NCBI GenBank assembly: GCA_964581995.1
Contig: CAZOQB010000003.1
Location: 41,989-105,988 of the forward strand
Length of the DNA stretch: 64,000 bases
Direction: 5' to 3'
Source: an uncultured Ignavibacteriaceae bacterium
Lineage (GTDB): Bacteria; Bacteroidota; Ignavibacteria; UBA10030; BY39
The position numbers and the translations under genes are program-made. Below are positions 1-64,000 of the stretch, one piece after another. Within the stretch, counting starts at the first letter, position 1. Every line of letters begins with the position of its first letter. The notes under the pieces are model-generated. The model was not told where the DNA came from and did not search any database. It worked only from the letters and a program-made list of their open reading frames with translations.

Positions 1-2
1 AC

Positions 3-224
3 AACCACGATTTCCACGAATCGAAGCGCCATATTGAAAAACGCACATTAATTGTCGTTTTGCTGACTATCGCGACTATGGCAGTAGAGATTACCGCGGG
101 AACGATGTTTCACTCGATGGCACTCCTCGCCGATGGTTGGCACATGGGCACACACGCAACGGCATTAGGAATTTCACTGATGGCATACGTGCTGGCGCGC
201 CGCCATTCGCTCGAGGTTGTCTAA
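3..224 (+). pseudogene. Truncated duplicate of the 5' part of a cation-diffusion-facilitator (CDF) gene
   Basis: Translation ..NHDFHESKRHIEKRTLIVVLLTIATMAVEITAGTMFHSMALLADGWHMGTHATALGISLMAYVLARRHSLEVV* matches residues ~15-88 of the intact CDF at 7932..8906. Nucleotide identity is about 90% by eye. The copy ends in a premature stop after ~74 codons and runs off the window's 5' edge. Confidence 0.7.
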
Positions 225-486
225 AAAGGTTCTCTTCAGCCCGAGGCTGATGAGCCTTTGGCTCACGATACTCCATGATGAAACCATGCACTTGAGAACC
301 AGCATGTTTAGCCGGTTTTCGAGTGTTCTTCGACGACAAGTCGAAGAATGTAACGAGAAAACAAACTTATTGGTCAGCCACTCGCTCATAAGCTGCGGAA
401 TGTTTGTTAATATTTGGCTCTATATTTATATTGTATGTTGGAAACCTAAATCACTATAATGTTTAACAATCAAAAGGGAAAACATC

Positions 487-1197
487 ATGAAAACATTCAG
501 TGTTTACTTGGGTATCTTGCTCTTTCTGTTTACTTCGTCATACAGCCAAACAGAAAAGAGACAGACAGCAATTGATTCAGTCATCACCCAGAAAGAGCAA
601 GCTGCATTAACTCCGCAGCAAGTTTTATTCTTGCTGAAGGAAGGCAACAGACGGTTTGTTGAACAAAAGACAACTTTAAAAGATTTCAAACAACAGATAT
701 CGCAGACTTCAAAAGGACAATACCCTATGGCTGTTATCTTGAGTTGCATTGACTCGAGAACGTCATCCGAAATAATTTTCGACCAGGGGCTCGGCGATAT
801 TTTCAATGCAAGAATTGCCGGCAATTTTGTGAATGATGATATACTTGGCAGTATGGAGTTTGCATGCAAGGTATCGGGTTCCAAACTCATTCTCGTTGTT
901 GGACACACAAATTGTGGCGCAATAAAAGGCGCTTGCGACAATGTTGAGCTTGGCAACCTCACTCACGTTATCAAAGAAATAATGCCTGCCGTGGAAACAG
1001 TTTCCGATGTGCATGGAGAGCGTAACTCCCATAATCACGAGTTTGTTGAAAAAGTATCCAAACAAAATGTGTTTCTGGCTATTAAGGAAATAAGAGACAA
1101 GAGCAAAATCCTCAAGGAGATGGAATCTTCGAGGGCAATAAATATTTTAGGCGCTATGCACAACTTAGAGACCGGAGAAGTGGAGTTTTTCAAGTAG
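487..1197 (+). CDS. Secreted beta-class carbonic anhydrase
   Basis: N-terminal signal peptide. Beta-CA zinc-ligand motifs SCIDSR and HTNCGA are present. Confidence 0.9.
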   Translation: MKTFSVYLGILLFLFTSSYSQTEKRQTAIDSVITQKEQAALTPQQVLFLLKEGNRRFVEQKTTLKDFKQQISQTSKGQYPMAVILSCIDSRTSSEIIFDQGLGDIFNARIAGNFVNDDILGSMEFACKVSGSKLILVVGHTNCGAIKGACDNVELGNLTHVIKEIMPAVETVSDVHGERNSHNHEFVEKVSKQNVFLAIKEIRDKSKILKEMESSRAINILGAMHNLETGEVEFFK

Positions 1198-1296
1198 TCA
1201 TTAATCCACAATAGACAAGAACGCTTTGCCACTCAGCGGTAGCCGTTGTTGCAGGCACTAAAAATTTATTTAACTAAATAACAAAGGAGTTGAACT

Positions 1297-2751
1297 ATGG
1301 AAAAGAAAAAGAAACTTACTCACAATTCTGGTGCACCTGTTGTTGACAATCAAAATGTTATGACAGCAGGTAAAAAGGGACCAATGCTTTTACAGGATGT
1401 ATGGTTTCTTGAAAAACTTGCTCACTTCGACAGGGAAGTAATTCCAGAGCGAAGAATGCATGCTAAAGGTTCCGGTGCTTATGGAACATTCACTGTTACA
1501 CATGATATCACAAAATACACAAGGGCAAAAATATTTTCACACGTTGGAAAAAAGACAGAATTATTTGTCAGGTTTTCAACTGTTGCTGGCGAACGTGGTG
1601 CAGCCGATGCGGAACGGGATATTCGAGGATTTGCTATAAAATTTTATACTGAAGAAGGCAACTGGGATTTAGTAGGAAACAATACACCAGTATTTTTTCT
1701 AAAAGATCCGCTGAAATTTCCTGATTTAAATCATGCAGTAAAGAGAGATCCGAAAACAAATTTACGAAGCGCGAAGAACAATTGGGATTTCTGGACATCA
1801 CTTCCCGAAGCTCTTCATCAAGTAACAATTACTATGAGCGACCGCGGAATACCTTATTCTTACCGCCATATGGATGGATTCGGGAGTCATACTTTTAGTT
1901 TTATTAATTCAAAAAACGAAAGGTATTGGGTTAAATTCCATTTAAAAACTCAACAGGGAATTAAAAATCTTACCGATCAGGAAGCAGAAGCAATAATTGC
2001 TAAAGATAGAGAAAGCCATCAAAAAGATTTATTTGAAAGCATTGAAAAAAAGGATTTCCCGAAATGGAAAATGTCCATACAAATAATGCCGGAGAAAGGT
2101 GCATCAAAGACTCCGTACAATCCATTCGACCTTACGAAAGTTTGGCCCCATAAAGATTATCCATTAATTGAGGTGGGAATTATGGAGCTTAACCGCAATC
2201 CGGAAAATTACTTTGCCGAAGTTGAACAGTCGGCTTTTAATCCGGCAAACATTGTTCCCGGTATTGGGTTCTCTCCCGATAAAATGCTTCAAGGACGTTT
2301 ATTTTCTTATGGTGATGCGCAAAGATATAGACTTGGAGTTAATCATCATTTGATTCCGGTTAATGCACCAAAATGTCCATATCATAGTTTTCACCGTGAT
2401 GGACAAATGAGAGTTGACGACAACCACGGCGCAACTCTCGGTTACGAACCTAATAGTTATGGCGAGTGGCAAGAACAACCTGAGTTTAAAGAACCACCCC
2501 TAAGTATCGAAGGTGCTGCAGACCATTGGAATCATAGAGAAGATACAGACTACTATTCACAAGCTGGAAATCTTTTCCGTCTGATGAATAAAACCCAACA
2601 ACAGGTTCTTTTTGAAAATACAGCAAGAGCTATGGGTGACGCTCCGAAGGAAATAAAAATTAGACATATAGGAAATTGTCTCAAAGCTGATGAAGCATAT
2701 GGAAAAGGAGTGGCTCAGGCACTTGGAATAAATGTAAGTGAAATAAAATAA
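1297..2751 (+). CDS. Monofunctional heme catalase, small-subunit type (484 aa)
   Basis: Strong catalase signatures ([35 protein letters not shown]-like core, [16 protein letters not shown]). Length is typical of clade-3 catalases. Confidence 0.95.
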
Positions 2752-2851
2752 AATTAATTCAATAGTGCGCACTCTTTCAATACATGACGGGCGCAAAAAG
2801 GTTCAAGATGAAAACGAGTGATACATTGCAACTATATCGAAGGATAGACCA

Positions 2852-3139
2852 ATGAATAGTATAGGCCCGGATTCAAAGGTAGAAGACAATTCTACTGCTT
2901 ATCAAGACACTCCAATTGTCTCAAAAGCCCTACGACAGACAAAGCGAGTCATTGTTATCGTTATTGGCTTTTCAATCCTTTTTGTGGGGATTGCTATGTT
3001 TGTTTTGCCGGGACCCGATATTCTTGTCATACCGCTTGGACTGAGGATCCCCGCAACCGAGTTGCTTTGGGCGAGGTATCTACTGAAAACAATAAAAAAT
3101 AAATTTTATCAAAAAAAGGAAATGAACCATGCCAATTAA
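2852..3139 (+). CDS. Small transmembrane protein, PGPGW-like
   Basis: 95 aa, two TM helices, LPGPD motif. Confidence 0.45.
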   Translation: MNSIGPDSKVEDNSTAYQDTPIVSKALRQTKRVIVIVIGFSILFVGIAMFVLPGPDILVIPLGLRIPATELLWARYLLKTIKNKFYQKKEMNHAN

Positions 3140-3434
3140 ACCGAGTGACAAAGAAGAAGATTACTTTGCGAGACTTGATCTTGAAAGAAGGAAAAAAATC
3201 GAAGGGGAGAAACTCAAACAGATTGCAGAGGAGGAAAAAAGACAACTCAAGGAACTCCACTATATGCGCTGTCCGAAGTGTGGAATGAAACTAAACGAGA
3301 TAGATTATAAAAGTATTAAAGTTGACAAATGCTTCAGTTGCGATGGCGTATGGCTTGATGCTGGAGAACTTGAGTCGGTCGCTAAACTCGAAAAAGGAGC
3401 ACTGGACAAGTTGTTCGGTGTCTTTAAGAAATAA
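3129..3434 (+). CDS. Zinc-ribbon domain protein
   Basis: CPKCG...CFSCDG four-Cys ribbon in a charged N-terminal context. Overlaps the upstream gene by 11 nt. Confidence 0.55.
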   Translation: MPIKPSDKEEDYFARLDLERRKKIEGEKLKQIAEEEKRQLKELHYMRCPKCGMKLNEIDYKSIKVDKCFSCDGVWLDAGELESVAKLEKGALDKLFGVFKK

Positions 3435-3453
3435 TACATTTTTAATTAAATTT

Positions 3454-3675
3454 ATGAAAAAGAATATCTTTGAAACGATTCGTTATTTTGCTAAGAACAT
3501 TGCCATTGTTATTGGCATCGTTCTAATTTGGCGAGGTATTTGGTATGTACTCGATTACTTTGACATGTTGTTTTTTCAAGGTAATCATCTGCCTTTGGCT
3601 GTCGGAGGCATTATTATAGGCTTGTTAATACTTTATTTGCCAGATAGAGATCTCAAAGAAATTGAGAAGCTTTAG
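3454..3675 (+). CDS. Small hydrophobic membrane protein (73 aa), hypothetical
   Basis: ATG at 3454 inside a longer ORF-track entry. Two predicted TM helices. Placed in the operon by position. Confidence 0.4.
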   Translation: MKKNIFETIRYFAKNIAIVIGIVLIWRGIWYVLDYFDMLFFQGNHLPLAVGGIIIGLLILYLPDRDLKEIEKL

Positions 3676-3692
3676 TCAAATAATTACAACAG

Positions 3693-4151
3693 ATGAAGAT
3701 CAAAAAGGAAAATATGAATCATATAACAGTAAGAGAAGGAAGCGATTACTTTAGAGGATTACTTCTGCTAATCAGTAAAGACCGAAAGATTTCTGAACCA
3801 GAGATTATCCTGATGAAACGCATTGGTAAAGCTTTAGGGTTTGAAAAAGATTTCTGTAATAACGCCATTCATGAGATTCTCGAAAACAAACATGTCTCAA
3901 TTGAACCGCCCAAATTCTCAACGAATGAATTGGCGAAGAAATTCATCAAAGACGGTCTGATGTTAGCAGACTCTGATAATGAAATCCATGCATTTGAAGA
4001 AGTTTGGCTAAAAACTACGGCAGAGAAAAATGGTATTGACATAGAATTGTTTCTTCGAGAGAAAGAGATTGCTGCCGGAAGAAGAAGAGACCTCGATGAT
4101 CATTTGGAAGTGGACGATCTTACCGTAGAACATTCAAGACGCGACACATGA
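3693..4151 (+). CDS. TerB-like (tellurite-resistance TerB / DjlA-N fold) protein
   Basis: About 150 aa, helical, with an ADSDNEIHAFEEVWL acidic motif resembling TerB. The family call is tentative. Confidence 0.4.
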   Translation: MKIKKENMNHITVREGSDYFRGLLLLISKDRKISEPEIILMKRIGKALGFEKDFCNNAIHEILENKHVSIEPPKFSTNELAKKFIKDGLMLADSDNEIHAFEEVWLKTTAEKNGIDIELFLREKEIAAGRRRDLDDHLEVDDLTVEHSRRDT

Positions 4152-4240
4152 TCATAGTGACTTTCGATACCAAAATTATAGGTGCAGACACAATCAATCT
4201 ACTCAACAACGGTGTTCAACAATAACAAAAAGGACAGCCT

Positions 4241-4699
4241 ATGGCAAAACCCATAACACGACAATCATTTGATCGAATCACGAGATCTTTTATCTATCTT
4301 GTCAGGTGGTTCGAACGATTTCTGGCGATCGGTGTGCTGATTGGTGTCATTGTGCACACTGTTTCAAGCACGGTCATCTTCACCAGCATGGACTGGGGGC
4401 TTACAGAGACTCTTTACGACTTGATCTACCGTGCGCTGTTGTTGGTGATCGGGCTGGAACTCGTGCGGATGCTGGTCGTGCACGACCTAATGGCAATCTT
4501 GGAATTGCTGGCCTTCGTCATCGCACGCAAGATGTTGAAGCCCGATATCGATGGGCTTGACATCCTTCTGGCAGTCGTGGCGTTCGTGGCACTGCTGGCG
4601 GCGCGCCGTTATTTGCTGTCCGCTCCCGGCCCTCCTGCAAAGAAGGAAAGCAAAGAGGATAACACCGAACTATATAAATCTGAAATGAAAGGTGTGTAG
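4241..4699 (+). CDS. PsiE-like small inner-membrane protein
   Basis: 152 aa, four hydrophobic helices, architecture matches the phosphate-starvation-inducible PsiE family. It sits at the start of the high-GC block. Confidence 0.4.
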   Translation: MAKPITRQSFDRITRSFIYLVRWFERFLAIGVLIGVIVHTVSSTVIFTSMDWGLTETLYDLIYRALLLVIGLELVRMLVVHDLMAILELLAFVIARKMLKPDIDGLDILLAVVAFVALLAARRYLLSAPGPPAKKESKEDNTELYKSEMKGV

Positions 4700-4717
4700 A
4701 AACTTGGCTTTAGCTCT

Positions 4718-4981
4718 TTGGAGTTCCATAGCATGACTGGATTATTAGTCGTAGTTGCCACGGGATTCCTTTTGCCTTTCATTGCGCCGCAGGTAAACCG
4801 CTGGCTGAATCGTAAAGTGACCGTCGCAATTTGTGGGAGCGGACCGGTGATCGCATTTGCCAATTTCGTGAGTCTTGCCGATCCTATGAGTAAAGGCGAA
4901 TCGCTAACATTCTCTCCTCACTGGATACGAAGCATCGGCTTCAACCTCTCGTTCTTTGCTGACGGATTGAGTATTCTTTAA
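4718..4981 (+). pseudogene. N-terminal fragment (87 aa) of an MrpA/MnhA/NuoL-type antiporter subunit
   Basis: ..LLPFIAPQVNRW...WIRSIGFNLSFFADGLSIL resembles the MrpA/NuoL N-terminus (WIPSLGINFTVYIDGLGLLF). The ORF stops after 87 codons, whereas full proteins are >600 aa. Confidence 0.55.
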
Positions 4982-5023
4982 TACACCATATTCGGAGTGC
5001 ATATGATTGATGGAGCCTAAACA

Positions 5024-7738
5024 ATGGAAATATTAATAGGTAAGCACTGGCATCACCTGCCAACAGATGAAGTAATTGACCTCCTGGATAGTGATCAGGG
5101 AAAGGGGCTGGATCTTTTCGAGGTCGACCATCGCCAGAAAGAATTCGGTCCCAATGCTATCACCGGGAAAAAGGGGAAAGGACCGCTGCTGCGCTTCCTT
5201 CTCCAATTCCATCAGCCCCTGATCTACATTCTGCTGGCGGCCGGTTCAGTTACGGCCTTTCTTCAGGAATTGGTCGATGCCGGTGTTATTTTCGGAGTTG
5301 TGCTGGTCAATGCGCTCATAGGTTTTATCCAGGAAGCAAAAGCGGTCAAAGCCATAGAAGCTTTGGCCAGGACAATGACAACTGAGGCAACTGTGTTGCG
5401 GGCGGGCGAGAAACAACGCATCTCCTCGGCAGAAGTGGTCCCGGGCGACATCGTCCTTCTGCAGTCCGGTGACAAAGTGCCCGCGGATATGCGCCTATTT
5501 CAAACACGAGATCTTCAGGTGGATGAGTCCGCCCTAACCGGAGAGTCGGTGCCCGTGGATAAAAAACCGGATGTCCTCGACCACGACACGGGACTGGCTG
5601 ACCGGCAAAACATGGCGTATGCCTCGAGTCTAGTCACCTACGGTCAGGGTATCGGCATTGTCGTAGCTATTGGTGACAAGACGGAAGTGGGGCGCATCTC
5701 TGAACTTATCTCGTCAACAGAGGCATTGGAGACCCCGCTGACCCGTAAGATTGCCCGCTTCAGTCATATCCTGCTCTACGCGATCCTGGCACTTGCCGCG
5801 CTCACTTTTGTCGTAGGCCTCATACGGGGACAATCCGTCTTTGATATGTTCATGGCGGCTGTAGCCCTGTCAGTAGGTGCTATCCCTGAGGGCCTGCCGG
5901 CTGCGCTGACGATTACTCTGGCCATCGGTGTTGGCCGGATGGCGCGCAGGCGGGCCATAATCCGAAAACTCACAGCAGTGGAGACCCTCGGCAGCACAAC
6001 AGTCATCTGCTCCGACAAGACCGGTACTCTGACTGAGAACCAGATGACGGTGCAGGAGATCTTTGCAGGCGGTGAGCGATTTGAAGTCACCGGCGCAGGC
6101 TACACGCCCTCAGGCCGGATTCTCAAACAAGGGATTGCGGTGGATGCGTCAGGGTCACCGGCGCTGATGGAATGTCTGAAAGCAGGCTTATTGTGCAACG
6201 ACAGTTTGCTGTTGAAGAAAGAGGGCCGCTGGGCAATACAGGGTGATCCCACTGAAGGAGCGTTGCTGGTTTCTGCGGTCAAGGCAGGGCTCGACATGGC
6301 CACCGTACAAAAGGGATTGCCTCGCATCGATGCAATCCCTTTCGAATCGCAGCACCAGTATATGGCTTCCCTGCATGACAAAGGAAAGGACAATCCCGGC
6401 ATCATATATGTCAAGGGTTCTGTGGAAGCCATCATGGAAAGATGTGTTTCATCCCTTGATACAACTGGGCATCCTGCTGAACCGAATGTCGAACAGATTC
6501 ATAGAGCAGTGGAGGAAATGGCAGCCAATGGAATGCGGGTGCTCGCTTTTGCAAAAGGCGAAATCAAGCCCGGGACAACCGGGCTGAATCACCCTGATGT
6601 GGCTTTCGGCTTGATCTTTCTCGGTCTCCAGGGAATGATCGATCCGCCCCGGCAGGAGGCAATCCTCGCAGTTCAGAAGTGTCACACAGCGGGTATTCGC
6701 GTCAAGATGATCACCGGCGATCACGCCCTCACAGCTTCCTCGATTGCGCAGCAGGTTGGCCTTCACAATCCGTCCAATGTTGTCACCGGAAAGGCCTTGA
6801 TGAAAATCTCCGACAGGGAACTGATTGATGTTGCCGACCGTACATTTGTTTTCGCCAGAGTAACGCCTGAGCAAAAACTCCGCCTGGTTGAAGCCCTGCA
6901 GGTCAAGGGGAACGTTGTAGCCATGACCGGAGACGGGGTTAATGATGCCCCGGCTCTGAAAAGGGCAGACATCGGAGTGGCGATGGGCATCACCGGAACC
7001 GACGTAGCAAAAGAGGCAGCCGATATGGTGCTAACGGACGACAACTTCGCCTCCATAGAAGCCGCTGTAGAGGAAGGGCGGGGCATCTTCGATAATCTCA
7101 CCAAGTTCATCATCTGGACACTTCCCACCAACCTCGGTGAGGGACTGGTGATTCTCGCAGCGATATTCGCCGGTGCTACATTACCTATACTGCCGGTGCA
7201 GATTCTCTGGATCAATATGACAACCGCCGTGCTGCTGGGACTCATGCTTGCCTTCGAGCCTAAGGAGCCTGGCATTATGACACGGCCGCCACGCGATCCT
7301 AAGACGCCTATACTTACGCGGGAGTTGATCGGGCGGATTTTTATCGTGAGTACGCTCTTGCTCATCGGAGCATTCGGTCTTTTTGAGTGGGAACTCATGC
7401 AGGGGGCAGTCATACCTGAGGCGCGTACAGTCGCGGTAAACGTCTTTGTCATAGTTGAACTTTTCTACCTCTTCAATTGTCGGTCGCTGACAAAGTCCGT
7501 GTTCAGGATCGGTCTTTTTTCAAACCCCTGGGTGTGGGGCGGAGTTACCATTATGGTGATCTTGCAGTTGCTCTACACATATTTACCGGTCATGAACAGG
7601 ATGTTCCATAGCGCGCCTATCAGCATCGAGGCCTGGGAGCGGATATTGGCAGTAGCGCTCATCGCATTCTTTGTGGTGGGCTTCGAAAAATGGCTCCGTC
7701 AAAGGCTTTCGAAGAGATGGTCTGTTCAACGAATATAG
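5024..7738 (+). CDS. Cation-transporting P-type ATPase (type II/III, Ca2+/Mg2+-like)
   Basis: DKTGTLT phosphorylation motif, TGD, MTGDGVNDAPAL hinge, ten TM helices, 904 aa. Local GC is clearly higher than the flanks. Confidence 0.9.
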   Translation: MEILIGKHWHHLPTDEVIDLLDSDQGKGLDLFEVDHRQKEFGPNAITGKKGKGPLLRFLLQFHQPLIYILLAAGSVTAFLQELVDAGVIFGVVLVNALIGFIQEAKAVKAIEALARTMTTEATVLRAGEKQRISSAEVVPGDIVLLQSGDKVPADMRLFQTRDLQVDESALTGESVPVDKKPDVLDHDTGLADRQNMAYASSLVTYGQGIGIVVAIGDKTEVGRISELISSTEALETPLTRKIARFSHILLYAILALAALTFVVGLIRGQSVFDMFMAAVALSVGAIPEGLPAALTITLAIGVGRMARRRAIIRKLTAVETLGSTTVICSDKTGTLTENQMTVQEIFAGGERFEVTGAGYTPSGRILKQGIAVDASGSPALMECLKAGLLCNDSLLLKKEGRWAIQGDPTEGALLVSAVKAGLDMATVQKGLPRIDAIPFESQHQYMASLHDKGKDNPGIIYVKGSVEAIMERCVSSLDTTGHPAEPNVEQIHRAVEEMAANGMRVLAFAKGEIKPGTTGLNHPDVAFGLIFLGLQGMIDPPRQEAILAVQKCHTAGIRVKMITGDHALTASSIAQQVGLHNPSNVVTGKALMKISDRELIDVADRTFVFARVTPEQKLRLVEALQVKGNVVAMTGDGVNDAPALKRADIGVAMGITGTDVAKEAADMVLTDDNFASIEAAVEEGRGIFDNLTKFIIWTLPTNLGEGLVILAAIFAGATLPILPVQILWINMTTAVLLGLMLAFEPKEPGIMTRPPRDPKTPILTRELIGRIFIVSTLLLIGAFGLFEWELMQGAVIPEARTVAVNVFVIVELFYLFNCRSLTKSVFRIGLFSNPWVWGGVTIMVILQLLYTYLPVMNRMFHSAPISIEAWERILAVALIAFFVVGFEKWLRQRLSKRWSVQRI

Positions 7739-7753
7739 ATCAACAGAAAGAAG

Positions 7754-7864
7754 GTGCTGGGCGATTACTTCAATTTCTACCTTCTCAGTGCGGTACTGAT
7801 GATACTTGCCGTCGGGATAGTTGCGTCACTTCTGATCCGTTCATCGGAAGAGAAGGTTAGCTGA
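7754..7864 (+). CDS. Candidate 36-aa hydrophobic peptide immediately downstream of the P-type ATPase
   Basis: GTG-initiated frame VLGDYFNFYLLSAVLMILAVGIVASLLIRSSEEKVS* starts 16 nt after the ATPase stop. It has a single TM helix and reminds me of ATPase-associated small peptides (KdpF-like class). It is not in the ORF track because it is <60 aa. Confidence 0.25.
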   Translation: MLGDYFNFYLLSAVLMILAVGIVASLLIRSSEEKVS

Positions 7865-7931
7865 TCCACGAATTCAATAACTTTGAGAGGAATCGAATCG
7901 CAACTTTGATTCAAATTTCACATAGTATACA

Positions 7932-8906
7932 TTGGAGATCATAATGAAGACACAGCATACATTAAACGATGAACACAACCACGATTTCCATGAATCGAAG
8001 CGACATATAGAAAAACGGACATTAATTGTCGTTTTGTTGACCATTGCGACCATGGCAGTAGAGATTACCGCCGGAATGATGTTTCATTCGATGGCGCTTC
8101 TTGCCGATGGTTGGCATATGGGCACACACGCAACGGCATTAGGAATTTCACTGATGGCATACGTGCTGGCACGCCGCCATTCGTTGGATAAACGATACGC
8201 ATTTGGGACCTGGAAGATAGAAATACTTGGCGCATATACGAGTGCTCTCATTCTCGGTATAGTTGGACTCTCGTTAGTTGTTGCATCTGTCGATCGTTTA
8301 ATGAATCCTCAAGCTATCGATTACACTTTAGCAATAATTGTTGCTGTTGCCGGCTTGCTAGTAAACATTGTCAGTGCGTTCATTATGAATGCCGGCAGTA
8401 CACATAAAGATTCCTCTCACTCTGAATCTTCACATTCGTCTCACACTCACAACGATTTGAATCTTCGGTCAGCGTATCTCCACGTTATTGCCGATGCTGC
8501 AACATCGGTACTTGCTATTGCCGCTCTTATTGGAGGGCAAATGTTTGGATGGATTTGGCTCGATCCTATGGCAGGATTGATCGGCGCAGCCATGATCGCC
8601 CGATGGACTGTTTCTCTCTTGCGTGATAGCTCAGCAATTCTGTTGGACAGAGAAATGGATTCACCGTTAGTAGAACGAATAAAAACGGCTATCGAGGTTG
8701 ATGGCAGCAGCAAGGTGAATGATCTTCATCTGTGGCGGGTTAGCGACGCGCGCTATGCATGCATTGTGTCGGTATGTTCAACGGTGCCGCACTCAGCCGA
8801 CCGCTACCGGAAAACATTAAGTGGTTTTAAAGAGATCACACACCTGACTATAGAAACACATTGGCATGAGGAAGGGACAGATCAATTCTCAGATAAGTTG
8901 GCATAG
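7932..8906 (+). CDS. Cation diffusion facilitator family transporter (CzcD/ZitB-like)
   Basis: Six TM helices. His-rich loop HKDSSHSESSHSSHTH. C-terminal cytoplasmic domain. Confidence 0.9.
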   Translation: MEIIMKTQHTLNDEHNHDFHESKRHIEKRTLIVVLLTIATMAVEITAGMMFHSMALLADGWHMGTHATALGISLMAYVLARRHSLDKRYAFGTWKIEILGAYTSALILGIVGLSLVVASVDRLMNPQAIDYTLAIIVAVAGLLVNIVSAFIMNAGSTHKDSSHSESSHSSHTHNDLNLRSAYLHVIADAATSVLAIAALIGGQMFGWIWLDPMAGLIGAAMIARWTVSLLRDSSAILLDREMDSPLVERIKTAIEVDGSSKVNDLHLWRVSDARYACIVSVCSTVPHSADRYRKTLSGFKEITHLTIETHWHEEGTDQFSDKLA

Positions 8907-9074
8907 TAAGGTTGATTTGATCTGAGCCAGATCTCGGGATTGTTGCTTTGCATTTCCAATAAAGAATCAGCGAATAATTTTACGAGTCGAAGTGAATCGC
9001 CCGATGAATCACGTTCGGGCATAAATAGAACCCGTAGGGTTCATATGTTTATAGATTTGTGATGTTAAGAGAAT

Positions 9075-9135
9075 GTTCGATCCCCGAAGGCCTGCCCGCC
9101 GTCCCGCTTTGCGGGACTTCGGTAGGCGGGGGTCG
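9075..9135. terminator. GC-rich nested hairpin in an AT-rich intergenic region
   Basis: ccgaagg-cctgcccgcc-gtcccgc-ttt-gcgggac-ttcgg-taggcggggg forms nested stems. It sits between the convergent CDF (+) and LolA-like (-) genes. Confidence 0.3.
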
Positions 9136-9214
9136 CATGTTGTTTCCGGTGTTTTTAAACTATAAACATTTGATGCCTACGGCATCGTTTATTTTAAATA
9201 TTTCTCCCACACAG

Positions 9215-9901
9215 TTATTTCTCTTTTTCAAACAATTTATCAGGGAGATTTTGATTCACCATGTATTTCGTAAACGTGATAGTAATAGTTCCGGTACGCG
9301 GCATCCGACGAGGCATATTCTCGAATCCTTTTATCTCCGGCAGATTATCTGCTTCTTCCTCGTCGCTTTTTAATTCAACTCGTATGTTCGACGGCAATAG
9401 GTATTTATTCTCCACTTTTCCATAATCAATAATCACGTTTACTAATCTTTTCTCGAATGGTGTACTCTCTGTTTTTCTTATCACCCATTCTTGTGTGTCA
9501 ATCCAAATAAACAAATGCTTTCCCTTTATACTGCCTTCTTTTGGTATTAACCGCAGTTTGTACGTACGATAATTGTTGATTGTATCTTGTCCTTCGATTT
9601 CCGCATCGAATTTTTCAGGAGTAAACTGTGAAGATGTTAATCCAAATCCTTCTCGCGGTATTATAGCGAAGCCTTCGGAATCGAAATTAAATTTATCCGG
9701 CTGTTTAAATTGTACTGTAATTTTTCTCCTCGGTATTCGAAGACGCTCCATTTCCACAGAAACCAGCGCTTCGGCAGTGTAATCCTTAATTTCTTTAAAT
9801 CTTCCTTCAACACGCTCTAATATCTCACGTGCACTCGGCTGGCAGTAACTAATTGACATAAACTGACAACTTACAAACGCCGTTATTAAAAATTTTCTCA
9901 C
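9215..9901 (-). CDS. Outer-membrane lipoprotein-sorting (LolA-like) protein
   Basis: The GTG start overlaps the upstream permease stop (GTGA). Signal peptide. Sequence is typical of LolA-like proteins found with ABC-2 transporters. Confidence 0.6.
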   Translation of the reverse strand: MRKFLITAFVSCQFMSISYCQPSAREILERVEGRFKEIKDYTAEALVSVEMERLRIPRRKITVQFKQPDKFNFDSEGFAIIPREGFGLTSSQFTPEKFDAEIEGQDTINNYRTYKLRLIPKEGSIKGKHLFIWIDTQEWVIRKTESTPFEKRLVNVIIDYGKVENKYLLPSNIRVELKSDEEEADNLPEIKGFENMPRRMPRTGTITITFTKYMVNQNLPDKLFEKEK

Positions 9902-10734
9902 GACAAAATATCCTTTCTCCGGAAAATATAGAGGGTCAATAAAAAGAATCCGCAACAATAAGCTGCAAGATATCCTATCCATTCTATATATGCTTTCCAA
10001 TCAATCGGTTCCTCGAAAGCTTTCATCCATACAGTAAAATAAGTTGTGAAAAGATACGGTTTATACGGTTCAAAGAATTTCACAGGCAACTGACTAATTA
10101 TTAGGAATACAATCAACACAGCCATCGTCCCGATTATCGGTCCGATTGCATTCTCGACGAACGACGAGAGTAAAAAAGCAAGCGATGCTACTGTCCACAT
10201 ACCAAAAATTGCACCCACAAATGCTACCGCGAAGCGCCACCACAATTCATCAGCCGGCAGTAATACAATCTCCTTCCCAAAAATTATCAGGTCGCCGCTG
10301 CCGAATATCAGTAATCCTAAACCGAGGCTTAACAATGCTAAAAATAAAATAAATATAGTCGTGTAAAAAATTGTCGTTGTGTATTTGATTATAAGAATTT
10401 TCATTCTTGAGAACGGTCGCGTTAGCAGGATGCGATAAGTTCCCGCAGTTGCCTCGCCGGCGAGCATATCTCCGGCAACGAGCGTTATAAGAAATGGAAT
10501 GTGCACAAACAGACTGTTCATAATGAGATGAGTAATGAACCAGCCGTTAAAAAGATTGCCTACAAAAATAAAATCGTTCTGAAGCTGACGAGTTGCACCT
10601 TGAATGAAATGACCGCCTTCTAACCTCATCGCCAGCATGATGAGAGGAACGATAACTGCGAGAGTGATAAAGCCGATATACGTTCTCCACTTTTTAAAAA
10701 TTTTACGGGTTTCGAGTATAAATACTTTAAACAT
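9898..10734 (-). CDS. ABC-2 family transporter permease
   Basis: Six TM helices. Overlaps the ATPase gene. Confidence 0.8.
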   Translation of the reverse strand: MFKVFILETRKIFKKWRTYIGFITLAVIVPLIMLAMRLEGGHFIQGATRQLQNDFIFVGNLFNGWFITHLIMNSLFVHIPFLITLVAGDMLAGEATAGTYRILLTRPFSRMKILIIKYTTTIFYTTIFILFLALLSLGLGLLIFGSGDLIIFGKEIVLLPADELWWRFAVAFVGAIFGMWTVASLAFLLSSFVENAIGPIIGTMAVLIVFLIISQLPVKFFEPYKPYLFTTYFTVWMKAFEEPIDWKAYIEWIGYLAAYCCGFFLLTLYIFRRKDILS

Positions 10735-11644
10735 CGGAGGCTCCTTCGGTCATTTCCAAGAAATAATCCTCCAACGACCTTCGCGGAATGATAGCGCTTA
10801 CACTGATATCATTCTTTACAAGCGCCTCGTTAATTTGTGCCGCATAAATTAGCGGCGAATAAACCAATATTGTTCCGTTGCGTTTCTCCGTTTTACTGAC
10901 GAATGGCAGTGATTTAATAATTTGTTCGGCTTTATCTTTTGGAGAGGCGATTATTTGAATGTACTGTTCGCCGCTATTCAACAACTCCTGTACATTTCCT
11001 TGTACGACTAATTTACCCTTGTTTATAATTGCCATGCGGTTTGAGACAAGTTCTATTTCGTTTAAGAGGTGGGACGACAAGAAAATAGTGATGTTGTGTT
11101 CATTGGAAAGAGATCGTATTAACTCTCTCACCTCCTTCATACCTTGAGGGTCGAGACCTGATGTCGGTTCGTCGAGAATTATCAGCTCCGGATTTCCCAA
11201 AAGCGCTTGCGCGATGCCAAGCCGTTGTTTCATCCCGTGCGAATAAGTTTTTACTTTATCCTTGATACGGTCGCGGAGTTTGACTATGTCCAGCACTTCT
11301 TCAATTCGTTTTCTGCTTACTCCGCCATAAAGTGCACCGATAAAATTTAAGTTATCGTACGCGGAGAGATGTCCGTAAAAATCCGGTTTCTCAACAAATC
11401 CTCCAATGCGTTTTAAAACTTCTTTGCGATGTCCGCTAACAGATTTACCAAAGAGTGATATATTTCCACCGGTCGGATTGATTAGTGTAAGAAACATTCT
11501 TATCGTGGTACTTTTACCTGCACCGTTTGGACCTAAAAATCCGTACACGTCGCCTCTATAAACCTCAATGTTTAAATCACTTACCGCATAACGTTTTTTA
11601 TAACGTTTAGCAAGGTTGTGCGTATGTAGTATTATTTCAGACAT
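10727..11644 (-). CDS. ABC transporter ATP-binding protein (GldA-like subfamily)
   Basis: Walker A GPNGAGKST, signature YSHGMKQRL, Walker B ILDEPTSGLD. Confidence 0.9.
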   Translation of the reverse strand: MSEIILHTHNLAKRYKKRYAVSDLNIEVYRGDVYGFLGPNGAGKSTTIRMFLTLINPTGGNISLFGKSVSGHRKEVLKRIGGFVEKPDFYGHLSAYDNLNFIGALYGGVSRKRIEEVLDIVKLRDRIKDKVKTYSHGMKQRLGIAQALLGNPELIILDEPTSGLDPQGMKEVRELIRSLSNEHNITIFLSSHLLNEIELVSNRMAIINKGKLVVQGNVQELLNSGEQYIQIIASPKDKAEQIIKSLPFVSKTEKRNGTILVYSPLIYAAQINEALVKNDISVSAIIPRRSLEDYFLEMTEGASDV

Positions 11645-11781
11645 GTATTAAAAATTTCTTTGTTATGAATATAAATAGATTTTTGGAGAGATGCACAAAT
11701 CTAAAATATAAAATCCGGTTTTATCACTCTTGCTTCTCAAACTCGATTTCCATACCTTTCAATAGATAAATAAAAGGAAGG

Positions 11782-13803
11782 TTGATGCACGAACTCGACA
11801 TACTCAGCGAACTTGTGCTACTACTCGCGGTAATAATAGTTGTGATTTCTATTTTCAGAAAAATTAATATTCCACCGCTTGTGGGTTTCTTGATCAGTGG
11901 ACTAATCATCGGTCCTTACGGAATTAAACTAGTCAAGAATATAGAAGCGGTAAATGTTCTTGCTGAAGTCGGTGTTGTGCTTTTACTTTTTACAATCGGA
12001 CTTGAGTTTTCGTTAATGCGATTAAAACGGATTAAGAAAATTGTTTTGATAGGCGGTGGCTTACAAGTTCTCTTAACTATTATAGTCGTAACATTTTTAC
12101 AAATGGTGATGGGTTTGGAGTTTCGGCAATCACTCTTCGTGGGCTTTTTAATCTCACTCAGCAGTACCGCAATTGTAATGAAACTGCTTACCGAAAAAGC
12201 AGAAACAGATACACCTCACGGGAAGATATCTCTCGGCATTTTGCTTTTTCAAGATTTATGCATCGTTCCGATGATGTTATTGGTTCCAGTTCTTGCTGCT
12301 TCGAGCGGGACCACTGTCATTGATGTTGTACTGAATTTTATAATTTCACTCGCTGGCATAGGTGTTATAATTGTAGCCGCTATCTACCTAATGCCCAAGT
12401 TGGTAGAGTTTTTAGTTCTTGCTAAAAGTCGAGAACTGTTTGTAATTGGTGTTGTGTTTTTGAGTTTAGGAACAGCACTCGTTACTTCGTACGTTGGACT
12501 ATCGCTCGCTTTAGGAGCGTTCATCGCCGGCTTAATTTTATCAGAATCTGAATACTCGCATGAAATCGTAGGCGCTGCTTTGCCGTTTCGAGATGCACTA
12601 AGCAGTCTGTTCTTCATTTCAATCGGAATGTTGGTGAACATTAATTTACTTTTTGAAAAATCGGTTCTCTTAATTTTTATCTCGGCAATAATCGTGGCGA
12701 TAAAATTTATCATTGCTGCTTTAGTAGTTTTGTATCTTTCATTTCCGGCACGAACTGCTATCATCGTGGGATTTTCATTATCTCAAATTGGTGAGTTTTC
12801 ATTTATACTCGCACTGGCTGGAATATCATCCGGACTGATGAACAACGAAACGTATCAAATGTTTTTGGGTGCATCCATAATAACTATGATATTGACTCCG
12901 TTGTTCATTCAATTTTCCACTCCAACGGCACATTTCCTTCAAAAAATATTACCTCACAAAATCATCACGCACTTCTTTAATCGAATTGTTGCCGATGAAG
13001 TGGTTGATAAATACACACTATCTGATCTTAAAAATCACGTGATAATCGTAGGATATGGATTGAATGGAAAAAATGTTGCATCGGTTTTAAAAGAAACAGG
13101 AATTAAATATTTGATGGTTGATTTAAACGGTGAGACCGTCAAAGCCGCACGGAAGTTAGGAGAAAATGTAATATATGGCGATGCTACACGAAAAGAAATG
13201 CTGCAGCACTTAGGTATTGAGACTGCGCGCGTATTAGTGATTTCGATTTCAGACTCGGACGCAATGAGGCGGATATTAAAAACTGCCCGAAACCTTAACC
13301 CGGATTTACACATTATATCTAGAACGAGGTCGGTTGCTGATATCGAAGATCTATACAAATTAGGCTCGGATGAAGTAATTCCTGAAGAGTTTGAAACTTC
13401 GATTGAAATATTTATGCGAGTTCTACGGCAGTATCATTTGCCTCGAAACATAATTGCAGCACAAGTTGATTTGATACGGCGTGAAGGATACGGAATGTTC
13501 CGCGGACTGAAACTCCCCGATGCAACGATGGACCAATTAACCGCAATACTCGCGGCAGGGACGACAGATACATTTCTCGTTTTAAATGAGTCGCCCGCTT
13601 GTGGAAAAACTTTAGCCGACTTAAATTTACGATTTCTTTCGGGATGCTCCGTAATCGCAGTCGTCCGCGATAATAAGCCGACTACAAACCCACCCGCTGA
13701 TTTAAAAATAGAACCGGGTGACGTTATGGTGCTCTTAGGAACACACGCCGAGATAGATAAAGCGTTTGATTTATTAAGCCCGCCGAGGATGGAAGAAGGC
13801 TGA
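11782..13803 (+). CDS. CPA2 family cation:proton antiporter (Kef-type) with RCK/TrkA-N and TrkA-C domains
   Basis: N-terminal ~390-aa multi-TM Na_H exchanger domain. IIVGYGLNG Rossmann (TrkA-N). C-terminal TrkA-C. Confidence 0.85.
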   Translation: MMHELDILSELVLLLAVIIVVISIFRKINIPPLVGFLISGLIIGPYGIKLVKNIEAVNVLAEVGVVLLLFTIGLEFSLMRLKRIKKIVLIGGGLQVLLTIIVVTFLQMVMGLEFRQSLFVGFLISLSSTAIVMKLLTEKAETDTPHGKISLGILLFQDLCIVPMMLLVPVLAASSGTTVIDVVLNFIISLAGIGVIIVAAIYLMPKLVEFLVLAKSRELFVIGVVFLSLGTALVTSYVGLSLALGAFIAGLILSESEYSHEIVGAALPFRDALSSLFFISIGMLVNINLLFEKSVLLIFISAIIVAIKFIIAALVVLYLSFPARTAIIVGFSLSQIGEFSFILALAGISSGLMNNETYQMFLGASIITMILTPLFIQFSTPTAHFLQKILPHKIITHFFNRIVADEVVDKYTLSDLKNHVIIVGYGLNGKNVASVLKETGIKYLMVDLNGETVKAARKLGENVIYGDATRKEMLQHLGIETARVLVISISDSDAMRRILKTARNLNPDLHIISRTRSVADIEDLYKLGSDEVIPEEFETSIEIFMRVLRQYHLPRNIIAAQVDLIRREGYGMFRGLKLPDATMDQLTAILAAGTTDTFLVLNESPACGKTLADLNLRFLSGCSVIAVVRDNKPTTNPPADLKIEPGDVMVLLGTHAEIDKAFDLLSPPRMEEG

Positions 13804-14134
13804 TAGTCAATGGTTATTGATTAATGATTAATTGGCAATTAGCAATTCGGAATTCGTAATTCGTAATTGTTAATGGTTAATGTCCGATCGGAATAGCGGA
13901 TGAATAAATTGGTGGATTGGTGGAGTGATGGAGTTATGTAAAAATAAAAAGAAGGGCCGAAACGGAGATTCGGGGTTTTAAAAATTAAGCGTTGGTTTTA
14001 TACCTCACAATTTTGTATTTTAAACACCATTATATGCAAAACATAAAACATATTGATTCACTTGAGTTATCGGAACTTCAGTCATATCGAACAATGCGTC
14101 GGGCGGCTGGGCACGTCAAGCAAGGAATATTTGT
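13488..14134. repeat. Direct repeat copy 1 (kef 3' end, intergenic region, 5' end of TrmH-like gene)
   Basis: Near-identical to 15322..15892, apart from an internal low-complexity indel of about 70 bp at 13805-13895 and a few SNPs. Confidence 0.85.
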
Positions 14135-14239
14135 AACTTCATATGAGAAAAGGAAACTAAATTCTTGAAGAGCTATATTGCTAATCTTGAGAAGAAGATT
14201 ATCCCTAAACAGAAAAATATTTCAAAGGGTGCTTGACCC

Positions 14240-15292
14240 GTGATAAAGAGATTAAATCAAAGACGGAAAGGAGCTTTTACGGTGAAATTGATAAAACGAT
14301 TTGATAAACAGTTTTCTGAAGTCGTAAATATGATTCATCATGCTCGCTACGACGCTATCAAAAGCGTAAATGCTGAATTGGTAAAACTGTATTGGAGCAT
14401 TGGCGAATATATTAACAAAAAGATTGCAGCGGCTGAGTGGGGCGATGCTGTTGTTGACCAACTTGCCGATTATATTCAAGTAAACTATCCGGAATTTAAA
14501 GGTTTTACGCGTCGCGGGTTATATCGAATGCGCCAGTTTTATGAAACATACCACCGTAACAAATTTGTGTCAACACTGTTGACACAAATCAGTTGGTCCA
14601 GTCATCTGCACATCCTTTCTAAAACAAAAACCGTCGAAGAAAAAGCATTTTATCTCCGTCTTGCTGTAAAGGAACAATATTCCGTTCGTGAATTAGAACG
14701 CCAAATGGAAAGCGGTTATTACGAACGAGTCATGCTAACCAAGAAAAAAGTGTCATCACCGCTGACACAAACCACTAAAGACATTACCACCGTATTCAAG
14801 GATACTTATATTCTGGATTTTTTAAACCTTCCAGAAATTCACAGCGAAAAAGATTTGCAGAAAAGTATAGTTTCGAATTTGAGAGATTTTATTCTTGAAT
14901 TCGGAAAAGATTTCGCTTTTATCGGACAGGAATACCACCTACAGGTGGGTAAAAACGATTATTTTATCGATCTGCTTTTCTTTCATCGCGGCATCCAATG
15001 TCTTGTTATGGTTGAGCTTAAAATCACCGATTTCAAACCGGAATATCTTGGGAAAATGAATTTTTACCTTGAAGCGTTAGACAGAGACATTAAAAAAGAA
15101 AATGAAAATCCCAGTGTCGGCATTATTTTATGCAAGTCAAAAGACGATGAGGTTGTGGAGTACGCATTAAGCCGTCATCTTTCGCCAACGCTCGTAGCCG
15201 AATATAAAACAAAATTAATACCTAAGAAAATATTGCAAAAAAAATTGCACGAGCTTTTTCTTTTGCGAGAGAAAAAAATCGATGGAAACTAA
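14240..15292 (+). CDS. DUF1016/YhcG family PD-(D/E)xK nuclease
   Basis: YhcG_N-type motif ISWSSHLHIL. C-terminal nuclease core D(x)n-ELK (FIDLLFFHRGIQCLVMVELK). The GTG at 14240 is one possible start, the ATG at 14330 another. Confidence 0.7.
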   Translation: MIKRLNQRRKGAFTVKLIKRFDKQFSEVVNMIHHARYDAIKSVNAELVKLYWSIGEYINKKIAAAEWGDAVVDQLADYIQVNYPEFKGFTRRGLYRMRQFYETYHRNKFVSTLLTQISWSSHLHILSKTKTVEEKAFYLRLAVKEQYSVRELERQMESGYYERVMLTKKKVSSPLTQTTKDITTVFKDTYILDFLNLPEIHSEKDLQKSIVSNLRDFILEFGKDFAFIGQEYHLQVGKNDYFIDLLFFHRGIQCLVMVELKITDFKPEYLGKMNFYLEALDRDIKKENENPSVGIILCKSKDDEVVEYALSRHLSPTLVAEYKTKLIPKKILQKKLHELFLLREKKIDGN

Positions 15293-15321
15293 TTGGGCGA
15301 AATAAGTGAAATAACCAATGA

Positions 15322-15637
15322 ATACGGAATGTTCCGCGGACTGAAACTCCCCGATGCAACGATGGACCAATTAACCGCAATACTCGCGGCAGGGACGACA
15401 GATACATTTCTCGTTTTAAATGAGTCGCCCGCTTGTGGAAAAACTTTAGCCGACTTAAATTTACGATTTCTTTCGGGATGCTCCGTAATCGCAGTCGTCC
15501 GCGATAATAAGCCGACTACAAACCCACCCGCTGATTTAAAAATAGAACCGGGTGACGTTATGGTGCTCTTAGGAACACATGCCGAGATAGATAAAGCGTT
15601 TGATTTATTAAGCCCGCCGAGGATGGAAGAAGGTTAA
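15322..15637 (+). pseudogene. Duplicated 3' fragment of the kef gene (TrkA-C region)
   Basis: Encodes YGMFRGLKLPDATMDQL...PPRMEEG, identical to the Kef C-terminus at 13488..13803. No N-terminal part is present. Confidence 0.8.
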
Positions 15638-15892
15638 TGGTCAGTCGGAATAGTGGATGAATAAATTGGTGGATTGGTGGAGTGATGGAGTTATGTAAAA
15701 ATAAAAAGAAGGGCCGAAACGGAGATTCGGGGTTTTAAAAATTAAGCGTTGGTTTTATACCTCACAATTTTGTATTTTAAACACCATTATATGCAAAACA
15801 TAAAACATATTGATTCACTTGAGTTATCGGAACTTCAGCCATACCGAACAATGCGTCGGGCGGCTGGGCACGTCAAGCAAGGAATTTTTGTC
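15322..15892. repeat. Direct repeat copy 2
   Basis: See 13488..14134. Confidence 0.85.
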
Positions 15893-16669
15893 GCCGAAAG
15901 CGAGAAGGTTGTTCGTAAATTGCTTGCGTCTAACATCACCATCATGTCAATGCTTATAACTCCACAATGGTATGAAAATATATTTTCTGATAATCCCCGC
16001 CCGAACGACGAAGGCGGGTGGGCAACAACCCAACAATCGAACGCTACGACAGAATTATCTCCGGACTTTACTATTTACATCGCGGAAAAATCGCTCCTCG
16101 AATCAATAGTCGGATTTGATCTTCACCAGGGTATAATGGCAGTTGCGAAAATTCCTAAGCCGCTATTAATTGAAGAGGTATTAAAACAATCTTTGCAGCC
16201 GTATTTGTTTGTTGCCTTAGATGGACTTACAAATGCGGATAACTTGGGTGTTATTGTAAGAAACTGTGTTGCGTTTGGTGCAACAGGATTGATTGTTGGA
16301 GAGACATCAAGCAGTCCTTATTTAAGGCGCGCAATCAGGCAGTCGATGGGATATGTATTTGACCTTCCGGTTATTCACGTTTCCGATCTTGCAGCGACGC
16401 TGAAATTAATGTCCGCTAAATACAACATCCAAACTATTGCCGCCGATGCGCACGCAAATGTAGTATCGGTCGAGGAAGCAAATTTAAAAGAAAATATTTG
16501 TATCGTTCTCGGAAGTGAAGCAAGCGGAATAAGAAAAAATGTTCTCGACGCGTGTATTGAGAAAGTTACAATTCCTCTCAGTGGTAAAGTTGATTCGCTG
16601 AATGTTGCAAGCGCGAGTGCAATATTTTTATGGGAAGTAAAAAGAAAGAGAATCTCAGATATTAAGTGA
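15791..16669 (+). CDS. TrmH/SpoU-family RNA 2'-O-methyltransferase
   Basis: SPOUT-like C-terminal motifs (LVLGSEASGIRKNVL, IPLSGKVDSLNVASASAI). The ATG at 15791 is the likely start, with a TTG at 15749 as alternative. The 5' end lies inside repeat copy 2. Confidence 0.7.
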   Translation: MQNIKHIDSLELSELQPYRTMRRAAGHVKQGIFVAESEKVVRKLLASNITIMSMLITPQWYENIFSDNPRPNDEGGWATTQQSNATTELSPDFTIYIAEKSLLESIVGFDLHQGIMAVAKIPKPLLIEEVLKQSLQPYLFVALDGLTNADNLGVIVRNCVAFGATGLIVGETSSSPYLRRAIRQSMGYVFDLPVIHVSDLAATLKLMSAKYNIQTIAADAHANVVSVEEANLKENICIVLGSEASGIRKNVLDACIEKVTIPLSGKVDSLNVASASAIFLWEVKRKRISDIK

Positions 16670-16920
16670 ATGGAGTAATGGAGTGGTGGAGCATTGGATA
16701 GATGGACAAATTAAAAACTGAATGTGTATGATAAAAAAATATTTTCTTTAAGAATCATAGAAGCGCTGGAACGGTAGAGGAGGAGTTTGTATTATGATTT
16801 ATTTTCTTTTCATATCGTAAATAGGTTAAACTCGAAAATTGTATTTATTGGCATGATAAGATATTTTGATGTTATCTGTGTGCAGTTAATCAGACCTCAT
16901 AATTACTTCTTTTATACAGA

Positions 16921-18066
16921 TTATAATCCCAAATCGAAACTTATTGCCCAAACGTTATTCTTATAATTATAAAAATCGTCGTTCGATTCGTTTCTGATAT
17001 AATCATACATCAGACTAACGGCAAAACCGTTAAACCAACCGAATTCCTTTTCTAGAATAATTGATAATGAAGAGACATTATCCATACGTTGATTCGCCTT
17101 TATACTGTCGAGTAAATCGTAAGCGGGACGATTCGTATAATTTTTATTTCGATAAGCAAAAGATATTCTAGTCATCATTGACCAAGGCAGGATATGAGTT
17201 AGGGCAGCATCGAAGCTTGCCCCCTCGTAGCCATAATTATCGTCGAACAAATCATCGTCCGAAACAATATATCCCGAAGAAAGATACCTCGTTTCCTCTT
17301 GTAAATTACTCTGATAGCCCGCCGTAACGCTTATCCCTGTTTCATCAAATATTGATTGGGCGATTCGAGCGTTACCAGATAGTTGAATTACACTCGGCTT
17401 ACTATCATCTACAGTACTACTGTTCCTTCCCATACCAGAAGTAATAGCAGTTGTTTCCGGCGGAGCGTTAGTATAGGTCTTTACACCGAGGTTAGCTTCG
17501 AACGCTAACGTCGTTCTCGAAGGGAAAAAATTCATAATTTGTGCAAAGAAATAATTCTCTAAATTGTTTAAATCTGCTAACTCTTTGTAAGTCAAATATT
17601 TTATCCTATAACCTAACTTGCCGAATGTTCTTTCGGATAATTGATGTTTGACATTCAAGTAACCCACGTACTGACTATTGTCAAAATAGGCGAATTCTTC
17701 TCTTCCGACCATCGTATTATAATTTGCGCCTACGTTTAGTGCGGTTTCCGATTCTTCACCATAAAGTTTTGAATAGACAAACCCGGTTGAATGTGCGTGA
17801 GATGTTCTGGCAATGATGTTCTGATAATAATTGAACGACCCTATGTAAAATATTTGCAGGTTATAAGTATCATTATTAAAATCATAACCAGATTGAAGTG
17901 AAAATTGTGTTAACCGGTCGAATGTGTTAAGGTAGTTATTATTCACATTATCGTCGAAGGCATTATGAATGCCTGTATTCAACACAAACTGTGATTGAGC
18001 AACCGAGAAATTGATAAGCACAGATAATACTAATCCTACGCCGTAAAAGAAATTAATTTTTTTCAT
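16921..18066 (-). CDS. Outer-membrane beta-barrel protein, hypothetical
   Basis: Signal peptide, alternating aromatic beta-strand pattern, C-terminal F. Confidence 0.5.
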   Translation of the reverse strand: MKKINFFYGVGLVLSVLINFSVAQSQFVLNTGIHNAFDDNVNNNYLNTFDRLTQFSLQSGYDFNNDTYNLQIFYIGSFNYYQNIIARTSHAHSTGFVYSKLYGEESETALNVGANYNTMVGREEFAYFDNSQYVGYLNVKHQLSERTFGKLGYRIKYLTYKELADLNNLENYFFAQIMNFFPSRTTLAFEANLGVKTYTNAPPETTAITSGMGRNSSTVDDSKPSVIQLSGNARIAQSIFDETGISVTAGYQSNLQEETRYLSSGYIVSDDDLFDDNYGYEGASFDAALTHILPWSMMTRISFAYRNKNYTNRPAYDLLDSIKANQRMDNVSSLSIILEKEFGWFNGFAVSLMYDYIRNESNDDFYNYKNNVWAISFDLGL

Positions 18067-18074
18067 AACTCTTA

Positions 18075-18398
18075 TTACCTGTCTGCCGATCTTTTATGTC
18101 CACCTTGCTTGGTTTGCATGTCACCCTGCCGAAGTCGTAAACCGACTCCGCCTGAACGTCCATCGCATATTCCGTCGCCGTCTAAGTCAATAAATCTATC
18201 GCGCATACGTTTCTGTTTCCCTTCACCTTGTTGTTTTTCTAATCTATCGTCGACCCCGTTTGCATTTTCATCTAGAAAATTTTTATTCTTTTCAGTTTCT
18301 TTTACTTTTTTAATACTCGATGTATCTGAAGAAATCTGAGCAGAAGCGAAGGAGCCAAGCAGAACTAGCAGCATTAATATTTTTATAAAGTTTTTCAT
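18075..18398 (-). CDS. Small secreted protein with a DxDGDG calcium-binding-like motif
   Basis: Signal peptide. Motif FIDLDGDGICDG. Confidence 0.45.
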   Translation of the reverse strand: MKNFIKILMLLVLLGSFASAQISSDTSSIKKVKETEKNKNFLDENANGVDDRLEKQQGEGKQKRMRDRFIDLDGDGICDGRSGGVGLRLRQGDMQTKQGGHKRSADR

Positions 18399-18485
18399 AA
18401 TGATTCCATCAATTTATTAGTTAATATACTACAGATGCAGGACAAATAAAAATTCTTGCCCTGCATCTGAGCGGAGTTACAATAA

Positions 18486-18926
18486 TTATCTTTTACTACC
18501 TTTTCCTTTTCCGCTTTTAGCGCCTCGTTTGCCTTCTTTGTCACCTGACCAATTTGGTTTTCCATCTTGATCTGCAAACGACATGCTTTTTCCTTCTTGC
18601 ACAATCTCCCAAGGATAAAATTCATATCTACCTTGAACTTCTTTTACTTCACCTTTGATTTGCGCTTTAACGTTGTGCTTTAGTTGATACTTATTTCGTT
18701 CCCAATACCACTGAGGTCCCATATGAACACGGTATTCTTTTCCGTCTTCATCTTTAAATGTGGCGTAAGGATGTTTTACTTCGACTATAGTTCCTTTCAG
18801 AGTTTGGACTTTATCAACATCTCTTTTTTCGGAACCCTGCGTTGACCTGCCTTCGGTTTGAGCATATACGAAAAACGGCATTAAGAAAGCGGTCAAAATT
18901 GCTGCAAATAATATCACTGTTTTCAT
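18486..18926 (-). CDS. Secreted lysine-rich hypothetical protein
   Basis: Signal peptide. No family assigned. Confidence 0.4.
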   Translation of the reverse strand: MKTVILFAAILTAFLMPFFVYAQTEGRSTQGSEKRDVDKVQTLKGTIVEVKHPYATFKDEDGKEYRVHMGPQWYWERNKYQLKHNVKAQIKGEVKEVQGRYEFYPWEIVQEGKSMSFADQDGKPNWSGDKEGKRGAKSGKGKGSKR

Positions 18927-18974
18927 TTTGTCATCTCCTATTATTGATTTATCGTTTCCGAATTAATTAGTTAT

Positions 18975-19012
18975 ACTATGCTTATTAAAAACGGTAAAGC
19001 GGCGATGGAGTT
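18975..19012 (-). terminator. Rho-independent terminator
   Basis: ggcgatgg-agttttt-ccatcgcc, a perfect 8-bp stem followed on the minus strand by a T-run, right after the stop of the 19045..19575 gene. Confidence 0.6.
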
Positions 19013-19044
19013 TTTCCATCGCCGGCTTTTACCCGCTTTATTGA

Positions 19045-19575
19045 TTACTTGCCTTTGCGTGTTTGTCTAACGCTGCCTTTTGGGCCGGTGCCGTCGCAGT
19101 TACCTGTTCCTGTACCCGGTCCGAATCCTGAACCATCTTTTGGACCTACGCCTTTGTTGCCTGTGCCGTCGCCAGGACCAAATCCGCCGTTACCATTTTT
19201 TGCATTCTTACCGTTCATCATTTTACGACCTGTTCCATCTTGCGGTTTTACGTAGTCAGGGTCTTGTCCGTTTGGAATACCATCTCCATCGGAATCGATT
19301 GCATTGTCGTTTAGACCGTCGCCGTTAAGGTCGATAAAACCCTTTGTGCCTGTTCTGTTTTCTGGTTTTACGTAGTCAGGGTCTTTTCCGTTTGGAATAC
19401 CATCTCCGTCGGAATCGATTGCGTTATCGTTGATACCGTCGCCGTTAAGGTCGATGAAACCTTTTGTTCCTTTGCCACCTTTTGCGGTCTGGGCATTCGC
19501 ATCAGTCGATGCGAATAAGAATACTACTGCTACTAAAGCAAGTAGTGTTGTGAGTAATTTAATTTTGTTTATCAT
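19045..19575 (-). CDS. Secreted protein with tandem thrombospondin-type-3-like calcium-binding repeats
   Basis: Signal peptide. Two near-identical copies of TKGFIDLNGDG(I/L)NDNAIDSDGDGIPNG(K/Q)DPDYVKP. Gly-rich C-terminus. Confidence 0.6.
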   Translation of the reverse strand: MINKIKLLTTLLALVAVVFLFASTDANAQTAKGGKGTKGFIDLNGDGINDNAIDSDGDGIPNGKDPDYVKPENRTGTKGFIDLNGDGLNDNAIDSDGDGIPNGQDPDYVKPQDGTGRKMMNGKNAKNGNGGFGPGDGTGNKGVGPKDGSGFGPGTGTGNCDGTGPKGSVRQTRKGK

Positions 19576-19637
19576 TTTATTAATCCTTTATTTTATTGTT
19601 GTTGAATTAGTTAATTAGTTAATCTTTGATTAGTTTA

Positions 19638-19657
19638 GGCTCAATCATCGTGCCAGG
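19638..19657 (-). promoter_or_regulatory. Sigma-54-like promoter (-24/-12 type) for the secreted-protein operon
   Basis: Minus-strand reading is CCTGGCACGATGATTGAGCC, about 65 nt upstream of the 19575 start. It shares TGGCACG-N4-TTGAGCC with the divergent site at 19929. Confidence 0.45.
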
Positions 19658-19928
19658 AATTAATAACCTGAATAATCAATCATTTAAGCTCCAGTTAAGC
19701 ATTTTTTTAAAAAATAACTGAAATAGAACGGGTTTTACAGACAAGTAATCGGCAGAAGTGTCGAAACTATTCGGCAAGTTTGCCGAATAGTTTCCTGGTG
19801 TTTGAATTTTCCTCTTTTATATCGTGAAGTAACAATCCTGTTGTGGTATATATATGTTGATTTAAAATAGTAGTTATTTGAACCGTTTACACTAAACACG
19901 CATCTAATCATAAACCACAAACTATATA

Positions 19929-19947
19929 TTGGCACGTGTATTGAGCC
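19929..19947 (+). promoter_or_regulatory. Sigma-54-like promoter for the TonB-receptor/ABC operon
   Basis: TTGGCACGTGTATTGAGCC, about 90 nt upstream of the ATG at 20036. Matches the sigma-54 consensus except TTGA where TTGC is expected. Confidence 0.45.
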
Positions 19948-20035
19948 AATATTAAAGCTATTTGTATCTTTTCACGTTTATAGTCATCTAACAAATAACC
20001 ATCAATTACATTTAATATCGGATCGGATAATTTTC

Positions 20036-22309
20036 ATGCAAAAAATATTTCAACAAAACTTAATTTATATTTTATCTCTCATTATAATTGTTATGAGTGT
20101 TCACAGTGCATACTCGGAAGAGAAAGCCGGAAGTATTTCCGGTGAAGTGCGCGATGCGGTAACAAAACAACCGCTGCCGGCGGCAAATGTTATGCTTGTG
20201 GGAACTAACTCCGGTGCATCAACTAACGATAATGGATACTTTGTTATAAAAAATATTCCGATCGGTGTTTATCAATTAAAAGCTTCATATATAGGTTACA
20301 ACAATTTCATCAATGATGATATTCAAGTTGTATTAAACCGGAACACGAATATCCAGATTGAACTTGTACCGAGTCAGGTCGAAGTTGACGAGGTAGTAGT
20401 AACTGGAGGATATTTCCAGAAACCTACGGAAAGCACTGTTAGCTATCGAACGCTTTCGTCGCAAGAGATTCGACGTTCTCCCGGTTCGGCAGAAGATATA
20501 TTCCGGGTGATGCAATCGCTGCCGGGCGTTGCAACTGCTGGCGGTAAAAGCGCTCAGTTGATTGTTCGCGGTGGAAGTCCGGATGAAAATCTCACGCTGC
20601 TTGATAACATCGAAATATATAACCCAATACATTTTGCACGTACAGGTGAATCGATGGGAATCATAAGCATAATAAATCCTTCGTTGCTTAAAGAAGTAAA
20701 TTTTATGACGGGCGGTTTTCCGGCTAAGTATGGAGATAAAATGTCGTCTGTGTTCGATATGACTATGGTCGATGGTAATAAGGAATTACACAATATAGAT
20801 GTCAACGCAAATGTAGCTGGTTTCGGAGTGATGGTGGATGGACCGGTGATGGATAACGGCACAATGGTGTTCTCTGCGCGCCGTGGATTATTTGACCTGT
20901 TGACATCCGTTTTCAATCGACCTGCGGCTCCAAGTTATTATGATGCTGTAGGAAAATTTACTTACGATTTAGATGCTAATAACCGTTTGAGTCTTGTTGG
21001 CTTTTATTATCTCGATCAGATAGAGCGAGAAGGGACAGTGAGTATGAAAAGTTCTACCGATACCGCTAAGTATAATTACTTAACGCGCGATGATTATGGA
21101 ACTGCATTCGGTGTCAATTGGCGCTATCTCTTATCGCCGAAAGCTTATAGTTTAACTACTCTGTCATTTTCGGGTAACGGTTGGAATACTCTTCGAGGTT
21201 CCGAAACTGAAAGAGATTTAATTGGTGAAGATATTCTTGAGAACAGTTATACGTTGAAGAATGAAATCACTTATCAAATAAAATCTAATCTTGATATTAA
21301 AAGCGGAGTTCATGTTCGATTTATCGGATCGGAACATATAACATGGAAACCTGCCGATACTACTCGGCTTGGTCAAATAATTCCGGCATCGTCAATCTCT
21401 TATCTACCTGATTTAAGTAATAAAACATCCGTATTTTTGCAAAGCACATGGAGCCCATGGGTGCAGTTATCTTTAACTGCCGGCGGACGTTATGATTATT
21501 TCTCCTTCACAAAAGAAGGAACATTAAGCCCACGCTTATCTGCTTCTTATCATCTTACAGATAGAACATCTTTCAATATGGCATATGGCAAATATTACCA
21601 AACCCCTGCATCATACCAGATTGCCCTCGATCCGCTTAATCAACAACTTCGCAGCAGCAGTGCGACTCATTATATCTTCGGCATAGAACAAATAGTTCGT
21701 GATGATATAAAGGCAACTGTTGAGGTGTATCATAAAGATCTATCCGATGTTATTGTAGGAACCGATACGACCGACATTCTATATAATACCGGAAGCGGTT
21801 ACGCGAGAGGAATTGAATTATCTTTCCAGAAAAAATTCGTCGATGGGTTTGTTGGAACAGCTTCCTATTCATATTCAGTATCGAAACGACGTGATGCGGA
21901 TGAATTAACCGAATATTATTTCGAGTTCGATAGACCGCACATACTCAACCTGATTGCAGGTATGGAAATTGGCAAAGGTTGGCAGTTGGGTGCAAAGTTC
22001 CAATATGCTTCCGGCAATCCGTTTACGCCGGTTATAGGCGTAACGGAAAAGAGCGGTACTTATTATGTGGTTGACGGTGATTACAACTCAGCACGGCTTC
22101 CTGTTTATCACAAACTCGATGTCCGGCTCGATAAAAAATTCGTATTTGATTCCTGGACATTAACTGCGTATCTTGATTTGTGGAATCTTTATAATCAGCA
22201 GAATGTTCTTTCCTATTCATATAAAGTCGATCCATACGGCACCATTACCGAAACACCTCGATATGATTTCGGAATAACACCTATTATTGGGTTATCAGCA
22301 CAGTTTTAA
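20036..22309 (+). CDS. TonB-dependent outer-membrane receptor with an N-terminal carboxypeptidase-regulatory-like domain
   Basis: Signal peptide. CarbopepD_reg-like beta-sandwich (GEVRDAVTKQPLPAANV..GYFVIKNIPIGVY). Plug region. Long beta-barrel ending in F. Confidence 0.8.
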   Translation: MQKIFQQNLIYILSLIIIVMSVHSAYSEEKAGSISGEVRDAVTKQPLPAANVMLVGTNSGASTNDNGYFVIKNIPIGVYQLKASYIGYNNFINDDIQVVLNRNTNIQIELVPSQVEVDEVVVTGGYFQKPTESTVSYRTLSSQEIRRSPGSAEDIFRVMQSLPGVATAGGKSAQLIVRGGSPDENLTLLDNIEIYNPIHFARTGESMGIISIINPSLLKEVNFMTGGFPAKYGDKMSSVFDMTMVDGNKELHNIDVNANVAGFGVMVDGPVMDNGTMVFSARRGLFDLLTSVFNRPAAPSYYDAVGKFTYDLDANNRLSLVGFYYLDQIEREGTVSMKSSTDTAKYNYLTRDDYGTAFGVNWRYLLSPKAYSLTTLSFSGNGWNTLRGSETERDLIGEDILENSYTLKNEITYQIKSNLDIKSGVHVRFIGSEHITWKPADTTRLGQIIPASSISYLPDLSNKTSVFLQSTWSPWVQLSLTAGGRYDYFSFTKEGTLSPRLSASYHLTDRTSFNMAYGKYYQTPASYQIALDPLNQQLRSSSATHYIFGIEQIVRDDIKATVEVYHKDLSDVIVGTDTTDILYNTGSGYARGIELSFQKKFVDGFVGTASYSYSVSKRRDADELTEYYFEFDRPHILNLIAGMEIGKGWQLGAKFQYASGNPFTPVIGVTEKSGTYYVVDGDYNSARLPVYHKLDVRLDKKFVFDSWTLTAYLDLWNLYNQQNVLSYSYKVDPYGTITETPRYDFGITPIIGLSAQF

Positions 22310-22323
22310 GAAAGGGTAGAAAT

Positions 22324-23034
22324 ATGAGTTTAATTAAACTTGAGAATGTAAAAAAAATATATCAGACGGGTGAAATTCCTGTTACCGCTTTGAATGAAAT
22401 CTCATTCACTATCGAGCGACAAACTTTTGTCTCGTTCATAGGTCCTTCGGGCAGCGGTAAATCTACAATTCTGAATTTAGTCGGGTCGTTAGATAAACCT
22501 ACCAGCGGCAATGTTATTGTCGATAATGTAAATGTGGCAATGCTCGACCGTTCTGAAGCCGCGAAGTTTCGGGGTAGTACGATCGGTTTCGTATTTCAAA
22601 ACTTTAATTTGATTCCCGTTCTCTCGGTTTATGAAAATGTTGAATATCCACTTTTATTGATAAAATCGATTCCCGCTTCAGAAAGGCGTGAACGAATCGA
22701 TTCTCTCCTCGAAAAAGTAGGTATGATTGAATATAGAAATAAATATCCGAATCAAATATCGGGCGGACAGAAACAGCGCGTAGCAATTGCACGTGCATTA
22801 GTAACAAACCCAAAGATTGTTCTTGCCGATGAACCAACAGCTAATCTTGATCATAAAACTGCGTTTAAAGTAATTAATATCATGCATGAAATGCAAAAAT
22901 CATTGGGGACAACCTTTATATTCTCCACACACGATCCAAAAATCGTCGGTGAAGCTGAAATTATTTACACGCTCGAGGATGGTGCAATCGTGAATCAAGA
23001 AATTAAACAGAAAGATGGAGGCATCCATGATTAA
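22324..23034 (+). CDS. ABC transporter ATP-binding protein (LolD/MacB-type)
   Basis: Walker [10 protein letters not shown], signature [15 protein letters not shown], Walker [12 protein letters not shown]. Confidence 0.9.
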
Positions 23035-24259
23035 TCTTATTAAAATAGCCGTTCGCAATCTTTTCCGATATAAACGCCGAACAATATTAACTTCATCACT
23101 CATTGCCTTCGGGGTTGTGTTGGTGATAGTTTTTGGCGGCTTGGCTATATCGTTTAAGACGCAGATGATTGGGATGATTACAAACACCAACCTCGGAGAT
23201 TTGCAAATCCATAAAAAAGGATACGTTGAATCAATCGACAACCTTCCGCTTAATATCAGTCTTTCCGATTCCGAGTATGCGGATGTAGAGCGCGCATTGA
23301 ATGCTATGCCTGAAATCGCAGCTTTCAGTCCACGCATTAAGTTCGGAGCGATGATAAGCAATTACGTACAGACTTCGAACATACGGCTAACCGCAATTTA
23401 CCCGGATTTAGAAAGCAATACTTTACCCGACCTTATTAAAAGAATTAAAAGCGATATTAAGGATAAGAAAAATTATCTGAAGCAGGGTGAAATATTAGTG
23501 CCTGAAAATTTGATGAAAGGACTTTCACTTAAGGTCGGCGATGATATAGTTCTTATCGCAACAAATAAAGACGGATCGGTTAATGGAATTCCGGTTCGCA
23601 TTGCAGCGATGATGGAGAATGTTCTCGGACCATCGGGTAAAGACGGCTACATTCATATTGCCGATGCTATGACTTTATTGAGAATGGAAAAACCCGAAAT
23701 CATCGAAGTCGCTATCAAGCTCAAACAGTTCGATCAACTCGATAAAGTATATGAAAATTTGAAAAAAGCTCTCAGCCAACAGCCAACACAGAAAGAAGTT
23801 CACACGTGGGAACAGCTTTCTCCTTTTGCAAGCATAGCGCGGATTGTGGATTTGTTAATCCTTGTAGTGAAGTTTATATTAATATCAATTGTTTTAGTAA
23901 GTGTTTTAAACATCATGACTATGTCTGTGTACGAGCGTATCAGCGAAATTGGAACAATAGCCGCTATCGGTACGCGTCCGAGCCGGATTCTAACGATGTT
24001 TTTGGTAGAGGGTTTTACGATGGGCTTGTTGAGTAACATTATAGGAATATTAGTGGGTGTAGGAATTCTTTTGTTGATGAATACAACGAGCATTAACTTT
24101 ACATTCGGACAGATGAATGTTGCACTTGCCCCGGATATTCCCGCCCGCGAGATTTTATTAACAACATTAATAGTAATGCTTGTTTCAGTTTCTGCAAGCT
24201 TGCAACCGGCATATAAGGCATCCAGGATGGAACCGGTTGATGCCTTGGGACATGTATAA
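23015..24259 (+). CDS. ABC transporter permease, FtsX/MacB-like (LolE-like)
   Basis: N-terminal TM helix, a large periplasmic domain, and a C-terminal FtsX-type four-TM bundle. Confidence 0.8.
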   Translation: MEASMINLIKIAVRNLFRYKRRTILTSSLIAFGVVLVIVFGGLAISFKTQMIGMITNTNLGDLQIHKKGYVESIDNLPLNISLSDSEYADVERALNAMPEIAAFSPRIKFGAMISNYVQTSNIRLTAIYPDLESNTLPDLIKRIKSDIKDKKNYLKQGEILVPENLMKGLSLKVGDDIVLIATNKDGSVNGIPVRIAAMMENVLGPSGKDGYIHIADAMTLLRMEKPEIIEVAIKLKQFDQLDKVYENLKKALSQQPTQKEVHTWEQLSPFASIARIVDLLILVVKFILISIVLVSVLNIMTMSVYERISEIGTIAAIGTRPSRILTMFLVEGFTMGLLSNIIGILVGVGILLLMNTTSINFTFGQMNVALAPDIPAREILLTTLIVMLVSVSASLQPAYKASRMEPVDALGHV

Positions 24260-24271
24260 AAAGGATAAAAT

Positions 24272-25000
24272 ATGAAAACCATAACATCATTCATTCTAAT
24301 TTTTTTATTTAGTGTAATTCTTCAGGCACAAGATGCGAATGTTTTACTAAAAACAGTCGATGAAAATCTGATGCCTGATTCGTACGAAGCAATACGCAAA
24401 ATTATTAATGAAGAACCCAATGGTTCAAAGAAGGAATACACCTTTTACACTATAAAAAAAGGGAAAGATAAAATTGCGATGCTGTACATTACACCGGCGA
24501 GTGAGAAGGGACGCGCTACGCTGCGTTTGGGCGATAATATGTGGTTATACGTTCCCAATGTAAACAAACCAGTCCGTATCACAAGCTTGCAATCGGTTAT
24601 TGGCGGTGTGTTTAACAATGCCGATCTTATGCAGTTGGAGTATGCTGTCGAGTACAACGCTTCGTATGCTGAAGGAACTGAGAAAGAGTATATCCTCGAC
24701 TTGAAAGCAAAGAACAAAACTGTTGCTTACGACAGATTGAAGATGTGGATTAGTAAAGACAAAAAAAATCTCCTCAAAGTTGAGGCATACTCAGCATCCA
24801 ACATGTTGATTAAGACACTCGAATTTAAAGAGGACAAAAATTTTGGCGGCGGACTAATTCGTTCATCAGTTATTGAAACATCCAGCCCGCTCTATAAAGG
24901 TTATCGCTCGTTGATGGTGTACCAAAAAATCAAAAAACGACAGTTCCCTGATGAGGTGTTTACGCTGAGTTACATGGGTCGTTTAGGAGACCTCCGGTGA
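24272..25000 (+). CDS. Outer-membrane lipoprotein-sorting (LolA-like) protein
   Basis: Signal peptide. Sequence pattern typical of LolA-like proteins next to LolDE-like ABC transporters. Confidence 0.65.
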   Translation: MKTITSFILIFLFSVILQAQDANVLLKTVDENLMPDSYEAIRKIINEEPNGSKKEYTFYTIKKGKDKIAMLYITPASEKGRATLRLGDNMWLYVPNVNKPVRITSLQSVIGGVFNNADLMQLEYAVEYNASYAEGTEKEYILDLKAKNKTVAYDRLKMWISKDKKNLLKVEAYSASNMLIKTLEFKEDKNFGGGLIRSSVIETSSPLYKGYRSLMVYQKIKKRQFPDEVFTLSYMGRLGDLR

Positions 25001-26256
25001 AGTTCTGGTTCCTTTATTTTCTAATGGTTCCTCTGCTTGCGTTTTCACAAGAAGAATTCGATTCATCTACAAACGAGAAAAAATTAGAATGGAGCGGCAA
25101 TCTTGATGTAAAGTATTCTCTTTTACAGATGTCTCAGACTTCACCGGCATATCGACTTCAATTCTATAGTTCGAAGGATATATCGCGTTATCTATCGCAG
25201 TATCGAATCGAGCCGTATCTGAATGCCGAATATAAATCGGGGAGTTTAGGGTTTTTTATGAAAACCCACGCAACATATTTTAGCGATGATGAAGCGAGTG
25301 TCGATTTGTTCGAGGCATACGCAAGATACAATCCTTCGTTGAGCGCTACTATGCAACTTGGTAAAAGCGTGTTTAGCTGGGGAAAGGGATATGCCTTCAA
25401 TCCGGTAGGGTATGTAAATCCGCTGAAGGATCCTGAGAACCCGGAACTTGCTCAGGCGGGAATTCTTTCGGCAAATGTTGAGTATATAAAAAGTTTTTCA
25501 TCGGGTGCGCTTCAATCCTTTGCAGCCCAGGCGATAATAATCCCGGAAAGCAATCCTATAAACGGTCGTTTCGGTGAAGCAAAATACACAGATGTTGCGG
25601 CGAAGCTTTATTTTCTATTTTTGGATACCGATATTGATTTAATGATTTACCAGGGCAGCCGGAATCCTAAGCGATATGGGTTTGATGTTTCGAAGAACAT
25701 AATGGAAAATTTAGAATTCCACACCGAATTCGGTTTGACACGAAACGCTGACAGATATTTCATTGGCGATGGAGTTTTAAGCCGAGAGCATGGCGATATT
25801 TACAGTTATCTTTTCGGAATAAGATATCTTAACGAGTGGAATACGACCGTGATTGCAGAATACTATCGCAACGGGTTTGGTCTGAGTGAAACAGAATACG
25901 AATCGTATAATAAATATCTTTTGAACGGTCTTACTGTTGGAACACCTGATGCTATTCAACAAACAGTTGGCATTAGTCAGGCATATTTCAAGAGCAGCAC
26001 ATTAATGCGCGATTATCTCTATGTAAAAATAACTCAGCCGGAACCTTTTGAATTGCTTTATTTTACCCCATCAATTTACACTATTTACAATCTGCAAGAC
26101 AACAGTTTTTTGCTCTCAACAAACTTGACCTATAAACCTGAAACGAATCTTGAATTTATTGTTTGGTACACATCTATGTTTGGCAAAGAGGCGAGTGAAT
26201 TCGGATCACGTCAGGTCGAGCAAAAAATTGAGTTGTGGATGCGAGCGTATTTTTAA
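24997..26256 (+). CDS. Outer-membrane beta-barrel protein, hypothetical
   Basis: Signal peptide. Porin-like alternating pattern. Terminal YF. Confidence 0.5.
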   Translation: MKFWFLYFLMVPLLAFSQEEFDSSTNEKKLEWSGNLDVKYSLLQMSQTSPAYRLQFYSSKDISRYLSQYRIEPYLNAEYKSGSLGFFMKTHATYFSDDEASVDLFEAYARYNPSLSATMQLGKSVFSWGKGYAFNPVGYVNPLKDPENPELAQAGILSANVEYIKSFSSGALQSFAAQAIIIPESNPINGRFGEAKYTDVAAKLYFLFLDTDIDLMIYQGSRNPKRYGFDVSKNIMENLEFHTEFGLTRNADRYFIGDGVLSREHGDIYSYLFGIRYLNEWNTTVIAEYYRNGFGLSETEYESYNKYLLNGLTVGTPDAIQQTVGISQAYFKSSTLMRDYLYVKITQPEPFELLYFTPSIYTIYNLQDNSFLLSTNLTYKPETNLEFIVWYTSMFGKEASEFGSRQVEQKIELWMRAYF

Positions 26257-26822
26257 GAAAAATCGATTGAAGCGACGTTAGAAGATAATCTAAGAGATTT
26301 AGCTGATAAATATCGAATGACATCGATTGATATTGTGAAGATAGTAGTTCCGGATGAGGATTAGCAAAATCGGTACTGATATAATTCGATATTTTTACTT
26401 GCCTAAACTCAACCATTTATTTATGACCGGCGAGGGTATAGCAAAACCTGAAGCATACAATCTATATAATTCAAGAGATATTTGAAGTTGGAATTATTAA
26501 ATGATATATTATAATCAACGTGCGGCTCCGTGAAAATACTTACACGAAGGAATTTCGTGTAACTTCGTGAAATAAAAATAGATGGCTTGGTGTTAAGAGC
26601 CCGCCTGTCTACCGATAGGTAGATTCGACTGAAGCAAGCAGGATGATAGATATGCAACTGCACGCATATCTATGTTCCAGAAGATATATAGCCGTTCAGG
26701 CTTGCCCGACAATTTTTGTGGCGGGATAATTAATAGGTAGCCCTATTTCAGGGTGCATAGTGTTTTTTAATATGTTTTCGATTATATTTTTGAAGGCATT
26801 TAGAACAAAATAAAGTAAAAAT

Positions 26823-27110
26823 ATGAGTAAAGAATTATCCAAAAAGATTGCAGACTGTTTCAAGAATAAGCCTGTAAAAAAGGCATTTTTATTTGGCTCG
26901 GTGTCGCGAAACGAAGAAGATGATCAAAGTGACGTAGATATCTTAGTCGAATTAGATTACTCACAACCAATCGGTCTTGGTTTTGTAAGAATGAAATTAG
27001 AATTAGAAGACATGTTAAAAAGGAAAGTTGATATTCTTACAAGTAATAGTGTTTCAAAGTATATTCAACCATTTATTGATTCAGAAAAAATATTGATATA
27101 TGAGAAATAG
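26823..27110 (+). CDS. mntA: MntA-type nucleotidyltransferase (antitoxin of a HepT/MntA pair)
   Basis: GSVSRNEEDDQSDVDILV minimal nucleotidyltransferase motif. 95 aa. Confidence 0.85.
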   Translation: MSKELSKKIADCFKNKPVKKAFLFGSVSRNEEDDQSDVDILVELDYSQPIGLGFVRMKLELEDMLKRKVDILTSNSVSKYIQPFIDSEKILIYEK

Positions 27111-27444
27111 TTTAGGCGATAAGGCGCGATTACAACATATTTATGATGCTATTCTCGAAATCGAATCATATATTCAAAAATCACGTTATGAAGTTTTCCA
27201 ATCTAATACGATGATGCAATTTGCTTGTGTAAAACAATTGGAAATTATTGGTGAAGCAGCAAATCATCTCACCCCTCATTTCAAGAAACTCTATTCAGAA
27301 ATACAATGGCGAGAAATAATAGGTCTTAGGAATATATTAATCCACGAATATTTTGGAATTGATACAAAAATTGTGTGGGATATAATTACAACCGATATTG
27401 TTTCATTAAAGTCACAAGTCAAAGAAATTATAGAACAATTATAA
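27100..27444 (+). CDS. hepT: HepT-type HEPN toxin (DUF86)
   Basis: Rx4HxY motif (RNILIHEY). 114 aa. Overlaps mntA by 11 nt. Confidence 0.85.
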   Translation: MRNSLGDKARLQHIYDAILEIESYIQKSRYEVFQSNTMMQFACVKQLEIIGEAANHLTPHFKKLYSEIQWREIIGLRNILIHEYFGIDTKIVWDIITTDIVSLKSQVKEIIEQL

Positions 27445-27594
27445 CAAGGTCTTACCCGTCGCTCAACACGGACAGCCCCGCGGAGCGGGTTAAACTGCTT
27501 TCGCATTTGGCATTCCCTACTACGCAAAAACGCTTCAGCGGGCAAGCTGGGGTGCCGCTTATCGACAACGCCGTTATACCAAAAAGGAAAACTA

Positions 27595-28191
27595 ATGAAA
27601 CTTTATTCCTATGTAGTTGAACATGATAATGGATTTGCGCCAAATCCATATTTTAATGTCTGCTCTTTAGCGCATTGTAAATTTGGTAAAAAAAGAAAAA
27701 ATATCGTAGAAATGGCAAATGTTGACGATTGGATTATTGGTACTGGAGGTAGTAGTTCCAGAAGTGCTGGAAAAGGAAAATTAGTATATGCTATGCGTGT
27801 AGATGAGAAGTTGAGTCTGAAAGAATATTATAAAGATAAAAGGTTCAATTCAAAGAAACCAAATAATAGTAGTTTTGAAAATAGTAGGGGTGATAATAAA
27901 TCTAAATTCAAAAATGATATACAAAGATTTGTGCTATTATCATCTCATTATTATTATTTTGGTAATAAAGCGGTAAAAATTCCAACCCGATTTAGAAACC
28001 ACAAAACTTGTGCTCTTGAAAAAAAAGGTCCCGGCTATAAATCTTCCTTTGATGAAAAGTATATCTTAAATTTTGTTTTTTGGTTAGAGAAAAATTACTC
28101 TATTGGTATTATTGGTGTACCTTGTAATCTTGAAACAGAAGAAATGTATTTTACTGATAAGCTAAAAAAGAAAAATGGAGTTTGCAAATGA
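27595..28191 (+). CDS. Uncharacterised protein, first gene of an AT-rich cassette
   Basis: 198 aa. N-terminal motif YSYVVEHDNGFAPNPYFNVCSLAHC. Lys-rich. No family recognisable by eye. Confidence 0.6.
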   Translation: MKLYSYVVEHDNGFAPNPYFNVCSLAHCKFGKKRKNIVEMANVDDWIIGTGGSSSRSAGKGKLVYAMRVDEKLSLKEYYKDKRFNSKKPNNSSFENSRGDNKSKFKNDIQRFVLLSSHYYYFGNKAVKIPTRFRNHKTCALEKKGPGYKSSFDEKYILNFVFWLEKNYSIGIIGVPCNLETEEMYFTDKLKKKNGVCK

Positions 28192-28949
28192 AAGCACTTT
28201 TATTACGTGTTGGAATTGATAATGGCTATGGAGCTGTTACACCAATATTTGCTGATGATACTTATGAGTATATTTCTATCTATTATAAAAACAAAGTATC
28301 AATAGAAAAGAACGAAAAAAGAACATACAAAGATATTAAGTGCAAATATAGAGATAATGGCTTAGAGTTAAGAAATTTACAAGGATTTACAAATATTGCT
28401 TCATACCTTCCTAAAAAGCTCCATGATAAAATTATTCATCTTGACCCAGAATTTGAATCATTTACTTATGGTGAACCAGGCCGTCAAAAAAGGGCGGCTT
28501 TATTGAAATTGGAAAAAGGTGATTTATTAGTTTTTTATTTAGGAGGCAAGAATTGGGATGATAAAACGGACAGTGAATTAGGCGTTTATATCTTCAGTTA
28601 TTTTACAGTTAAAGAAGTTTATGATTGGAACAATTTAAGCAAAAAAGAACAAAAAGAACTATCAATAAATCAACTCTCTAAAAACGCTCATATAATAAGT
28701 TCAAAACCAAGAACAAACTTAGTTATAGTTAAAGGTGAATCTTCTAAAAGCAAAAAACTAAAATATTGTATTAAGATATCGGAACCCAATCAGAAAAGTA
28801 ATAATCCTTGTTATATTGCATCAAAGGAAATAAGAAAGTTACTTGGTATTAGGGAGTTTATTACACGTGCAGTTCCTATTTGGATTATGAATAAAAAATA
28901 TTTGCAGAATTTGCAAAGTTTACTACTATTAAAAACAATAAGTTTATAG
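28188..28949 (+). CDS. Uncharacterised protein, second gene of the cassette
   Basis: ATGA overlap with the upstream gene implies translational coupling. N-terminal LLLRVGIDNGYGAVTPIF motif. About 254 aa. Confidence 0.6.
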   Translation: MKALLLRVGIDNGYGAVTPIFADDTYEYISIYYKNKVSIEKNEKRTYKDIKCKYRDNGLELRNLQGFTNIASYLPKKLHDKIIHLDPEFESFTYGEPGRQKRAALLKLEKGDLLVFYLGGKNWDDKTDSELGVYIFSYFTVKEVYDWNNLSKKEQKELSINQLSKNAHIISSKPRTNLVIVKGESSKSKKLKYCIKISEPNQKSNNPCYIASKEIRKLLGIREFITRAVPIWIMNKKYLQNLQSLLLLKTISL

Positions 28950-29128
28950 AAAAATCCAATAATTATAATAGAATGCTTAAAATAACATAGAATTGCATAA
29001 CAAGCGGTTAAACTTAACCGCAGTTTTCAGAGTAGCAAGTTAGGCGCAACGCCGTTAGACCACATGAATTAACTATCGCATAGCTACACAAGTTAGCGGA
29101 AATCAAAATAAACAGGAGACAAAATATC

Positions 29129-30058
29129 ATGCAAACAATTTTGGGAGCAAACGGAACAATTGGCTCTGTATTAGCAAAGGAGTTAACGGCTTACACAAAT
29201 CAAATAAGATTAGTCAGTCGCAATCCAAAGAAAGTAAATGAAACAGACGAATTGTTCCCAGCCGATTTGTCGGATGCAAGTCAGGTAGAAAAAGCTATTG
29301 TGGGTTCTGAAGTTGTATATCTATTAGTGGGATTTGATTACAACATAAAAGTATGGCGAGATAACTGGCCCAAACTCATGCGTGCCACAATAGACGCTTG
29401 TATTAAGCACAAAGCGAAATTAGTATTTTTTGATAATGTCTATATGTATGATATTAATGCTATCCCGCACATGACTGATAATTCATTCATAAACCCGCCA
29501 AGTAAAAAGGGGGCAGTTAGAAAAGAAATTGCCGACATGCTTTTAAATGAAGTAAAATCCGGGAAATTGACTGCACTAATTGCCCGCTCTGCTGATTTTT
29601 ATGGTCCTAATAACGATAAAAGTTTCTTAATTGAAGTGGTTTACAAAAATATAAAAAAAGGCAAGAAGCCCAATTGGTTCATTGATGCAAATAAAAAACA
29701 TTCCTTTACTTATACACCCGATGCAGCCAAAGCTACCGCACTATTGGGAAACACTGTTGACGCATACAACCAAGTGTGGCATTTACCCACCGATAAAAAC
29801 ACCTTAACAGGTAAAGAAATGATAGCATTGTTTGCCAAAGAAATGAATGTAGAAAACAAGGTTTCTATATTGCCGATGTGGTTATTGAAAATACTCGGTC
29901 TCTTCATTCCAATAATGAAAGAGATGCCTGAGATGATGTATCAATACGATAGGGATTATTATTTTGACTCAAGCAAATTTGATAAACGATTTAACTTTAA
30001 AGCTACAACTTATCAGGAGGGTGTAAAACTGACAGTTGAGCAAACAAAAAATAAATGA
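29129..30058 (+). CDS. NAD(P)-binding SDR/NmrA-like epimerase-dehydratase family protein
   Basis: N-terminal GANGTIGS Rossmann motif. 309 aa. Confidence 0.8.
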   Translation: MQTILGANGTIGSVLAKELTAYTNQIRLVSRNPKKVNETDELFPADLSDASQVEKAIVGSEVVYLLVGFDYNIKVWRDNWPKLMRATIDACIKHKAKLVFFDNVYMYDINAIPHMTDNSFINPPSKKGAVRKEIADMLLNEVKSGKLTALIARSADFYGPNNDKSFLIEVVYKNIKKGKKPNWFIDANKKHSFTYTPDAAKATALLGNTVDAYNQVWHLPTDKNTLTGKEMIALFAKEMNVENKVSILPMWLLKILGLFIPIMKEMPEMMYQYDRDYYFDSSKFDKRFNFKATTYQEGVKLTVEQTKNK

Positions 30059-30596
30059 TGGAAGCAGATCAACCACGAATACATATTGGCAGTGGTTCAG
30101 TGGATAATTAAATATTCTATCGTGTGTCTTCTAACAAGTGCCTCATACAAAAGGCATCTTCCGAAGGAATCACTTTGTGACCTTCGGGACTAAAATTAGG
30201 AGGGGGGACGTTTGCCTCCATGTCTATAAGAGTAGAGAAGTCGACTATCGAGTCGCAGACTCGTAGAGGGGATGAGTCCGAAACAAGTTTGCACTTGATT
30301 TGAGCTTTTTATAATATTTGCAGTGTATATTTTATGAATGCAAGCGATTGTATCACCGAGAAGTGTATCATAAATTGGAACATAATTTTAGTCATCAACT
30401 CGCTTGATAATATCCTATAGTGATGTGAATGATAACCCGTTGAAAGAATATAAAATACAATGAAAACAAAAAAACATACTAAATCTAACACACACGCTGC
30501 CTGCGTGTTAGACGGATTATATGGCAGTATAATTAATAGTTCGGCGGCAGAGCATATGTCGGCATTTGAAACGATAATTTGATAAGGAAATATACT

Positions 30597-31475
30597 ATGA
30601 AAAAAGTATCCAGTATTCCTATTATTTTGTCCATCTTGATTGCAACATTGGCAATAATCGTTGCTGGATTAGGGGTCTTTTGGCAAGGCGGAGGACAAAA
30701 ATCTGAATTTCTCACTCTGCGTGGTGAAACAGTAACGATACAAGGACATGGACTGTATCAACATGAAACGCTCTCTACCGCGGCGCAGGCAATAGCCCAA
30801 GATGTCGTTACTCTGCTGGTGGGGATTCCGCTATTAGTTATATCCATGATTTTGTTCAAAAAAGGAAGTTTGCAGGGTAAGTTGCTTCTATCGGGAACAT
30901 TAGCATATTTTCTATATACGTATGCGTCTTTTGCTTTTGGTGCGGCATACAACATCTTGTTTCTGGTATATGTGAGTTTATTCTCGCTTAGCCTATTCGC
31001 TTTCATCTTTGCGCTCATGGAAATAGATATTCCAACTTTGCCAAAGCATTTTTCGTCAGGTTTGCCTCATCGCACAATCGCTATATTCTTATTCGTTGTG
31101 GGGAGTTTCTTGTTATTAGCCTGGTTGGGGCGCATCGTACCAGCACTATTAGCAAATCAGCCGCCACTTGGATTGGACGCGTACACAACCCTAATTATTC
31201 AAGCATTAGATTTAGGGTTGGTTATGCCAATAGCCTTTCTGTCAGGTATCTTGCTCTGGAAGAAAAGCGCATGGGGCTATCTGCTTTCTTCAATTGTTCT
31301 AATTAAGGGAGTCACTTTAGCACTTGCAGTATCAGCAATGGCGGTAAACATGATTTTAGCGGGAGTGCAAGTCAGCACTGGTGAGTTAATAATGTTTCCA
31401 TTCATTGCCATAGTTAGCGGCGGGTTGACAGTTATACTTCTGAGAAATGTTACTGAGTTAGGAGACAAGAATTGA
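30597..31475 (+). CDS. Polytopic membrane protein, hypothetical
   Basis: Eight or more hydrophobic helices. Start taken at MKKVSS. Confidence 0.5.
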   Translation: MKKVSSIPIILSILIATLAIIVAGLGVFWQGGGQKSEFLTLRGETVTIQGHGLYQHETLSTAAQAIAQDVVTLLVGIPLLVISMILFKKGSLQGKLLLSGTLAYFLYTYASFAFGAAYNILFLVYVSLFSLSLFAFIFALMEIDIPTLPKHFSSGLPHRTIAIFLFVVGSFLLLAWLGRIVPALLANQPPLGLDAYTTLIIQALDLGLVMPIAFLSGILLWKKSAWGYLLSSIVLIKGVTLALAVSAMAVNMILAGVQVSTGELIMFPFIAIVSGGLTVILLRNVTELGDKN

Positions 31476-31792
31476 GAAGCAGAAGAGCCGCCGAACAAAG
31501 CGTGCACATGACTGGGGGAGTCGGCGCGATTTATGAGCATTTTCTACACTTTTACAGTTTCCTGCTTCCGAGCCTTTTCCTACTCCCGCCCGCTAGCAGG
31601 TAACGCTCACCGTTAGGTAACTATGCAAAGGCATTCCAAATGAACGAAACATTTCCATTCGGCAGACCAATTATTCCTGTAGAACAAAGAGACAGAAATG
31701 AGGTTGAACGAACTTCAGTTCGTTAAATATATTACAAAAACGAAATAAATTTCGTTCTACATTTCCACCCCTTGTTCAAAAAAATGTTTATT

Positions 31793-31880
31793 CCTTATAA
31801 ATCCCTACCACCACTCTCCCATTCTCATCAATAAAAAAACCCATCCTGGTTTTTTCATCAGAATGGGTTTTGATTTTTTT
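31793..31880 (-). terminator. ~85-bp terminator-associated repeat element, copy A
   Basis: Hairpin cccattctgatga..caggatggg followed by a T-run on the minus strand, directly 3' of the oxidase subunit I gene. About 80% identical to 49196..49280. Confidence 0.6.
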
Positions 31881-31889
31881 TTGGAGAAA

Positions 31890-33518
31890 TTACTTAGTCG
31901 ATGGAATCAAGTCCTTCGTTTTCAATTTCGATGGGGAAAAGATTCCTATTACTCCGTTCAATCCCACTGTCATAACTATATTATAGAAAAACGCGATGAA
32001 GGCAATCAGCAATAATGAGCCGGAAAGAGCCGCAAGTATCATATAGCTGTTGAACTCACCCTCGAAATACAAGGTACGTCTCAACATTCCCTGCAATCCT
32101 GCCATTCCCATGAAAGCGCCCATTCCAATTCCTCCGATCAGGTGCGCCCAGAAATGGAAACTTGCCAATTTATCGCTGTACAACTTTGCGCCGTTCGTGA
32201 GAATCGGTAACAACAGATAGATCGCGGAATATAATGTCATTGTCAGTCCTACTAATATTGCAACATGCACGTGCGGACCGACGATCCATTGCGTGTTATG
32301 GAGAATTCTATTCAAGCCCAAATCTGCCTGCATAATTCCGGCTGGAACTGCCAGAGCAAATCCCAATAATCCGCCGAGCAGGAATTTTAACGGGTGAGTC
32401 ATCTTGAGTGGTCTCGCACTCCAGAGAGTAACGAGCGTTATGAAAAATGCCAGACCTTGTGTAATAAGTTCGAAGGCGGTTACCATTTCACCCGAAACAA
32501 TTTTTAGAATTCCCGGCTGTGCCTGATCGGACATCAGATGATGCGACCATACTGTCCACGAGACAACCATCTCAATAAATAATGCGGCACGGGCAACATT
32601 CTCCATGAAAAGTTTTTTCCCCGTAATCATCGTCGCTAATAAATACCAGGTTCCGGCAACAAATATTAATACTAATCCATCGGCAATGAGGTCGAGTCCC
32701 CACCAAAACCAATTCTTGTATAACAACGCATCAACCGCAGAGTGTTTTAAACTGACTCCAAATAACTCCGCTACCATGTAAACAAGAATCAATACACCTG
32801 TAAAAATGATGATGCCCGCATTGAGGGCTGTGTCAACTGTGCCTCTTGCAATGGCGGCAACCGGTAAAGAAACTAAATGTTCTTTTTTCTTTTTTGAAAA
32901 TAGATTTTTCAATCCGGTTAAACCAAGCGCCGATTTCATCAATGCGCCGCCATTCTGTTTTTCCCATCCTTCAGGCGTATAGGTGATCGTCTTGAAAATA
33001 TTAATGACGAAAAATGTGGTGCCCACCATTACTATGGCAATACCGAAGATGAAGAAGGTTCCACCAACAACGCTGAACTGAGTAAAGTCTGCCGGCAGGG
33101 GCCAGTACAGTGTGTAGAGAGGACTGTAATGCGAAACAAATCCGGAGAACCAGAAAATAAAAGTTCCCACAGCAATTAACCATAATGTCCAATTGCCGAG
33201 TTTGATACTCCATAATGGTTTTTTCATAAGAAACGGAACGAGGAATAAGAACGCTCCGAAAACTATGGAGTAGGTCGAGCCAAAAATTCCGACTAACGGA
33301 TGTGCGGTTAGGATGGCAAAGAACTGTTCGTTTGAAACGAGCGGAAAAGGAGCGACCTCGTACAAACGCATGATCATTCCTTCGACAACAGCCAATCCGT
33401 AATAAAGCAAGCCCACAACGACGAATCGTAATGCAAGCTTCTGCATCGGCGTCAGGGTGTTCGGCTTAAATAAACCCTGCTCACCGTGTGTAAGTGTTTT
33501 TATAAAGCTCATATTCAT
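31890..33518 (-). CDS. Heme-copper oxidase superfamily subunit I-like protein (putative NO reductase or atypical oxidase)
   Basis: 542 aa, 12+ TM helices, His pairs at WSHHLM and GPHVHVAIL consistent with CuB and heme ligands. No CuA-bearing partner. Next to an Rrf2 regulator. Confidence 0.65.
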   Translation of the reverse strand: MNMSFIKTLTHGEQGLFKPNTLTPMQKLALRFVVVGLLYYGLAVVEGMIMRLYEVAPFPLVSNEQFFAILTAHPLVGIFGSTYSIVFGAFLFLVPFLMKKPLWSIKLGNWTLWLIAVGTFIFWFSGFVSHYSPLYTLYWPLPADFTQFSVVGGTFFIFGIAIVMVGTTFFVINIFKTITYTPEGWEKQNGGALMKSALGLTGLKNLFSKKKKEHLVSLPVAAIARGTVDTALNAGIIIFTGVLILVYMVAELFGVSLKHSAVDALLYKNWFWWGLDLIADGLVLIFVAGTWYLLATMITGKKLFMENVARAALFIEMVVSWTVWSHHLMSDQAQPGILKIVSGEMVTAFELITQGLAFFITLVTLWSARPLKMTHPLKFLLGGLLGFALAVPAGIMQADLGLNRILHNTQWIVGPHVHVAILVGLTMTLYSAIYLLLPILTNGAKLYSDKLASFHFWAHLIGGIGMGAFMGMAGLQGMLRRTLYFEGEFNSYMILAALSGSLLLIAFIAFFYNIVMTVGLNGVIGIFSPSKLKTKDLIPSTK

Positions 33519-33539
33519 TCTCCTTGTGTTTATGGAAAT

Positions 33540-34088
33540 TTAATCGGTTACTTCGACGGCGTCACGGACGATCATGTTAATTCCTTTCCATCCGGAATAT
33601 TCGGTCGAGCGAATTGAATAAACACCCGCACGGTCGAATTGCCAGAGGATATCGTTATTGTGTCCGGGAATTACCTGCATTTGGAAAACCATCGAATTAT
33701 CTTTTCGAAACAATCCGAAGCCGTATGTTAGATCATTTGAAGTTACATTGAATCTCACCTTTTCATTTGTTTTGATCATCAGTTTTTCCGAAGGAAGCGA
33801 GAACTGGTGATCTGCAACCGTGATGTTGAATTCCCGATCCGCTATAATCTCGGCGCGATTTAAATCCATCGGCTTCCATGGTATAGTTTCATGCGTAACG
33901 ATGTGTAACGAAACACCGATGACGACAAGTAATCCGACGAATGAATAAAAAAGAGCCGGTTTAATTTGATTGGTACCTCTGTCTCTTGTGACCTTATATG
34001 CAAACCAGCCCATCGTTGCCATAATCGCAAGGACATAGAACGTGTAGGCGATTGTTTGCCCGGTAAGCACTGTGTTTGAATCTATCAT
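33540..34088 (-). CDS. Heme-copper oxidase subunit II-like (cupredoxin-fold) protein lacking CuA cysteines
   Basis: Two N-terminal TM helices plus a beta-rich domain (SNDLTYGFGL..MQVIPGHNN) resembling the subunit II fold. No Cys residues in the CuA position. Start placed at MIDSN. Confidence 0.5.
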   Translation of the reverse strand: MIDSNTVLTGQTIAYTFYVLAIMATMGWFAYKVTRDRGTNQIKPALFYSFVGLLVVIGVSLHIVTHETIPWKPMDLNRAEIIADREFNITVADHQFSLPSEKLMIKTNEKVRFNVTSNDLTYGFGLFRKDNSMVFQMQVIPGHNNDILWQFDRAGVYSIRSTEYSGWKGINMIVRDAVEVTD

Positions 34089-34109
34089 AGTAGCGCCCTT
34101 TATATTGGT

Positions 34110-34119
34110 TATACGTATA
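34110..34119. promoter_or_regulatory. Perfect palindrome TATACGTATA in the promoter region of the oxidase genes (candidate Rrf2 operator)
   Basis: Seen directly between the Rrf2 stop and the subunit II start, followed by a ctacc-acaa-ggtag hairpin. Confidence 0.3.
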
Positions 34120-34159
34120 TATCCTACCACAAGGTAGCATTTAAAAATAAAAAAAACAA

Positions 34160-34564
34160 TTACTTCATTTTCTTTTTCAAGTCGGTTAATTTTGTTGATG
34201 AGAGAACATTTATCAGATTCATCTGCGAATCTGCCCAGACATCGTGCATAGCACAGGGATTTTCTAATACACATTCACCGAATCCGAAAAAACATGTGGG
34301 TGCGGTGGGGAATCCTTCCACAGCTTTAATAATATCGGAGAGATAAATTTTATCCGCTTTTTTTGCGAACTTATATCCGCCATATTTCCCGCGCTCACTT
34401 TTGATTAAGCCATTTTTCGATAGAACAGTTAATAACCATTGCAAATATTTTTTCGGAATTTTAAGCTGCTTATGGATATAGTCGGAAGAGTATTTTTCTT
34501 TTTCTTCCACAGCCATGAAAGTAAGTATCCGCAGAGCGTATTCCGTCGTTTTTGAGAATGTCAT
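34160..34564 (-). CDS. Rrf2-family transcriptional regulator with a three-Cys cluster-binding motif (IscR/NsrR-like)
   Basis: N-terminal wHTH (TEYALRIL..). Motif C-x6-C-x5-C (TCFFGFGECVLENPC). Confidence 0.8.
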   Translation of the reverse strand: MTFSKTTEYALRILTFMAVEEKEKYSSDYIHKQLKIPKKYLQWLLTVLSKNGLIKSERGKYGGYKFAKKADKIYLSDIIKAVEGFPTAPTCFFGFGECVLENPCAMHDVWADSQMNLINVLSSTKLTDLKKKMK

Positions 34565-34671
34565 CGGTTTATAATCATTGTTTTAAAAATATAACAAATA
34601 TTCTTATTCAACACCAAAAATAATCGTGTATTCAATTAACTATTTAAGACATTTGAAAAATTAGCAGTCAT

Positions 34672-34828
34672 ATTAATGTAAAGGTTTTTTCGCCATCCAC
34701 GCTAACCAAACGATGACCGACCAAATTATTGAGCGCAAACCCATAGCATGTACGCTGTGCAATGCAACAACGCCACCCAAAATATGCATTATGCTAACGA
34801 GAGCCAATACAATCAGGTGCATTGCCAA
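34672..34828 (-). pseudogene. Remnant (C-terminal ~50 codons plus 15 nt of 3' UTR) of a paralog of the 51279..51668 membrane-protein gene
   Basis: About 95% nucleotide identity to 51293..51450. No upstream portion of the gene is present. Confidence 0.7.
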
Positions 34829-35159
34829 TTATGTGAATCATTGAACTTTCTTTCCGTGATATGGCATGAAACTAACAATATCCCACAAATCAAGAGAGTT
34901 TAAAGGGCTTTCCATATCTGTGTTGCATACTAATAATTTAAGCTCGTTGTGTATTTGCTTTTATCCACATTCTTCTGTATTTTTCCCAATCCAAATTGTT
35001 ATCAAGTTAGGTTATTGAGTTTACTACTCCTATGGATGATCTTAAAGCTTAGCTACAAGAGCGATTTGTGGAAGAACTCTAACCATAGATGAGATATATG
35101 TTAAACCTAACGTCGGATTTCCACATCGCTATGATGAAAAGTTAAATTAACTTATTGTA

Positions 35160-36263
35160 ATGAGTCGTATAGAAGTAAATATTAACCCAAGCGTGTTACA
35201 ATGGGCAAGAGAAGAAGCCGGTTACGATCCTTCTGAAATTGCCGCAAAAGTAGAAGTCCCTACGGAAAAATACAATACGTGGGAGCAGAAGGGTGAAAAA
35301 GTGCCTCTTGGGAAATTAAAAAATATTGCCAATTATTATAAAAGGCAATTAGCTGTGTTTTTCCTCCCTGAAGTCCCAAAGAAAATCGTCAAGCCGAAAG
35401 ATTTTCGGAATGTCATAACTGCAAAGAGTAAACTCTCCAAAAAAGTTCTTTTAGTAATGCGCGATGTTACATATTTTCGTCAAACCGCACTTGAAATAAA
35501 AGGAGAAGGATACTGGAAAGATCGCTACAGTTGGATAGCTGAAGTTGACGCCAACAATAAAAAATCCGATGTGATTGCAGGATGGCTTCGTGAGAAATTA
35601 AATATCAGCGTTGAAGAGCAGCTCCGCTGGAAAACATCCAATGAGGCGTATCGTACGTGGAGAAGTGCGGTAGAAAACCAATTGGGAATTTTGATTTTCC
35701 AATTTCCGATGCCACTAAAAGAAGTGCAGGGTTTTTGTTTTACCGATGCGTATCCTTACTCAATCATTGTTAATTCCAATCATTCTTATACTGGTCGTAT
35801 CTTTACAATCTTTCACGAATTGGCTCATATCATAAACCATAATTCCGGCATTTGTTTGTGGGATGATGTTATGGAAAACCAAAATGAAGAATGGGAATGC
35901 AATTCGATTGCAGGAAATTTTCTTGTTCCAAAGAATATACTTCAATCCACAGACGATCTTAAAGAAATTCAGACATACGCCAACAAGTTTAAAATTAGTC
36001 CGGAAGCATATCTGCGTAGATTAAAAGAAGAAAAGGCAATCAGTTCCGTAAAATTCTTTACACTGCTGGATCAAATAAAAGCATCGTATCCCGCAATTCC
36101 ACCTAAGAAAATAATAATTAAGCCTGAAGTGAAAAGCAGGGCGAGCAGAGGAGAGACATTTTACACTCTTGTATTAGATGCTCTGAATCAAAATAGAATA
36201 TCTTATACACAAGCATCCGGAATGCTCGATCTGAATATCAGCCGGGTAATGCGTGAAGCATAG
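35160..36263 (+). CDS. HTH (XRE-like) + ImmA/IrrE-family zinc metallopeptidase
   Basis: N-terminal HTH-like region. HEXXH motif (FHELAHIINH). 367 aa. Confidence 0.75.
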   Translation: MSRIEVNINPSVLQWAREEAGYDPSEIAAKVEVPTEKYNTWEQKGEKVPLGKLKNIANYYKRQLAVFFLPEVPKKIVKPKDFRNVITAKSKLSKKVLLVMRDVTYFRQTALEIKGEGYWKDRYSWIAEVDANNKKSDVIAGWLREKLNISVEEQLRWKTSNEAYRTWRSAVENQLGILIFQFPMPLKEVQGFCFTDAYPYSIIVNSNHSYTGRIFTIFHELAHIINHNSGICLWDDVMENQNEEWECNSIAGNFLVPKNILQSTDDLKEIQTYANKFKISPEAYLRRLKEEKAISSVKFFTLLDQIKASYPAIPPKKIIIKPEVKSRASRGETFYTLVLDALNQNRISYTQASGMLDLNISRVMREA

Positions 36264-36777
36264 CTCGCAAAATATCTATTGCCTTGATACGAGCGCTTTA
36301 GTAACTATGCACCGATACTATCCTATACGAATCCTGCCTGATTTATGGAACAATCTTGAAGAATTATTTAAGAAACGCCGGGTACGTTCCCACGAATTTG
36401 TGTACGATGAAATAGTTCCGTCAACCGGAACAAAAGATGATTTAGCAAAACTTGTTTCGAAGCATAAAGTCTGTTTCCAAGCAATCACAAAAAAACAAGC
36501 GCAAGTTGTACCTGAAATTCTTTCTCTCTTTCCACATCTAATTGATCCGAGAAGCAAGAAAGATCAAGCTGATCCCTGGATTATTGCGATGGTTGTTGAA
36601 TTAATGGAAGAGACAAGTCTATTCGGGAAGGAATCTGAATTTGTTGTTGTCAGCACCGAGAGTGAATCGAGTCCAAATAAAATTCCCGCTGTTTGCAAGC
36701 ATTACAACGTAAGGCATATGAATCTTTTTGAATTTTATGAAGATAATGGATGGAGTTTTTCATTATCAATAAAATGA
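36253..36777 (+). CDS. DUF4411-family (PIN-like) protein, partner of the ImmA/IrrE gene
   Basis: 174 aa. N-terminal YCLDTSALV (PIN-like Asp). Overlaps the upstream gene by 11 nt. Confidence 0.6.
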   Translation: MKHSSQNIYCLDTSALVTMHRYYPIRILPDLWNNLEELFKKRRVRSHEFVYDEIVPSTGTKDDLAKLVSKHKVCFQAITKKQAQVVPEILSLFPHLIDPRSKKDQADPWIIAMVVELMEETSLFGKESEFVVVSTESESSPNKIPAVCKHYNVRHMNLFEFYEDNGWSFSLSIK

Positions 36778-36918
36778 GCTGCTATCTGCGGACTTGTTGG
36801 ATGTACGTTAAGTTGATTCTCTCAAAAGACTTTCGTAACTTTACCCACTATAAAAGCGGGTAAACAGAAATATTAGCTGAAATGGAAGAATACTATCGTT
36901 TACAATTGGGATTATAAC

Positions 36919-37641
36919 ATGGCAGTTAACTCATCCATAGAATGGACCGAATCTACGTGGAACCCGGTTACCGGTTGCAACAAGATAAGTCCGGGATGCA
37001 AGCATTGTTATGCAGAACGGATGGCGCATCGCTTGCAGCGAATGGGACAGGCGAACTATGCTAACGGGTTCAAGCTGACGATGCATGAACACGTTGTAGA
37101 ACTTCCGCTCCATTGGAAGAAGCCGCAAACGATCTTTGTGAATTCGATGAGCGATTTGTTCCACGAAAATGTTCCGCTTGAATTCATCCGGAAAGTTTTT
37201 GATGTGATGCGACGCGCTCACTGGCATCGTTTTCAAATCCTAACGAAACGCTCGGAGCGACTGCGAGAACTAAGTTCACTGCTTACGTGGACGCCAAATA
37301 TCTGGATGGGTGTCAGCGTAGAGAATCAAGAGTACACGCACCGCATAGACGATCTAAGAGCGACAGGTGCACAGGTGAAGTTTCTTTCGCTTGAGCCGCT
37401 GATGGGTCCTCTCCGCAAACTGAACCTTAAAAAGATCGATTGGGTGATTGTTGGCGGCGAATCGGGTCCGCACGCGCGACCGATGGATGAAACGTGGGTG
37501 CTCGATATACGTGACCAATGTGATAGTGCTAATGTCCCGTTCTTCTTTAAGCAATGGGGTGGTACGAACAAGAAGAAAGCCGGCAGATTGCTCGAAGGTA
37601 AGACGTGGGATGAGATGCCGAGATTGAGGAAGGCGGGATAA
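36919..37641 (+). CDS. Phage protein Gp37/Gp68 family (DUF5131)
   Basis: N-terminal [30 protein letters not shown] is highly characteristic of this family. It contains a Cx6Cx2C motif. Confidence 0.8.
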
Positions 37642-37691
37642 AGCAATGAGATTATTATCACTATTAAATAATTAGATAGAAAGGTATTCTT

Positions 37692-38816
37692 ATGCATATA
37701 CGAAATAATGTAATCACACTCCTCTTGGTTCTGTTTATCGCCGGATGCAGTAAGTATGACAAAGAAACTATTAAAGTTGGAAGAATACTTCCACTAACTG
37801 GTCCCGCAGCATCTTATGGACAAAGCGAACAGAAAGGTACGGCACTTGCCTTAGATGAAATAAACACCAAGGGTGGAATTGATAATAAAAAACTTGAAAT
37901 CATTTTTGAGGATGATAAGTGCGATGTTAAAGAAGGTGTGAATGCGATGAAGAAGCTTGTAGAGGTTGATAAGGTACCCGCAGTTCTTGGTGCGACTTGT
38001 AGTGGTGTAACTCTTGCTATATCACCGATTGCAAATGAAAAGCAAGTACTTTTACTTTCCCCTCTCTCTTCGCTTGCCGAAATAACCAACGCAGGTCCTT
38101 TTGTTTTCAGGGTGATGCCTTCCGATGCATTCCAAAGCAGAATATTAGCTGAGTGGGTTTATTCAGAGGGGTACACAAAAATTGCTATGCTTTCGATAAA
38201 CAATGCTTGGGGAAAGGGGGTCTCAGATGAATTTCAGAAATATTACAGTCAACTTGGAGGTGTTATTACAATAACTGAAATGTGCAAAGAGGGAGACAGA
38301 GATTTTCGTATCCAATTGGGCAAAATTAAAGAATCAAAACCGACTGCAATCTTTTGTCCGTCGATGCCCAAGGAGGGTGGGCTTATTTTAAAACAATTAA
38401 AAGAACTCGGAATAAAAGTGCCCATCTACGGTGCAGATGCATGGAGTGTAAAAGAACTACTAGATGAAGCAGGAAATGCAGCAGAAGGTGTGATGTACAC
38501 TTACCCAGCTCAGTTTACTGGTGCAGAGTATCAAGAATTCGCTACTTCATTCAAGAAAAAATACAGTCAAGATCCAGATGTCAATGCCGCAGGTGCATAT
38601 GACGCCCTTAAAATTTTATCCGTGTGTATTAAAAACGTTCTGGACCAAAAACTTCCTTTAACGGGCGGCAACCTAAAGATCGAAATGTCCAAGATAAAGG
38701 ATTTCAAGGGTGCAACAGGGACAACAACATTTGATGAGAATGGTGACTCAATCGCAAAGACTTTCGAAAAGATGATAATTCGAAATGGAAGTAGAGTTAA
38801 GTATGAAAAACAATAG
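37692..38816 (+). CDS. ABC transporter substrate-binding lipoprotein, LivK-like (Peripla_BP_6 family)
   Basis: Lipobox (LFIAGCS). Type-I periplasmic binding fold with branched-chain amino-acid binding-protein-like motifs. Confidence 0.8.
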   Translation: MHIRNNVITLLLVLFIAGCSKYDKETIKVGRILPLTGPAASYGQSEQKGTALALDEINTKGGIDNKKLEIIFEDDKCDVKEGVNAMKKLVEVDKVPAVLGATCSGVTLAISPIANEKQVLLLSPLSSLAEITNAGPFVFRVMPSDAFQSRILAEWVYSEGYTKIAMLSINNAWGKGVSDEFQKYYSQLGGVITITEMCKEGDRDFRIQLGKIKESKPTAIFCPSMPKEGGLILKQLKELGIKVPIYGADAWSVKELLDEAGNAAEGVMYTYPAQFTGAEYQEFATSFKKKYSQDPDVNAAGAYDALKILSVCIKNVLDQKLPLTGGNLKIEMSKIKDFKGATGTTTFDENGDSIAKTFEKMIIRNGSRVKYEKQ

Positions 38817-38819
38817 GAA

Positions 38820-39917
38820 TTGGGATTACCAAATAGAATGTTGACTCCGCCTCCCTTAATACGAGGCTCCTTTTTTCGGAGTGATGAGATTGAACGCGTA
38901 CGAGTAAACCATACATTACTTTCGGTTTCGCTTCTTCTTTCCAATGCATGCAATCTCCGCTGTATGTACTGCTATCGTGATGCGGGTGCACAAGACACAC
39001 AATTATTTATATTGAAAGAATGGAAGGAAGTATTAACTCAAGTTAAAGCATTAGGAGCAAGGAATGTTTGGATACCAGGATCGGGAGAACCAATGCTGGA
39101 TCCTGTTTTTTATTATGCTGGAAATTTCCCTTTGATTGAGCTTGCCAATTCTCTTGGATTATCGGTTACTTTCTTTACGAATGGAACCCTTCTTACGAAG
39201 CAACTCGTAAGGCTAATAAAGCAATATGATGTTTCCGTTATCACAAAGCTTAATAGTTTTAATCCTGCAGTGCAAGATTATCTCGCCGGGAAGTCGAACG
39301 TATTTGAGAAAGTGTGGCGTGGTCTAACTTTACTAATTGAGGCCGGGTTTGCGGACAACCATTCATCGAGACTTGGCATCGATACTGTAATTGTTGCTCA
39401 AAACTATGATGAAATCCCAGAGATGTTCAAATTTTGTCGAGATAGGAATATCATTCCTTATATTACTGCTAATCTCCATGGTGGTCGTGCTTGTATGAAT
39501 AACCAGTTGGATGTTTCAAAGAATAAGCTGAGCGTACTATTCGAACAACTATTACGTATTGACCAAGAAGAATATGGTTTTACTTGGTTCCCTTCTCCTC
39601 CAATTGTAGCCTCACAGTGTAAAAAGCTTTTCTACGATATCGTGGTAGATTCCACAGGCGAGGTCTCTCTGTGCCCAGGGATTCAACTACCGATTGGTAA
39701 TATCCGTGATAATAAATTAAAGGACTTGATGCAGGCATCGGATTTATTCCAAAAGATTCGTAATCTGCCAAATAAACTCGAAGGCAAATGCCGATCCTGT
39801 CTTTCAACGGAATGTGGATATGGATGTCGGCTGGAAGCTTGGGCGCATGGTAATCTCTTTGGAGATGATCCGATGTGCTGGCATGAAATTAATACCACAA
39901 CAGTTGCCGTACAATAG
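38820..39917 (+). CDS. Radical SAM enzyme with a C-terminal SPASM domain
   Basis: CNLRCMYC (CX3CX2C). C-terminal CX2CX5CX3C (CRSCLSTECGYGC) preceded by CPG. Confidence 0.8.
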   Translation: MGLPNRMLTPPPLIRGSFFRSDEIERVRVNHTLLSVSLLLSNACNLRCMYCYRDAGAQDTQLFILKEWKEVLTQVKALGARNVWIPGSGEPMLDPVFYYAGNFPLIELANSLGLSVTFFTNGTLLTKQLVRLIKQYDVSVITKLNSFNPAVQDYLAGKSNVFEKVWRGLTLLIEAGFADNHSSRLGIDTVIVAQNYDEIPEMFKFCRDRNIIPYITANLHGGRACMNNQLDVSKNKLSVLFEQLLRIDQEEYGFTWFPSPPIVASQCKKLFYDIVVDSTGEVSLCPGIQLPIGNIRDNKLKDLMQASDLFQKIRNLPNKLEGKCRSCLSTECGYGCRLEAWAHGNLFGDDPMCWHEINTTTVAVQ

Positions 39918-39925
39918 TAGAAACC

Positions 39926-41296
39926 ATGAAAATTCAACTTGTAAAAGCACCTACTCAAAATACAGGCATGCCTGAGCATGACTGGTATACACCTTTAAAT
40001 CTAATTTGGCTTGCGAATTATCTCTGCCAATATGATTATGAAGTTGAAATACTCGATGGTCAGATTCTTACGATTGAAGAAATCCTAAGTAGAATTTCCG
40101 CTGATCTTGTAGGCGTAAGTTTTGATATTTTATCGATTGACAAATTTGATCAAATAGTTTATCAAGCAAAGAGCAGGGGATGCTTTACTTTGGCTGGTGG
40201 TCATCTTGCAACCGCACTCGGAGAACGACTCTTAATTGACAACCCAAATCTTGATGCTGTGGCTTGCTACGATGGAGAAGAAGCACTTCTTGGAGTTGTT
40301 CGTACAGTCGAGAAAAAGAAAAAACTATCAAAAGAGATCCCAAACCTTATTTTTCGGCAAAATGGGACTATTGTTAAAACTATCGTCCGAGATGTGAACT
40401 TATCAGATATACCATTACCGAAGAGGGATGTGGGAGGTATTCAACTTGATGATTATATAAAAAATTTTCAAGAGACAAAAAAAAGATTAGGTTTCGATTT
40501 CAATTATAATAGACCAACAAACACATACTCACACAAAGGTTGCCTGTTCCGCACGAATGGTAACGGTTGTAGTTTCTGTTCCAGAGTAGATCAGAAATTT
40601 AGATTAAAACCTGCTAAAAGGGTATACGAAGAGTACAAATATTTAGAGAGGACATTTGACATAGACTACATATCCGACTTTAGCGATAGCTGGATTTATA
40701 CTCCTTTCGTGAGGGATTTGGTAGAACAATATGAACGGAAAGGGAAGCTGAGTGCATCGATTCGCGTATACGGTGACGTAAGAATGGTGACCGCAGACAA
40801 TGCGAGAATGATGCGACAAATCGGGGTTAATACAGTTCTCCTAGGCATTGAGTCCGGGAATGAAGATGTTCTCAAGAAGAATGGAAAACCAACAACAAGA
40901 AAACAAATTCTCGCAGCGGTTGACATCTTAGCTGCTAACGATATGAAGATTGCAGATGCTTATGTCCTGGGTTTAATCGGTGAGACACGTGAAAGTGTCA
41001 ATGATACAATTTCATTAGCAAAAGAAATTAGAGAGCGATGTAAAACAGAAATTTCGTATTGGAATCTAATGACGCCTCTTCCCGGGAGCAGGATTTGGAA
41101 CATTTTAGTACACGAAAAATATGATCTGTATCCAGATGGAGTATTTCATATTGATACTGAATACCTAGAACGTGTAAGCATTAAAAAATTCACACAACTT
41201 GGTATCCATGGATATGAATATTTAGTAGACAGACGAGAAGAGATGCTGTCTTTATCAAGAATTGCGAGCTCTGAGTTTGTTACAGCCAATAGATAG
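39926..41296 (+). CDS. B12-binding-domain radical SAM protein (class B-like) with a non-canonical Cys motif
   Basis: N-terminal Rossmann-like B12-binding region. Cys motif CLFRTNGNGCSFC (CX8CX2C) in place of CX3CX2C. 456 aa. Confidence 0.65.
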   Translation: MKIQLVKAPTQNTGMPEHDWYTPLNLIWLANYLCQYDYEVEILDGQILTIEEILSRISADLVGVSFDILSIDKFDQIVYQAKSRGCFTLAGGHLATALGERLLIDNPNLDAVACYDGEEALLGVVRTVEKKKKLSKEIPNLIFRQNGTIVKTIVRDVNLSDIPLPKRDVGGIQLDDYIKNFQETKKRLGFDFNYNRPTNTYSHKGCLFRTNGNGCSFCSRVDQKFRLKPAKRVYEEYKYLERTFDIDYISDFSDSWIYTPFVRDLVEQYERKGKLSASIRVYGDVRMVTADNARMMRQIGVNTVLLGIESGNEDVLKKNGKPTTRKQILAAVDILAANDMKIADAYVLGLIGETRESVNDTISLAKEIRERCKTEISYWNLMTPLPGSRIWNILVHEKYDLYPDGVFHIDTEYLERVSIKKFTQLGIHGYEYLVDRREEMLSLSRIASSEFVTANR

Positions 41297-41318
41297 TCAA
41301 TCATAAGGAATATTTAAT

Positions 41319-42464
41319 ATGGGCCTACTTAAATTTATAGTTTCTATAATTGTTCTTGCTGTTATTGCATACTATACTTATCAAAGCACTTTTAATAGGA
41401 TAGATATCGAGACACTTATCATCGCGGAGAAAAGTGGGGGTATAGCTGCGGTCATTCCAGATGGGAAGATAATAAAAGAGGAATCGGCGGATTCACTTTT
41501 CGCAATGTTGGGATATGTCAAGTCAGACAGCTTTGTTGTTCAAGCCGGAAAAGGTACTGGCGATTCGATTGTTGGTACTATAGTTATACTCTTTGGGAGT
41601 ATTGTCGTTTCCTGGAGTATTTTTTCGATAATAGATTACTTGTTCAGTATAGCTCCTTTGCGTCTTCAATGGAGGAGCAAGTTTTTTCGATGGACACATC
41701 GATGGCTGGGAAAATATGGATTAAGTCGTACAGACAGCACAGACAGTGAGTTACGAGAAAACTATTATGAACTTCTTCGGCTACTTTCATCTGGGTTCGC
41801 TAGTGAATATGAAAATGTCAATATCCGCTTAAGCTATAATGGGACAGTATCAGATCTTCAAGAGAGATGCGAAGCAAGTTTAAACGTTGATAAGTTAACA
41901 CTACCCGTAGGTAAAGGGAAATTGGTTGAATTATTGGAATATTGGGAGAAACTTGTTGTCGCAAATAAGGCAATCGTATCCCGTGTTTTTGTTTCGCCAC
42001 CGTGGATTTACTTGTATAACTCAGTAAAGGATAAGAATTCACTCTCTTGGTACTCTTCTGTAAATAAAAACATAAAAACCTGTTGGACGCACACAGGGAA
42101 AGAAAATGTGGAGAGGGAAATAAAGAATCTCAAACCAGATCTAGATTTTGCACTTTTTGAAGGAGATCGCAATGTAGGAGGCATGAAAGAACGGGGTAGG
42201 ATTTGTGTGGGGTATATTAAGGGAAGTCTTGTTTATACCTTCCAGACCAATGATGAATGTTTACTAGACAAAAGGCCTACTTATCTCAACACTTTGTGGG
42301 CTACTGGACAAGACCACAACGCGACGATTGCGGAAATTAATAGTCATTCAAAGCTCTCATGGCGGATTCGTTCTAAAATCATGAGTTACTGTTCAAATTT
42401 TAGTAAAAATATTTTTTCCTTCAAGAAACAATTTCCAATTTCATCAACTACAGTTCCCAAATAA
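41319..42464 (+). CDS. Membrane-anchored hypothetical protein (two N-terminal TM helices plus a ~250-aa soluble domain)
   Basis: Hydrophobic segments at residues ~5-22 and ~85-112. No recognisable family. Confidence 0.5.
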   Translation: MGLLKFIVSIIVLAVIAYYTYQSTFNRIDIETLIIAEKSGGIAAVIPDGKIIKEESADSLFAMLGYVKSDSFVVQAGKGTGDSIVGTIVILFGSIVVSWSIFSIIDYLFSIAPLRLQWRSKFFRWTHRWLGKYGLSRTDSTDSELRENYYELLRLLSSGFASEYENVNIRLSYNGTVSDLQERCEASLNVDKLTLPVGKGKLVELLEYWEKLVVANKAIVSRVFVSPPWIYLYNSVKDKNSLSWYSSVNKNIKTCWTHTGKENVEREIKNLKPDLDFALFEGDRNVGGMKERGRICVGYIKGSLVYTFQTNDECLLDKRPTYLNTLWATGQDHNATIAEINSHSKLSWRIRSKIMSYCSNFSKNIFSFKKQFPISSTTVPK

Positions 42465-42499
42465 TGCATAGGAAAGAATTGTGAATAGTTGTTTTTCAA

Positions 42500-43963
42500 T
42501 TGATATTACAGTATATGAAACCTAAAAAATACTCCATTCTCTCAACAATCAGCGATCCGCAGCGATACGATTTGATGTTAGAATCATGTTATGTCTTATT
42601 ACGATGTGATGAATGGGATTTTATTGAAACTGATGAAAATGGTATACCTTCATCTTCAACTTCATGGATCCATAGTATACAATCTGCATTGATGATGTTC
42701 GGACTTGATGTTACATCGTATCCACAAGGAAGTGTTTCTGCTAATAGAAATTACTATGAAGCATTACGAAATTATTTTGACGGCAAATTCCCTGATAACG
42801 GCGATACAAACCTATTAAGAGAGAGATTAAGAAATTTTCTTCGTCTCAGACGAGATGATTCAGGTACAAGTAATACTGATCTTTATGGGTCATATTTCAG
42901 CACTGATAAAACACACAGTTCACGGGATGTAACTAATTTTAGAAAAATCGAAACAAGCTTGAGACATAGTGCAGCTGCATTATGGATTTTAGTCGAAGAA
43001 TCTCTTGGTAACTTCCGAAAGGATATCTCAGATTCTCTTGATTCTTTTTTTCTACATATCAAGGAGTATTTATCAGCTTCAGATATTTGGAAAAGAGACA
43101 AATTCAAACAACTGACGATCTCCAACACATATAATTTGTGCAAATCTATCTTAAAATATTCAGAAGATAATAAATTTAGAAAAAATGCCTCTTCTGTAAT
43201 TCTAAAATGTAAAAAAGCTATTTGGTCTGAGGACTGTTTAAGACAAGGAGATGATGGTGAATATAGTTGGATATATCCCCAAATTAGTAAGAGTAAATTA
43301 GCAATTTATGAATACTACCTCAATTCTTATTGTCTTGCGCAGATGCCTGAATTGTTAAATGATAAAAGAGCACAGTCTATTGTACGTGGTATGCTAAAAA
43401 ATAGAATTAATTCACTTGTAGGTTTTGGCATTCCTCTCCATCCGTTGATAATATACAATTCTCAGGATAATATTAAACCTGATTTCGGTGCTACTGCCTC
43501 AGTACTTTATTTTCTGTGGTACTCAATTGAGAATGAAGTTGGTGGCCGTAAATGGATTGAATATTGTAAAACAAATTTTGATTGGGTCTTACAGTTTTGT
43601 TTAAAAGCATATGAAAAAAAAGAATATTACATTCTTCCAATATTAGAAAACAGTTCAAAAATATTACTTATGCCAAGGATGAAATTTGATCCTATACGTG
43701 AAGAAGAAATCAATAAGTATATCGAAGAACTAAAAAAGAATGCAATATATCCTGAGATGAAAACACATGAAGGAAAACTTCATAAATCAATGAAAAACAT
43801 ACAATCACCAACTGGTTTAGAATGTGTTAAGGAAATAATCGGAACATGGAATCTCACTGAACATTGGGGTTCACAAAAACGCTGGAAATTTAATTTTAAA
43901 ATTAATTCTGGGAAACTAGGTGAATTTGTTGGTGGTATTTTAAAAGCATATAGTACACCATGA
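42500..43963 (+). CDS. Large hypothetical protein (487 aa), helical, Cys/Trp-rich
   Basis: No recognisable motifs. Shares AT-rich composition with the radical SAM genes. Confidence 0.5.
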   Translation: MILQYMKPKKYSILSTISDPQRYDLMLESCYVLLRCDEWDFIETDENGIPSSSTSWIHSIQSALMMFGLDVTSYPQGSVSANRNYYEALRNYFDGKFPDNGDTNLLRERLRNFLRLRRDDSGTSNTDLYGSYFSTDKTHSSRDVTNFRKIETSLRHSAAALWILVEESLGNFRKDISDSLDSFFLHIKEYLSASDIWKRDKFKQLTISNTYNLCKSILKYSEDNKFRKNASSVILKCKKAIWSEDCLRQGDDGEYSWIYPQISKSKLAIYEYYLNSYCLAQMPELLNDKRAQSIVRGMLKNRINSLVGFGIPLHPLIIYNSQDNIKPDFGATASVLYFLWYSIENEVGGRKWIEYCKTNFDWVLQFCLKAYEKKEYYILPILENSSKILLMPRMKFDPIREEEINKYIEELKKNAIYPEMKTHEGKLHKSMKNIQSPTGLECVKEIIGTWNLTEHWGSQKRWKFNFKINSGKLGEFVGGILKAYSTP

Positions 43964-43964
43964 T

Positions 43965-44240
43965 ATGATTAATCAGTTGCTGATAAATGGTTTAATTTCT
44001 GGAGCGATTTATTCTCTCGTGGCTCTTGGCTTTGCCCTCATTTACCAAACAACCCGTGGCGAAGCCACTCCTTTGGAGCTTCTTCTCCCGCTTTACAGCG
44101 GGACAGGCACTTCCCAAAGGGACAAGTCGCTCACGGGGCTGTTTATACATTTGGCGCTTACACTTCGACGGATTTTACCCCGACGAAAGTAGGGGCTCAG
44201 CGCATGATTTGCTTATCTGTTTTACACACAACTAGAATCT
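43965..44240 (+). pseudogene. Degraded duplicate of the 5' end of livH
   Basis: MINQLLINGLISGAIYSLVALGFALIYQTTRG.. versus LivH MIEQLILNGIIAGSIYSLVAIGFALIYQTTRFF... The nucleotide match resumes at gctcacggggctgtttatacatttggcgcttac and cttatctgttttacacaca. Two GC-rich insertions break the frame. Confidence 0.7.
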
Positions 44241-44284
44241 CCTTTTTTATAGTATGATTATCATGGATAAGTTGTTTGCATTTC

Positions 44285-44322
44285 ATATACAAAAGTATAT
44301 ATTTGTATACAAAAGTATATAA
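44285..44322. promoter_or_regulatory. Tandem direct repeat (tatacaaaagtatata x2), candidate operator upstream of the wHTH-MNT gene
   Basis: Two 15-16-nt units separated by ~4 nt, about 40 nt upstream of the ATG at 44363. Each unit is internally palindromic (TATAC..GTATA). Confidence 0.35.
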
Positions 44323-44362
44323 ACAAGTCAAAAGTCAAAATTAAAAATTAAAAAAATATGAA

Positions 44363-44974
44363 ATGATAATTCACAGGGTATTTGATGAGGTGTTTCGGTC
44401 GTGGTCGCATGTAGCGGTATTGCGGGCTTTACTCGATACGTCGACCGGCTCTACCGGTAATGAAGTGGCGCGTGTATCGGGGATGCAACCGCGATCAGCA
44501 TTGAAGGCGCTGACTTCATTGGAAGCGCTGGGGATTGTTCGCCGCCAGCGGGGTGGAAGAGACCACATTTTTACTTTAAATCGAGAGCACTTCATTGTTC
44601 GTGATGCGATCTTATCACTATACAACTCGGAACGACAATTCCCTGAGGTTCTTGTCAATGAGCTTAAAGCAATTTTGAAAAGCCCTGTTGTAAGTGCAGT
44701 AATGTTTGGAAGCGCCGCTAGAAGAGAAGAGACTCCCCAATCCGATCTCGATATTTGCTGCGTTGTTAAGAGTGAAAAACAAAAGGATGTCGTGCGAGAC
44801 ATATTGAACGATCAAGCCGGGATATTATTTCGGAAATATGGTGTTAAAATTTCTCCTTTACTTTTTACGGTTGATGAACTGCGGAAGAAATCAAAAAATC
44901 AAATCATCAAAAGTATTATAGAAGACGGCAGAGTGATCACCGGGAAAAATCCGAAGGTACTATTAAATGGCTAA
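44363..44974 (+). CDS. Winged-helix + minimal nucleotidyltransferase (MNT) domain protein
   Basis: N-terminal MarR-like wHTH. FGSAARREETPQSDLDICCV nucleotidyltransferase motif. Local GC is markedly higher than the neighbouring radical SAM genes. Confidence 0.75.
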   Translation: MIIHRVFDEVFRSWSHVAVLRALLDTSTGSTGNEVARVSGMQPRSALKALTSLEALGIVRRQRGGRDHIFTLNREHFIVRDAILSLYNSERQFPEVLVNELKAILKSPVVSAVMFGSAARREETPQSDLDICCVVKSEKQKDVVRDILNDQAGILFRKYGVKISPLLFTVDELRKKSKNQIIKSIIEDGRVITGKNPKVLLNG

Positions 44975-45377
44975 ACGACGGGGAAGGAAATCGGTTGATA
45001 GATCACGATACCGGGAGTATTTAAATGTTGCGGAACATTTTTATCAAGCCGGAAAGGATTCTTTTGAATTAGAATACCATACCGCTGCAGGCGTTTTGGT
45101 TGTACACTCGGCAATTGCTTATGCAGACGCACTCTGTATAAAACTATCAGGACAAAGGAGTGCAGGTGAAAATCATGAAGATGTTATCGCCATATTAGAA
45201 AACGTTGTAGCGGATAGTGATGATAAAAAGAAAGCAATACAGCAGCTAAGGCGAATCATAGAAGAAAAAACGCTGATTTCGTATTCGGGAGAATTGTATA
45301 CTGCAAGCGGTGTTGGTGAGTTAATGAAAAGGTTAGAGAGGTTTCGTGAATGGGCAGTGGGAATCTTAAACCGGTGA
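44967..45377 (+). CDS. HEPN-domain protein, partner of the MNT gene
   Basis: 136 aa, helical. Overlaps the MNT gene by 8 nt. Classic MNT-HEPN arrangement. Confidence 0.6.
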   Translation: MAKRRGRKSVDRSRYREYLNVAEHFYQAGKDSFELEYHTAAGVLVVHSAIAYADALCIKLSGQRSAGENHEDVIAILENVVADSDDKKKAIQQLRRIIEEKTLISYSGELYTASGVGELMKRLERFREWAVGILNR

Positions 45378-45381
45378 AGCC

Positions 45382-46260
45382 ATGATCGAACAACTTATTC
45401 TCAATGGAATAATTGCTGGCAGTATTTACTCACTCGTTGCCATCGGCTTCGCTCTCATCTACCAAACCACCCGCTTCTTTCACTTCGCTCACGGCGCTGT
45501 TTATACATTCGGCGCTTACTTCGCTTATCTGTTTTACACACAGCTTGGGTTAGATAGATTTGTAGCGTTTCCTCTCGCTTGCATCTGCGCAGCACTTATC
45601 GGCGTAATCTGCGAAATCATTATTTATAAACCGATGCGAGCGAGGAAAGCAACCGACCTTACATTACTCATAGCATCGCTTGGTCTCTACATCGTTTTAC
45701 AAAATATCATCTCCATGCTCTGGGGAGACGATACTAAAACAATGCGAACAGGTGAAGTGGTTGAGGGACATGAATTTCTTGGCGCACGAATTACAGATAT
45801 CCAAATCGCAATCATCGTAACGTCTATCGTTTTGATTGCGCTGATTTCGCTGATGTTATCGAGGATGAAGTTTGGTAAGGCACTGCGTGCGCTGGCGAAT
45901 GATCCTGAGCTTGCACGGCTGAGCGGTATCAACTCTGATCGGTATATCATGTATGCGTTTGCTATCGGCTCGTTCTTAGCTGCCGTTGCTGCAATTATGA
46001 TCTCGTTTGATACAGACATGACTCCGACTATGGGCTTCAATGCGTTGGTTATGGGAGTGATTGCTGTGATTGTCGGCGGAATTAACAGTTTGCCGGGTGC
46101 GGCGCTTGGTGGTTTGTTTATCGGTCTTGCACAGAATTTAGGTGTGTGGCAGTTGCCCTCAAAGTGGCAGGATACGATAGCGTTTGTGATACTGATTTTG
46201 TTTTTACTTTTTAGACCGTATGGAATACTCGGGAAGAAACCGACGAAGGAACATGTATGA
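45382..46260 (+). CDS. livH: Branched-chain amino-acid ABC transporter permease (LivH-like)
   Basis: 292 aa, eight or more TM helices, typical LivH N-terminus. Confidence 0.8.
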   Translation: MIEQLILNGIIAGSIYSLVAIGFALIYQTTRFFHFAHGAVYTFGAYFAYLFYTQLGLDRFVAFPLACICAALIGVICEIIIYKPMRARKATDLTLLIASLGLYIVLQNIISMLWGDDTKTMRTGEVVEGHEFLGARITDIQIAIIVTSIVLIALISLMLSRMKFGKALRALANDPELARLSGINSDRYIMYAFAIGSFLAAVAAIMISFDTDMTPTMGFNALVMGVIAVIVGGINSLPGAALGGLFIGLAQNLGVWQLPSKWQDTIAFVILILFLLFRPYGILGKKPTKEHV

Positions 46261-46323
46261 TTTCACAGATTGCACAGATTGGACGCAGATGGTGATTATG
46301 CAGATTGCACAGATGATACACAG

Positions 46324-46746
46324 ATGAGCGAGCGAGAAAAATATCCGTTGAAGGAGTTGACTGAGAAGATTATCGGCGCAGCATATGAAGTGCATAACAC
46401 ACTCGGCGGCGGGTTTGTAGAGAAGGTGTATGAGAATGCGTTAATAGAAGAGTTGCGTGAACATGGTTTTATTATTGAACAGCAGAAACCGGTGAGCGTT
46501 TTATACAAAGGGAAATCCGCAGGTGAGTTCATTGCAGATATGATTGTGGAAAAGAAGGTGCTTGTTGAAGTGAAGTCAGTAAAAATGTTAACAAAAGATT
46601 TCGACTCAAAGTTGATTCATTACCTCAAAGCTACAGGCATTGAAGTTGGCTTATTAATCAATTTCGGTGAGAGTGTACAAGTTCATCGTAAAATCTATAC
46701 TCCAAAACAAAAACAATCTGTGAATAAATCTGCGCAATCTGAGTAA
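46324..46746 (+). CDS. GxxExxY family protein (PD-(D/E)xK-like)
   Basis: GGGFVEKVYENAL motif. About 140 aa from the MSEREK start. Inserted between livH and livM. Confidence 0.75.
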   Translation: MSEREKYPLKELTEKIIGAAYEVHNTLGGGFVEKVYENALIEELREHGFIIEQQKPVSVLYKGKSAGEFIADMIVEKKVLVEVKSVKMLTKDFDSKLIHYLKATGIEVGLLINFGESVQVHRKIYTPKQKQSVNKSAQSE

Positions 46747-46749
46747 TCA

Positions 46750-47625
46750 ATGGAATATATACTTCACATATTAATCCTCATCGGCATCTACTGTATCGTA
46801 GGAATCTCGCTAAACTTAGTTGCGGGATATACGGGATTAATCTCGCTTGCACATGCCGGATTTTATGGAATCGGTGCGTACACGGCGGCTTTACTCTCGT
46901 TGAACTTTGGCGTGAACTTCCTTGTGGCAATCCCGATTGCCGTTCTTGTCTCTGCTGTGTTTGGCTTTCTTATTGGGTTTCCATCGCTACGCATCCGCGA
47001 CGATATGTTTGTTATTACGACATTTGGCTTTCAGGTAATCCTTTTCCAGATTATGAACAACTGGATGGACTTGACACACGGTCCGCTTGGGCTTCCCGGT
47101 ATTCCACAACCGACAATCTTTGGATATCAATTCAGTTCGCATATAGATTTTTTAATTTTATCAGTTGTTTTTGTTTTATTGGTTTACTGGATTGTCAACA
47201 GACTTGTAAAATCTCCGTTCGGTAATGTGCTTCGAGGAATACGCGAAGACGAAATATTTGCACAATCGCTTGGGAAGAATGTAAGTTTTTATAAAGTCCT
47301 TTCATTTTCAGTCTCCGCCGGTTTGACTGCAATTGCAGGTGCGTTGTATGCATATTACATTACGTTCATTGATCCGACAAGCTTTACAGTACAGGAATCT
47401 GTTTTCATGCTCTCGCTCGTTATCGTTGGTGGTGCTGGAAGATTATCGGGGTCGATTATTGGTGCGGTGCTTTTAGTAAGCATTCCTGAGATTCTCCGTT
47501 TTGTTGGAATGCCAAGCTCAATCGCAGCGAACATGAGACAGATTCTTTATGGTGGTTTGCTGGTAGCGTTTATGATGTTTCGTCCGAAAGGAATATTAGG
47601 TGAATTCAGTTTTAGACGTGATTAA
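46750..47625 (+). CDS. livM: Branched-chain amino-acid ABC transporter permease (LivM-like)
   Basis: 291 aa, multi-TM, follows livH. Confidence 0.8.
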   Translation: MEYILHILILIGIYCIVGISLNLVAGYTGLISLAHAGFYGIGAYTAALLSLNFGVNFLVAIPIAVLVSAVFGFLIGFPSLRIRDDMFVITTFGFQVILFQIMNNWMDLTHGPLGLPGIPQPTIFGYQFSSHIDFLILSVVFVLLVYWIVNRLVKSPFGNVLRGIREDEIFAQSLGKNVSFYKVLSFSVSAGLTAIAGALYAYYITFIDPTSFTVQESVFMLSLVIVGGAGRLSGSIIGAVLLVSIPEILRFVGMPSSIAANMRQILYGGLLVAFMMFRPKGILGEFSFRRD

Positions 47626-48374
47626 TGCTTGAGATAAAAAACTTAAATAAGTCGTTTGATGGATTGAAGGCGGTGAACGATTTTTCTTTATCGTTACAGG
47701 AAAGAAAAATCACGAGCTTGATTGGTCCGAATGGTGCTGGAAAGACGACGGTGTTTAACATTGTCACGGGATTTCTCCATCCGAATAGTGGTATGGTTAT
47801 GTTCGAGGGGGAAGAAGTAACAAATTTCCCTTCGTTCAAAATCGCCCGGAGAGGTATTGCACGAACTTTTCAAAACTTACGTCTCTTCAAGAAGATGACT
47901 GTTCTGGAAAATGTTCTGTTAAGTCGACAGAATCAACAAGGTGAAAAGTTTTTAAATGCACTTATTGCACATTCTGATTCATCATCAGAGCATAAACGTC
48001 ATCTTGAAAAAACTGAAGCTTTGATAGAATTCATCGGTTTGACAGAACATAAAGATGAGCTTGCTGATAATCTGTCTTATGGTCAACAGAAGTTACTAAG
48101 CATAGCATGTTGTTTAGCGATGGAACCGAAATTACTGATGCTTGATGAACCGGTCGCGGGAGTTCAACCTGCAATGATTGAGAAGATTATTACAATCTTA
48201 AAAGAACTTGTCGAGAAGGAAAAGAAAACCATTCTTTTAATCGAACATAATATCGATGTCGTGTTGGATATTTCCGATACCATAGTAGTTATGGACGAAG
48301 GGAAGAAGATCGCTGAAGACAAACCATCTGTAATACGAAATAATCCGGCGATCCTGGAGGCGTATCTCTCTTGA
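47625..48374 (+). CDS. livG: ABC ATP-binding protein (LivG-like)
   Basis: Walker A GPNGAGKTT. LivG-type insertion. Signature LSYGQQKLL. Confidence 0.85.
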   Translation: MLEIKNLNKSFDGLKAVNDFSLSLQERKITSLIGPNGAGKTTVFNIVTGFLHPNSGMVMFEGEEVTNFPSFKIARRGIARTFQNLRLFKKMTVLENVLLSRQNQQGEKFLNALIAHSDSSSEHKRHLEKTEALIEFIGLTEHKDELADNLSYGQQKLLSIACCLAMEPKLLMLDEPVAGVQPAMIEKIITILKELVEKEKKTILLIEHNIDVVLDISDTIVVMDEGKKIAEDKPSVIRNNPAILEAYLS

Positions 48375-49075
48375 TATACTTAAAAGCAGATATTCCCGAA
48401 GCCGGTTACGGCAAGAAAGTGGTTTTGAAGAACATTGCTCTTAATATTGAGCAGGGGAAGATAGTTGCACTCATTGGTCCCAATGGCGCTGGGAAATCGA
48501 CTCTTCTCAAAGTAATTATGGGTATACTGAAAATACAACAAGGAACCATTTCAGTTGATGGAAAAGATATCACCAATCATTCACCCGAACAAAATGTAAG
48601 GGATAGTATCTCATTTATTCCCCAAGGTAACAGAGTATTCGATGAGCTATCTGTTTATGAGAATCTTGAAGTCGGCGGATATTTGCTCGGCAAGCATGAA
48701 ATCCCGTCGAATATTCAATCAATCCTTGAAATATTTCCCGATATAAAAGATCGGTTGAAACAAAATGCCGGTAAACTCAGCGGAGGAGAAAAGCAACAGC
48801 TTGCTCTGGCGAGAGCACTCATGCTCCAACCCAAAATTCTTCTGATGGACGAACCTTCACTTGGACTCTCGCCAAAATTGGTTGAGAAAGCATTCTCAAC
48901 TATTCAGGATATCAATCAAAAATTTGGTACAACAGTATTAATCGTTGAACAAAAAGTCAGAGAGGTACTTAAGATTTCACACTCTGTCTATGCACTTAGG
49001 TTGGGAGAGATTGTTTTCAGAGGAACACCAGTTGAGCTCAACAGTGAAGAATTGAAAAAGATTTTTTTGGTCTAA
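48371..49075 (+). CDS. livF: ABC ATP-binding protein (LivF-like)
   Basis: Walker A GPNGAGKST, signature LSGGEKQQLALARAL, Walker B LLMDEPSLGL. Confidence 0.85.
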   Translation: MIYLKADIPEAGYGKKVVLKNIALNIEQGKIVALIGPNGAGKSTLLKVIMGILKIQQGTISVDGKDITNHSPEQNVRDSISFIPQGNRVFDELSVYENLEVGGYLLGKHEIPSNIQSILEIFPDIKDRLKQNAGKLSGGEKQQLALARALMLQPKILLMDEPSLGLSPKLVEKAFSTIQDINQKFGTTVLIVEQKVREVLKISHSVYALRLGEIVFRGTPVELNSEELKKIFLV

Positions 49076-49195
49076 AGTATTATTAATAGGAATGATTTAT
49101 CGAACCTTACTAAGGTAGACAATCACCCTTTTTCTTTTCCAGAAGATTGGAGATGACGTAATCTGACCTGTCGTTCAAGCTATTAAGTTTCCTTC

Positions 49196-49280
49196 ACTCC
49201 TTATAAATCTCCGCCACCTGCTTCCCATTCTCATCAATACAAAAGCCTATCTTGATTATTCATCAGAATGGGCTTTGAAT
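49196..49280 (-). terminator. ~85-bp terminator-associated repeat element, copy B
   Basis: Homologous to 31793..31880 (shared ccttataaatc...cccattctcatcaata...catcagaatggg). Directly 3' of a minus-strand gene. Confidence 0.55.
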
Positions 49281-49683
49281 TTATTTTCTCAAAATTTCTT
49301 CTTTTTTCAATCCCTTTAATTCCGGCTTATTCATCTTGGAAAACTTTGCTTTCTGTTCGTCATTTAATTGATTTTCAATATCATCAAGTAAGTCATCAAT
49401 TTTGCCAACTCTACTATCCCGCGCTAGCTTCACTTTAATTTTTTCGAAGAATCCTGGTTCATCTCCGTTTTTAAAGCGTGTTTTTAAGTTGGAGATTATA
49501 GTTTTATCTTCTTCAAGTACCTCTTTTATTTGCTCAACCAGTGTATTGATTGTTTTATATTGATCTGCGCTGAGTGTTAAATATTCCTTTGCTTTATCCA
49601 TTTCTAAAAGCGATACTTGGCTCTGTGCGGTTATTGTTCTTGCAACAATTAAACCAAGTATGATAACAAACAATTTTACTTTC
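49281..49683 (-). CDS. Secreted coiled-coil-like hypothetical protein
   Basis: Signal peptide from MKVKLF. Charged helical remainder. Confidence 0.45.
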
Positions 49684-49744
49684 ATTCGATTTCCTCGCAT
49701 ATAATAATTTATATTTTACTTGAATTGAATCTATTAGTTTTATC

Positions 49745-49870
49745 TGTTTTCCATACAACCCAAACAATAGCCAGCCAAACTACTGAGCGGATGCTCATCG
49801 CTTCTACACTATGCAAAGCAACTGCTCCATTCGAAAAATAAATTACTCCAACAAGTCCCATATTGTTATT
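49745..49870 (-). pseudogene. Diverged remnant of a paralog of the 51279..51668 gene
   Basis: About 70% identity to 51300..51420, with an internal deletion. Confidence 0.45.
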
Positions 49871-50489
49871 AACGATAAATTGCTACTCCAAATCCAACTT
49901 CTATTATTTCACTTAAAGGGATCGTTGAGTTTCCAAACATACTTGCTATGTATAATCCTCTGCTTCCCACACGAACGTAAAACGCTGTTCCGGAGGCGGG
50001 AGTTTTATCGCTTAATAGCTTTGTTTTTATTTCTCCACCAATGAATATTCCTACGTTTCTTCCCGGCGACCACCAGTAATATTCATCAGGATAATGTGAT
50101 GGTAAACTTATCCAGTATTCAGTACCAAATGTATGATGAATAAAAAAACCGATGTTTAATGGTAATAATTCTATGTTTTCATAAACTTTAAATTGAAAAA
50201 ATTTTGCTGTTAATTGTAAACTAACACTATGTAAGTCGTCGATAGAAATAAATTTCGGTACATATCCGTAAAAAAAAGAGACATCCAATCTGTGCTTAAA
50301 AAAGCTGTACCCCACTCCCACAGATAAAAATCCTATACCTCCGGCAAATTGTAATTTCACATAATCAGGCAAAAACTTTTTATACTTTGCAGAATCAGTG
50401 TTTTGAGAAACCTGACTGTAAGCATCAAATCGACTGCAAAGCAGAAAAAAAGTGATAATCAATACTATTTTAAAATTCGTATGTTTCAA
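49869..50489 (-). CDS. Small outer-membrane beta-barrel protein, hypothetical
   Basis: Signal peptide. Aromatic-rich strands. Confidence 0.45.
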   Translation of the reverse strand: MKHTNFKIVLIITFFLLCSRFDAYSQVSQNTDSAKYKKFLPDYVKLQFAGGIGFLSVGVGYSFFKHRLDVSFFYGYVPKFISIDDLHSVSLQLTAKFFQFKVYENIELLPLNIGFFIHHTFGTEYWISLPSHYPDEYYWWSPGRNVGIFIGGEIKTKLLSDKTPASGTAFYVRVGSRGLYIASMFGNSTIPLSEIIEVGFGVAIYR

Positions 50490-51282
50490 TTTCGAATTGA
50501 TTATTAGTTATTTTAATAATGTTAAATTTTCTGTGCTCTACACCATACACATTTATATAGCTGATACTGTCGTTATAAGGCTTATATATTTCATGATGAT
50601 GCAAGTGGCCATGTGTTGCAAATAAAACATTATTGTAGCGTGCTAATGTGTTATGAAAAGCTTGTTCTAATGACGAATTAAAATCTCCATCCATTGGCGG
50701 GACATGAAAAATAACAACCGCATTAGTAAAATTATCGTTTGGTTGTAATTGTGCGTCCAGCCAATTAATGTCCGGCACATTTCCACTAAACTTAAATTCA
50801 CGACTATTTGTGTTTACAAATACAAATTTTACACTATCATAAATAAAACTAAAATTAAAAGCGCCGAACATTTCTTTATATGCAGTACTGCCATTCCCGA
50901 CTAAATCGTGATTACCAACTACAACAAAATACGGCGATGTCAATTTTAAAAGTAAAGAGTTTGCCCATTCATATTGTTTCGGCAAACCAAAATCAGTTAT
51001 ATCGCCAACATGTATAACAAAATCAACTGAAGGTTTCTTATTTACTTCGTTTACAAATTCTTTTGTTTCATCATAAAAACGATGAGTATCGCCGGTTAAT
51101 GCTATTATTATTGTATCGTCTGTATTTTGATTAACTAATTTATCGATGTTTTTCTGATTGACATTTTTGTCTTCCTCACTAAGATCAATTACATAAGGAC
51201 TATAATCGAACATATCTTCACATCCTGTTAATGTGAACACCCCTAAAAAAAACAAAAGTATTTTAATTAAATAATGTTTCAT
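50470..51282 (-). CDS. Metallophosphoesterase (calcineurin-like) lipoprotein
   Basis: Motifs GDTHRF, VIHVGDITDFG, GNHD, HGHLHH. Lipobox TLTGC. Confidence 0.85.
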   Translation of the reverse strand: MKHYLIKILLFFLGVFTLTGCEDMFDYSPYVIDLSEEDKNVNQKNIDKLVNQNTDDTIIIALTGDTHRFYDETKEFVNEVNKKPSVDFVIHVGDITDFGLPKQYEWANSLLLKLTSPYFVVVGNHDLVGNGSTAYKEMFGAFNFSFIYDSVKFVFVNTNSREFKFSGNVPDINWLDAQLQPNDNFTNAVVIFHVPPMDGDFNSSLEQAFHNTLARYNNVLFATHGHLHHHEIYKPYNDSISYINVYGVEHRKFNIIKITNNQFEIETYEF

Positions 51283-51668
51283 CCGACATCTGTAAAAGGT
51301 TTTTTCGACATCCATGTAAACCAAACAATGACCGACCAAATTATTGAGCGCAAACCCATAGCATGTACGCTGTGTAATGCAACAACGCCACCCAAAATAT
51401 GCATCATGCTGACGAGAGCCAATACAATCAGGTGCATTGATGTAACTATGACCGCGAGCTTTAACGCCCTCTGCCGGTTAAGCCACAACATCACTCCAAC
51501 AATTACTCCAACAACTCCCATGACTACGTTGTAGATGAGCAATGGAGTCAGCACGATGTAATCCGGTTGAGTTATACCCAACAACACCTGAAATCCCTCT
51601 ATGGTCGAAAGTAAACTGAAGATAACTGCAATACCAGCCGCTATTTTTCCAAACAATATTTTTTTCAT
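51279..51668 (-). CDS. Small four-helix membrane protein (DoxX-like), intact member of a repeated gene family
   Basis: 129 aa, four TM helices. The 3' third is repeated at 34672..34828 and 49745..49870. Confidence 0.6.
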   Translation of the reverse strand: MKKILFGKIAAGIAVIFSLLSTIEGFQVLLGITQPDYIVLTPLLIYNVVMGVVGVIVGVMLWLNRQRALKLAVIVTSMHLIVLALVSMMHILGGVVALHSVHAMGLRSIIWSVIVWFTWMSKKPFTDVG

Positions 51669-51689
51669 CTGTATATCTTTCTTTTTTAA

Positions 51690-52817
51690 TTAAGCTAATT
51701 TTGTTTTAAACCTTACCACCGCGAGTGTAAGGATGGCGATTCCGAATATCCAAAGCGCCAATGCTTGGGGCCATAACTCGGCAATGCCGACACCTTTGAG
51801 AAATATTCCGCGGATGATCACAATAAAGTATCTCAATGGAATCAAAGTAGTTAAATACTGTATCCACTGCGGCATATTTTCTATCGGAAATGTGAATCCC
51901 GATAAATAAATGAAAGGCAAAAAGATAAAGAACTGAGCCGTCATCATTGCCTGCTGCTGGGTCTTTGAAATTGTTGAAATGAAAAGTCCGAGACCTAAAG
52001 TAGTCATTACGAATAAGCCGCTCATTGCAAACAAGAGGACGATGCTGCCTCGTAATGGTACGTCAAACCAAAAATACGTAACGAATAATACGAGAATCAC
52101 ATCAATCATTCCGATAATGACGAACGGTAAAAGTTTGCCGATAATTAGCTGGTACGGTTTAATGGGTGTAACCATCAACTGTTCAAGCGTGCCTATTTCT
52201 TTTTCCTTCACAACACCAAGTGAAGTTAAAGTCATCGTGATGATCATAAGAACATTTGCAAGAACACCGGGTACCATAAAGTTACGGCTTTTCAATTCGG
52301 CGTTGTACAACACCCGGACTTCAGGTTGCAACTGCGGTGGCGCTGTAACTTGCGGAACCTGCTTCTTTATATCAGCGACTATTACAGAAGAATATTTATT
52401 TATAATCTGAGAAGCATATCCCATGCTGATGTTCGCCGAGTTTGCATCGCTTCCGTCGATCAGAATTTGCACCTCTGTTGTTTTACGTGCGAGAAGCTTA
52501 GAGCTGAAATCGGGCGGTATGACGAGCGCCATCCAAACATTTCCATATTCGATCTCATGGTCGATTTCATCTACAGAATTTACTTCCTTCTGAATAACAA
52601 AGTAACCCGACTGAACAAACTGGTTAACTAACTCGCGGCTTTCTACCGACTTATCCTGATTATACACAGCCATCGGTACATCTTTAACATCCGTTGTTGC
52701 CGCGTAACCGAGAAGGATGAGCTGTAGAACCGGAGCGATGAAGGAGAGGACCATCATCCTTTTGTCGCGCCTGAATTGAATGAATTCCTTAACGATAATG
52801 TGATAGATTGTTTTCAT
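51690..52817 (-). CDS. ABC-2 type transporter permease
   Basis: N-terminal TM helix, a large extracytoplasmic loop, then a six-TM bundle. Paralog of the next gene. Confidence 0.85.
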   Translation of the reverse strand: MKTIYHIIVKEFIQFRRDKRMMVLSFIAPVLQLILLGYAATTDVKDVPMAVYNQDKSVESRELVNQFVQSGYFVIQKEVNSVDEIDHEIEYGNVWMALVIPPDFSSKLLARKTTEVQILIDGSDANSANISMGYASQIINKYSSVIVADIKKQVPQVTAPPQLQPEVRVLYNAELKSRNFMVPGVLANVLMIITMTLTSLGVVKEKEIGTLEQLMVTPIKPYQLIIGKLLPFVIIGMIDVILVLFVTYFWFDVPLRGSIVLLFAMSGLFVMTTLGLGLFISTISKTQQQAMMTAQFFIFLPFIYLSGFTFPIENMPQWIQYLTTLIPLRYFIVIIRGIFLKGVGIAELWPQALALWIFGIAILTLAVVRFKTKLA

Positions 52818-52818
52818 A

Positions 52819-53949
52819 TTATTTTGCTTTCTTTAATAATAACCGTGAACTTACGCCGAGTGTAACTGCGGCAAAAATAAGCATATAAACAAGTTGATCC
52901 CAGAACGCGCCAACCCCGGCGCCTTTTAAAATAACGTCACGGATGACAATTAGGAAATATTTTGGAGGGGTTAGATTGGAAATAATTTGCAGAGCATAAG
53001 GCATACTGCGTATGGGAAATACAAACCCTGAAAGAATCAGCGCCGGTAGGAGCGTTGAAAAAACCGATATAATAAATGCGACTTGCTGCGTATGAGAAAT
53101 TGCAGAAATTAAAAGTCCCTGCCCCAACGAGGCGAGCAAGAAAATAAATATACCTACATACAACCATAGAATACTGCCGCGTATCGAGATATCAAAAAAG
53201 AAATATCCTATAAGCAGCACAAGCGCCGATGCGAACAAAGCAATGATGAGGAATGAAATTGTTTTACCTAATATTATTTCGCCGGTATGCAGCCGTGATA
53301 CCATCATTTGATCCATCGTGCCGCGTTCTTTTTCGCGCACAACCGATAGAGAAGTGGAGACAACTGCGCTAAGCATTAATATAAAGCCGATCAAACCCGG
53401 CACAAGGAACTTTGCGCTTATCAACTCGGGGTTGTACCATACTTTGGGTTTAATTTCGATTGGCGTATATAATTCCCTACCTTGTTTTTGTAAAACTTTG
53501 ACGGCAAGTTTCGCCGAATACGTTTGTACAATCGTATTGAAATATCCGATTGCTGTTGTTGCCGTGTTCGAGTTCGAGCCATCAACAAGAATTTGAATCG
53601 GTGTGTTTCTTCCGGCGAGAATCTCTTTCGAAAAGTCGGTCGGGATAACCACTGCAACAAGCGCCTTGCTCTGGTCAAGCAAATTATCTATCTCTTTGTA
53701 ACTTTCTACCGAATAGTTTACATCGAAGTATTCCGAATTCGTGAAACTTCCAACGAAATCACGGCTCGTTTGTGTTTTATCTTGGTCGAAAATTGCAACG
53801 GATATATGTTTCACATCGAAGTTCAGCGCGTAACCGATTAATAAAACAAGGAACGCGGGAAACACGAGCAGAACGCCGAGCGAGCGTTTGTCGCGGCGTA
53901 TCTGACGAAATTCTTTTACGATAATTGGTTTAACTCTTTTAATATTCAT
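52819..53949 (-). CDS. ABC-2 type transporter permease
   Basis: Same architecture as 51690..52817. Confidence 0.85.
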   Translation of the reverse strand: MNIKRVKPIIVKEFRQIRRDKRSLGVLLVFPAFLVLLIGYALNFDVKHISVAIFDQDKTQTSRDFVGSFTNSEYFDVNYSVESYKEIDNLLDQSKALVAVVIPTDFSKEILAGRNTPIQILVDGSNSNTATTAIGYFNTIVQTYSAKLAVKVLQKQGRELYTPIEIKPKVWYNPELISAKFLVPGLIGFILMLSAVVSTSLSVVREKERGTMDQMMVSRLHTGEIILGKTISFLIIALFASALVLLIGYFFFDISIRGSILWLYVGIFIFLLASLGQGLLISAISHTQQVAFIISVFSTLLPALILSGFVFPIRSMPYALQIISNLTPPKYFLIVIRDVILKGAGVGAFWDQLVYMLIFAAVTLGVSSRLLLKKAK

Positions 53950-54890
53950 GCTGCCCTCTTTTTCATATCTTGTTCAAGTAAGTGTAAGAAAACATCTTCT
54001 AATGATGGTACGATTTGTTCGATACGCTGAATCTGAATTCCTTCTGCAGCGAGTGTTGAACGAATGGCATTTTTTCCTAAATCAAGTTCCGACACGCCAA
54101 CGTGAAGATAGGTGCCGAACACTGATATTTCTACCACCCACGGTTTTGCTCGCAGAAGCTCGAGCGCTTTAACAACATTGTCGGTTTCTACTTCGAGTAT
54201 CGGATAAGTGATGTGCTGTGTTTTTAATTCTTTCGGACTTCCCTGGGCAATCAACCTGCCGGCGTTAATCAGAATTATATCGTTGCAGTATTCCGCCTCG
54301 TCTAAATAGTGTGTCGTTACCAGGATCGTGATGCCTTGGCTCGAAAGCTGGTTGATCAGGTCCCAGAAATTTCTGCGCGAGACAGGGTCAACGCCACTTG
54401 TCGGCTCGTCTAAAAATACTATCTTCGGCTCGTGAAGTATTGCACATCCAAGCGCGAGTCGTTGCTTCCATCCGCCGGAAAGTGTTTTTGTTAAACTTTT
54501 TTCGCGCCCTTTCAATCCAGCCATTTCTAAAACCCATCGTTTACGTTCTTCAACCTTCTCCCTCGACAAACCATATACACCGCCGTAAAAATGGATATTC
54601 TCTTCAACCGTCAGATCTTCATATAGAGAAAACTTCTGCGACATATAACCGATATTTTTTTTCAGAAGGTCGGTTTGTGTTTTTACATCATAGCCGCCTA
54701 CTTTAGCTTGACCTGAAGTTGGTTCCAATAAACCGATAAGCATTCTTATTGTGGTCGATTTACCTGCGCCGTTAGCGCCAAGAAAACCAAATATCTCACC
54801 CCGCTTTACACCGAAGCTTACCTTATCAACCGCTGTAAAGTTGCCGAACATTTTTGTTATCTCGTTTACTTCTATCGCTAACTGTGACAT
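53946..54890 (-). CDS. ABC transporter ATP-binding protein
   Basis: Walker A GANGAGKST, signature LSGGWKQRLALG, Walker B FLDEPTSGVD. Confidence 0.9.
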   Translation of the reverse strand: MSQLAIEVNEITKMFGNFTAVDKVSFGVKRGEIFGFLGANGAGKSTTIRMLIGLLEPTSGQAKVGGYDVKTQTDLLKKNIGYMSQKFSLYEDLTVEENIHFYGGVYGLSREKVEERKRWVLEMAGLKGREKSLTKTLSGGWKQRLALGCAILHEPKIVFLDEPTSGVDPVSRRNFWDLINQLSSQGITILVTTHYLDEAEYCNDIILINAGRLIAQGSPKELKTQHITYPILEVETDNVVKALELLRAKPWVVEISVFGTYLHVGVSELDLGKNAIRSTLAAEGIQIQRIEQIVPSLEDVFLHLLEQDMKKRAA

Positions 54891-55039
54891 TGTCTTTTCC
54901 TTTTCTGACTACGTTTTATGAATTATAAGATTGATTATTCATGGGTATTTTATTGGACGGTCTTCGTTTGATAAGCGGAGACCGTCCATTGTTTTCTTCA
55001 ACTATTATGTTATCTGTGTGTAACATCTTACTCGATGAA

Positions 55040-55651
55040 TTATAGACTAAAACCATAAGATATACCGAGACCGAAATTGACCGCGCTTCTGTCGTACGAT
55101 TCTAACCCTATACCATCGGTATTCGAGAATACATAGTTATACTTTGCACGTAAATCTATTCCGAAATTTGATTCAGGAATTTTGAAATTAATACCTGCAA
55201 TTGCTTCCATACCGAAATTGGATGTGCATTGTTCTTCATTATTTACATAGACACTTTCCCCATCACGCCGGAGTACATTATTATATAGACCCGCTGCAAC
55301 GCCAAAGTACGGCTGAACATCCTTTGTCTTTAACAACTCTGCAAAGTTATAGTTGACTCCGAACAGAATCGGAAATTGAGCCAACCTTAAATCTTCGTCA
55401 GCGCCATAATTCGACCAACCGAAACCTGTCTCTAAATAAACGGTGGCTCCGTAACCCAAACCGTATCCGATGCTAACATTGAATGATGGTCCAACTTCGG
55501 AATCATCACTGCTATCTCCTACTTGAACCGTTCCTCCTGCCCCAACTCTGATTACGAATTGATCTTTCTCTGCTATTTGAGCAGTTCCTGACGATACGGC
55601 AATTGCTAATATTGCAATCGTTATCAGTGATATGTTGATTATGTTTTTCAT
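55040..55651 (-). CDS. Outer-membrane beta-barrel protein (OmpW/porin-like small barrel)
   Basis: Signal peptide. Gly/aromatic-rich strands. Terminal F. Confidence 0.55.
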   Translation of the reverse strand: MKNIINISLITIAILAIAVSSGTAQIAEKDQFVIRVGAGGTVQVGDSSDDSEVGPSFNVSIGYGLGYGATVYLETGFGWSNYGADEDLRLAQFPILFGVNYNFAELLKTKDVQPYFGVAAGLYNNVLRRDGESVYVNNEEQCTSNFGMEAIAGINFKIPESNFGIDLRAKYNYVFSNTDGIGLESYDRSAVNFGLGISYGFSL

Positions 55652-55705
55652 TGATTAAATCCTTGTATTTATTATTGATGTTGTTATTTATTATTTGATT
55701 GTTGA

Positions 55706-57040
55706 TTAATTTTCTTTTCCTATAGCTTTTAAAAGTTTTGCATAAGTGAGTTCATTATCTACAAGCGATACCGTGTAATTTAATTTCGATTGTAACAGGG
55801 CAACTTCCGCATCGAGCAATTCGGTATTTGTAGCGGTGCCGTTTGCAAACTTACTCTTGGTGATTCTGAAATTCTCGTCGGCTTGATCAACGCCTTGCCG
55901 AGCCACATTAACTTTCTTTCCCGATTGCACGAAAGTCATATAACTCTGATTAACTTCAAGCGCAACGGCGTCTTTGAGTTGTCGCTCTGCGTACCGGGTT
56001 TGCTCATACACTGCTTTTGACTGATCTGATTGATGTTTCGTTAAGCCCCAGTTCCAGATATCCCACGAAAGACCAATGCCAACATCCCAAGTGTCTTTAA
56101 ATTCCTCCTTCGTTGGCTGGTAACGCAAGTTAGGACTTGAATAGTAATAATTGCTAAACAGATTTATTTGCGGATACCAACCGCTGTTGGCTGCGGTAAC
56201 CGAGGCATCAGCGGCTTGCATTCTATATGCTGCCGATTTCAGGTCGGGGCGCGATTCTAACGCCGCAATTTTAAAATTACCATCAAGCGGAAATTCTTTA
56301 TTTTGAACTTGAATAGCTGACTTAATTTGTACATCCGTTTCAAGCGGTAAACCGATTAAGCTGTTCAAATTCATCATCGCTATCTGTACATTGTTTGCAG
56401 CGTCTATCTGTGCAACTTCGCTGCTCGAAAGCTGCACCTCAACTTTTAGCAATTCATTTTTTGTTACTAAACCTTGTCTGAGCATATTATTGACATCTAT
56501 CAGGTGCGCCTTTACCTGTTGAACATTTTCATCTATGACACGACTTACTTCTATCGCTTTAAACAGACTCCAATAAGCTGCTTTAATATTATAGACCATA
56601 TCTTGTTTATCCTTCTCAAAATCGAAGTTAGTCGCTATAGCGTTATATTCAGCGGCATCGGCTGATTTGGAGAGCTTGAAACCGGAAAACAACGGCTGTT
56701 GTAATGTTAATCGCGTGTTGTATTGGTCTAATACAATCGGTGAGATAACGACGGGAGTTGGCAGTATGGGCAATGTAACCGCAAAGGGATCAACATCGCT
56801 CAACCGAGTGTAGCTTGCCTGCGCTTTTAGTGATGGTAAACGATTTGCATTTACCTCGCTCGATTTTGCCTCAGCAGCAGCTACTTTATTCTCGGATATA
56901 TGAAGTATGTTGCTGTTATCGAGTCCAAGCTGTATAGCTTCTTCGATAGTTAAAGTTTTCTTCTCTTGTGCAAAAAGTATTGTTGGAATTAAGAGTAGTA
57001 ATAAATATTTTTTCATGATAGTGATCTCCATTAAAGTCAT
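55706..57040 (-). CDS. TolC-family outer-membrane efflux protein
   Basis: Signal peptide. Two-repeat coiled-coil/barrel architecture. 444 aa. Confidence 0.8.
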   Translation of the reverse strand: MTLMEITIMKKYLLLLLIPTILFAQEKKTLTIEEAIQLGLDNSNILHISENKVAAAEAKSSEVNANRLPSLKAQASYTRLSDVDPFAVTLPILPTPVVISPIVLDQYNTRLTLQQPLFSGFKLSKSADAAEYNAIATNFDFEKDKQDMVYNIKAAYWSLFKAIEVSRVIDENVQQVKAHLIDVNNMLRQGLVTKNELLKVEVQLSSSEVAQIDAANNVQIAMMNLNSLIGLPLETDVQIKSAIQVQNKEFPLDGNFKIAALESRPDLKSAAYRMQAADASVTAANSGWYPQINLFSNYYYSSPNLRYQPTKEEFKDTWDVGIGLSWDIWNWGLTKHQSDQSKAVYEQTRYAERQLKDAVALEVNQSYMTFVQSGKKVNVARQGVDQADENFRITKSKFANGTATNTELLDAEVALLQSKLNYTVSLVDNELTYAKLLKAIGKEN

Positions 57041-57960
57041 TTAACATTTTGTTGAGTCATCAGCGAGATGAATACATTCTCAAGTCGTGGCGAGATATTG
57101 CGCCACTCGCTGATTGTTATCTTTGCGTTTTGAAGCGCCTGGGCGATTATCGGAAAATCGTTTTGACTGTTTTCAACAACTACATTTAACCGGTCGCCGA
57201 ATGCCTGAACGTCTAAAACTGAATTGTGTACTTTTAGTATATCAGAGGCAAGGCGAACCTTATCGGTAACAATTTCTATCAACTGTCCCTTCATTAAAGA
57301 TTTTACGTTCTGAGGTGTGTCAACAACGAGCAAGCTTCCTTGATTCACTAATGCTACTCTGCCGCATCGCTCAGCTTCATCCAAATAAGGTGTGCTCATT
57401 ACAATTGTAATGTTGGACTCCAGAAGACTTGAAAGAATCTTCCAGAAATCTCTCCGAGATACTGGATCGACACCGGTTGTGGGTTCGTCTAAGAATATAA
57501 TTTTTGGCTTGTGGATAAGTGTGCAGGCGAGAGCTAATTTTTGTTTCATACCGCCCGAAAGCTGGTCGGCTAAACGGTCCCGGAATTTTGTAAGCCGTGT
57601 GAACTCGAGTAATTCTTCACGTCGCTCTTTGTAACCGTACACTTCATTAATCTCTGCAAAGAACTCGATGTTTTCATCTATCGTTAAATCGCCGTACAAA
57701 CTGAATTTCTGTGAGAGGTAACCGATTTCTTTTTTAATTTCATTCGTTTCCTTCAACAGGTCGAATCCAAGTAGATTAGCAGTTCCTGATGTTGGAAGTA
57801 ATATACCGGTTAACATTCTAAAGAGTGTAGTTTTACCTGAACCGTCAGGACCAACCAAACCAAACATTTCGCCTTGCTTGATTGTTAGCTCAAGATTATC
57901 GACAGCAGTGATTTTATCGAATGTTTTCGTCAATCCTAATATTTCAATTGCATTAGTCAT
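57037..57960 (-). CDS. ABC transporter ATP-binding protein
   Basis: Walker A GPDGSGKTT, signature LSGGMKQKLALA, Walker B FLDEPTTGVD. Confidence 0.9.
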   Translation of the reverse strand: MTNAIEILGLTKTFDKITAVDNLELTIKQGEMFGLVGPDGSGKTTLFRMLTGILLPTSGTANLLGFDLLKETNEIKKEIGYLSQKFSLYGDLTIDENIEFFAEINEVYGYKERREELLEFTRLTKFRDRLADQLSGGMKQKLALACTLIHKPKIIFLDEPTTGVDPVSRRDFWKILSSLLESNITIVMSTPYLDEAERCGRVALVNQGSLLVVDTPQNVKSLMKGQLIEIVTDKVRLASDILKVHNSVLDVQAFGDRLNVVVENSQNDFPIIAQALQNAKITISEWRNISPRLENVFISLMTQQNVK

Positions 57961-57964
57961 TGCA

Positions 57965-58882
57965 TTACGATCCGATCTCTATAACTGCATCGGCGGGCAT
58001 ACCCGGTTTTAATGTAAAGTCAGGGTTCGACGCTTCTATTTTAACGCCAAAAACTAACTTCGTGCGGTCATCTTTTGTTTGTATGTTCTTTGGCGTAAAT
58101 TCGGCAACGTCGGAAATGTATGTTATTTTTCCGATGAAAGGTTTGTCGGGATAAGCATCGATGAAAATCTTTGCATCTTGACCTAATTTAATTTTCGCCA
58201 ATTCAATTTCTGTAACGTAGATTGTAAGATGAACTTTATCAAGGCGTGAGATTCGGAATAACGCACCGTTCGGTACTACATTATCGCCTTCTTCGATTGC
58301 TTTTTGTGTAATAACTCCCTGGATTGGGGCAACTACAACAGCATCGTTCAACTTCTTTTGAATCGCTTCGGTCTGAGCTGCCGCCTGATTGAATCGGGCA
58401 CGCGCGCCTGCAATTTCTTCCGAACGTGAACCGCGCTTCATCTTTTCATAATTTTGTTCTGCCGTTATAAATTTAAGCTCCGCATCGTCGCGCATTTTTT
58501 GTGTGACAGTTTTTTCTTTGTACAATTCTTCTGCCCGGTCAAAATCGGTTTTTGCATTTTTATAATTCGCTTCGGCTTGCAGCATATCTTCAATGCGAGG
58601 ACCTTTTAAAGTAAGGTTGTATTGCGCTTCTGCGGCAGATGCATTCGATAATGCCTGTTTGTATTGTATCTCGAGATCCGTTCTATCGATGTTGAGCAAA
58701 GTATCGCCTTTATTTACTTTTGCACCCTCGTTCACGAGAAGTTTAGTAATTTCGCCGCCAACCTTGGCTGCTACAGTAACCTCAGTCGTTTCGATGGTGC
58801 CTGAAGCTGTAATTGTATTTTGGTTATCGTTTGAACAACCAAACAAAAAAAGCGTGAGTAGAAGAGCCATAAAATATTTCAT
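57965..58882 (-). CDS. HlyD-family membrane-fusion protein
   Basis: Lipoprotein signal (LFGCS). Biotinyl-like hairpin plus coiled coil. 305 aa. Confidence 0.8.
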   Translation of the reverse strand: MKYFMALLLTLFLFGCSNDNQNTITASGTIETTEVTVAAKVGGEITKLLVNEGAKVNKGDTLLNIDRTDLEIQYKQALSNASAAEAQYNLTLKGPRIEDMLQAEANYKNAKTDFDRAEELYKEKTVTQKMRDDAELKFITAEQNYEKMKRGSRSEEIAGARARFNQAAAQTEAIQKKLNDAVVVAPIQGVITQKAIEEGDNVVPNGALFRISRLDKVHLTIYVTEIELAKIKLGQDAKIFIDAYPDKPFIGKITYISDVAEFTPKNIQTKDDRTKLVFGVKIEASNPDFTLKPGMPADAVIEIGS

Positions 58883-58898
58883 ATTGTTATCCTTATTA

Positions 58899-59522
58899 TT
58901 AATTTGAAGTGATTAAATTTTTATTATTCCAACGTCCCCATTCGTGGACAGTCAAAAGTCCATCGACCAGGATGTGAGTTATGTTGTTGATTGCCTCATC
59001 ACGAGAAAATGAATTTGCCGAAATTTCTTTAGAGCGGAGGAAACTCTCCATAGTACCAAAATACGCGATGATCAGAACCTCTTTGCGCAGATCGTCCCTT
59101 ACTATTCCAAGCCGTATTCCGTCTTCTAAGAACTCAGTAATGCTCATAAAGAGCGTTTGTCTGCGGACATCTTCCAACATGTGCCATAAATCTGGTCGAT
59201 ATTTTCGCATGTCTTCGAGAAACAGTATACCTATATTCGTGAGTGTCTTGCCCATCATGGATAAAAGGTGGAATAGTTTTATTGCGTATTCCTCAGTTGA
59301 ATCCATTATTTCTTTGTATCGATGCAATGCAGCAAGCATCTGATCTTCGAGAATCCGCTCAACCAATGTATCTTTTGATAAATAATATTTATGGATAGTC
59401 TTCTTATCGATACCAATCTGGTTACCAATCTCTTCCATTCTCACACTGTTGAATCCGTACTGGAAAAATTTTTCTCTTGCAGCTTCAAGTATCTGATGTT
59501 CTATTTTTTTCTCTTCTAACAT
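58899..59522 (-). CDS. TetR/AcrR-family transcriptional regulator
   Basis: N-terminal HTH (EIGNQIGIDKKTIHKYY). First gene of the efflux operon. Confidence 0.8.
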   Translation of the reverse strand: MLEEKKIEHQILEAAREKFFQYGFNSVRMEEIGNQIGIDKKTIHKYYLSKDTLVERILEDQMLAALHRYKEIMDSTEEYAIKLFHLLSMMGKTLTNIGILFLEDMRKYRPDLWHMLEDVRRQTLFMSITEFLEDGIRLGIVRDDLRKEVLIIAYFGTMESFLRSKEISANSFSRDEAINNITHILVDGLLTVHEWGRWNNKNLITSN

Positions 59523-60014
59523 AAAGGTGATGTAATATTTTTATTTGACGACTGAATGATTACGACGTTTCTTTTCTTGATTACGAGATGAAATCTCGAC
59601 CCAAGTGTAAGTCAGTATTAAGATACCGGCGAGCAGAGATACCGTTGTTATTATTAATGTGTGCCACATGATTTTTTCTTTAATTATTTTTTTAAACTTG
59701 ATTGTCTTTAACCCAAGATTCGTGCCATGTACGAACCTTTGAATATCACTTAGAAATGAGCATTTAGATAAGCAAGTGCGAAGGATTAGTTCGCAGCGGA
59801 AATATTGAATGAGGGCTAACTTGTTAGATATAAGAAGTTGCAGGTGCGGAGTAGAGATACGCAGTTGGGAGGAAAGTATCAAGAGATGGTGATCAAATCG
59901 AAACATTTTTAACAATTAGGCACGAAGGAGACTGAGAGCTACTAATTATTATTACTGATGTTACGCAATGGTACCAAGATACACACTAAAAGGAGGTTGT
60001 CTAAAAAGTAAATA

Positions 60015-60115
60015 ATTCTTAGTGTATCTTAGTGAACTCGGTGACTTAGTGGTAAGAATCCTTTGATTATGATTCAAAAATAAAAGCATCAACACTAAGA
60101 CACTAAGAACACTTA
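60015..60115. repeat. Inverted array of CTTAGTG heptamers
   Basis: Three direct CTTAGTG copies (60019-60060) face three CACTAAG/CACTTAG copies (60088-60115), giving a ~30-bp imperfect inverted repeat with a ~30-nt spacer. Confidence 0.5.
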
Positions 60116-60223
60116 GGCACACAAAGATTTTTAGGACAGCCCCTTATTCGAATTCAGAAAAAAGCATGAATAAAGGATGTGCGAAACATGAGTTATTATC
60201 TATGTAGATTCACTCGAATAAAA

Positions 60224-61627
60224 TCAAGTCTCGTTTTCTTTCGATTTCAGTCCGTGCTCTTTCATCATATTTTGGAGTTGCCGGCGATCCATATCGAGAG
60301 ATTTTGCAGTTTGGGAAACATTCCAGCTATTATTCCGAAGCGCCTCGAGTATAAAAATATTTTCGAACTCATGGAGATGCTTTTCTTTCAGCTTCTTCTT
60401 CATCGTAAGATATTCTTGATACGATGATGGAATCGTTTCATCTATTTCATCGCGTGTAAGGTGAATGTCGGTGGGCAGATCATCGATTGTGATATATTCT
60501 CCCACTGTTGCAACCATCGATCTCACCACTGCATTTTCCAATTCACGAACATTGCCGCGCCATTGATATGCTTTTAAATAGATAAGTGCGGTCGGCTCGA
60601 ATCCTTTAATCTCTTTGCCAACGTTTTGCTTATGCTTCATTAAGAAATGTTGAGCGAGAAGCGGAATATCCTCCGCGCGTTCACGAAGCGGTGGAAGAGC
60701 AATATTGACAACGTTGAGCCGATAATATAAATCGCTGCGGAATCGCCCGGCTTCAACTTCAACCTTCAATTTACGATTCGTTGCCGCTACAATGCGGAGG
60801 TCTAACGAAATTTTCTCATTACCCCCCACACGCACAATCGACTGCTCTTCAATAGCGCGAAGAAGTTTTACCTGTAGTTCGATAGGTAACTCACCGATTT
60901 CATCAAGGAACAACGTTCCGCCGCTTGCCTGTTCAAATTTGCCGATACGCCTGCTGGTTGCGCCGGTAAATGCGCCTTTCTCGCTGCCGAAAAATTCGCT
61001 CTCCAATAACTCTCTTGGAATCGCGCCGCAATTTATTGCAACGAATGTTTTAGCCGCGCGTTGACTTGAAGAATGTATCGCCCGTGCGATTAATTCTTTT
61101 CCTGTTCCGGTTTCACCTTCAATAAGCACAGTGAAATTTGTTGAAGCAATTTGTTGAACCGTTTTTAAAACATCTTGCATCTTCGGACTTGCTGTTACGA
61201 TGTTGCTGAGATTTCCTAAAGAACGCAATTGGTTGCGCAGTTCTTCGTTCTCTTTAATCAACTTCACATGATTCATGGCGCGAGTAAGCACCAGATCAAG
61301 CTGATCAAGATCAATCGGTTTCGTCAAATAATCAAACGCTCCTTCCTTCATCATCGCAACCGCATTCTCGATTGTGCCGAACGCGGTCATAATAATAACC
61401 GGAATACTCCGCTCCATCTTTTTCACTTCTTTCATAACAGTATGTCCATCTACTTCCGGCATTTTCAGATCTGTGAGTACGACATCGATAGATTCACTTT
61501 GCAATATCGACAACGCTTCGCGACCGTCTTTTGCAAGAATAACATTATGGGCAGATTGAAGATTGATTTCTAAAACTTGTCTTGTCTTTTCTTCGTCATC
61601 AATTATTAAGAGATTGAGTTTGTTCAT
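60224..61627 (-). CDS. Sigma-54-dependent response regulator (NtrC family)
   Basis: Receiver domain (LLIIDDE..D). AAA+ sigma-54 activator domain with GAFTGA-like loop (GSEKGAFTGA) and ESELFGHEKGAFTGA-type motifs. C-terminal Fis-type HTH. Confidence 0.9.
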   Translation of the reverse strand: MNKLNLLIIDDEEKTRQVLEINLQSAHNVILAKDGREALSILQSESIDVVLTDLKMPEVDGHTVMKEVKKMERSIPVIIMTAFGTIENAVAMMKEGAFDYLTKPIDLDQLDLVLTRAMNHVKLIKENEELRNQLRSLGNLSNIVTASPKMQDVLKTVQQIASTNFTVLIEGETGTGKELIARAIHSSSQRAAKTFVAINCGAIPRELLESEFFGSEKGAFTGATSRRIGKFEQASGGTLFLDEIGELPIELQVKLLRAIEEQSIVRVGGNEKISLDLRIVAATNRKLKVEVEAGRFRSDLYYRLNVVNIALPPLRERAEDIPLLAQHFLMKHKQNVGKEIKGFEPTALIYLKAYQWRGNVRELENAVVRSMVATVGEYITIDDLPTDIHLTRDEIDETIPSSYQEYLTMKKKLKEKHLHEFENIFILEALRNNSWNVSQTAKSLDMDRRQLQNMMKEHGLKSKENET

Positions 61628-63711
61628 ACTTGCGATCCATCTATTGGAAGTTTTATACAAAATGTTGTACTGTTTTCGTTTGAAGTGAAAGATATTTCAC
61701 CGTTAATACTCTGTACCATCGAATGAACGATAGACAAACCTAAACCGGTGCCGGTTGATTTAGTCGTGAAAAAAGGATCAAAGATTTTCGACTGATTATC
61801 CATTGGAATGCCTGTGCCGGTATCTGAAACTGTGATGGTAACAGAATTATCTTCACTCATCGCTTTAAAACTTAATTCGCCGCCTTTTGACATTGCCTCG
61901 ATAGCATTCGTGCCTAAGTTTGCCAGCACCCGTTCGAGATGTTGTACCGATGTTATCAACTCCGGAATTTCTCCACTAAATTCTTTTTTGATTTTAACGT
62001 TGTTGCCCGAAGCGTTGATATTTATTGCCTGAATGGTTTTATCTATAAGCTGTTCAAGATTAGCTTTTTCCCAAACAGGTTTATGTGGTTTAGCATATTG
62101 TAAAAAAGTGTCGACATTTTTATTCAGCCGTTTGCTCTCTTCAACAATGAAGTTGCTCATCTTCTGAAGAAGATGTTCATCTTTGGGATTGCGTTGAATA
62201 GTTTGTGCCGACATTGAAATAATGCCGAGTGGATTCCGTAAATCGTGTGCGATACCAGCAGTTAGCCGACCGAGCGATGCAAGCCGTTCCAATTGAGCTG
62301 CTTTAATTTGCTCGTCCCGTATTTTTTCTAACAGCACATTTCGTTCTAATGTTATAGATATTTCATTTGCAAAGATAGTAAAAAATTCAACTTCATCAAT
62401 GGAATATGGTTTTCGCGTCGTCATCGGACCAATGAGCAGAAGTCCTGATATTGATTTTTTTGAATAGAGTCCTATAACGTATCCACCACGATAGTTTTTT
62501 AGAATTGTTTGTTCATCAGTCGTACAGGATTCCATAATTTCTTCAACTTCGCACGGTTTAAATTCTTTGCTGATTATTGTTGAAAGACATCCATCCATTG
62601 GTAATGTAATAGCTGAATTTGAAACGCTCCGGAACAAATATTCTGAATCATCCTTCAAGAAAACATCCGATATAGAAACAAAAATTGTTTCCCTAAGAAA
62701 TCGAACTACCGCTTCCGTCAATTCTCTCGCGTTCGTGTAATAAACCGCTTCGCGCGTGAAGCGTATGAAGTTACGGCGGTAACGGAATATATCTTGATAA
62801 AAAAGATGCTCGACCAGAGTTTGTACACGGGCAACTACTGGTCTGAAGATGAATGCTAAAAACACAATTAAAACAGCTTCAATCCAGAGTGACTCTATCG
62901 CAAACCTTGCTTCTACTAACGAGGCAATATTTTTAATTACAAAAATATAAAAACCGAACAATGTGCCTGTTACAATTGCATATGTCAATCCTTGTTTTCC
63001 GCGTTTACGAAAAATAAGAATTTTCCCGCTTAGCACAACATAAGATAAAAATGTGCTGATGAGTAAATAGGTGATTCGTGAGACAGAGATGTGTAGCTGT
63101 TCATACTCTTTTAACAAATCTAGTATAATAACTAAGACGCTAAAACCCAACATCGCTAAAAGGAAATAGACGATTTGTGAACGCACTTTCTTAGAGCGGG
63201 ATTGCTTTAGTTGCAGGATGAGATTCCGTATTCCCCATCCTAAATATAAAAAGAGAACGATGTAGATAATAACATTCAACTCATCGGTAAAAATATCCAC
63301 GACGTATATATAAATATTCTTTTCCAGAATTTTACGCAGTTCGAATGGGCGCGCGATTTGAAGACCGGCTATAATCGTAAATACAAAGGGGAGAACAAAA
63401 AAGAGCGGCCGGATAGATATCCGGTCTAATTTTGATTTAATACTTGTAGGGAACGAAAAAGAAAGTATGAGAAAAAAAGCTGAGGCGAATAACATCGCCG
63501 CTACGATAACAGCACCTCCGAGCGAAGCAAGCTCAACCGTGGAGCTGTTCACGACTATGACATCGGCAATATTCCACAAAGCAAAGCAAAAAACGAGGAG
63601 AGCAAACAACCGATTGGAGTGACCTTTCGGGTTGTCGAGAATAATTATAACAGCAAGCGATAAGTTTATCGCTAATGCAATGATTGCCGGAAGTGAATAA
63701 AAAGAAACCAT
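61624..63711 (-). CDS. Sensor histidine kinase with a multi-TM N-terminal sensor domain
   Basis: About ten TM helices, then HisKA (H-box IAHDLRNPL) and HATPase_c (GTGLGLSIV). Confidence 0.85.
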   Translation of the reverse strand: MVSFYSLPAIIALAINLSLAVIIILDNPKGHSNRLFALLVFCFALWNIADVIVVNSSTVELASLGGAVIVAAMLFASAFFLILSFSFPTSIKSKLDRISIRPLFFVLPFVFTIIAGLQIARPFELRKILEKNIYIYVVDIFTDELNVIIYIVLFLYLGWGIRNLILQLKQSRSKKVRSQIVYFLLAMLGFSVLVIILDLLKEYEQLHISVSRITYLLISTFLSYVVLSGKILIFRKRGKQGLTYAIVTGTLFGFYIFVIKNIASLVEARFAIESLWIEAVLIVFLAFIFRPVVARVQTLVEHLFYQDIFRYRRNFIRFTREAVYYTNARELTEAVVRFLRETIFVSISDVFLKDDSEYLFRSVSNSAITLPMDGCLSTIISKEFKPCEVEEIMESCTTDEQTILKNYRGGYVIGLYSKKSISGLLLIGPMTTRKPYSIDEVEFFTIFANEISITLERNVLLEKIRDEQIKAAQLERLASLGRLTAGIAHDLRNPLGIISMSAQTIQRNPKDEHLLQKMSNFIVEESKRLNKNVDTFLQYAKPHKPVWEKANLEQLIDKTIQAININASGNNVKIKKEFSGEIPELITSVQHLERVLANLGTNAIEAMSKGGELSFKAMSEDNSVTITVSDTGTGIPMDNQSKIFDPFFTTKSTGTGLGLSIVHSMVQSINGEISFTSNENSTTFCIKLPIDGSQV

Positions 63712-63717
63712 ATGATT

Positions 63718-64000
63718 TTATTGTTTCACCGAATACTTTTTTAAACCCAACTTATCTAATTTATATCGCAAGTTCCTCTCGGAAATTCCCAACAACAAAG
63801 CTGCTTTCGACTGGTTGCCATCTGTTTTTTGGAGAGTTTCGAAGATTAATTCTTTCTCCAATTCCTCAACTCGCTCCCCTAAATTTATAGAGTGAGTAGA
63901 TTTGGGCGATAACAGCTCGCTCGGTAAATTGCGCAAGTTTATAGGCAATTCATTTGAAGTAATAAGATCTCCACGCACAAGCACAACTGCGCGTTGGACG
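63718..64000 (-). CDS. C-terminal part of a sigma-54-dependent activator / Fis-type HTH protein (partial; continues past the window end)
   Basis: Ends ..KAALLLGISERNLRYKLDKLGL, a typical Fis-family HTH. No start codon inside the window. Confidence 0.6.
   Translation of the reverse strand, partial: VQRAVVLVRGDLITSNELPINLRNLPSELLSPKSTHSINLGERVEELEKELIFETLQKTDGNQSKAALLLGISERNLRYKLDKLGLKKYSVKQ

Follow-up and report, generated by a model that had tools for sequence, protein, structure and literature searches.

Leftover pieces of host genes beside small defence, toxin-antitoxin and stress genes in an uncultured Ignavibacteria genome point to ordinary recombination with foreign DNA

How do small accessory genes come to lie beside broken copies of their host neighbours when no recombinase is in sight? 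The window analysed here, a 64,000-nt stretch of an uncultured Ignavibacteria genome (GCA_964581995.1, contig CAZOQB010000003.1), raises this question, as its small defence, toxin-antitoxin (TA) and stress genes adjoin leftover pieces of the neighbouring host genes (Table 1). The original prediction listed four repeat pairs formed by such pieces, and self-BLAST together with a repeat finder recovered all of them at the expected places and identities (92.3%; 98.8 and 96.9%; 76–94%; 94.5%). Judged from their sequences, the leftover pieces appear mostly to be diverged alleles of other lineages, and they speak for ordinary recombination between host and foreign DNA, not for a dedicated mobile-element enzyme.

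Table 1. Gene fragments, cargo and intact genes at the four loci of the window
Feature	Position	Strand	Remarks
CDF (DmeF-like) 5' fragment	1..214	+	runs on upstream beyond window edge
Carbonic anhydrase, catalase, PGPGW, Zn-ribbon and uncharacterised genes	487..4151	+	normal GC
High-GC block: two uncharacterised ORFs and P-type ATPase	4241..7738	+	GC 0.48–0.59
Intact CDF/DmeF gene	7944..8906	+	apparent second allele relative to fragment
Repeat copy 1: intact kef 3' end, spacer, trmH 5' fragment	13488..14134	+	
Insert X	14135..15321	+	1187 bp
HsdM/Eco57I-like methylase N-terminus, frameshifted remnant	14162–14286		within insert X
DUF1016/YhcG PD-(D/E)XK nuclease	14282–15292		within insert X; PADLOC PDC-S02
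Repeat copy 2: kef 3' fragment, short spacer, intact trmH 5' end	15322..15891	+	
Copy of last 47 codons of the 51279–51668 gene	34680..34824	-	94.5%; upstream of rrf2-cox2-cox1
livH 5' remnant	43965..44236	+	codons 1–31, 36–47, ~50–57
Conserved double palindrome TTCATATACAAAAGTATATATTTGTATACAAAAGTATA	44282..44321	+	upstream of MNT-HEPN cargo
HTH-MNT nucleotidyltransferase	44363–44974	+	
HEPN	44967–45377	+	with HTH-MNT, TA-type cargo (44363..45377)
Intact livH	45382..46260	+	
GxxExxY (PDDEXK_3, TIGR04256) ORF	46262..46746	+	exactly between livH and livM
Older, internally deleted remnant of the 51279–51668 gene	49709..49861	-	about 73%
Intact 129-aa membrane-protein gene	51279..51668	-	source of both 3' remnants

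Pfam or NCBIfam scans of most larger window ORFs, and of the two ORFs (MTase, HNH) within the 5 kb upstream of the window, taken from an ENA contig, found no integrase or transposase. The window contained no tRNA genes, no Rfam matches and, according to the repeat finder, no long inverted repeats, and no terminal inverted repeats were found near the repeat pairs. Among the selected cargo ORFs scanned in related loci, no integrase was found either. The early impression that no recombinase was in sight held, and the missing mobility genes support the view that this is not a classic IS or integrase footprint.

At the kef/trmH locus, direct repeats of 647 and 570 bp, each comprising a kef 3' end, a spacer and a trmH 5' end, flank insert X, and the intact trmH gene occupies 15791–16669. 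Self-BLAST aligned 13488–13809 with 15322–15643 at 98.8% identity and 13875–14134 with 15632–15891 at 96.9%; the copy 1 spacer carries 77 extra nucleotides of a heptamer repeat (array 13810–13874). Pfam confirmed Kef, DUF1016/YhcG and SpoU/TrmH. A short hsdM-3'-like tail follows the DUF1016 gene, loci L169 and L170 show an hsdM-DUF1016-hsdS arrangement, and insert X is probably a decayed piece of a restriction-modification (RM) locus. In two related species kef is followed by trmH across a 353-nt spacer with the same heptamer repeats (L006) or a 110-nt spacer (L007), and the single L006 kef-trmH copy aligns with both window repeats. Because kef and trmH are adjacent in both species, the insert is a true insertion of known polarity, and this DUF1016 insertion is lineage-specific, with empty sites in these relatives.

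The kef/trmH locus has the exact A-R-X-R-B shape of a Campbell-type entry, in which a small circle bearing cargo and one copy of the target segment would integrate by a single homologous crossover and could re-excise or amplify through the resulting direct repeats. Kobayashi's group proposed this life cycle of entry, excision and amplification for RM units, and the passages of PMC2853133 concerned with it report such units and cite the group's experimental work on their amplification through flanking repeats. In sample ERZ27284381, the assembly graph runs from A through a shared 139-mer, a loop (L167, 1757 nt, equal to X plus the short R) and a shared 139-mer to B. A single integrated copy, a tandem array and a free 1757-bp circle accompanied by an empty site would each account for this graph equally well. 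On the other side, one MEGAHIT contig (L001) leads from X across repeat copy 2 and on into 163 kb of chromosome, and the first R+X circle would itself require an illegitimate event. We regard circle entry as a lesser possibility.

The kef/trmH locus would also allow a local event, in which the insertion created a long target-site duplication, whether through staggered breaks, template switching during replication or a tandem duplication that took up filler DNA, and the non-functional copy then decayed. The repeats are nearly identical, derived changes are concentrated in copy 1 (three of them in the non-functional trmH fragment), and the heptamer array differs in length between the copies, as slippage predicts. 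The copies differ by 9 SNPs, and the outgroup L006 matches copy 2 at 7 of them; at 97–99% identity, these SNPs are too few to establish a heteroallelic origin at this locus, where a local long target duplication may apply.

The CDF locus gives a different picture of its two copies. In full, the fragment forms an ORF of 97 aa, with an MTase-HNH restriction-modification pair and a czcA-like RND pump ahead of it. Positions 1–209 and 7975–8183 are 92.3% identical by self-BLAST, and fragment and intact gene differ by 16 synonymous and 2 non-synonymous changes (pN/pS 0.04), a pattern that departs from the null of local duplication followed by decay (P = 8e-6). Pfam confirmed the CDF fragment, the intact CDF/DmeF, carbonic anhydrase, catalase and the P-type ATPase. 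The labels "PsiE-like" and "mrpA remnant" found no support, as profile searches returned only a weak TgpA_N match for 4241–4699 and no domain match for 4718–4981. The stretch 224–7932, previously taken as a single 7.7-kb cargo, is instead a mosaic, in which only 4200–7800 is compositionally foreign. The adjacency of czcA and CDF in one relative, and of CDF and a directly following catalase in relative L166, suggests that the fragment occupies the ancestral slot and that the catalase may be native to the locus. The case can alternatively be read as a redundant resident CDF decaying after a second allele came, with no mechanistic link to the cargo.

The predicted degraded livH 5' duplicate ahead of MNT-HEPN is likewise present, with intact livH after the cargo, and Pfam confirmed MNT, HEPN and LivH. 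The remnant (43965–~44236) matches livH from 45382 in patches of 76% and 94%, is interrupted by two short unrelated inserts and abuts the stop of the upstream ORF, like a native livH start. Identical or near-identical copies of the double palindrome, which looks promoter- or operator-like, precede other cargo in L091 (34 nt, 100%) and L171. In the closest relative, L106 (LivH 97% identical), HicAB takes the place of MNT-HEPN; the first 60 nt of the window livH are 75% identical to L106 and the rest of the gene about 91%, which puts a breakpoint of recombination at the 5' end of livH.

A livH 5' fragment upstream of intact livH recurs in 10 of 81 related loci, compared with 2 of 124 for livM, livG and livF combined (Fisher P = 0.002). 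The absence of clustering among these fragments favours independent events. Nine of the ten start at codon 1–4, with ends ranging from codon 34 to 138, and the tenth, from L091, is an internal piece truncated by the end of its contig. MNT-HEPN lies between fragment and livH in the window and in L171 (MNT 73% identical), and even with this homologous cargo the endpoints differ (about codon 57 and codon 120, respectively), which counts against circle entry. The cargo is VapBC-type in L097 (PIN toxin plus an unassigned upstream ORF) and L109, AbiEi with HicBA in L091, and subtilase and other genes in L126; in L088, L092 and L096 the fragment is followed by a 55-nt spacer alone, without cargo. Across loci, the slot upstream of livH holds MNT-HEPN, HicAB, HicBA, VapBC, or DUF5678 with an aspartyl protease. 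Phage or island integration into tRNA genes or icd leaves a displaced gene end and a restored gene, an outcome alike to that seen here. Nevertheless, relics of site-specific elements that targeted a gene end, carried the replacement end and have since lost their integrase are extremely unlikely, given the spread of endpoints, the lack of an integrase in the window or the related-locus cargo ORFs scanned, and cargo of only 0.7–3.3 kb that is unrelated between loci.

Nearly all differences between the CDF copies, and between the livH copies, are synonymous. Fragments compared with their own livH gave pN/pS of 0.07–0.29 (window, L088, L092, L096, L097, L147, L160) and 0.08–0.09 in L109, L126 and L171 (P 1e-8 to 1e-10), values suggesting that both sets of pairs are diverged alleles and not local duplications that decayed. 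This synonymous excess rejects the local event for CDF and most livH fragments, and the L096 fragment is nearer the livH of other loci (87%, 85%) than its own (77%), so that a purely local origin is unlikely. Low pN/pS would also be expected if fragments were translated and under selection, and several retain open reading frames. The identities of 99, 95, 90% and "degraded" had been read as an age series; with pN/pS of 0.04–0.2, the CDF and livH copies had probably already diverged at joining, so their identity would mostly reflect donor-recipient distance and is not an age clock.

In five of the six livH-fragment cases with ORFs between fragment and gene, the cargo is TA-type, and the heteroallelic fragments begin at the native start and have variable right ends. 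Both features would fit a failed eviction, in which the addiction modules were already resident, incoming cargo-free alleles that deleted them killed the recombinant, and only one-ended, duplication-producing recombinants survived; the fragment would then be incoming DNA rather than a displaced resident end. RM units reportedly resist replacement, according to literature of the Kobayashi group. However, TA modules usually fill the slot even without fragments (L101, L106, L087), which makes their enrichment unspecific; cargo is missing beside the fragment at three loci, and the CDF cargo consists of stress and metal genes. We consider failed eviction rather unlikely.

The cases might be artefacts of chimeric joins or mis-traversed repeats in a metagenome-assembled genome: all compared genomes are metagenome assemblies, and the kef/trmH case breaks into three contigs in two MEGAHIT assemblies. 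An assembly artefact is nonetheless very unlikely, since the CDF case (ENA contig L003) and the livH case (a Logan contig, 100% identical over 37301–51345) each lie within single contigs at 100% identity in other samples and assemblers, and assemblers do not collapse copies that differ by 6–25%. Both junctions of X recur in samples ERZ27284377, ERZ27284381 and SRR8863436, and the same architecture appears in unrelated public assemblies (L097, L109, L126, L171).

The explanation that we favour, and hold to be probable, is recombination with relatives' DNA through homology at one end and an illegitimate join at the other. The fragments would be by-products of recombinase-free gain or exchange of accessory genes with DNA of related but diverged lineages. 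Incoming DNA would carry cargo beside a conserved gene (livH, CDF, kef/trmH), become anchored in that gene by host homologous recombination, and be joined illegitimately at its non-homologous end a short distance into the resident copy. The end of the resident gene would be displaced instead of replaced, remaining truncated beyond the cargo, and the working gene end would come from the donor. Once made, the fragment-cargo-gene unit could spread by ordinary homologous recombination, or could excise and re-enter via its own direct repeats. We infer the uptake route (transformation or another), the identity of the resident copy and the nature of the illegitimate join. Homology-facilitated illegitimate recombination (HFIR) or single-crossover circle entry, as originally proposed, is still the best fit, strengthened by the heteroallelic copies and the livH recurrence; of that interpretation, the non-IS footprint and the kef/trmH insertion are also supported, and the age series, the single 7.7-kb cargo and the 34.8–51.3 kb bracket are not supported.

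The arrangement is of a known kind (insertion with long target duplication, minimal mobile element), in a new phylum and with new cargo. In the RM units inserted with long target duplication (Nobusato et al. 2000, via Furuta, Abe & Kobayashi 2010, PMC2853133), the passages drawn on describe a small selfish or defence unit without other mobility genes, between long direct repeats whose sequence occurs just once in a related genome. The kef/trmH case fits, with its insert from an hsdM-DUF1016-hsdS locus, but its repeats measure 570 and 647 bp against up to about 420 bp in the tables drawn on, insert X keeps a solitary DUF1016 nuclease without methylase or specificity genes, and the host is an uncultured Ignavibacteria lineage; the heteroallelic livH and CDF copies are a point absent from those passages. 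In HFIR (de Vries & Wackernagel 2002; Prudhomme et al. 2002; via PMC5361080 and PMC3240628), a homologous anchor and an illegitimate join import foreign DNA without an element-encoded enzyme, and the diverged-allele signature fits an external donor. Classical, experimental HFIR usually leads to replacement or loss of recipient DNA, not to its duplication, which counts against our explanation, whereas here the join would fall inside a region that the donor also carries, leaving a partial duplicate; none of the junctions shows a clear microhomology or any other sign typical of illegitimate joining.

Minimal mobile elements of Neisseria (Saunders & Snyder 2002; Snyder et al. 2007), as defined in PMC3082526, share a fixed slot by conserved genes that holds different whole-gene cassettes per lineage, with exchange presumed through flanking homologous recombination. 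They exchange cleanly by definition, whereas about 14% of loci here keep a displaced flanking-gene fragment, and of the two flanks, only livH on the downstream side is conserved among the loci compared. Orphan modules in Rhs, CDI and T6SS effector-immunity arrays, for which HFIR was proposed (Kirchberger et al. 2017, PMC5361080), also gain a new module via a conserved anchor and keep the old gene end, pushed aside, as a partial copy. In those arrays the genes encode polymorphic toxins, and their conserved core belongs to the system itself; here unrelated housekeeping genes serve as anchors, and no immunity function is linked to the displaced piece.

The window holds 6.25 dispersed direct-repeat pairs per 100 kb, more than the 1.03 per 100 kb counted over 1.45 Mb of loci that represent 80 other species (Poisson P = 0.005). 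Partial gene copies beside accessory genes account for three of the four counted window pairs, the fourth (31792–31895 and 49198–49300) being a non-coding, terminator-like repeat. A possible further case had been suggested for the membrane-protein gene, and its repeat pair is real (34680–34824 and 51295–51439, 94.5% by self-BLAST), but the 34.8–51.3 kb segment it was thought to bracket contains the conserved liv operon. The remnant at 49709–49861 makes a better local case, with low-GC cargo (49869–51339, an uncharacterised ORF and a metallophosphoesterase) between it and the intact copy. The same signature occurs in L025, where HicA has a 218-nt copy of the neighbouring MscS gene's 3' end at its flank, and in L075, where a Bro-N gene lies between 201-nt repeats. 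Within the window, the GxxExxY ORF is enclosed by inverted GCAGATT-type unit arrays (46262–46330, 46712–46745).

The fragments of CDF and livH that precede the intact genes are alleles that diverged as working genes in separate lineages and were joined later. If such a fragment were a local duplicate, the dead copy would mutate regardless of codon position, giving a pN/pS near 0.5. The CDF fragment differs from intact CDF by 16 synonymous and 2 non-synonymous changes (pN/pS 0.04; P = 8e-6 against this decay null). Among the compared loci (L-numbers), the livH fragment of L096 gave 0.07 (P = 2e-6), those of L109, L126 and L171 gave 0.08, 0.09 and 0.09 (P 1e-8 to 1e-10), and those of the window, L088, L092, L097, L147 and L160 gave 0.16-0.29 (P 0.001-0.02); the codon test is invalid for the frameshifted fragment of L091. 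Values so far under the decay null show that the copies diverged while both were working, and local duplication followed by pseudogene decay was rejected for CDF and most livH fragments. Heteroallelic copies imply that the process uses DNA from outside the cell lineage, and that percent identity reflects the distance between donor and recipient, not the age of the event. The graded identities (99%, 95%, 90% and degraded), which the original prediction had read as a time series, are not borne out as such with heteroallelic copies at CDF and livH, and repeat identity should not be taken as insertion age. The synonymous/non-synonymous test, which tells a joined foreign allele from a local duplication, is usable genome-wide.

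Self-comparison of the window recovered all the previously listed repeats at essentially the same coordinates and identities. Dispersed direct-repeat pairs occur there at 6.25 per 100 kb, whereas the loci of 80 other species, 1.45 Mb in all, have 1.03 per 100 kb (Poisson P = 0.005). Pfam confirmed the gene identities that matter and gave no support to the labels "PsiE-like" and "mrpA remnant". The absence of a recombinase held as well: the scanned ORFs, which comprised most of the larger ones in the window and the MTase and HNH ORFs within the 5 kb before it (ENA contig), included neither an integrase nor a transposase. The window had no tRNA gene, no match to Rfam families and, in a whole-window scan, no long inverted repeats, and so nothing that points to a known RNA element or to an element with terminal inverted repeats; NCBIfam gave no match for the family-less ORFs near the junctions. 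An IS or transposon was rejected, there being no transposase among the scanned ORFs and no terminal inverted repeats or short target-site duplication, and an integrase-mediated island or prophage remnant was rejected for want of a recombinase among those ORFs and because the endpoints of the livH fragments vary from codon 34 to 138. Assembly artefacts are unlikely for CDF, which lies within a single ENA contig, and for livH, which lies within a Logan contig from a separate run, 100% identical over 37301-51345, but the kef/trmH case is split in MEGAHIT assemblies.

Features of the window and of compared loci (L-numbers); positions without a locus name are those of the window
Feature	Position or locus	Description
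MTase-HNH pair	L003 (same strain) 3400-4810	Immediately before the start of the window; N6/N4 DNA methylase and HNH endonuclease (PADLOC REase_II)
CDF pair	1-209 vs 7975-8183	92.3% identity
High-GC block	4200-7800	GC 0.48-0.59, background ~0.39; two family-less ORFs and P-type ATPase
kef/trmH pair, part one	13488-13809 vs 15322-15643	98.8% identity
kef/trmH pair, part two	13875-14134 vs 15632-15891	96.9% identity
Heptamer array, kef-trmH spacer	13810-13874; L006 (related species) 12020-12160	Tandem, AATTCGT/AATTAGC type
kef/trmH MEGAHIT contigs	to 14081; 13943-15699; from 15700	Middle contig 1757 nt
Methylase remnant	14162-14286	Frameshifted; residues 18-62 of HsdM/Eco57I-like methylase N-terminus, fused to DUF1016 gene start
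DUF1016 gene	14282-15292	Matches PADLOC candidate PDC-S02
Tandem 120-nt units	19229-19468	Two, 88% identical; within minus-strand ORF 19045-19575 (no family match)
Low-GC islet	26823-28949	GC 0.28-0.30; second MNT/HepT pair, then nucleotide-modification-associated Nmad2 and Nmad3 genes
Repeat flanking rrf2-cox	31792-31895 vs 49198-49300	79% identity
The same repeat, as terminator-like stretch	31787-31895 vs 49193-49300	79% identity; after cox1 and after LTXXQ gene
3' remnant and membrane-protein gene	34680-34824 vs 51295-51439	94.5% identity
Peptidase genes	35160-37641	ImmA/IrrE-type peptidase and DUF4411, then DUF5131 (PADLOC PDC-M41B, GC 0.50)
liv interruption 1, after livK	38820-43963	Radical-SAM block up to livH remnant: SPASM radical-SAM and B12-binding radical-SAM enzymes, two family-less ORFs (381, 487 aa); spacers 2-30 nt
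livH 5' remnant	43965-~44236	Patches 76-94% identical to livH at 45382
Double palindrome	44282-44321; L091 1447-1487; L171 5483-5523; L101 ~300-331; L090 5935-5978	Upstream of differing cargo
liv interruption 2, before intact livH		MNT-HEPN, with livH remnant ahead
liv interruption 3, between livH and livM	46262-46746	GxxExxY ORF (PDDEXK_3, TIGR04256), exactly between the two genes
Second 3' remnant	49709-49861	Internally deleted
Low-GC gene pair	49869-51339	GC 0.31-0.33
Membrane-protein gene	51279-51668	129 aa, no family assignment
Fragment-livH cargo	Window, L171	MNT-HEPN; MNT proteins 73% identical, endpoints differ
Fragment-livH cargo	L097, L109	VapBC-type; in L097 PIN toxin and family-less upstream ORF
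Fragment-livH cargo	L091	AbiEi and HicBA
Fragment-livH cargo	L126	Subtilase and family-less ORFs
Fragment-livH gap	Five other loci	55 or 295 nt only
livH slot, no fragment	L106	HicAB
livH slot, no fragment	L101	HicBA
livH slot, no fragment	L087, L089, L090	DUF5678 and aspartyl protease
GCAGATT-type arrays	L171 7486-7620, 5140-5165, 5520-5590; L096 ~1029-1084; L092 ~4293-4345	
DUF6880 gene	L171 7620-9392	590 aa, inserted between livH and livM
HicA-type pair	L025 158-1607	Flanked by 218-nt copy of neighbouring MscS gene 3' end
Bro-N gene	L075 18601-20132	Between 201-nt direct repeats

The slot upstream of livH offers a natural series, struck repeatedly in many uncultured lineages, in which the displaced gene ends retain a second lineage's allele. 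A livH fragment lies upstream of intact livH at 10 of 81 loci (80 metagenome loci with a livH relative and one genome locus), compared with 1/55 for livM, 0/39 for livG and 1/30 for livF (Fisher P = 0.002 for the excess at livH). Nine of the ten fragments start within codons 1-4, and their ends range from codon 34 to codon 138; that of L091 is internal, truncated where the contig stops. The fragments are no closer to one another than to intact genes, and the L096 fragment is 87% and 85% identical to livH of two other loci and 77% identical to its own livH, a pattern that favours independent events. The right flank, livH, is conserved among the compared loci, whereas the left flank is not. The livH of the window and that of L106 are ~91% identical over most of their length and 75% identical in the first 60 nt, a drop that suggests a recombination breakpoint at the 5' end of livH, beside the differing cargo. 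The only overlap at the fragment-cargo junctions that we read is a possible GAT in L171. Two short inserts interrupt the livH remnant of the window; no further copy of them turned up in the fetched loci, and they are not recognisable as a MITE family.

The best-supported account of these patterns is recombination of the chromosome with the DNA of a diverged relative, with homology at one end of the exchange and an illegitimate join at the other. The homologous end would be anchored in a conserved gene, and the illegitimate join would fall inside a stretch of the resident gene that is also present in the donor; the route of uptake, the identity of the resident copy and the chemistry of the illegitimate join we infer. 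Homology-facilitated illegitimate recombination (HFIR), the first suggestion of the original prediction, would in this way explain why the fragments have a fixed start and a variable end, why the copies are heteroallelic, why livH has a breakpoint in its first 60 nt, why the cargo varies and why no recombinase is seen.

Toxin-antitoxin cargo predominates in the slot, which fits a reversed sequence of events, with addiction modules as the residents and the fragments as scars of failed replacement by cargo-free alleles; the data do not require it. An addiction module (toxin-antitoxin or restriction-modification) would then survive attempted allelic replacement, and selfish cargo would shape the surviving recombinants. 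A linked reading is a cassette system of Ignavibacteria and relatives that would work with no dedicated recombinase and would be marked by inverted GCAGATT-type arrays at liv gene boundaries. We consider these two readings rather unlikely; if the addiction-module or the repeat-array reading were true, selfish-gene behaviour would be tied to a specific rearrangement scar.

Recombination with one-sided homology could also underlie the CDF case. Upstream of the window the order is a czcA-like pump, the MTase-HNH restriction-modification pair and the CDF fragment, and no flanking duplication was found around the MTase-HNH pair. In a relative with a 92%-identical CDF, czcC, czcB, czcA and CDF are consecutive, and in L166 a catalase gene, its protein 94% identical to that of the window, directly follows CDF. 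These adjacencies suggest that the fragment occupies the place of the resident CDF, between czcA and catalase; the intact CDF would be a second allele, placed after the high-GC block, which appears compositionally foreign. The fragment and intact gene are paired as described earlier, but the 7.7-kb block between them, proposed as a single cargo, is a mosaic. The arrangement could have arisen by one-ended recombination or by decay of a resident CDF made redundant by the second allele. Sliding identity against L166 revealed no breakpoint that would mark the intact CDF as a chimera, and in a three-way alignment of CDF 5' ends the three alleles were about equally distant.

At kef/trmH, the duplicated unit takes in 316 nt from the 3' end of kef, the spacer and ~100 nt from the 5' end of trmH, forming repeats of 647 and 570 bp around an insert of 1187 bp. 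In copy 1 the heptamer array of the spacer exceeds that of copy 2 by 77 nt. The source is an uncultured bacterium of the Ignavibacteria, and Kef is 86% identical in its closest species representative. The kef gene neighbours trmH in three related species, with nothing between them in two (L006, L007) and a serpin gene in one, and both repeats of the window align to the single copy of L006; the insert is therefore lineage-specific. The two copies differ by 9 SNPs, too few for the allele test; L006 agrees with copy 2 at 7/9, placing the derived state in copy 1 at 7/9, a polarity that fails to discriminate between the models. Exact-protein look-ups with Kef, TrmH, DUF1016, the ATPase and MNT gave only same-strain contigs and revealed no empty-site allele within the species.

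Contigs end inside the repeat in two MEGAHIT assemblies, where the graph runs from A through a shared 139-mer, a loop and the shared 139-mer again to B; one contig spans the insert, repeat copy 2 and 163 kb of chromosome. The graph is equally consistent with a single integrated copy, the state shown by the window, with a tandem array, and with a circle of 1757 bp lying free beside an empty site. Entry of a circle by a single crossover, the second suggestion of the original prediction, is compatible with this graph and is a live alternative, chiefly at kef/trmH; we rank it below illegitimate recombination.

The annotated 350-aa DUF1016 ORF (GTG at 14240) is probably a protein of 336 aa starting at 14282. 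Its nearest homologues (86% identical) are encoded between an HsdM/Eco57I-like methylase gene and, in L170, an HsdS gene; in L169, DUF1016 is flanked by a 37-nt repeat of the methylase 3' end. The methylase remnant and this methylase-DUF1016-HsdS setting mark the insert as a decayed piece of a restriction-modification locus, not a working pair. DUF1016 homologues 75-86% identical occur across many phyla, a distribution that points to very wide recent horizontal spread of the family. The hosts include Bacteroidota, Planctomycetota, Desulfobacterales, Omnitrophica, Elusimicrobia, Chlamydiota and others, and many of the homologues lie on contigs scarcely longer than the gene.

The suggested fourth case, a 34.8-51.3 kb segment bracketed as cargo, was rejected: the liv operon lies inside it, and relatives show no synteny in the flanks downstream of livF. 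The membrane-protein gene has two 3' remnants, of which the internally deleted one is the older, and only the low-GC gene pair lies between that remnant and the intact gene. The segment 49709-51668 is another, compact example of this architecture, here with a fragment of the gene's 3' end. The rrf2-cox operon is flanked by the 34.7-kb remnant and the terminator-like repeat. Together, this repeat and the two 3' remnants give the rrf2-cox block flanks similar to those of the LTXXQ gene.

Several known systems come close. Insertion with long target duplication of restriction-modification units, as delimited by Furuta et al. 2010 (PMC2853133), involves a duplication >30 bp, an insert <20 kb and no other mobile-element genes. 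By the definition in that source, the kef/trmH case agrees in duplication length, insert size and lack of mobility genes, and its insert is absent at the orthologous site, to which both repeats align; it differs in lacking a working R-M pair, with only the HsdM 5' remnant and DUF1016. PMC5361080 considers HFIR for the orphan arrays of T6SS and Rhs (see also PMC3240628), and a donor from a diverged lineage is seen here for CDF and livH (pN/pS 0.04-0.2). The minimal mobile elements of Neisseria, as defined in PMC3082526, form a further precedent: the slot upstream of livH likewise holds different whole-gene cassettes across lineages, but homologous exchange in both flanks would be expected, whereas here the right flank (livH) is conserved and the left is not. 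In pneumococcus, transformation-driven merodiploidy demonstrates that incoming DNA can create duplications (PMC3784515).

New here are the phylum, the cargo types (toxin-antitoxin pairs and a solitary DUF1016 nuclease), the extent to which a single housekeeping gene is hit again and again, and, from codon-level comparison, direct evidence that the duplicated pieces are foreign alleles. To our knowledge, recombinase-free movement of toxin-antitoxin and small defence genes is poorly documented beyond a few competent pathogens. The loci of the HicA-type pair (L025) and the Bro-N gene (L075) present the same signature at unrelated loci.

The liv operon of the window is broken at three points. The radical-SAM block after livK could be a peptide-modification cluster. 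The 40-nt double palindrome upstream of the cargo consists of TATAC-N4-GTATA twice and contains TAnnTTTG; it is near-perfectly kept in the window, L091 and L171, whose surrounding coding DNA differs by 15-30%, and is probably a promoter or operator exploited by the cargo. The GxxExxY ORF also occurs at L086, L087, L090, L102 and L171, with a second copy between livM and livG in L090; livH and livM abut in relatives without it. Inverted arrays of GCAGATT-type units enclose the ORF and pair into a long closing stem, a layout similar to that of rRNA intervening sequences. The arrays flank it in four relatives and enclose either such GxxExxY PD-(D/E)XK nuclease ORFs or nothing; in L171 they also form an empty forward-plus-reverse hairpin (-45 kcal/mol, z = -5.1). 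Forward arrays are fused directly to the livH fragment ends in L096, L092 and L171 and also lie between the conserved palindrome and the cargo. The arrays could be portable recombination or processing sites. The DUF6880 insert of L171 is bounded by GCAGATT arrays and a ~90-nt repeat, the latter found at two more junctions of the operon. In L097, the ImmA-DUF4411 part of the peptidase genes is kept upstream of the liv genes and DUF5131 is not.

Follow-up and report, generated by a model that had tools for sequence, protein, structure and literature searches.

A DUF1016/YhcG nuclease gene between long direct repeats of a kef–trmH boundary: a probable insertion with long target duplication in an uncultivated Ignavibacteria-like lineage

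Insertion of restriction–modification (RM) genes with long target duplication was reportedly described by Nobusato et al. in 2000 (Gene 259:99). Circular DNA sharing homology with a chromosome, e.g., a suicide plasmid, can enter it by a single crossover (Campbell-type integration). [quoted passage not shown] According to the same passages, the repeats were up to ~420 bp long and spanned start or stop sites, a strict first screen called for homologs of both R and M in the insert, cases such as an mcrA nuclease on its own or an orphan methylase passed a second screen, and the mechanism of the insertion was left unexplained (PMC2853133). Tandem amplification of RM units located between long direct repeats is attributed to Sadykov et al. 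(2003) in excerpts of two papers (PMC2853133, PMC3031569). DUF1016/YhcG genes, in turn, have been noted, in an excerpt of a further source, between the core genes of Type I RM loci (PMC9881135); the excerpts of the DUF1016 literature considered here do not mention target duplications flanking the cassette.

Here, we describe a locus found in the window, i.e., the whole 64-kb stretch of DNA that was analysed, where foreign DNA (X) is bounded by two copies (R1 and R2) of the junction between the genes of a kef-type antiporter and a SpoU/TrmH-family methyltransferase (Table 1); the genes in the neighborhood are of the ABC transporter, kef, SpoU and SlipAM types. This locus probably is an insertion with long target duplication, an already described route for defence genes. 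Its direct repeats of 570/647 bp are 98.4% identical, a single copy is present in sister-species genomes (L086–L091), and X harbors no integrase, transposase, prophage or tRNA. Instead of the R and M homologs of the strict screen, the insert contains a DUF1016 nuclease gene and no more than the remnant of a methylase gene; the wider definition of the class is used here, since the second screen of Furuta et al. admits lone mcrA and orphan M genes (in the passages considered; PMC2853133). Common to the window and to the class are foreign RM-derived DNA below 20 kb lacking mobility genes and long direct repeats of variable length which are single in the empty-site genome. In both, the presence of a stop codon and a start codon within the repeats leaves the two neighboring genes intact. 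The window differs in the length of the repeat (570 bp today and no less than 599 bp originally, vs. up to ~420 bp in the passages of PMC2853133), in its insert being a decayed operon with an accessory DUF1016 nuclease as the sole survivor, in its uncultivated Ignavibacteria-like host, and in the legibility of its later history (nested deletions, gene conversion and a mosaic allele). The remark in a preliminary description of this DNA that the mechanism is not obvious was fair, but the product itself belongs to a described class (PMC2853133, in part). The case extends the entry of defence genes without mobility enzymes beyond cultured Proteobacteria and Helicobacter, with an unusually long repeat whose decay can be traced through three lineages.

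Table 1. Features of the kef/trmH locus (positions in the window)
Feature	Position	Strand	Remarks
kef-type K+/H+ antiporter gene, intact	11782..13803	+	Pfam Na_H_Exchanger, TrkA_N, TrkA_C; orthologous position in L086/L089
R1, upstream target copy	13488..14134	+	647 bp; kef 3' end (last 105 codons), intergenic region, first 33 trmH codons
77-bp degenerate heptamer array	13810..13886	.	present in R1, missing from R2
Terminator-like hairpin 3' of kef	13957..13973	.	second copy 15714-15730
Dead trmH 5' stub ORF, 44 aa	14034..14168	+	crosses from R1 into X
X, inserted foreign DNA	14135..15321	+	1187 bp; missing at sister-species loci L086-L091
N6-adenine DNA methylase gene remnant (HSDR_N_2 + N6_Mtase type)	14140..14281	+	
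DUF1016/YhcG PD-(D/E)xK nuclease gene, intact	14282..15292	+	ORF 14240/14282-15292
Mosaic patch in nuclease gene	14573..14810	+	61/66 differences from L181 allele
Shortened second copy of methylase 3' end	15293..15314	+	TTGGGCGAAA...GAAATAA
Dead Kef C-terminal ORF	15293/15329-15637	+	whole TrkA_C domain
Right junction, J2	15320..15331	.	GAATACGGAATG
R2, downstream target copy	15322..15891	+	570 bp; runs into intact trmH
SpoU/TrmH-family RNA methyltransferase gene, intact	15791..16669	+	

The position of the repeats and their extent, from the kef end across the intergenic region into the trmH start, agreed with the preliminary description, and so did the succession of an intact kef and a dead trmH stub, followed beyond X by a dead Kef C-terminal ORF ahead of the intact trmH-like gene; the latter ORF, supported by both ORF and Pfam analyses, starts (15329) 37 nt past the nuclease stop. 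The low-complexity indel of ~70 bp reported in R1 only is the 77-bp heptamer block. The single SNP counted earlier gave way to nine substitutions (13746, 13800, 13802, 13805, 13887, 13897, 14082, 14087, 14129). A match of 570 bp with 98.4% identity cannot have arisen by chance. The starts of corresponding segments of R1 and R2 are spaced by 1834 bp in the left part of the repeat and by 1757 bp in its right part, and the 64-kb window contains no third copy. The heptamer block is also missing from L086 and L089, and the functional intergenic region of another lineage, L180, bears a heptamer-rich tract akin to it. In the intergenic/trmH part, nearly all states departing from the outgroups (L086/L089) reside in R1, the dispensable copy, whereas R2, which drives trmH, agrees with the outgroups at most of such sites.

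The nuclease was initially thought to be the sole gene of the insert. It is indeed the only intact one, but remnants of a DNA methylase gene are also present: roughly codons 5–50 of a methylase fused to its last few codons and a 13-nt leader, with stops and frameshifts. The window (14162-14257) aligns over 97 bp, at 81% identity (E 2e-18), with positions 3970-4066 of L006, which form the 5' terminus of a methylase gene. The methylase-end sequence TTGGGCGAAA...GAAATAA, repeated in a shortened form after the nuclease gene, flanks DUF1016 in L005 and L007 as well, and the nearest relatives of the gene have an N6_Mtase gene on one side and a Methylase_S gene on the other, resembling the position of DUF1016/YhcG in Type I RM loci. 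X therefore reads as the wreck of a methylase–DUF1016 RM operon, a remnant and not a system. Apart from the ~140-bp remnant, no methylase or Methylase_S gene was found in the window; a Type I-like RM operon was rejected as a description of X, as the intact methylase and specificity genes are missing. Compared with the DUF1016 genes embedded among Type I RM core genes, which belong to the same family (PMC9881135, in the excerpt considered), that of the window has lost the operon and is now an orphan at a housekeeping locus.

The assignment of the predicted protein to the DUF1016/YhcG family (the PF17761/PF06250 pair was tested) is based on matches to DUF1016_N (139 bits, 1e-40, cut-off 32.8, covering 1–137 of 137 positions) and YhcG_C (190 bits, 4e-56, cut-off 32.5, covering 3–156 of 157). 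The translation includes a predicted catalytic D...(D/E)xK motif (...IDLLFF...VMVELK...); the gene begins with GTG preceded by AAGGAG 8 nt upstream (14268-14273). The notion of DUF1016 as a sporadic, mobile, defence-linked cargo was borne out by homologs 75–86% identical in amino acid sequence across many phyla, by the match of the gene to the PADLOC candidate PDC-S02, and by the relatives in RM operons. The dN/dS of the nuclease gene is 0.08 (vs. L180): the gene is under purifying selection and is the only part of X kept by selection. Since R1 places a second copy of the entire kef–trmH intergenic region upstream of the gene, the candidate promoter of the nuclease is, most likely, the duplicated one of trmH. 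A sigma-70 scan of the intergenic region returned nothing convincing; the phylum of the host uses a different promoter consensus.

Near-identical repeats raise the question of the assembly. The left (J1, 14134/14135) and right (J2) junctions were found again in separate contigs from other assemblies, two of ENA and one of a Logan run (L001, L002, L003, L085); L001, L002 and L003 carry X with the same junctions, and L001 joins X, the short form of R2 and trmH at 100% identity to the window. The full path from kef through R1, X and R2 to trmH across an identical 184-bp stretch (13898-14081) is supported by the window contig alone. Two MEGAHIT assemblies stop within this stretch (L085 ends at 14081, and L001 begins at 13983), and L002 comprises 1757 bp, i.e., exactly one repeat period. 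One might hence suspect a phase artefact: a chromosome of the empty-site type, on which kef and trmH enclose the R that includes the 77-bp block, would have been wrongly threaded together with a separate molecule, circular or amplified, of X and the other R copy, a suspicion fed by the two breaks, by the closed 1757-bp loop, and by the k-mer content, which is the same for both phases at k below 184. We regard this as highly unlikely. L001 ties X to R2 and trmH; a 1.76-kb circle devoid of a replication gene could not persist; and the alternative phase would scatter the outgroup-departing changes, which cluster in R1. Furthermore, a single contig of the sister lineage L180 contains the kef 3' end, DUF1016, a dead kef fragment, the intergenic region and trmH, an integrated architecture that is unambiguous: its repeat copies are only 83.5% alike, too diverged to confuse an assembler.

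The uninterrupted kef–trmH junction sought in relatives was found in L086–L091, where kef directly adjoins trmH, a single R is aligned and the upstream synteny is conserved; these genomes represent sister species, not the same species (TrmH 79–82% identical). The same DUF1016 gene occupies the kef/trmH locus in two further lineages, L180 and L181. In L181, J1 is identical, the right end of the insert is 115 bp longer, and R2 begins 29 bp earlier than in the window. The sequence GAATACGGAATG at J2 is the product of a deletion between the X-internal GATACCGAATG and the kef GATACGGAATG in an L181-like ancestor; the right junctions of the window and of L180 correspond to deletions at GATAC(C/G)GAATG and CCGACTTAA. 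The right junctions across the lineages thus look like nested microhomology deletions of a longer insert, and J2 is a secondary junction, not the original one. Because L180 and L181 share the locus with nested junctions, the duplication is real, old and common to several lineages, and 570 bp is a lower bound for a repeat originally spanning at least 599 bp.

This contradicts the view of a very recent event, as do the divergence of the L180 repeats and a tract of exchange between R1 and R2. Two samples of the window's species differ at four sites in 8.3 kb, all within a 127-bp patch of R1, which is best read as a conversion tract; the left part of R2 in L181 is 7% diverged from kef. Considering the 83.5% in L180, the shared locus and the four-SNP tract, the near-identity of R1 and R2 in the window largely reflects gene conversion (concerted evolution) rather than recency. 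More generally, near-identical flanking repeats need not signal a recent insertion, since gene conversion can homogenize them.

We consider it probable that a fragment of a foreign RM operon was inserted with a long target duplication of recombinase-independent origin, and that decay and gene conversion ensued. The fragment would have comprised, in this order, the methylase, the DUF1016 nuclease and the start of a further gene, and at least 0.6 kb of the target would have been copied on both sides, which is why kef and trmH are both intact. The insertion may have been an illegitimate event, e.g., a replication template switch that left trmH at codon ~33 for the foreign DNA and returned to the chromosome in kef, ~0.6 kb farther back, or, equivalently, the joining of the fragment's ends to breaks at non-allelic sites of two sister chromosomes; only products duplicating, and not deleting, essential sequence would have survived. 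Of the methylase, hardly any coding sequence would then have been left, deletions between microhomologies of 9–11 nt would have shortened the insert on its right and R2 at its start, and RecA-type recombination between R1 and R2 would have homogenized parts of the repeats; in principle, such recombination could also excise or amplify the 1.76-kb unit. As in the amplification of Sadykov et al., the structure permits unequal crossing-over, and one sample yielded a one-period contig, although the window contains a single unit. Outside the mosaic patch, the nuclease alleles of the window and L181 are nearly identical.

No inverted repeats, transposase or integrase were found at the locus, nor a plasmid or phage carrier, and no tRNA in the 64 kb. 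A transposable element was rejected for want of terminal inverted repeats, a transposase and a short duplication of fixed length, and an integrase-mediated genomic island for want of an integrase and a tRNA. As with transposons and IS elements, a direct repeat of the target stands on both sides of the insert, but it is about 100 times longer, variable in length, and accompanied by neither inverted repeats nor a transposase; the earlier judgment that the duplication is too long for a transposase thus holds, the missing repeats and enzyme adding to it.

The topology (homology, insert, homology) and its reversibility by recombination between the repeats are those of Campbell-type integration. Accordingly, X together with one R (1757 bp) might excise as a circle, enter relatives and re-integrate by a single crossover, making the duplication a footprint of the element's movement instead of a one-off accident. 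The crossover of an R-bearing circle yields exactly R–X–R, and the one-period contig L002 is what a closed cycle of the assembly graph would give, though de Bruijn graphs give it equally well for a tandem repeat, and the last 139 nt of L085, being the first 139 nt of L002 (k = 139), tie the loop to the chromosome. The same unit resides at the same locus in three lineages, and the nuclease genes of L180 and the window, 90% identical at the nucleotide level, are closer than the flanking host genes (78–82%). The kef fragment in the R2 of L180 is a mosaic, window-like on the left and L180-like on the right, resembling a crossover product, and horizontal transfer of the unit, instead of shared ancestry, could also connect L180 with the window; yet the right part of R1 in L180 is not donor-like, contrary to a simple Campbell product. 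In the passages considered here, Kobayashi's group proposed a life cycle of this kind and showed the amplification of RM units flanked by long repeats (PMC2853133). On the other hand, the circle would lack functions for replication or transfer, no vector backbone, origin or marker is present, both joints between insert and repeat are illegitimate, and the first capture of R by X would still require two illegitimate joins. We think this origin, by way of a putative circle, rather unlikely.

Wider evidence comes from a survey of DUF1016 loci across phyla, in which tight flanking direct repeats were found at 13 of the 136 loci vs. ~1% of shifted controls (P about 1.5e-9). The flanking duplications often donate start or stop signals. 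This may explain how a widely transferred candidate defence gene is expressed wherever it is inserted (at ~1/10 of DUF1016 loci), and it makes the mechanism behind insertion with long target duplication accessible to concrete tests. Duplications of 24–83 bp flush with the ORF (L005/L007, L066, L022, L116, L118, L109) recur in unrelated operons and phyla, kb-scale repeats surround the gene in L044, and the DNA similarity among distant loci ends at the ORF ends. Such a pattern would be expected if the nuclease itself cut gene boundaries, by staggered or paired breaks, and promoted the copying of its own gene into them, a homing-like process with variable duplication of which the kef/trmH event would be one instance. 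We find this quite improbable: the unit in the window is a fragment of a larger operon (methylase, DUF1016 and the next gene), not a bare ORF; Furuta et al. saw the same pattern in RM genes generally (as far as the passages considered go; PMC2853133); and selection for neighbor-sparing, signal-borrowing insertions could mimic it for any promoterless gene.

A still broader reading takes DUF1016/YhcG genes for widespread, promoterless and recombinase-free mobile nuclease cassettes. They may enter at gene boundaries with target duplications of variable length (24 bp to more than 1 kb), which may provide a promoter, start codon or stop codon, and the unit may loop out as a circle with its own target and re-enter relatives by homologous recombination. 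Taken jointly, these propositions seem to us a tentative and unlikely generalization; if true, the kef/trmH unit of the three lineages would represent one such element in the course of its movement. Matching empty sites for loci of the survey were found in L173 and L177.

The nuclease gene of the DUF1016 (YhcG) type is enclosed between two near-identical direct copies of host sequence, R1 upstream and R2 downstream, as confirmed by repeat search and alignment. Each copy runs from the last 105 codons of kef through the complete intergenic region, where a terminator-like hairpin is located, to codon 33 of the SpoU/TrmH gene, in line with the span given in the preliminary description (~105 and ~35 codons). 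Compared base by base, the copies are distinguished by nine substitutions, not by the single SNP counted initially, and by one low-complexity block, estimated at ~70 bp and measured at 77 bp, which is present in R1 only (13810–13886) and constitutes a degenerate heptamer array. The reading of this block as a derived expansion of R1 was dropped: a similar tract occurs in the functional intergenic region of L180, a contig from another lineage carrying the unit, so its polarity is uncertain.

The gene content of the flanks was likewise described correctly. On the upstream side, the intact kef-type antiporter gene is followed by a dead trmH stub of 44 codons (14034–14168); on the downstream side, the intact trmH is preceded by a dead ORF for the Kef C-terminus in which the TrkA_C domain is complete. 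When the 64-kb window is compared to itself, R1 and R2 are the only copies of this sequence, and the trmH stub used as a query had its sole match in L001, a contig of another assembly. The sigma-70 promoter scan of the intergenic region returned no convincing site; the phylum's own promoter consensus differs. The dead Kef fragment (15329–15637), a stand-alone complete TrkA_C (RCK_C) ORF 37 nt past the nuclease stop, is predicted as a gene by gene callers. The TrmH protein (15791–16669; 292 aa) is 12–20 residues longer than its closest relatives (272–280 aa), the extra length lying apparently near residues 67–95 (PRPNDEGGWATTQQSNATTELSPD).

Coordinates of the duplicated target, the insert and comparable features in other loci (L-numbers denote comparison contigs and loci)
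Feature	Locus	Coordinates	Length or content	Remarks
R1	window	13488–14134		repeat search and pairwise alignment
X (insert)	window	14135–15321	1187 bp	between R1 and R2; intact DUF1016_N + YhcG_C gene inside
R2	window	15322–15891		direct copy of R1; repeat search and pairwise alignment
Repeat around DUF1016	L005	5953–5989 / 7013–7049	37–39 bp (L005 and L007)	methylase 3′ end
Repeat around DUF1016	L007	5949–5987 / 7009–7047	37–39 bp (L005 and L007)	methylase 3′ end
Repeat around DUF1016	L066	5927–5983 / 7002–7058	57 bp	
Repeat around DUF1016	L116	956–1038 / 2033–2114	67–83 bp	
Repeat around DUF1016	L118	3983–4032 / 5215–5264	50 bp	over stop/start overlap
Repeat around DUF1016	L109	3696–3762 / 4861–4927	67 bp	downstream gene's 5′ coding region
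Repeat around DUF1016	L022		26 bp	
Empty site	L173	~6040–6095		
Empty site	L177	~6035–6080		
Remnant of gene after DUF1016 in original insert	L181	1231–1350	40 codons	MNTNTDLTFFTNEHGTALLDRFKQTLKDVRILDVLVGFFR

The empty site is seen in relatives. In the sister-species loci (L086–L091), which carry the closest TrmH relatives (79–82% identical), trmH directly follows kef, with the same ABC-transporter genes upstream and a single copy of R, aligned over its whole length. Since kef adjoins trmH with one R in these loci, the DNA between the two copies (X) is an insertion.

Both novel junctions are reproducible across assemblies, because they were recovered in contigs obtained independently of the window's source contig (219 kb, from a MAG). 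Thus, L001 (ERZ27284377) begins within R1 at 13983 and is 100% identical across X, R2, trmH and 10 kb further, and L085 (ERZ27284381) contains kef with R1 and ends at 14081, one base short of the point at which R1 and R2 first differ in that direction. A contig from the same sample as L085, L002, spans 1757 bp, exactly one repeat period, and its first 139 nt are the last 139 nt of L085 (k = 139). In the Logan sequence L003, the variant at 14129 and the X/R2 junction each lie 30 nt (k − 1) inside one end, as expected of a k = 31 unitig. Over the 184-bp identical stretch 13898–14081, the window contig is the only one to set the phase; the tandem phase is favoured by the pattern of outgroup states and by the L180 architecture. 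In the intergenic and trmH part, nearly all departures from the outgroups sit in R1, the dispensable copy, and R2, which serves trmH, has the outgroup state at most of the sites that differ in R1; in the sister lineage L180, the same architecture lies within one contig, with repeats too diverged for confusion. An assembly artefact is therefore considered highly improbable.

The nuclease gene is the only intact gene of X, as stated earlier, though not its sole content, since remnants of a methylase gene are present as well. Nuclease homologs at 75–86% amino acid identity were found in Ignavibacteriota, Bacteroidota, Planctomycetota, Omnitrophota, Elusimicrobia, Deltaproteobacteria and others, and the gene is widely transferred. 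In the closest genomes (L005, L006 and L007), it resides between a methylase gene (690 residues, HSDR_N_2 + N6_Mtase) and a Methylase_S gene; DUF1016 genes lying between core genes of Type I RM loci were noted earlier (PMC9881135). The DNA similarity of the window to these loci is limited to the nuclease ORF with one exception: window 14162–14257 is 81% identical to the beginning of the methylase coding sequence in L006. This match places the start of X no more than a few bases from the methylase's start codon; the methylase was lost from about codon 50 through to its last few codons. Ahead of the GTG start of the nuclease, X retains a short leader with AAGGAG and, past its stop, a second, shortened version of the methylase 3′ end. 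This downstream DNA was initially read as the start of hsdS; the reading was dropped, as L005, L007 and L181 (a contig from a further lineage with the unit) show that it is what is left of the methylase-end duplicate, with the start of another gene behind it. No second copy of X and no methylase or specificity gene were found elsewhere in the window. The methylase (with HSDR_N_2, N6_Mtase and Eco57I domains) is itself 76–88% identical across many phyla; in the loci with listed neighbours (L005, L006, L173–L179), it is partnered by a specificity gene with no HsdR gene adjoining.

The preliminary description held the event to be very recent, a claim which did not survive the comparison with L181 and L180, two short Logan contigs harboring the nearest nuclease alleles and the same insertion. 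L181 (run SRR29054605) matches window 14099–15331, and its trmH stub, left junction and methylase remnant are 100% identical to those of the window. As many as 61 of the 66 differences fall within a 240-bp patch of the nuclease ORF (window 14573–14810), which is ~25% diverged from the L181 allele, the remainder of the 1.2-kb match being 99.5% identical; this mosaic suggests that diverged DUF1016 alleles have recombined. On the right-hand side of the nuclease, L181 possesses 115 bp absent from the window, representing the first 40 codons of an additional gene, and its R2 starts 29 bp further upstream in kef, where it is 7% diverged from the window kef. A deletion that joined GATACCGAATG in the extra DNA of the L181 type to GATACGGAATG in kef explains the right junction of the window. 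The 40-residue remnant (MNTNTDLTFFTNE...) had no match in NCBIfam, PADLOC or the comparison loci; its sequence is presumably similar to the N-terminal part of PLD-domain helicases.

L180 represents a more distant lineage (nucleotide identity to the window of 82% in kef and 78% in trmH). Its single contig reads kef 3′ end, 51 nt, DUF1016 (90% nucleotide identity), 44 nt, dead kef fragment, intergenic region, trmH; similarity between its kef copies is 83.5% over the 212 bp compared. Its right junction is a deletion at CCGACTTAA, common to kef and to the 5′ end of the gene after DUF1016. The states of the window, L181 and L180 derive in nested fashion from an insert that was longer and had a longer duplication; 570 bp is thus a lower bound, and the insertion predates, or has spread across, these lineages. 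The nuclease gene is under purifying selection, with dN/dS of 0.08 at dS of 0.45 versus L180, while all its surroundings decay.

The copies have seemingly exchanged sequence as well. Within the window's own species, L085 and the window differ over 8.3 kb at four positions only, all of them third-codon positions in a 127-bp stretch of R1 (window 13554–13680) throughout which R1 and R2 of the window are the same. Since the sole differences are clustered precisely there, the patch looks like a gene-conversion tract, another feature at odds with a very recent origin.

Insertion with long target duplication is described in PMC2853133 for restriction–modification (RM) genes that lack a mobility gene and have on either side a long direct repeat of variable length, single-copy in the empty-site genome. 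Every RM type provides examples; their repeats measure 45 to ~420 bp and often span a start or stop codon, which leaves the neighbours intact, and the recorded cases include a lone mcrA nuclease and an orphan methylase. Repeat-flanked RM units can amplify via the repeats, and Kobayashi's group proposed a cycle of insertion, amplification and release, with experimental support for amplification only (PMC2853133). The window case has the structural features of this class and departs from it only by the strict requirement of an R plus M pair; judged by its sequence, the kef/trmH insertion is assigned to the class. The nuclease family corresponds to the PADLOC candidate PDC-S02.

The preliminary remark that the mechanism is not obvious was fair. 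The product has the order A-R1-X-R2-B, where A and B are the flanks, with no recombinase genes or specific ends, and bears the marks of secondary microhomology deletions and of conversion between the copies. A transposon target-site duplication, for which the repeat had already been deemed too long, is ruled out by the absence of inverted repeats and a transposase, and an integrase or tRNA island by the absence of an integrase and a tRNA; a simple tandem duplication cannot yield this order, X being absent from the flanks. Campbell-type integration of a circle carrying R would be consistent with the one-period contig L002, with the occurrence of the unit in three lineages and with R2 of L180 being a mosaic, and is nevertheless regarded as unlikely. 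No plasmid or phage carrying X was found, the matches being only to distant DUF1016 genes (64–77% nucleotide identity). The preferred reading is that the original event was illegitimate: a replication fork may have switched template from trmH into foreign DNA and then back into kef behind the exit point, or a fragment may have been joined between non-allelic breaks of sister chromosomes. Selection would then have kept only those products in which both neighbours are whole and a duplicated promoter or start signal precedes the promoterless cassette.

The significance of the case is carried mostly by its readable history and by target duplications across the nuclease family. For other loci, the 200 bp upstream of the DUF1016 start were aligned to the 200 bp downstream of the stop; the same window pair shifted along each locus served as the control, with its 99th percentile (score ≥ 14) as the threshold. 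This was reached in 8 of 75 genome loci and 5 of 61 metagenome loci, i.e., 13/136 combined versus a null rate of 1% (binomial P ~1.5e-9). Some of the 13 are weak (terminator-like or multi-copy repeats), and L005 and L007 count as one event, leaving about eight independent good cases. In the convincing cases, which come from unrelated RM operons and different phyla, repeats of 24–83 bp lie flush with the DUF1016 ORF, each being a copy of the end or start of the neighbouring gene. Two methylase-specificity operons without DUF1016, 80–87% identical to that of L007, contain the repeated segment in a single copy (L173 and L177), and in L066, the upstream copy provides the start codon of the nuclease via a duplicated ATGA overlap. 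Target duplications are not claimed for L102, L114 (included among the 13) and L127, where the repeats have the appearance of multi-copy elements or of DUF1016 paralogs in tandem.

A kb-scale analogue of the window structure is found in L044, a Clostridia MAG, where DUF1016 (1795–2823) lies between two paralogous DUF4062 + FGE-sulfatase genes of 1.2–1.6 kb; the repeats (179–1455 and 2839–4565) are 81–89% alike, and the second starts 16 nt past the nuclease stop. In an Elusimicrobia MAG (L014, 4456–4629), a perfect-looking array of 25 heptamers (AACAGTG) starts 42 nt past the DUF1016 stop; the heptamer differs from the tracts in R1 of the window and in the L180 intergenic region, and the resemblance may be a coincidence.

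Other repeats are present in the window. A 214-bp direct repeat of 92% identity (1–214 and 7975–8188), the second copy of which falls within a Cation_efflux gene in the L085 annotation, probably reflects paralogous cation-efflux genes. Listed as well are a 145-bp pair of 94% identity (34680–34824 / 51295–51439), a 68/60-bp pair of 75–78% identity ~17.4 kb apart (31787–31895 / 49193–49300), a tandem 120-bp duplication within a 176-residue ORF (19229–19468) and a 35-bp tandem pair (46258–46326).

What the first reader, a model, noticed from the sequence alone, without database searches (positions are those of the whole stretch)
19638..19947. Divergent pair of near-identical TGGCACG-N4-TTGAGCC (sigma-54-like) promoters driving a secreted Ca-binding-repeat operon and a TonB-receptor/ABC/LolA-like operon
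**Seen in sequence**
- On the minus strand at 19638..19657: CCTGGCACGATGATTGAGCC, about 65 nt upstream of the 19575 start.
- On the plus strand at 19929..19947: TTGGCACGTGTATTGAGCC, about 90 nt upstream of the 20036 start.
- They share 15 of 18 positions and point in opposite directions towards the two operons.
- They match the sigma-54 -24/-12 consensus (TGGCACG-N4-TTGCW), except that the -12 dinucleotide is GA instead of the nearly invariant GC, identically in both.
- A sigma-54-dependent regulator and kinase are encoded at 60.2-63.7 kb.

**Interpretation**
- The shared deviation plus flank (TTGAGCC) suggests either a lineage-specific sigma-54 consensus or a composite site, e.g. for an enhancer-binding regulator.
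- The element links envelope-protein secretion with a TonB/ABC uptake-export module under one regulator.
Basis: seen in the sequence. Interest (0 to 1): 0.55.

Follow-up and report, generated by a model that had tools for sequence, protein, structure and literature searches.

The report
Divergent sigma-54 promoters sharing one enhancer
Two back-to-back sigma-54-type promoters in an uncultured Ignavibacteria genome share a central activator-binding enhancer and drive two cell-envelope operons; their odd -12 base is not a quirk of this site, because across this bacterial group the normally near-invariant C at -12 is not conserved.

Summary
TGGCACG-N4-TTGAGCC occurs exactly twice in the window, at 19655..19638 (-) and 19930..19947 (+). 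Each copy faces an operon.

I read them as real sigma-54 (-24/-12) promoters. Both are kept in close relatives. Two tandem 16-bp palindromes (TCGRCA-N4-TGYCGA, 22 bp apart, 19749-19786) lie between them. In four relatives these palindromes sit exactly 95.5 and 117.5 bp from both predicted start sites. The same palindrome-plus-promoter module recurs across Ignavibacteria next to a conserved kinase/NtrC-type activator pair, whose neighbouring genes are orthologues of the window's leftward operon.

The likely cognate activator is the next gene, cut by the window edge (63718-64000).

Only TGGCAC-N5-TTG is conserved. The "GCC" flank is not.

Across 1.49 Mb of Ignavibacteria DNA, 43 of 59 such sites lie outside ORFs. 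The base after TTG is A 23, T 8, G 8, C 4. Reference sets show C in 86% (Desulfovibrio) and 23 of 24 (E. coli) sites. Non-C -12 promoters are known elsewhere (E. coli pspA, pspG).

This is a known kind of module with a possibly lineage-wide relaxed -12 element. All evidence is computational.

The parts
19638..19655 (-). Leftward sigma-54-type promoter TGGCACGATGATTGAGCC. The conserved core is 19655..19642 (TGGCAC-N5-TTG); A at 19641 occupies the -12 position. Predicted start about 19629, giving a 5' leader of about 54 nt to the ATG at 19575.
   Evidence: Conserved in L004 and L005 (TTGA) and in L006 and L016 (TTGT), 67-86 nt from the orthologous start codon. Geometry.
19930..19947 (+). Rightward sigma-54-type promoter TGGCACGTGTATTGAGCC. 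The core is 19930..19943; A at 19944 is the -12 position. Predicted start about 19956, giving a 5' leader of about 80 nt to the ATG at 20036.
   Evidence: Conserved in L004, L005, L006, L016 and L011, all with TTGA.
19749..19764 (.). Enhancer (UAS) site 1: the palindrome TCGGCA-GAAG-TGTCGA.
   Evidence: Conserved in L004, L005, L006 and L016. The same motif lies upstream of sigma-54-type promoters in L010, L012, L069, L022 and L024.
19771..19786 (.). Enhancer (UAS) site 2: TCGGCA-AGTT-TGCCGA, the core of the perfect 15-nt-arm palindrome 19763-19794. Its centre is 22 bp (two helical turns) from site 1.
16921..19575 (-). Leftward target operon. It comprises a 176-aa secreted DxDGDG-repeat protein (19045-19575), a 146-aa secreted protein (18486-18926), a 107-aa secreted DxDGDG protein (18075-18398) and a 381-aa SlipAM-like outer-membrane protein (16921-18066).
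   Evidence: The 176-, 107- and 381-aa proteins are orthologues of the genes that flank the conserved kinase/activator pair in L012 and L163-L165, each behind its own sigma-54-type promoter.
20036..26256 (+). Rightward target operon. It comprises a TonB-dependent receptor (20036-22309), an ABC ATPase (22324-23034), an FtsX/MacB-LolC-like permease (23015-24259), a LolA-like protein (24272-25000) and a 419-aa protein without family hits (24997-26256).
   Evidence: The receptor also sits behind a sigma-54-type promoter plus tandem UAS in L012 and L069.
63718..64000 (-). C-terminal ~94 codons, including the HTH GNQSKAALLLGISERNLRYKL, of a 459-aa NtrC-family activator that continues beyond the window edge and is preceded by a 680-aa PAS kinase. 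This is the probable cognate activator of the two promoters.
   Evidence: 61% identity over the full length to the UAS-associated activator of L012; kinase 44% identical over the full length; L173 maps exactly onto the window.

Best explanation
The two motifs are sigma-54 (RpoN) -24/-12 promoters arranged back to back. They share one enhancer made of two tandem palindromic sites, TCGRCA-N4-TGYCGA, two helical turns apart.

Proposed mechanism (inferred):
- A two-component system supplies the activator: a PAS/Cache-type kinase plus an NtrC-family GAFTGA activator. The activator's gene starts at the right edge of the window.
- The phosphorylated activator binds the two sites and assembles into an ATPase ring.
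- By DNA looping it remodels the closed sigma-54 holoenzyme complex at either promoter.
- This co-induces a set of small secreted DxDGDG-repeat proteins with a SlipAM-like outer-membrane protein, and a TonB-dependent receptor with a MacB/LolC-type ABC exporter and a LolA-like protein.

The A at the -12 position is not a defect of these two sites. In Ignavibacteria the conserved promoter core is TGGCAC-N5-TTG, and the following base, C in most bacteria, is free, with A the commonest.

Shown: sequence, conservation, geometry, co-occurrence with the activator family, and orthology of the target genes.
Inferred: sigma-54 dependence, start sites, which activator binds, and the inducing signal.
For: (1) The motif occurs exactly twice, correctly oriented, 63 and 89 nt before the start codons.

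(2) Both sites are conserved in relatives with 86-92% receptor identity, while the surrounding spacer diverges and carries indels.

(3) Spacing and location are highly specific. In 1.49 Mb of Ignavibacteria DNA, TGGCA[CT]-N5-TTG gives 59 hits, 43 of them outside ORFs. Non-ORF DNA is only 14.6% of the total. Spacers N2-N4 and N6-N8 give 0-6 hits outside ORFs.

(4) The tandem UAS is conserved. In L004, L005, L006 and L016 its two centres lie 95.5 and 117.5 bp (94.5 and 116.5 on one side in L016) from both predicted starts. This gives a two-fold symmetric module with 212-213 bp between starts.

(5) The same UAS lies 60-120 bp upstream of a TGGCAC-N5-TTG site in L010, L012, L069, L022, L024 and L163-L165. 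It is always next to one conserved kinase/activator pair.

(6) The window's 176-, 107- and 381-aa proteins are orthologues of the genes flanking that pair. A 61%-identical orthologue of the activator with the same HTH lies at the window edge.

(7) GAFTGA activators are present. RpoN with all three domains is recorded for Ignavibacterium album and Melioribacter roseus (PMC12316311 supplement).

(8) There is no correctly oriented sigma-70-type promoter above chance, no Bacteroidota-type TAnnTTTG box and no Rfam element in the intergenic region.

(9) -12 base in Ignavibacteria: A 23, T 8, G 8, C 4 by site. By majority base across 23 sequence families: A 11, G 5, T 4, C 3.

(10) Reference values for C at -12: 99/115 curated Desulfovibrio sites, 23/32 in the like-for-like subset (Fisher p = 2e-5 on families), 23/24 in the block of named E. 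coli promoters, and 14/24 in my mixed-phylum control loci.

(11) Orthologous promoters drift C/T/A or G/C/A at this one position while TGGCAC and TTG stay fixed.
Against: - There are no transcription data. Start sites, RpoN dependence and activator binding are all inferred.
- rpoN was not found in any DNA I could reach for this genome.
- The canonical C at -12 is missing.
- The proposed activator gene lies about 44 kb from the promoters. In other Ignavibacteria it is adjacent to its targets.
- It is 61% identical to the reference member, whereas many orthologues are 72-75% identical.
- The window's spacers are 32 and 82 bp longer than in relatives. The 82-bp change is about 2 bp off an integral number of helical turns.
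- For the lineage claim, the 23 sequence families collapse to roughly 9-10 truly independent ancestral promoters, several in only two regulons.
- ORFs were called heuristically.
- The sites were selected by requiring TTG. The reference sets are partly comparative predictions and come from more GC-rich genomes.
Confidence: 0.78

Rival explanations
1. These are sigma-54 promoters, but the non-C -12 base is only a promoter-specific weak -12, as in E. coli pspA and pspG. The Ignavibacteria sigma-54 has an ordinary TTGC preference, and my sample is biased towards two envelope-stress regulons.
For: E. coli pspA and pspG carry TTGT. 16 of 115 curated Desulfovibrio sites, and 9 of 32 like-for-like sites, lack C. 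Many of my families belong to two regulons. Canonical TTGC does occur in Ignavibacteria at L021, L010, L168 and L170.
Against: Promoters in front of unrelated metabolic genes also lack C: a ferredoxin-type gene in L034, L045 and L076; a PyrK/GltD-like gene in L038; and sites in L035 and L065. Orthologous promoters drift freely at this position. The difference from the like-for-like reference is significant (p = 2e-5 on families, about 3e-4 on roughly 9 ancestral promoters by my own binomial estimate).
Confidence: 0.25
2. The activator encoded at 60224-61627, with its kinase at 61624-63711, is the regulator of the two promoters.
For: It is a GAFTGA sigma-54 activator on the same contig. It stays on the same contig as the receptor locus in relatives: P0244 and L005 share a 62.5-kb contig, and P0245 and L016 share a 170-kb contig.
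Against: It is only 41-43% identical to the UAS-associated family and has a different HTH. Its own conserved enhancer, CTGCG-N11-CGCAC twice, and its own promoter lie immediately downstream of it in the window and in L167-L172. That enhancer motif is absent from 19.6-19.9 kb, and TCGRCA-N4-TGYCGA is absent near 59.7-59.9 kb.
Confidence: 0.07
3. TGGCAC-N5-TTG(A) is not a promoter. It is the binding site of a conventional transcription factor, or of a different non-sigma-54 sigma factor, used in Ignavibacteria.
For: The canonical GC is missing. No transcription start data exist.
Against: The -24 half is a perfect TGGCAC. The spacing to TTG is strictly N5. The sites are single and asymmetric, always pointing at a start codon 27-94 nt away. 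They co-occur with GAFTGA activator genes and with activator-type tandem palindromes at enhancer distance. The same scan on mixed-phylum activator loci returns canonical TTGC[A/T] sigma-54 promoters.
Confidence: 0.05
4. The inverted pair (arms 19630-19655 and 19930-19955) is the terminal inverted repeat of a small mobile element. Alternatively, the central palindrome is a bidirectional terminator.
For: The arms are 26 nt long and 77% complementary, 274 nt apart. The palindrome 19763-19794 was flagged as terminator-like.
Against: The region is orthologous and syntenic in relatives with no empty site. The motif occurs as single copies in front of genes elsewhere. The palindrome lies between two head-to-head operons, where nothing needs terminating. 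Its T-run is weak. In relatives it is conserved as two half-site pairs, not as a hairpin.
Confidence: 0.02

Closest known systems
zraP / zraSR of E. coli and Salmonella: divergent sigma-54 promoters activated by the two-component activator ZraR (PMC4987338)
   Same: Both have two back-to-back sigma-54 promoters served by one NtrC-family response-regulator activator. A small periplasmic envelope-stress-type protein is a main target. In other Ignavibacteria (L012, L163-L165) the layout is the same as zraP-zraSR: a secreted protein gene divergent from the kinase/activator operon.
   Different: The activator is not a ZraR equivalog (419 bits against a cutoff of 760). The secreted proteins have no ZraP/Spy-type family hit and instead carry DxDGDG repeats. 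In the window both promoters drive target operons, and the regulator genes lie about 44 kb away. The enhancer sequence is different. The signal is unknown.
E. coli pspA and pspG sigma-54 promoters
   Same: These are experimentally established sigma-54 promoters with a perfect TGGCAC, N5, TTG and a non-C base at -12 (TTGT). The sequences appear in PMC12316311 S2. They also control envelope-stress genes.
   Different: In E. coli they are exceptions: 23 of the 24 named promoters in that block have C. In Ignavibacteria non-C appears to be the rule.
NtrC at glnAp2 and FhlA at hyc/hyp: tandem or shared enhancers for sigma-54 promoters (from my own knowledge; FhlA, hyc and hyp are listed in PMC4987338)
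   Same: Dyad-symmetric activator sites in tandem lie on the same DNA face, 80-200 bp upstream. One enhancer region serves divergent operons (hyc/hyp).
   Different: The site sequence differs (TCGRCA-N4-TGYCGA). The relatives show a strict two-fold symmetric geometry (95.5/117.5 bp both ways). The lineage is uncharacterised.
Sigma-54 regulon of Flavobacterium psychrophilum, with mapped start sites (PMC9723704)
   Same: It belongs to the same superphylum. The regulon is enriched in envelope-stress functions and exported proteins of unknown function.
   Different: The motif there is described as the typical -24/-12. So the relaxed -12 is not a general Bacteroidota trait.

Membership tests
sigma-54 (RpoN) -24/-12 promoter | GG of the -24 element in a TGGCAC context | tested here: met
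   Both sites have a perfect TGGCACG.
sigma-54 (RpoN) -24/-12 promoter | Fixed spacing between the -24 GG and the -12 TTG (TGGCAC-N5-TTG) | tested here: met
   Both sites have N5. Across the lineage only N5 is enriched outside ORFs: 43 hits against 0-6 for other spacers.
sigma-54 (RpoN) -24/-12 promoter | GC dinucleotide at -13/-12 | tested here: not met
   The G is present, but the C is replaced by A in both sites. C is frequent but not obligatory in reference sets: 99/115 Desulfovibrio sites and 23/24 E. coli promoters, with pspA and pspG carrying T. In Ignavibacteria C occurs in only 4 of 43 sites. Membership therefore rests on the other features and remains to be proven by transcription data.
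sigma-54 (RpoN) -24/-12 promoter | Intergenic, oriented towards a gene, with a short 5' leader | tested here: met
   63 and 89 nt from motif end to ATG. Related sites lie 27-94 nt from start codons.
sigma-54 (RpoN) -24/-12 promoter | An enhancer-binding AAA+ activator with the GAFTGA loop encoded in the genome, and an upstream activator site | tested here: met
   Two GAFTGA activators lie on this contig. The tandem palindromes lie 128-200 bp upstream of the predicted starts.
sigma-54 (RpoN) -24/-12 promoter | rpoN present in the same genome | not testable with these tools
   No RpoN box was found in the window or in any fetched locus. Full-length RpoN is recorded for Ignavibacterium album IALB_2998 and Melioribacter roseus MROS_1125 (PMC12316311 supplement).
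sigma-54 (RpoN) -24/-12 promoter | Transcription start about 12 nt downstream, dependent on RpoN and on ATP hydrolysis by the activator | not testable with these tools
   This needs 5'-end mapping and genetics or in vitro transcription.
NtrC-family enhancer (UAS) | Dyad-symmetric sites in tandem on one DNA face, conserved, and co-occurring with the activator gene | tested here: met
   Two 16-bp palindromes lie 22 bp apart. They are conserved in 4 relatives and recur beside one activator family in at least 8 other loci.
ZraSR/ZraP system | Activator is a ZraR equivalog and the target is a ZraP-family protein | tested here: not met
   ZraR model score is 419-421 bits against a cutoff of 760. The secreted proteins have no family hit. 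The system works like zraP-zraSR but is not a member.
Intrinsic terminator (for the palindrome 19763-19794) | A GC-rich hairpin followed by a U-run at the 3' end of a transcription unit | tested here: not met
   It lies between two divergent 5' ends. The tail is CTGGTGTTTG. The hairpin is not conserved as such in relatives.

The most novel reading that the evidence does not exclude
Sigma-54 of the Ignavibacteria no longer reads the C at -12. The lineage's promoter consensus is TGGCAC-N5-TTG-N (A-biased) instead of TGGCAC-N5-TTGC. This would imply a changed HTH/region I contact at the -12 fork junction, and possibly a different tightness of the closed-complex lock. It would be visible as substitutions in RpoN of this class and testable with TTGA against TTGC promoter variants.
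Probability: 0.4. Interest if true: 0.6.

Novelty: new variant of a known kind. Interest (0 to 1): 0.42.

Why it matters
- It defines a complete, previously undescribed sigma-54 circuit in a poorly studied, mostly uncultured class. The parts are the promoters, the enhancer sequence, the likely kinase/activator pair and a conserved envelope regulon. The regulon comprises DxDGDG secreted proteins, a SlipAM-like barrel, a TonB-dependent receptor, and a MacB/LolC-type exporter with a LolA-like protein.
- It shows that standard sigma-54 promoter matrices, which weight the -12 GC heavily, would under-call promoters in this lineage.
- If the relaxed -12 is real, it offers a natural variant for studying how the -12 fork-junction contact locks the closed complex.
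- The recent cross-phylum regulon survey did not analyse this class.

Tried and rejected
It did not extend the Ignavibacteria set, so I used it only as a positive control.
- rpoN: a search for the RpoN box in all six frames of every locus found nothing. I could therefore not compare the -12-reading HTH of Ignavibacteria RpoN with E. coli.
- Supplement S3 of PMC12316311 turned out to hold protein motifs, not the promoter matrix. I used the S2 sequences instead.
- Rfam found nothing at gathering score. It gave only a chance-level ALIL hit (20.8 bits against a gathering score of 50) over the palindrome.
- Sigma-70-type and Bacteroidota-type promoter boxes were at or below chance and wrongly oriented.
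- The strict UAS pattern missed L163-L165. An alignment showed a degenerate version there, TTCGAC-N6-GACG and GCGAC-N6-GACGA.
- The receptor promoter is not universal. Only about 11 of 76 receptor loci carry a sigma-54-type site, namely the window's clade and the L010/L012/L069 group.
- The mobile-element and terminator readings were rejected (see the rival explanations).
- Literature searches for 'sigma-54' together with 'Ignavibacterium' returned nothing.

Full report
OBSERVATION. The sequence is as described. The minus strand 19657..19638 reads CCTGGCACGATGATTGAGCC, and the plus strand 19929..19947 reads TTGGCACGTGTATTGAGCC. TGGCACG-N4-TTGAGCC matches exactly twice in the 64-kb window and nowhere else, even with two mismatches allowed. 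Shuffled sequence gives 0.16 such matches on average. The sites face outward towards the ATG at 19575 (63 nt away) and the ATG at 20036 (89 nt away).

The leftward genes encode four signal-peptide proteins of 176, 146, 107 and 381 aa. The last matches SlipAM, and the first and third carry DxDGDG repeats. The rightward genes encode a TonB-dependent receptor, an ABC ATPase, an FtsX/MacB-LolC-like permease, a LolA-like protein and a 419-aa protein. 'Ca-binding' is plausible from the repeats, but only sub-threshold TSP3_bac and Excalibur hits support it.

LINEAGE AND CONSERVATION. Homologues of the receptor place the window in the Ignavibacteria. I fetched 80 orthologous loci from named genomes. 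In the closest relatives (L004, L005, L006, L016 at 86-92% receptor identity, and L011 at 69%) the plus-strand site is retained at the same distance from the start codon. All of them read TGGCA[CT]-N5-TTGA. The minus-strand site is retained as TTGA in L004 and L005 and as TTGT in L006 and L016. The bases after TTGA vary (ACT, ACC, GGT, AGC).

THE ENHANCER. Midway between the promoters lies a perfect 15-nt-arm palindrome (19763-19794). Alignment with relatives shows that the conserved unit is two tandem 16-bp dyads, TCGRCA-N4-TGYCGA, at 19749-19764 and 19771-19786, 22 bp centre to centre. This motif occurs nowhere else in the window at zero mismatches.

In L004, L005, L006 and L016 the two dyad centres lie 95.5 and 117.5 bp from both predicted start sites (94.5 and 116.5 on one side in L016). 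Start-to-start distance is 212-213 bp, although the spacer sequence is poorly conserved. Such exact two-fold geometry argues for a spacing constraint of the looping type. The window has 32 extra bp on the left (about three turns) and 82 on the right.

THE REGULON AND THE ACTIVATOR. The same tandem dyads lie 60-120 bp upstream of TGGCAC-N5-TTG sites in L010, L012, L069, L022 and L024, and in degenerate form in L163-L165. In every case they sit beside one conserved pair: a PAS/Cache kinase and a GAFTGA NtrC-family activator. That activator family is widespread in Ignavibacteria, with many members 72-75% identical to the L012 protein.

The genes flanking it are orthologues of the window's leftward operon. 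The 176-aa protein matches the gene divergent from the kinase at 55-64% identity. The 107-aa protein matches the small gene behind a second sigma-54-type promoter. The SlipAM-like protein matches the gene after that. The receptor is also behind such a promoter plus tandem dyads in L012 and L069. More distant receptor orthologues lack it; about 11 of 76 loci carry a site.

It has its own conserved enhancer, CTGCG-N11-CGCAC, present twice at 59776-59796 and 59844-59864. It also has its own sigma-54-type promoter, TGGCACGAATCTTGG at 59727..59714. That promoter precedes a small membrane protein, a TetR regulator and efflux genes, in the window and in L167-L172. Neither enhancer type occurs at the other's location.

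Extending past the window's right edge (L173, identical sequence) shows a second kinase (680 aa) and activator (459 aa) immediately upstream. They are 44% and 61% identical over their full lengths to the L012 pair, and the activator has the same HTH. The last ~94 codons of this activator are window 63718-64000. This is the probable cognate activator, which is an inference.

THE -12 POSITION. In 1.49 Mb of Ignavibacteria DNA, TGGCA[CT]-N5-TTG occurs 59 times, and 43 of these lie outside ORFs although non-ORF DNA is 14.6% of the total. Other spacings give 0-6 sites outside ORFs. The base after TTG is A 23, T 8, G 8, C 4. By majority base across 23 sequence families it is A 11, G 5, T 4, C 3. Orthologous promoters vary at exactly this position (C/T/A in one family, G/G/C/C/A in another) while TGGCAC and TTG stay fixed.

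The reference sets show the following frequencies of C at -12:
- 99/115 curated Desulfovibrio sites, and 23/32 among those with TGGCA[CT]-N5-TTG.
- 23/24 in the block of named E. coli promoters, with pspA and pspG as TTGT exceptions.
- 14/24 in my mixed-phylum control loci, using the identical scan.

Fisher's test on families against the like-for-like set gives p = 2e-5.

Caveats are as follows. The families reduce to about 9-10 independent ancestral promoters. ORF calling was heuristic. All sites are predictions. The reference genomes are less AT-rich, although E. coli intergenic DNA is only about 41% GC (PMC11704786) and still keeps the C. In Flavobacterium, start-site mapping gave a 'typical' -24/-12 motif (PMC9723704), so the feature is not general to Bacteroidota.

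ALTERNATIVES. There is no Rfam family, no correctly oriented sigma-70-type promoter above chance and no Bacteroidota-type TAnnTTTG box. The mobile-element and terminator readings fail on synteny, position and conservation pattern.

COMPARISON AND VERDICT. The architecture is that of known enhancer-dependent divergent promoters. The closest is zraP/zraSR, where ZraR drives divergent sigma-54 promoters for a periplasmic envelope-stress protein and its own two-component system (PMC4987338). The activator is not a ZraR equivalog and the targets are unrelated to ZraP. Non-C -12 promoters are known individually (pspA, pspG).

Three things appear new:
- The circuit itself.
- Its enhancer sequence.
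- The indication that the whole class has lost the preference for C at -12.

I found no paper linking sigma-54 and Ignavibacteria. The 2025 cross-phylum survey lists their RpoN but did not analyse their promoters.

Confidence that these are sigma-54-dependent promoters sharing one enhancer is about 0.78. Confidence in a lineage-wide relaxed -12 is about 0.4-0.6.

Noticed in passing
window 59714-59864 (-): A third sigma-54-type promoter, TGGCACGAATCTTGG (59727..59714). Its own enhancer, CTGCG-N11-CGCAC, is present twice (59776-59796 and 59844-59864). It lies 45 nt upstream of a 42-aa membrane-protein ORF (ATG at 59668), followed by TetR, HlyD, ABC and OEP efflux genes. The module is conserved downstream of the orthologous activator in L167-L172, with -12 bases G, G, C, C, A. 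The listed 124-aa ORF 59541-59915 is probably spurious.
   Followed up: yes
window 59990-60145: A nested imperfect inverted repeat of about 156 nt, rich in CTTAGTG/CACTAAG units. The outer arms are 59990-60007 and 60128-60145, and the inner 38-nt arms are 60014-60051 and 60093-60130. It lies between the stop of the 60-kb activator gene and its downstream enhancer. It occurs once in the window, and a similar segment is visible in L167. Its function is unknown; it could be a terminator or insulator, or a small repeat element.
   Followed up: partly
window 19948-20035: The predicted 5' leader of the receptor operon is much better conserved among relatives than the spacer between enhancer and promoter, for example TTTGTATCTTTTCACGTTTATA and CATCTAACAAATAA. 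No Rfam family matches. It may carry a post-transcriptional control element.
   Followed up: partly
window 19656-19748 and 19795-19929: Relative to four close relatives, the window has 32 extra bp between the enhancer and the left promoter and 82 extra bp on the right. This breaks the exact 95.5/117.5-bp two-fold symmetry seen in the relatives.
   Followed up: partly
L012 9554-9784 and the orthologous L013 ORF about 50 nt downstream of the promoter at 5038: In the L012/L013/L069 group a conserved 76-aa ORF (ending ...DDYFSPSKWY) lies between the sigma-54-type promoter and the receptor gene. It is absent from the window's clade.
   Followed up: no
L163 4906-7727, L164 5424-7725, L165 4882-7719: In these Ignavibacteria the DxDGDG-protein gene behind the sigma-54-type promoter is followed by a multihaem cytochrome. 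In L163 and L165 a DUF2202 (ferritin-like) protein lies between them, and T9SS-tail and outer-membrane barrel proteins follow further downstream. This hints that the regulon may respond to a metal or redox cue.
   Followed up: no
L038 11649 and L039 13949: Two further sites read TTGAGCCGTAT after the -24 element, the same TTGAGCC as in the window. They lie in front of a PyrK/GltD-like gene. With only two cases this may be coincidence.
   Followed up: no
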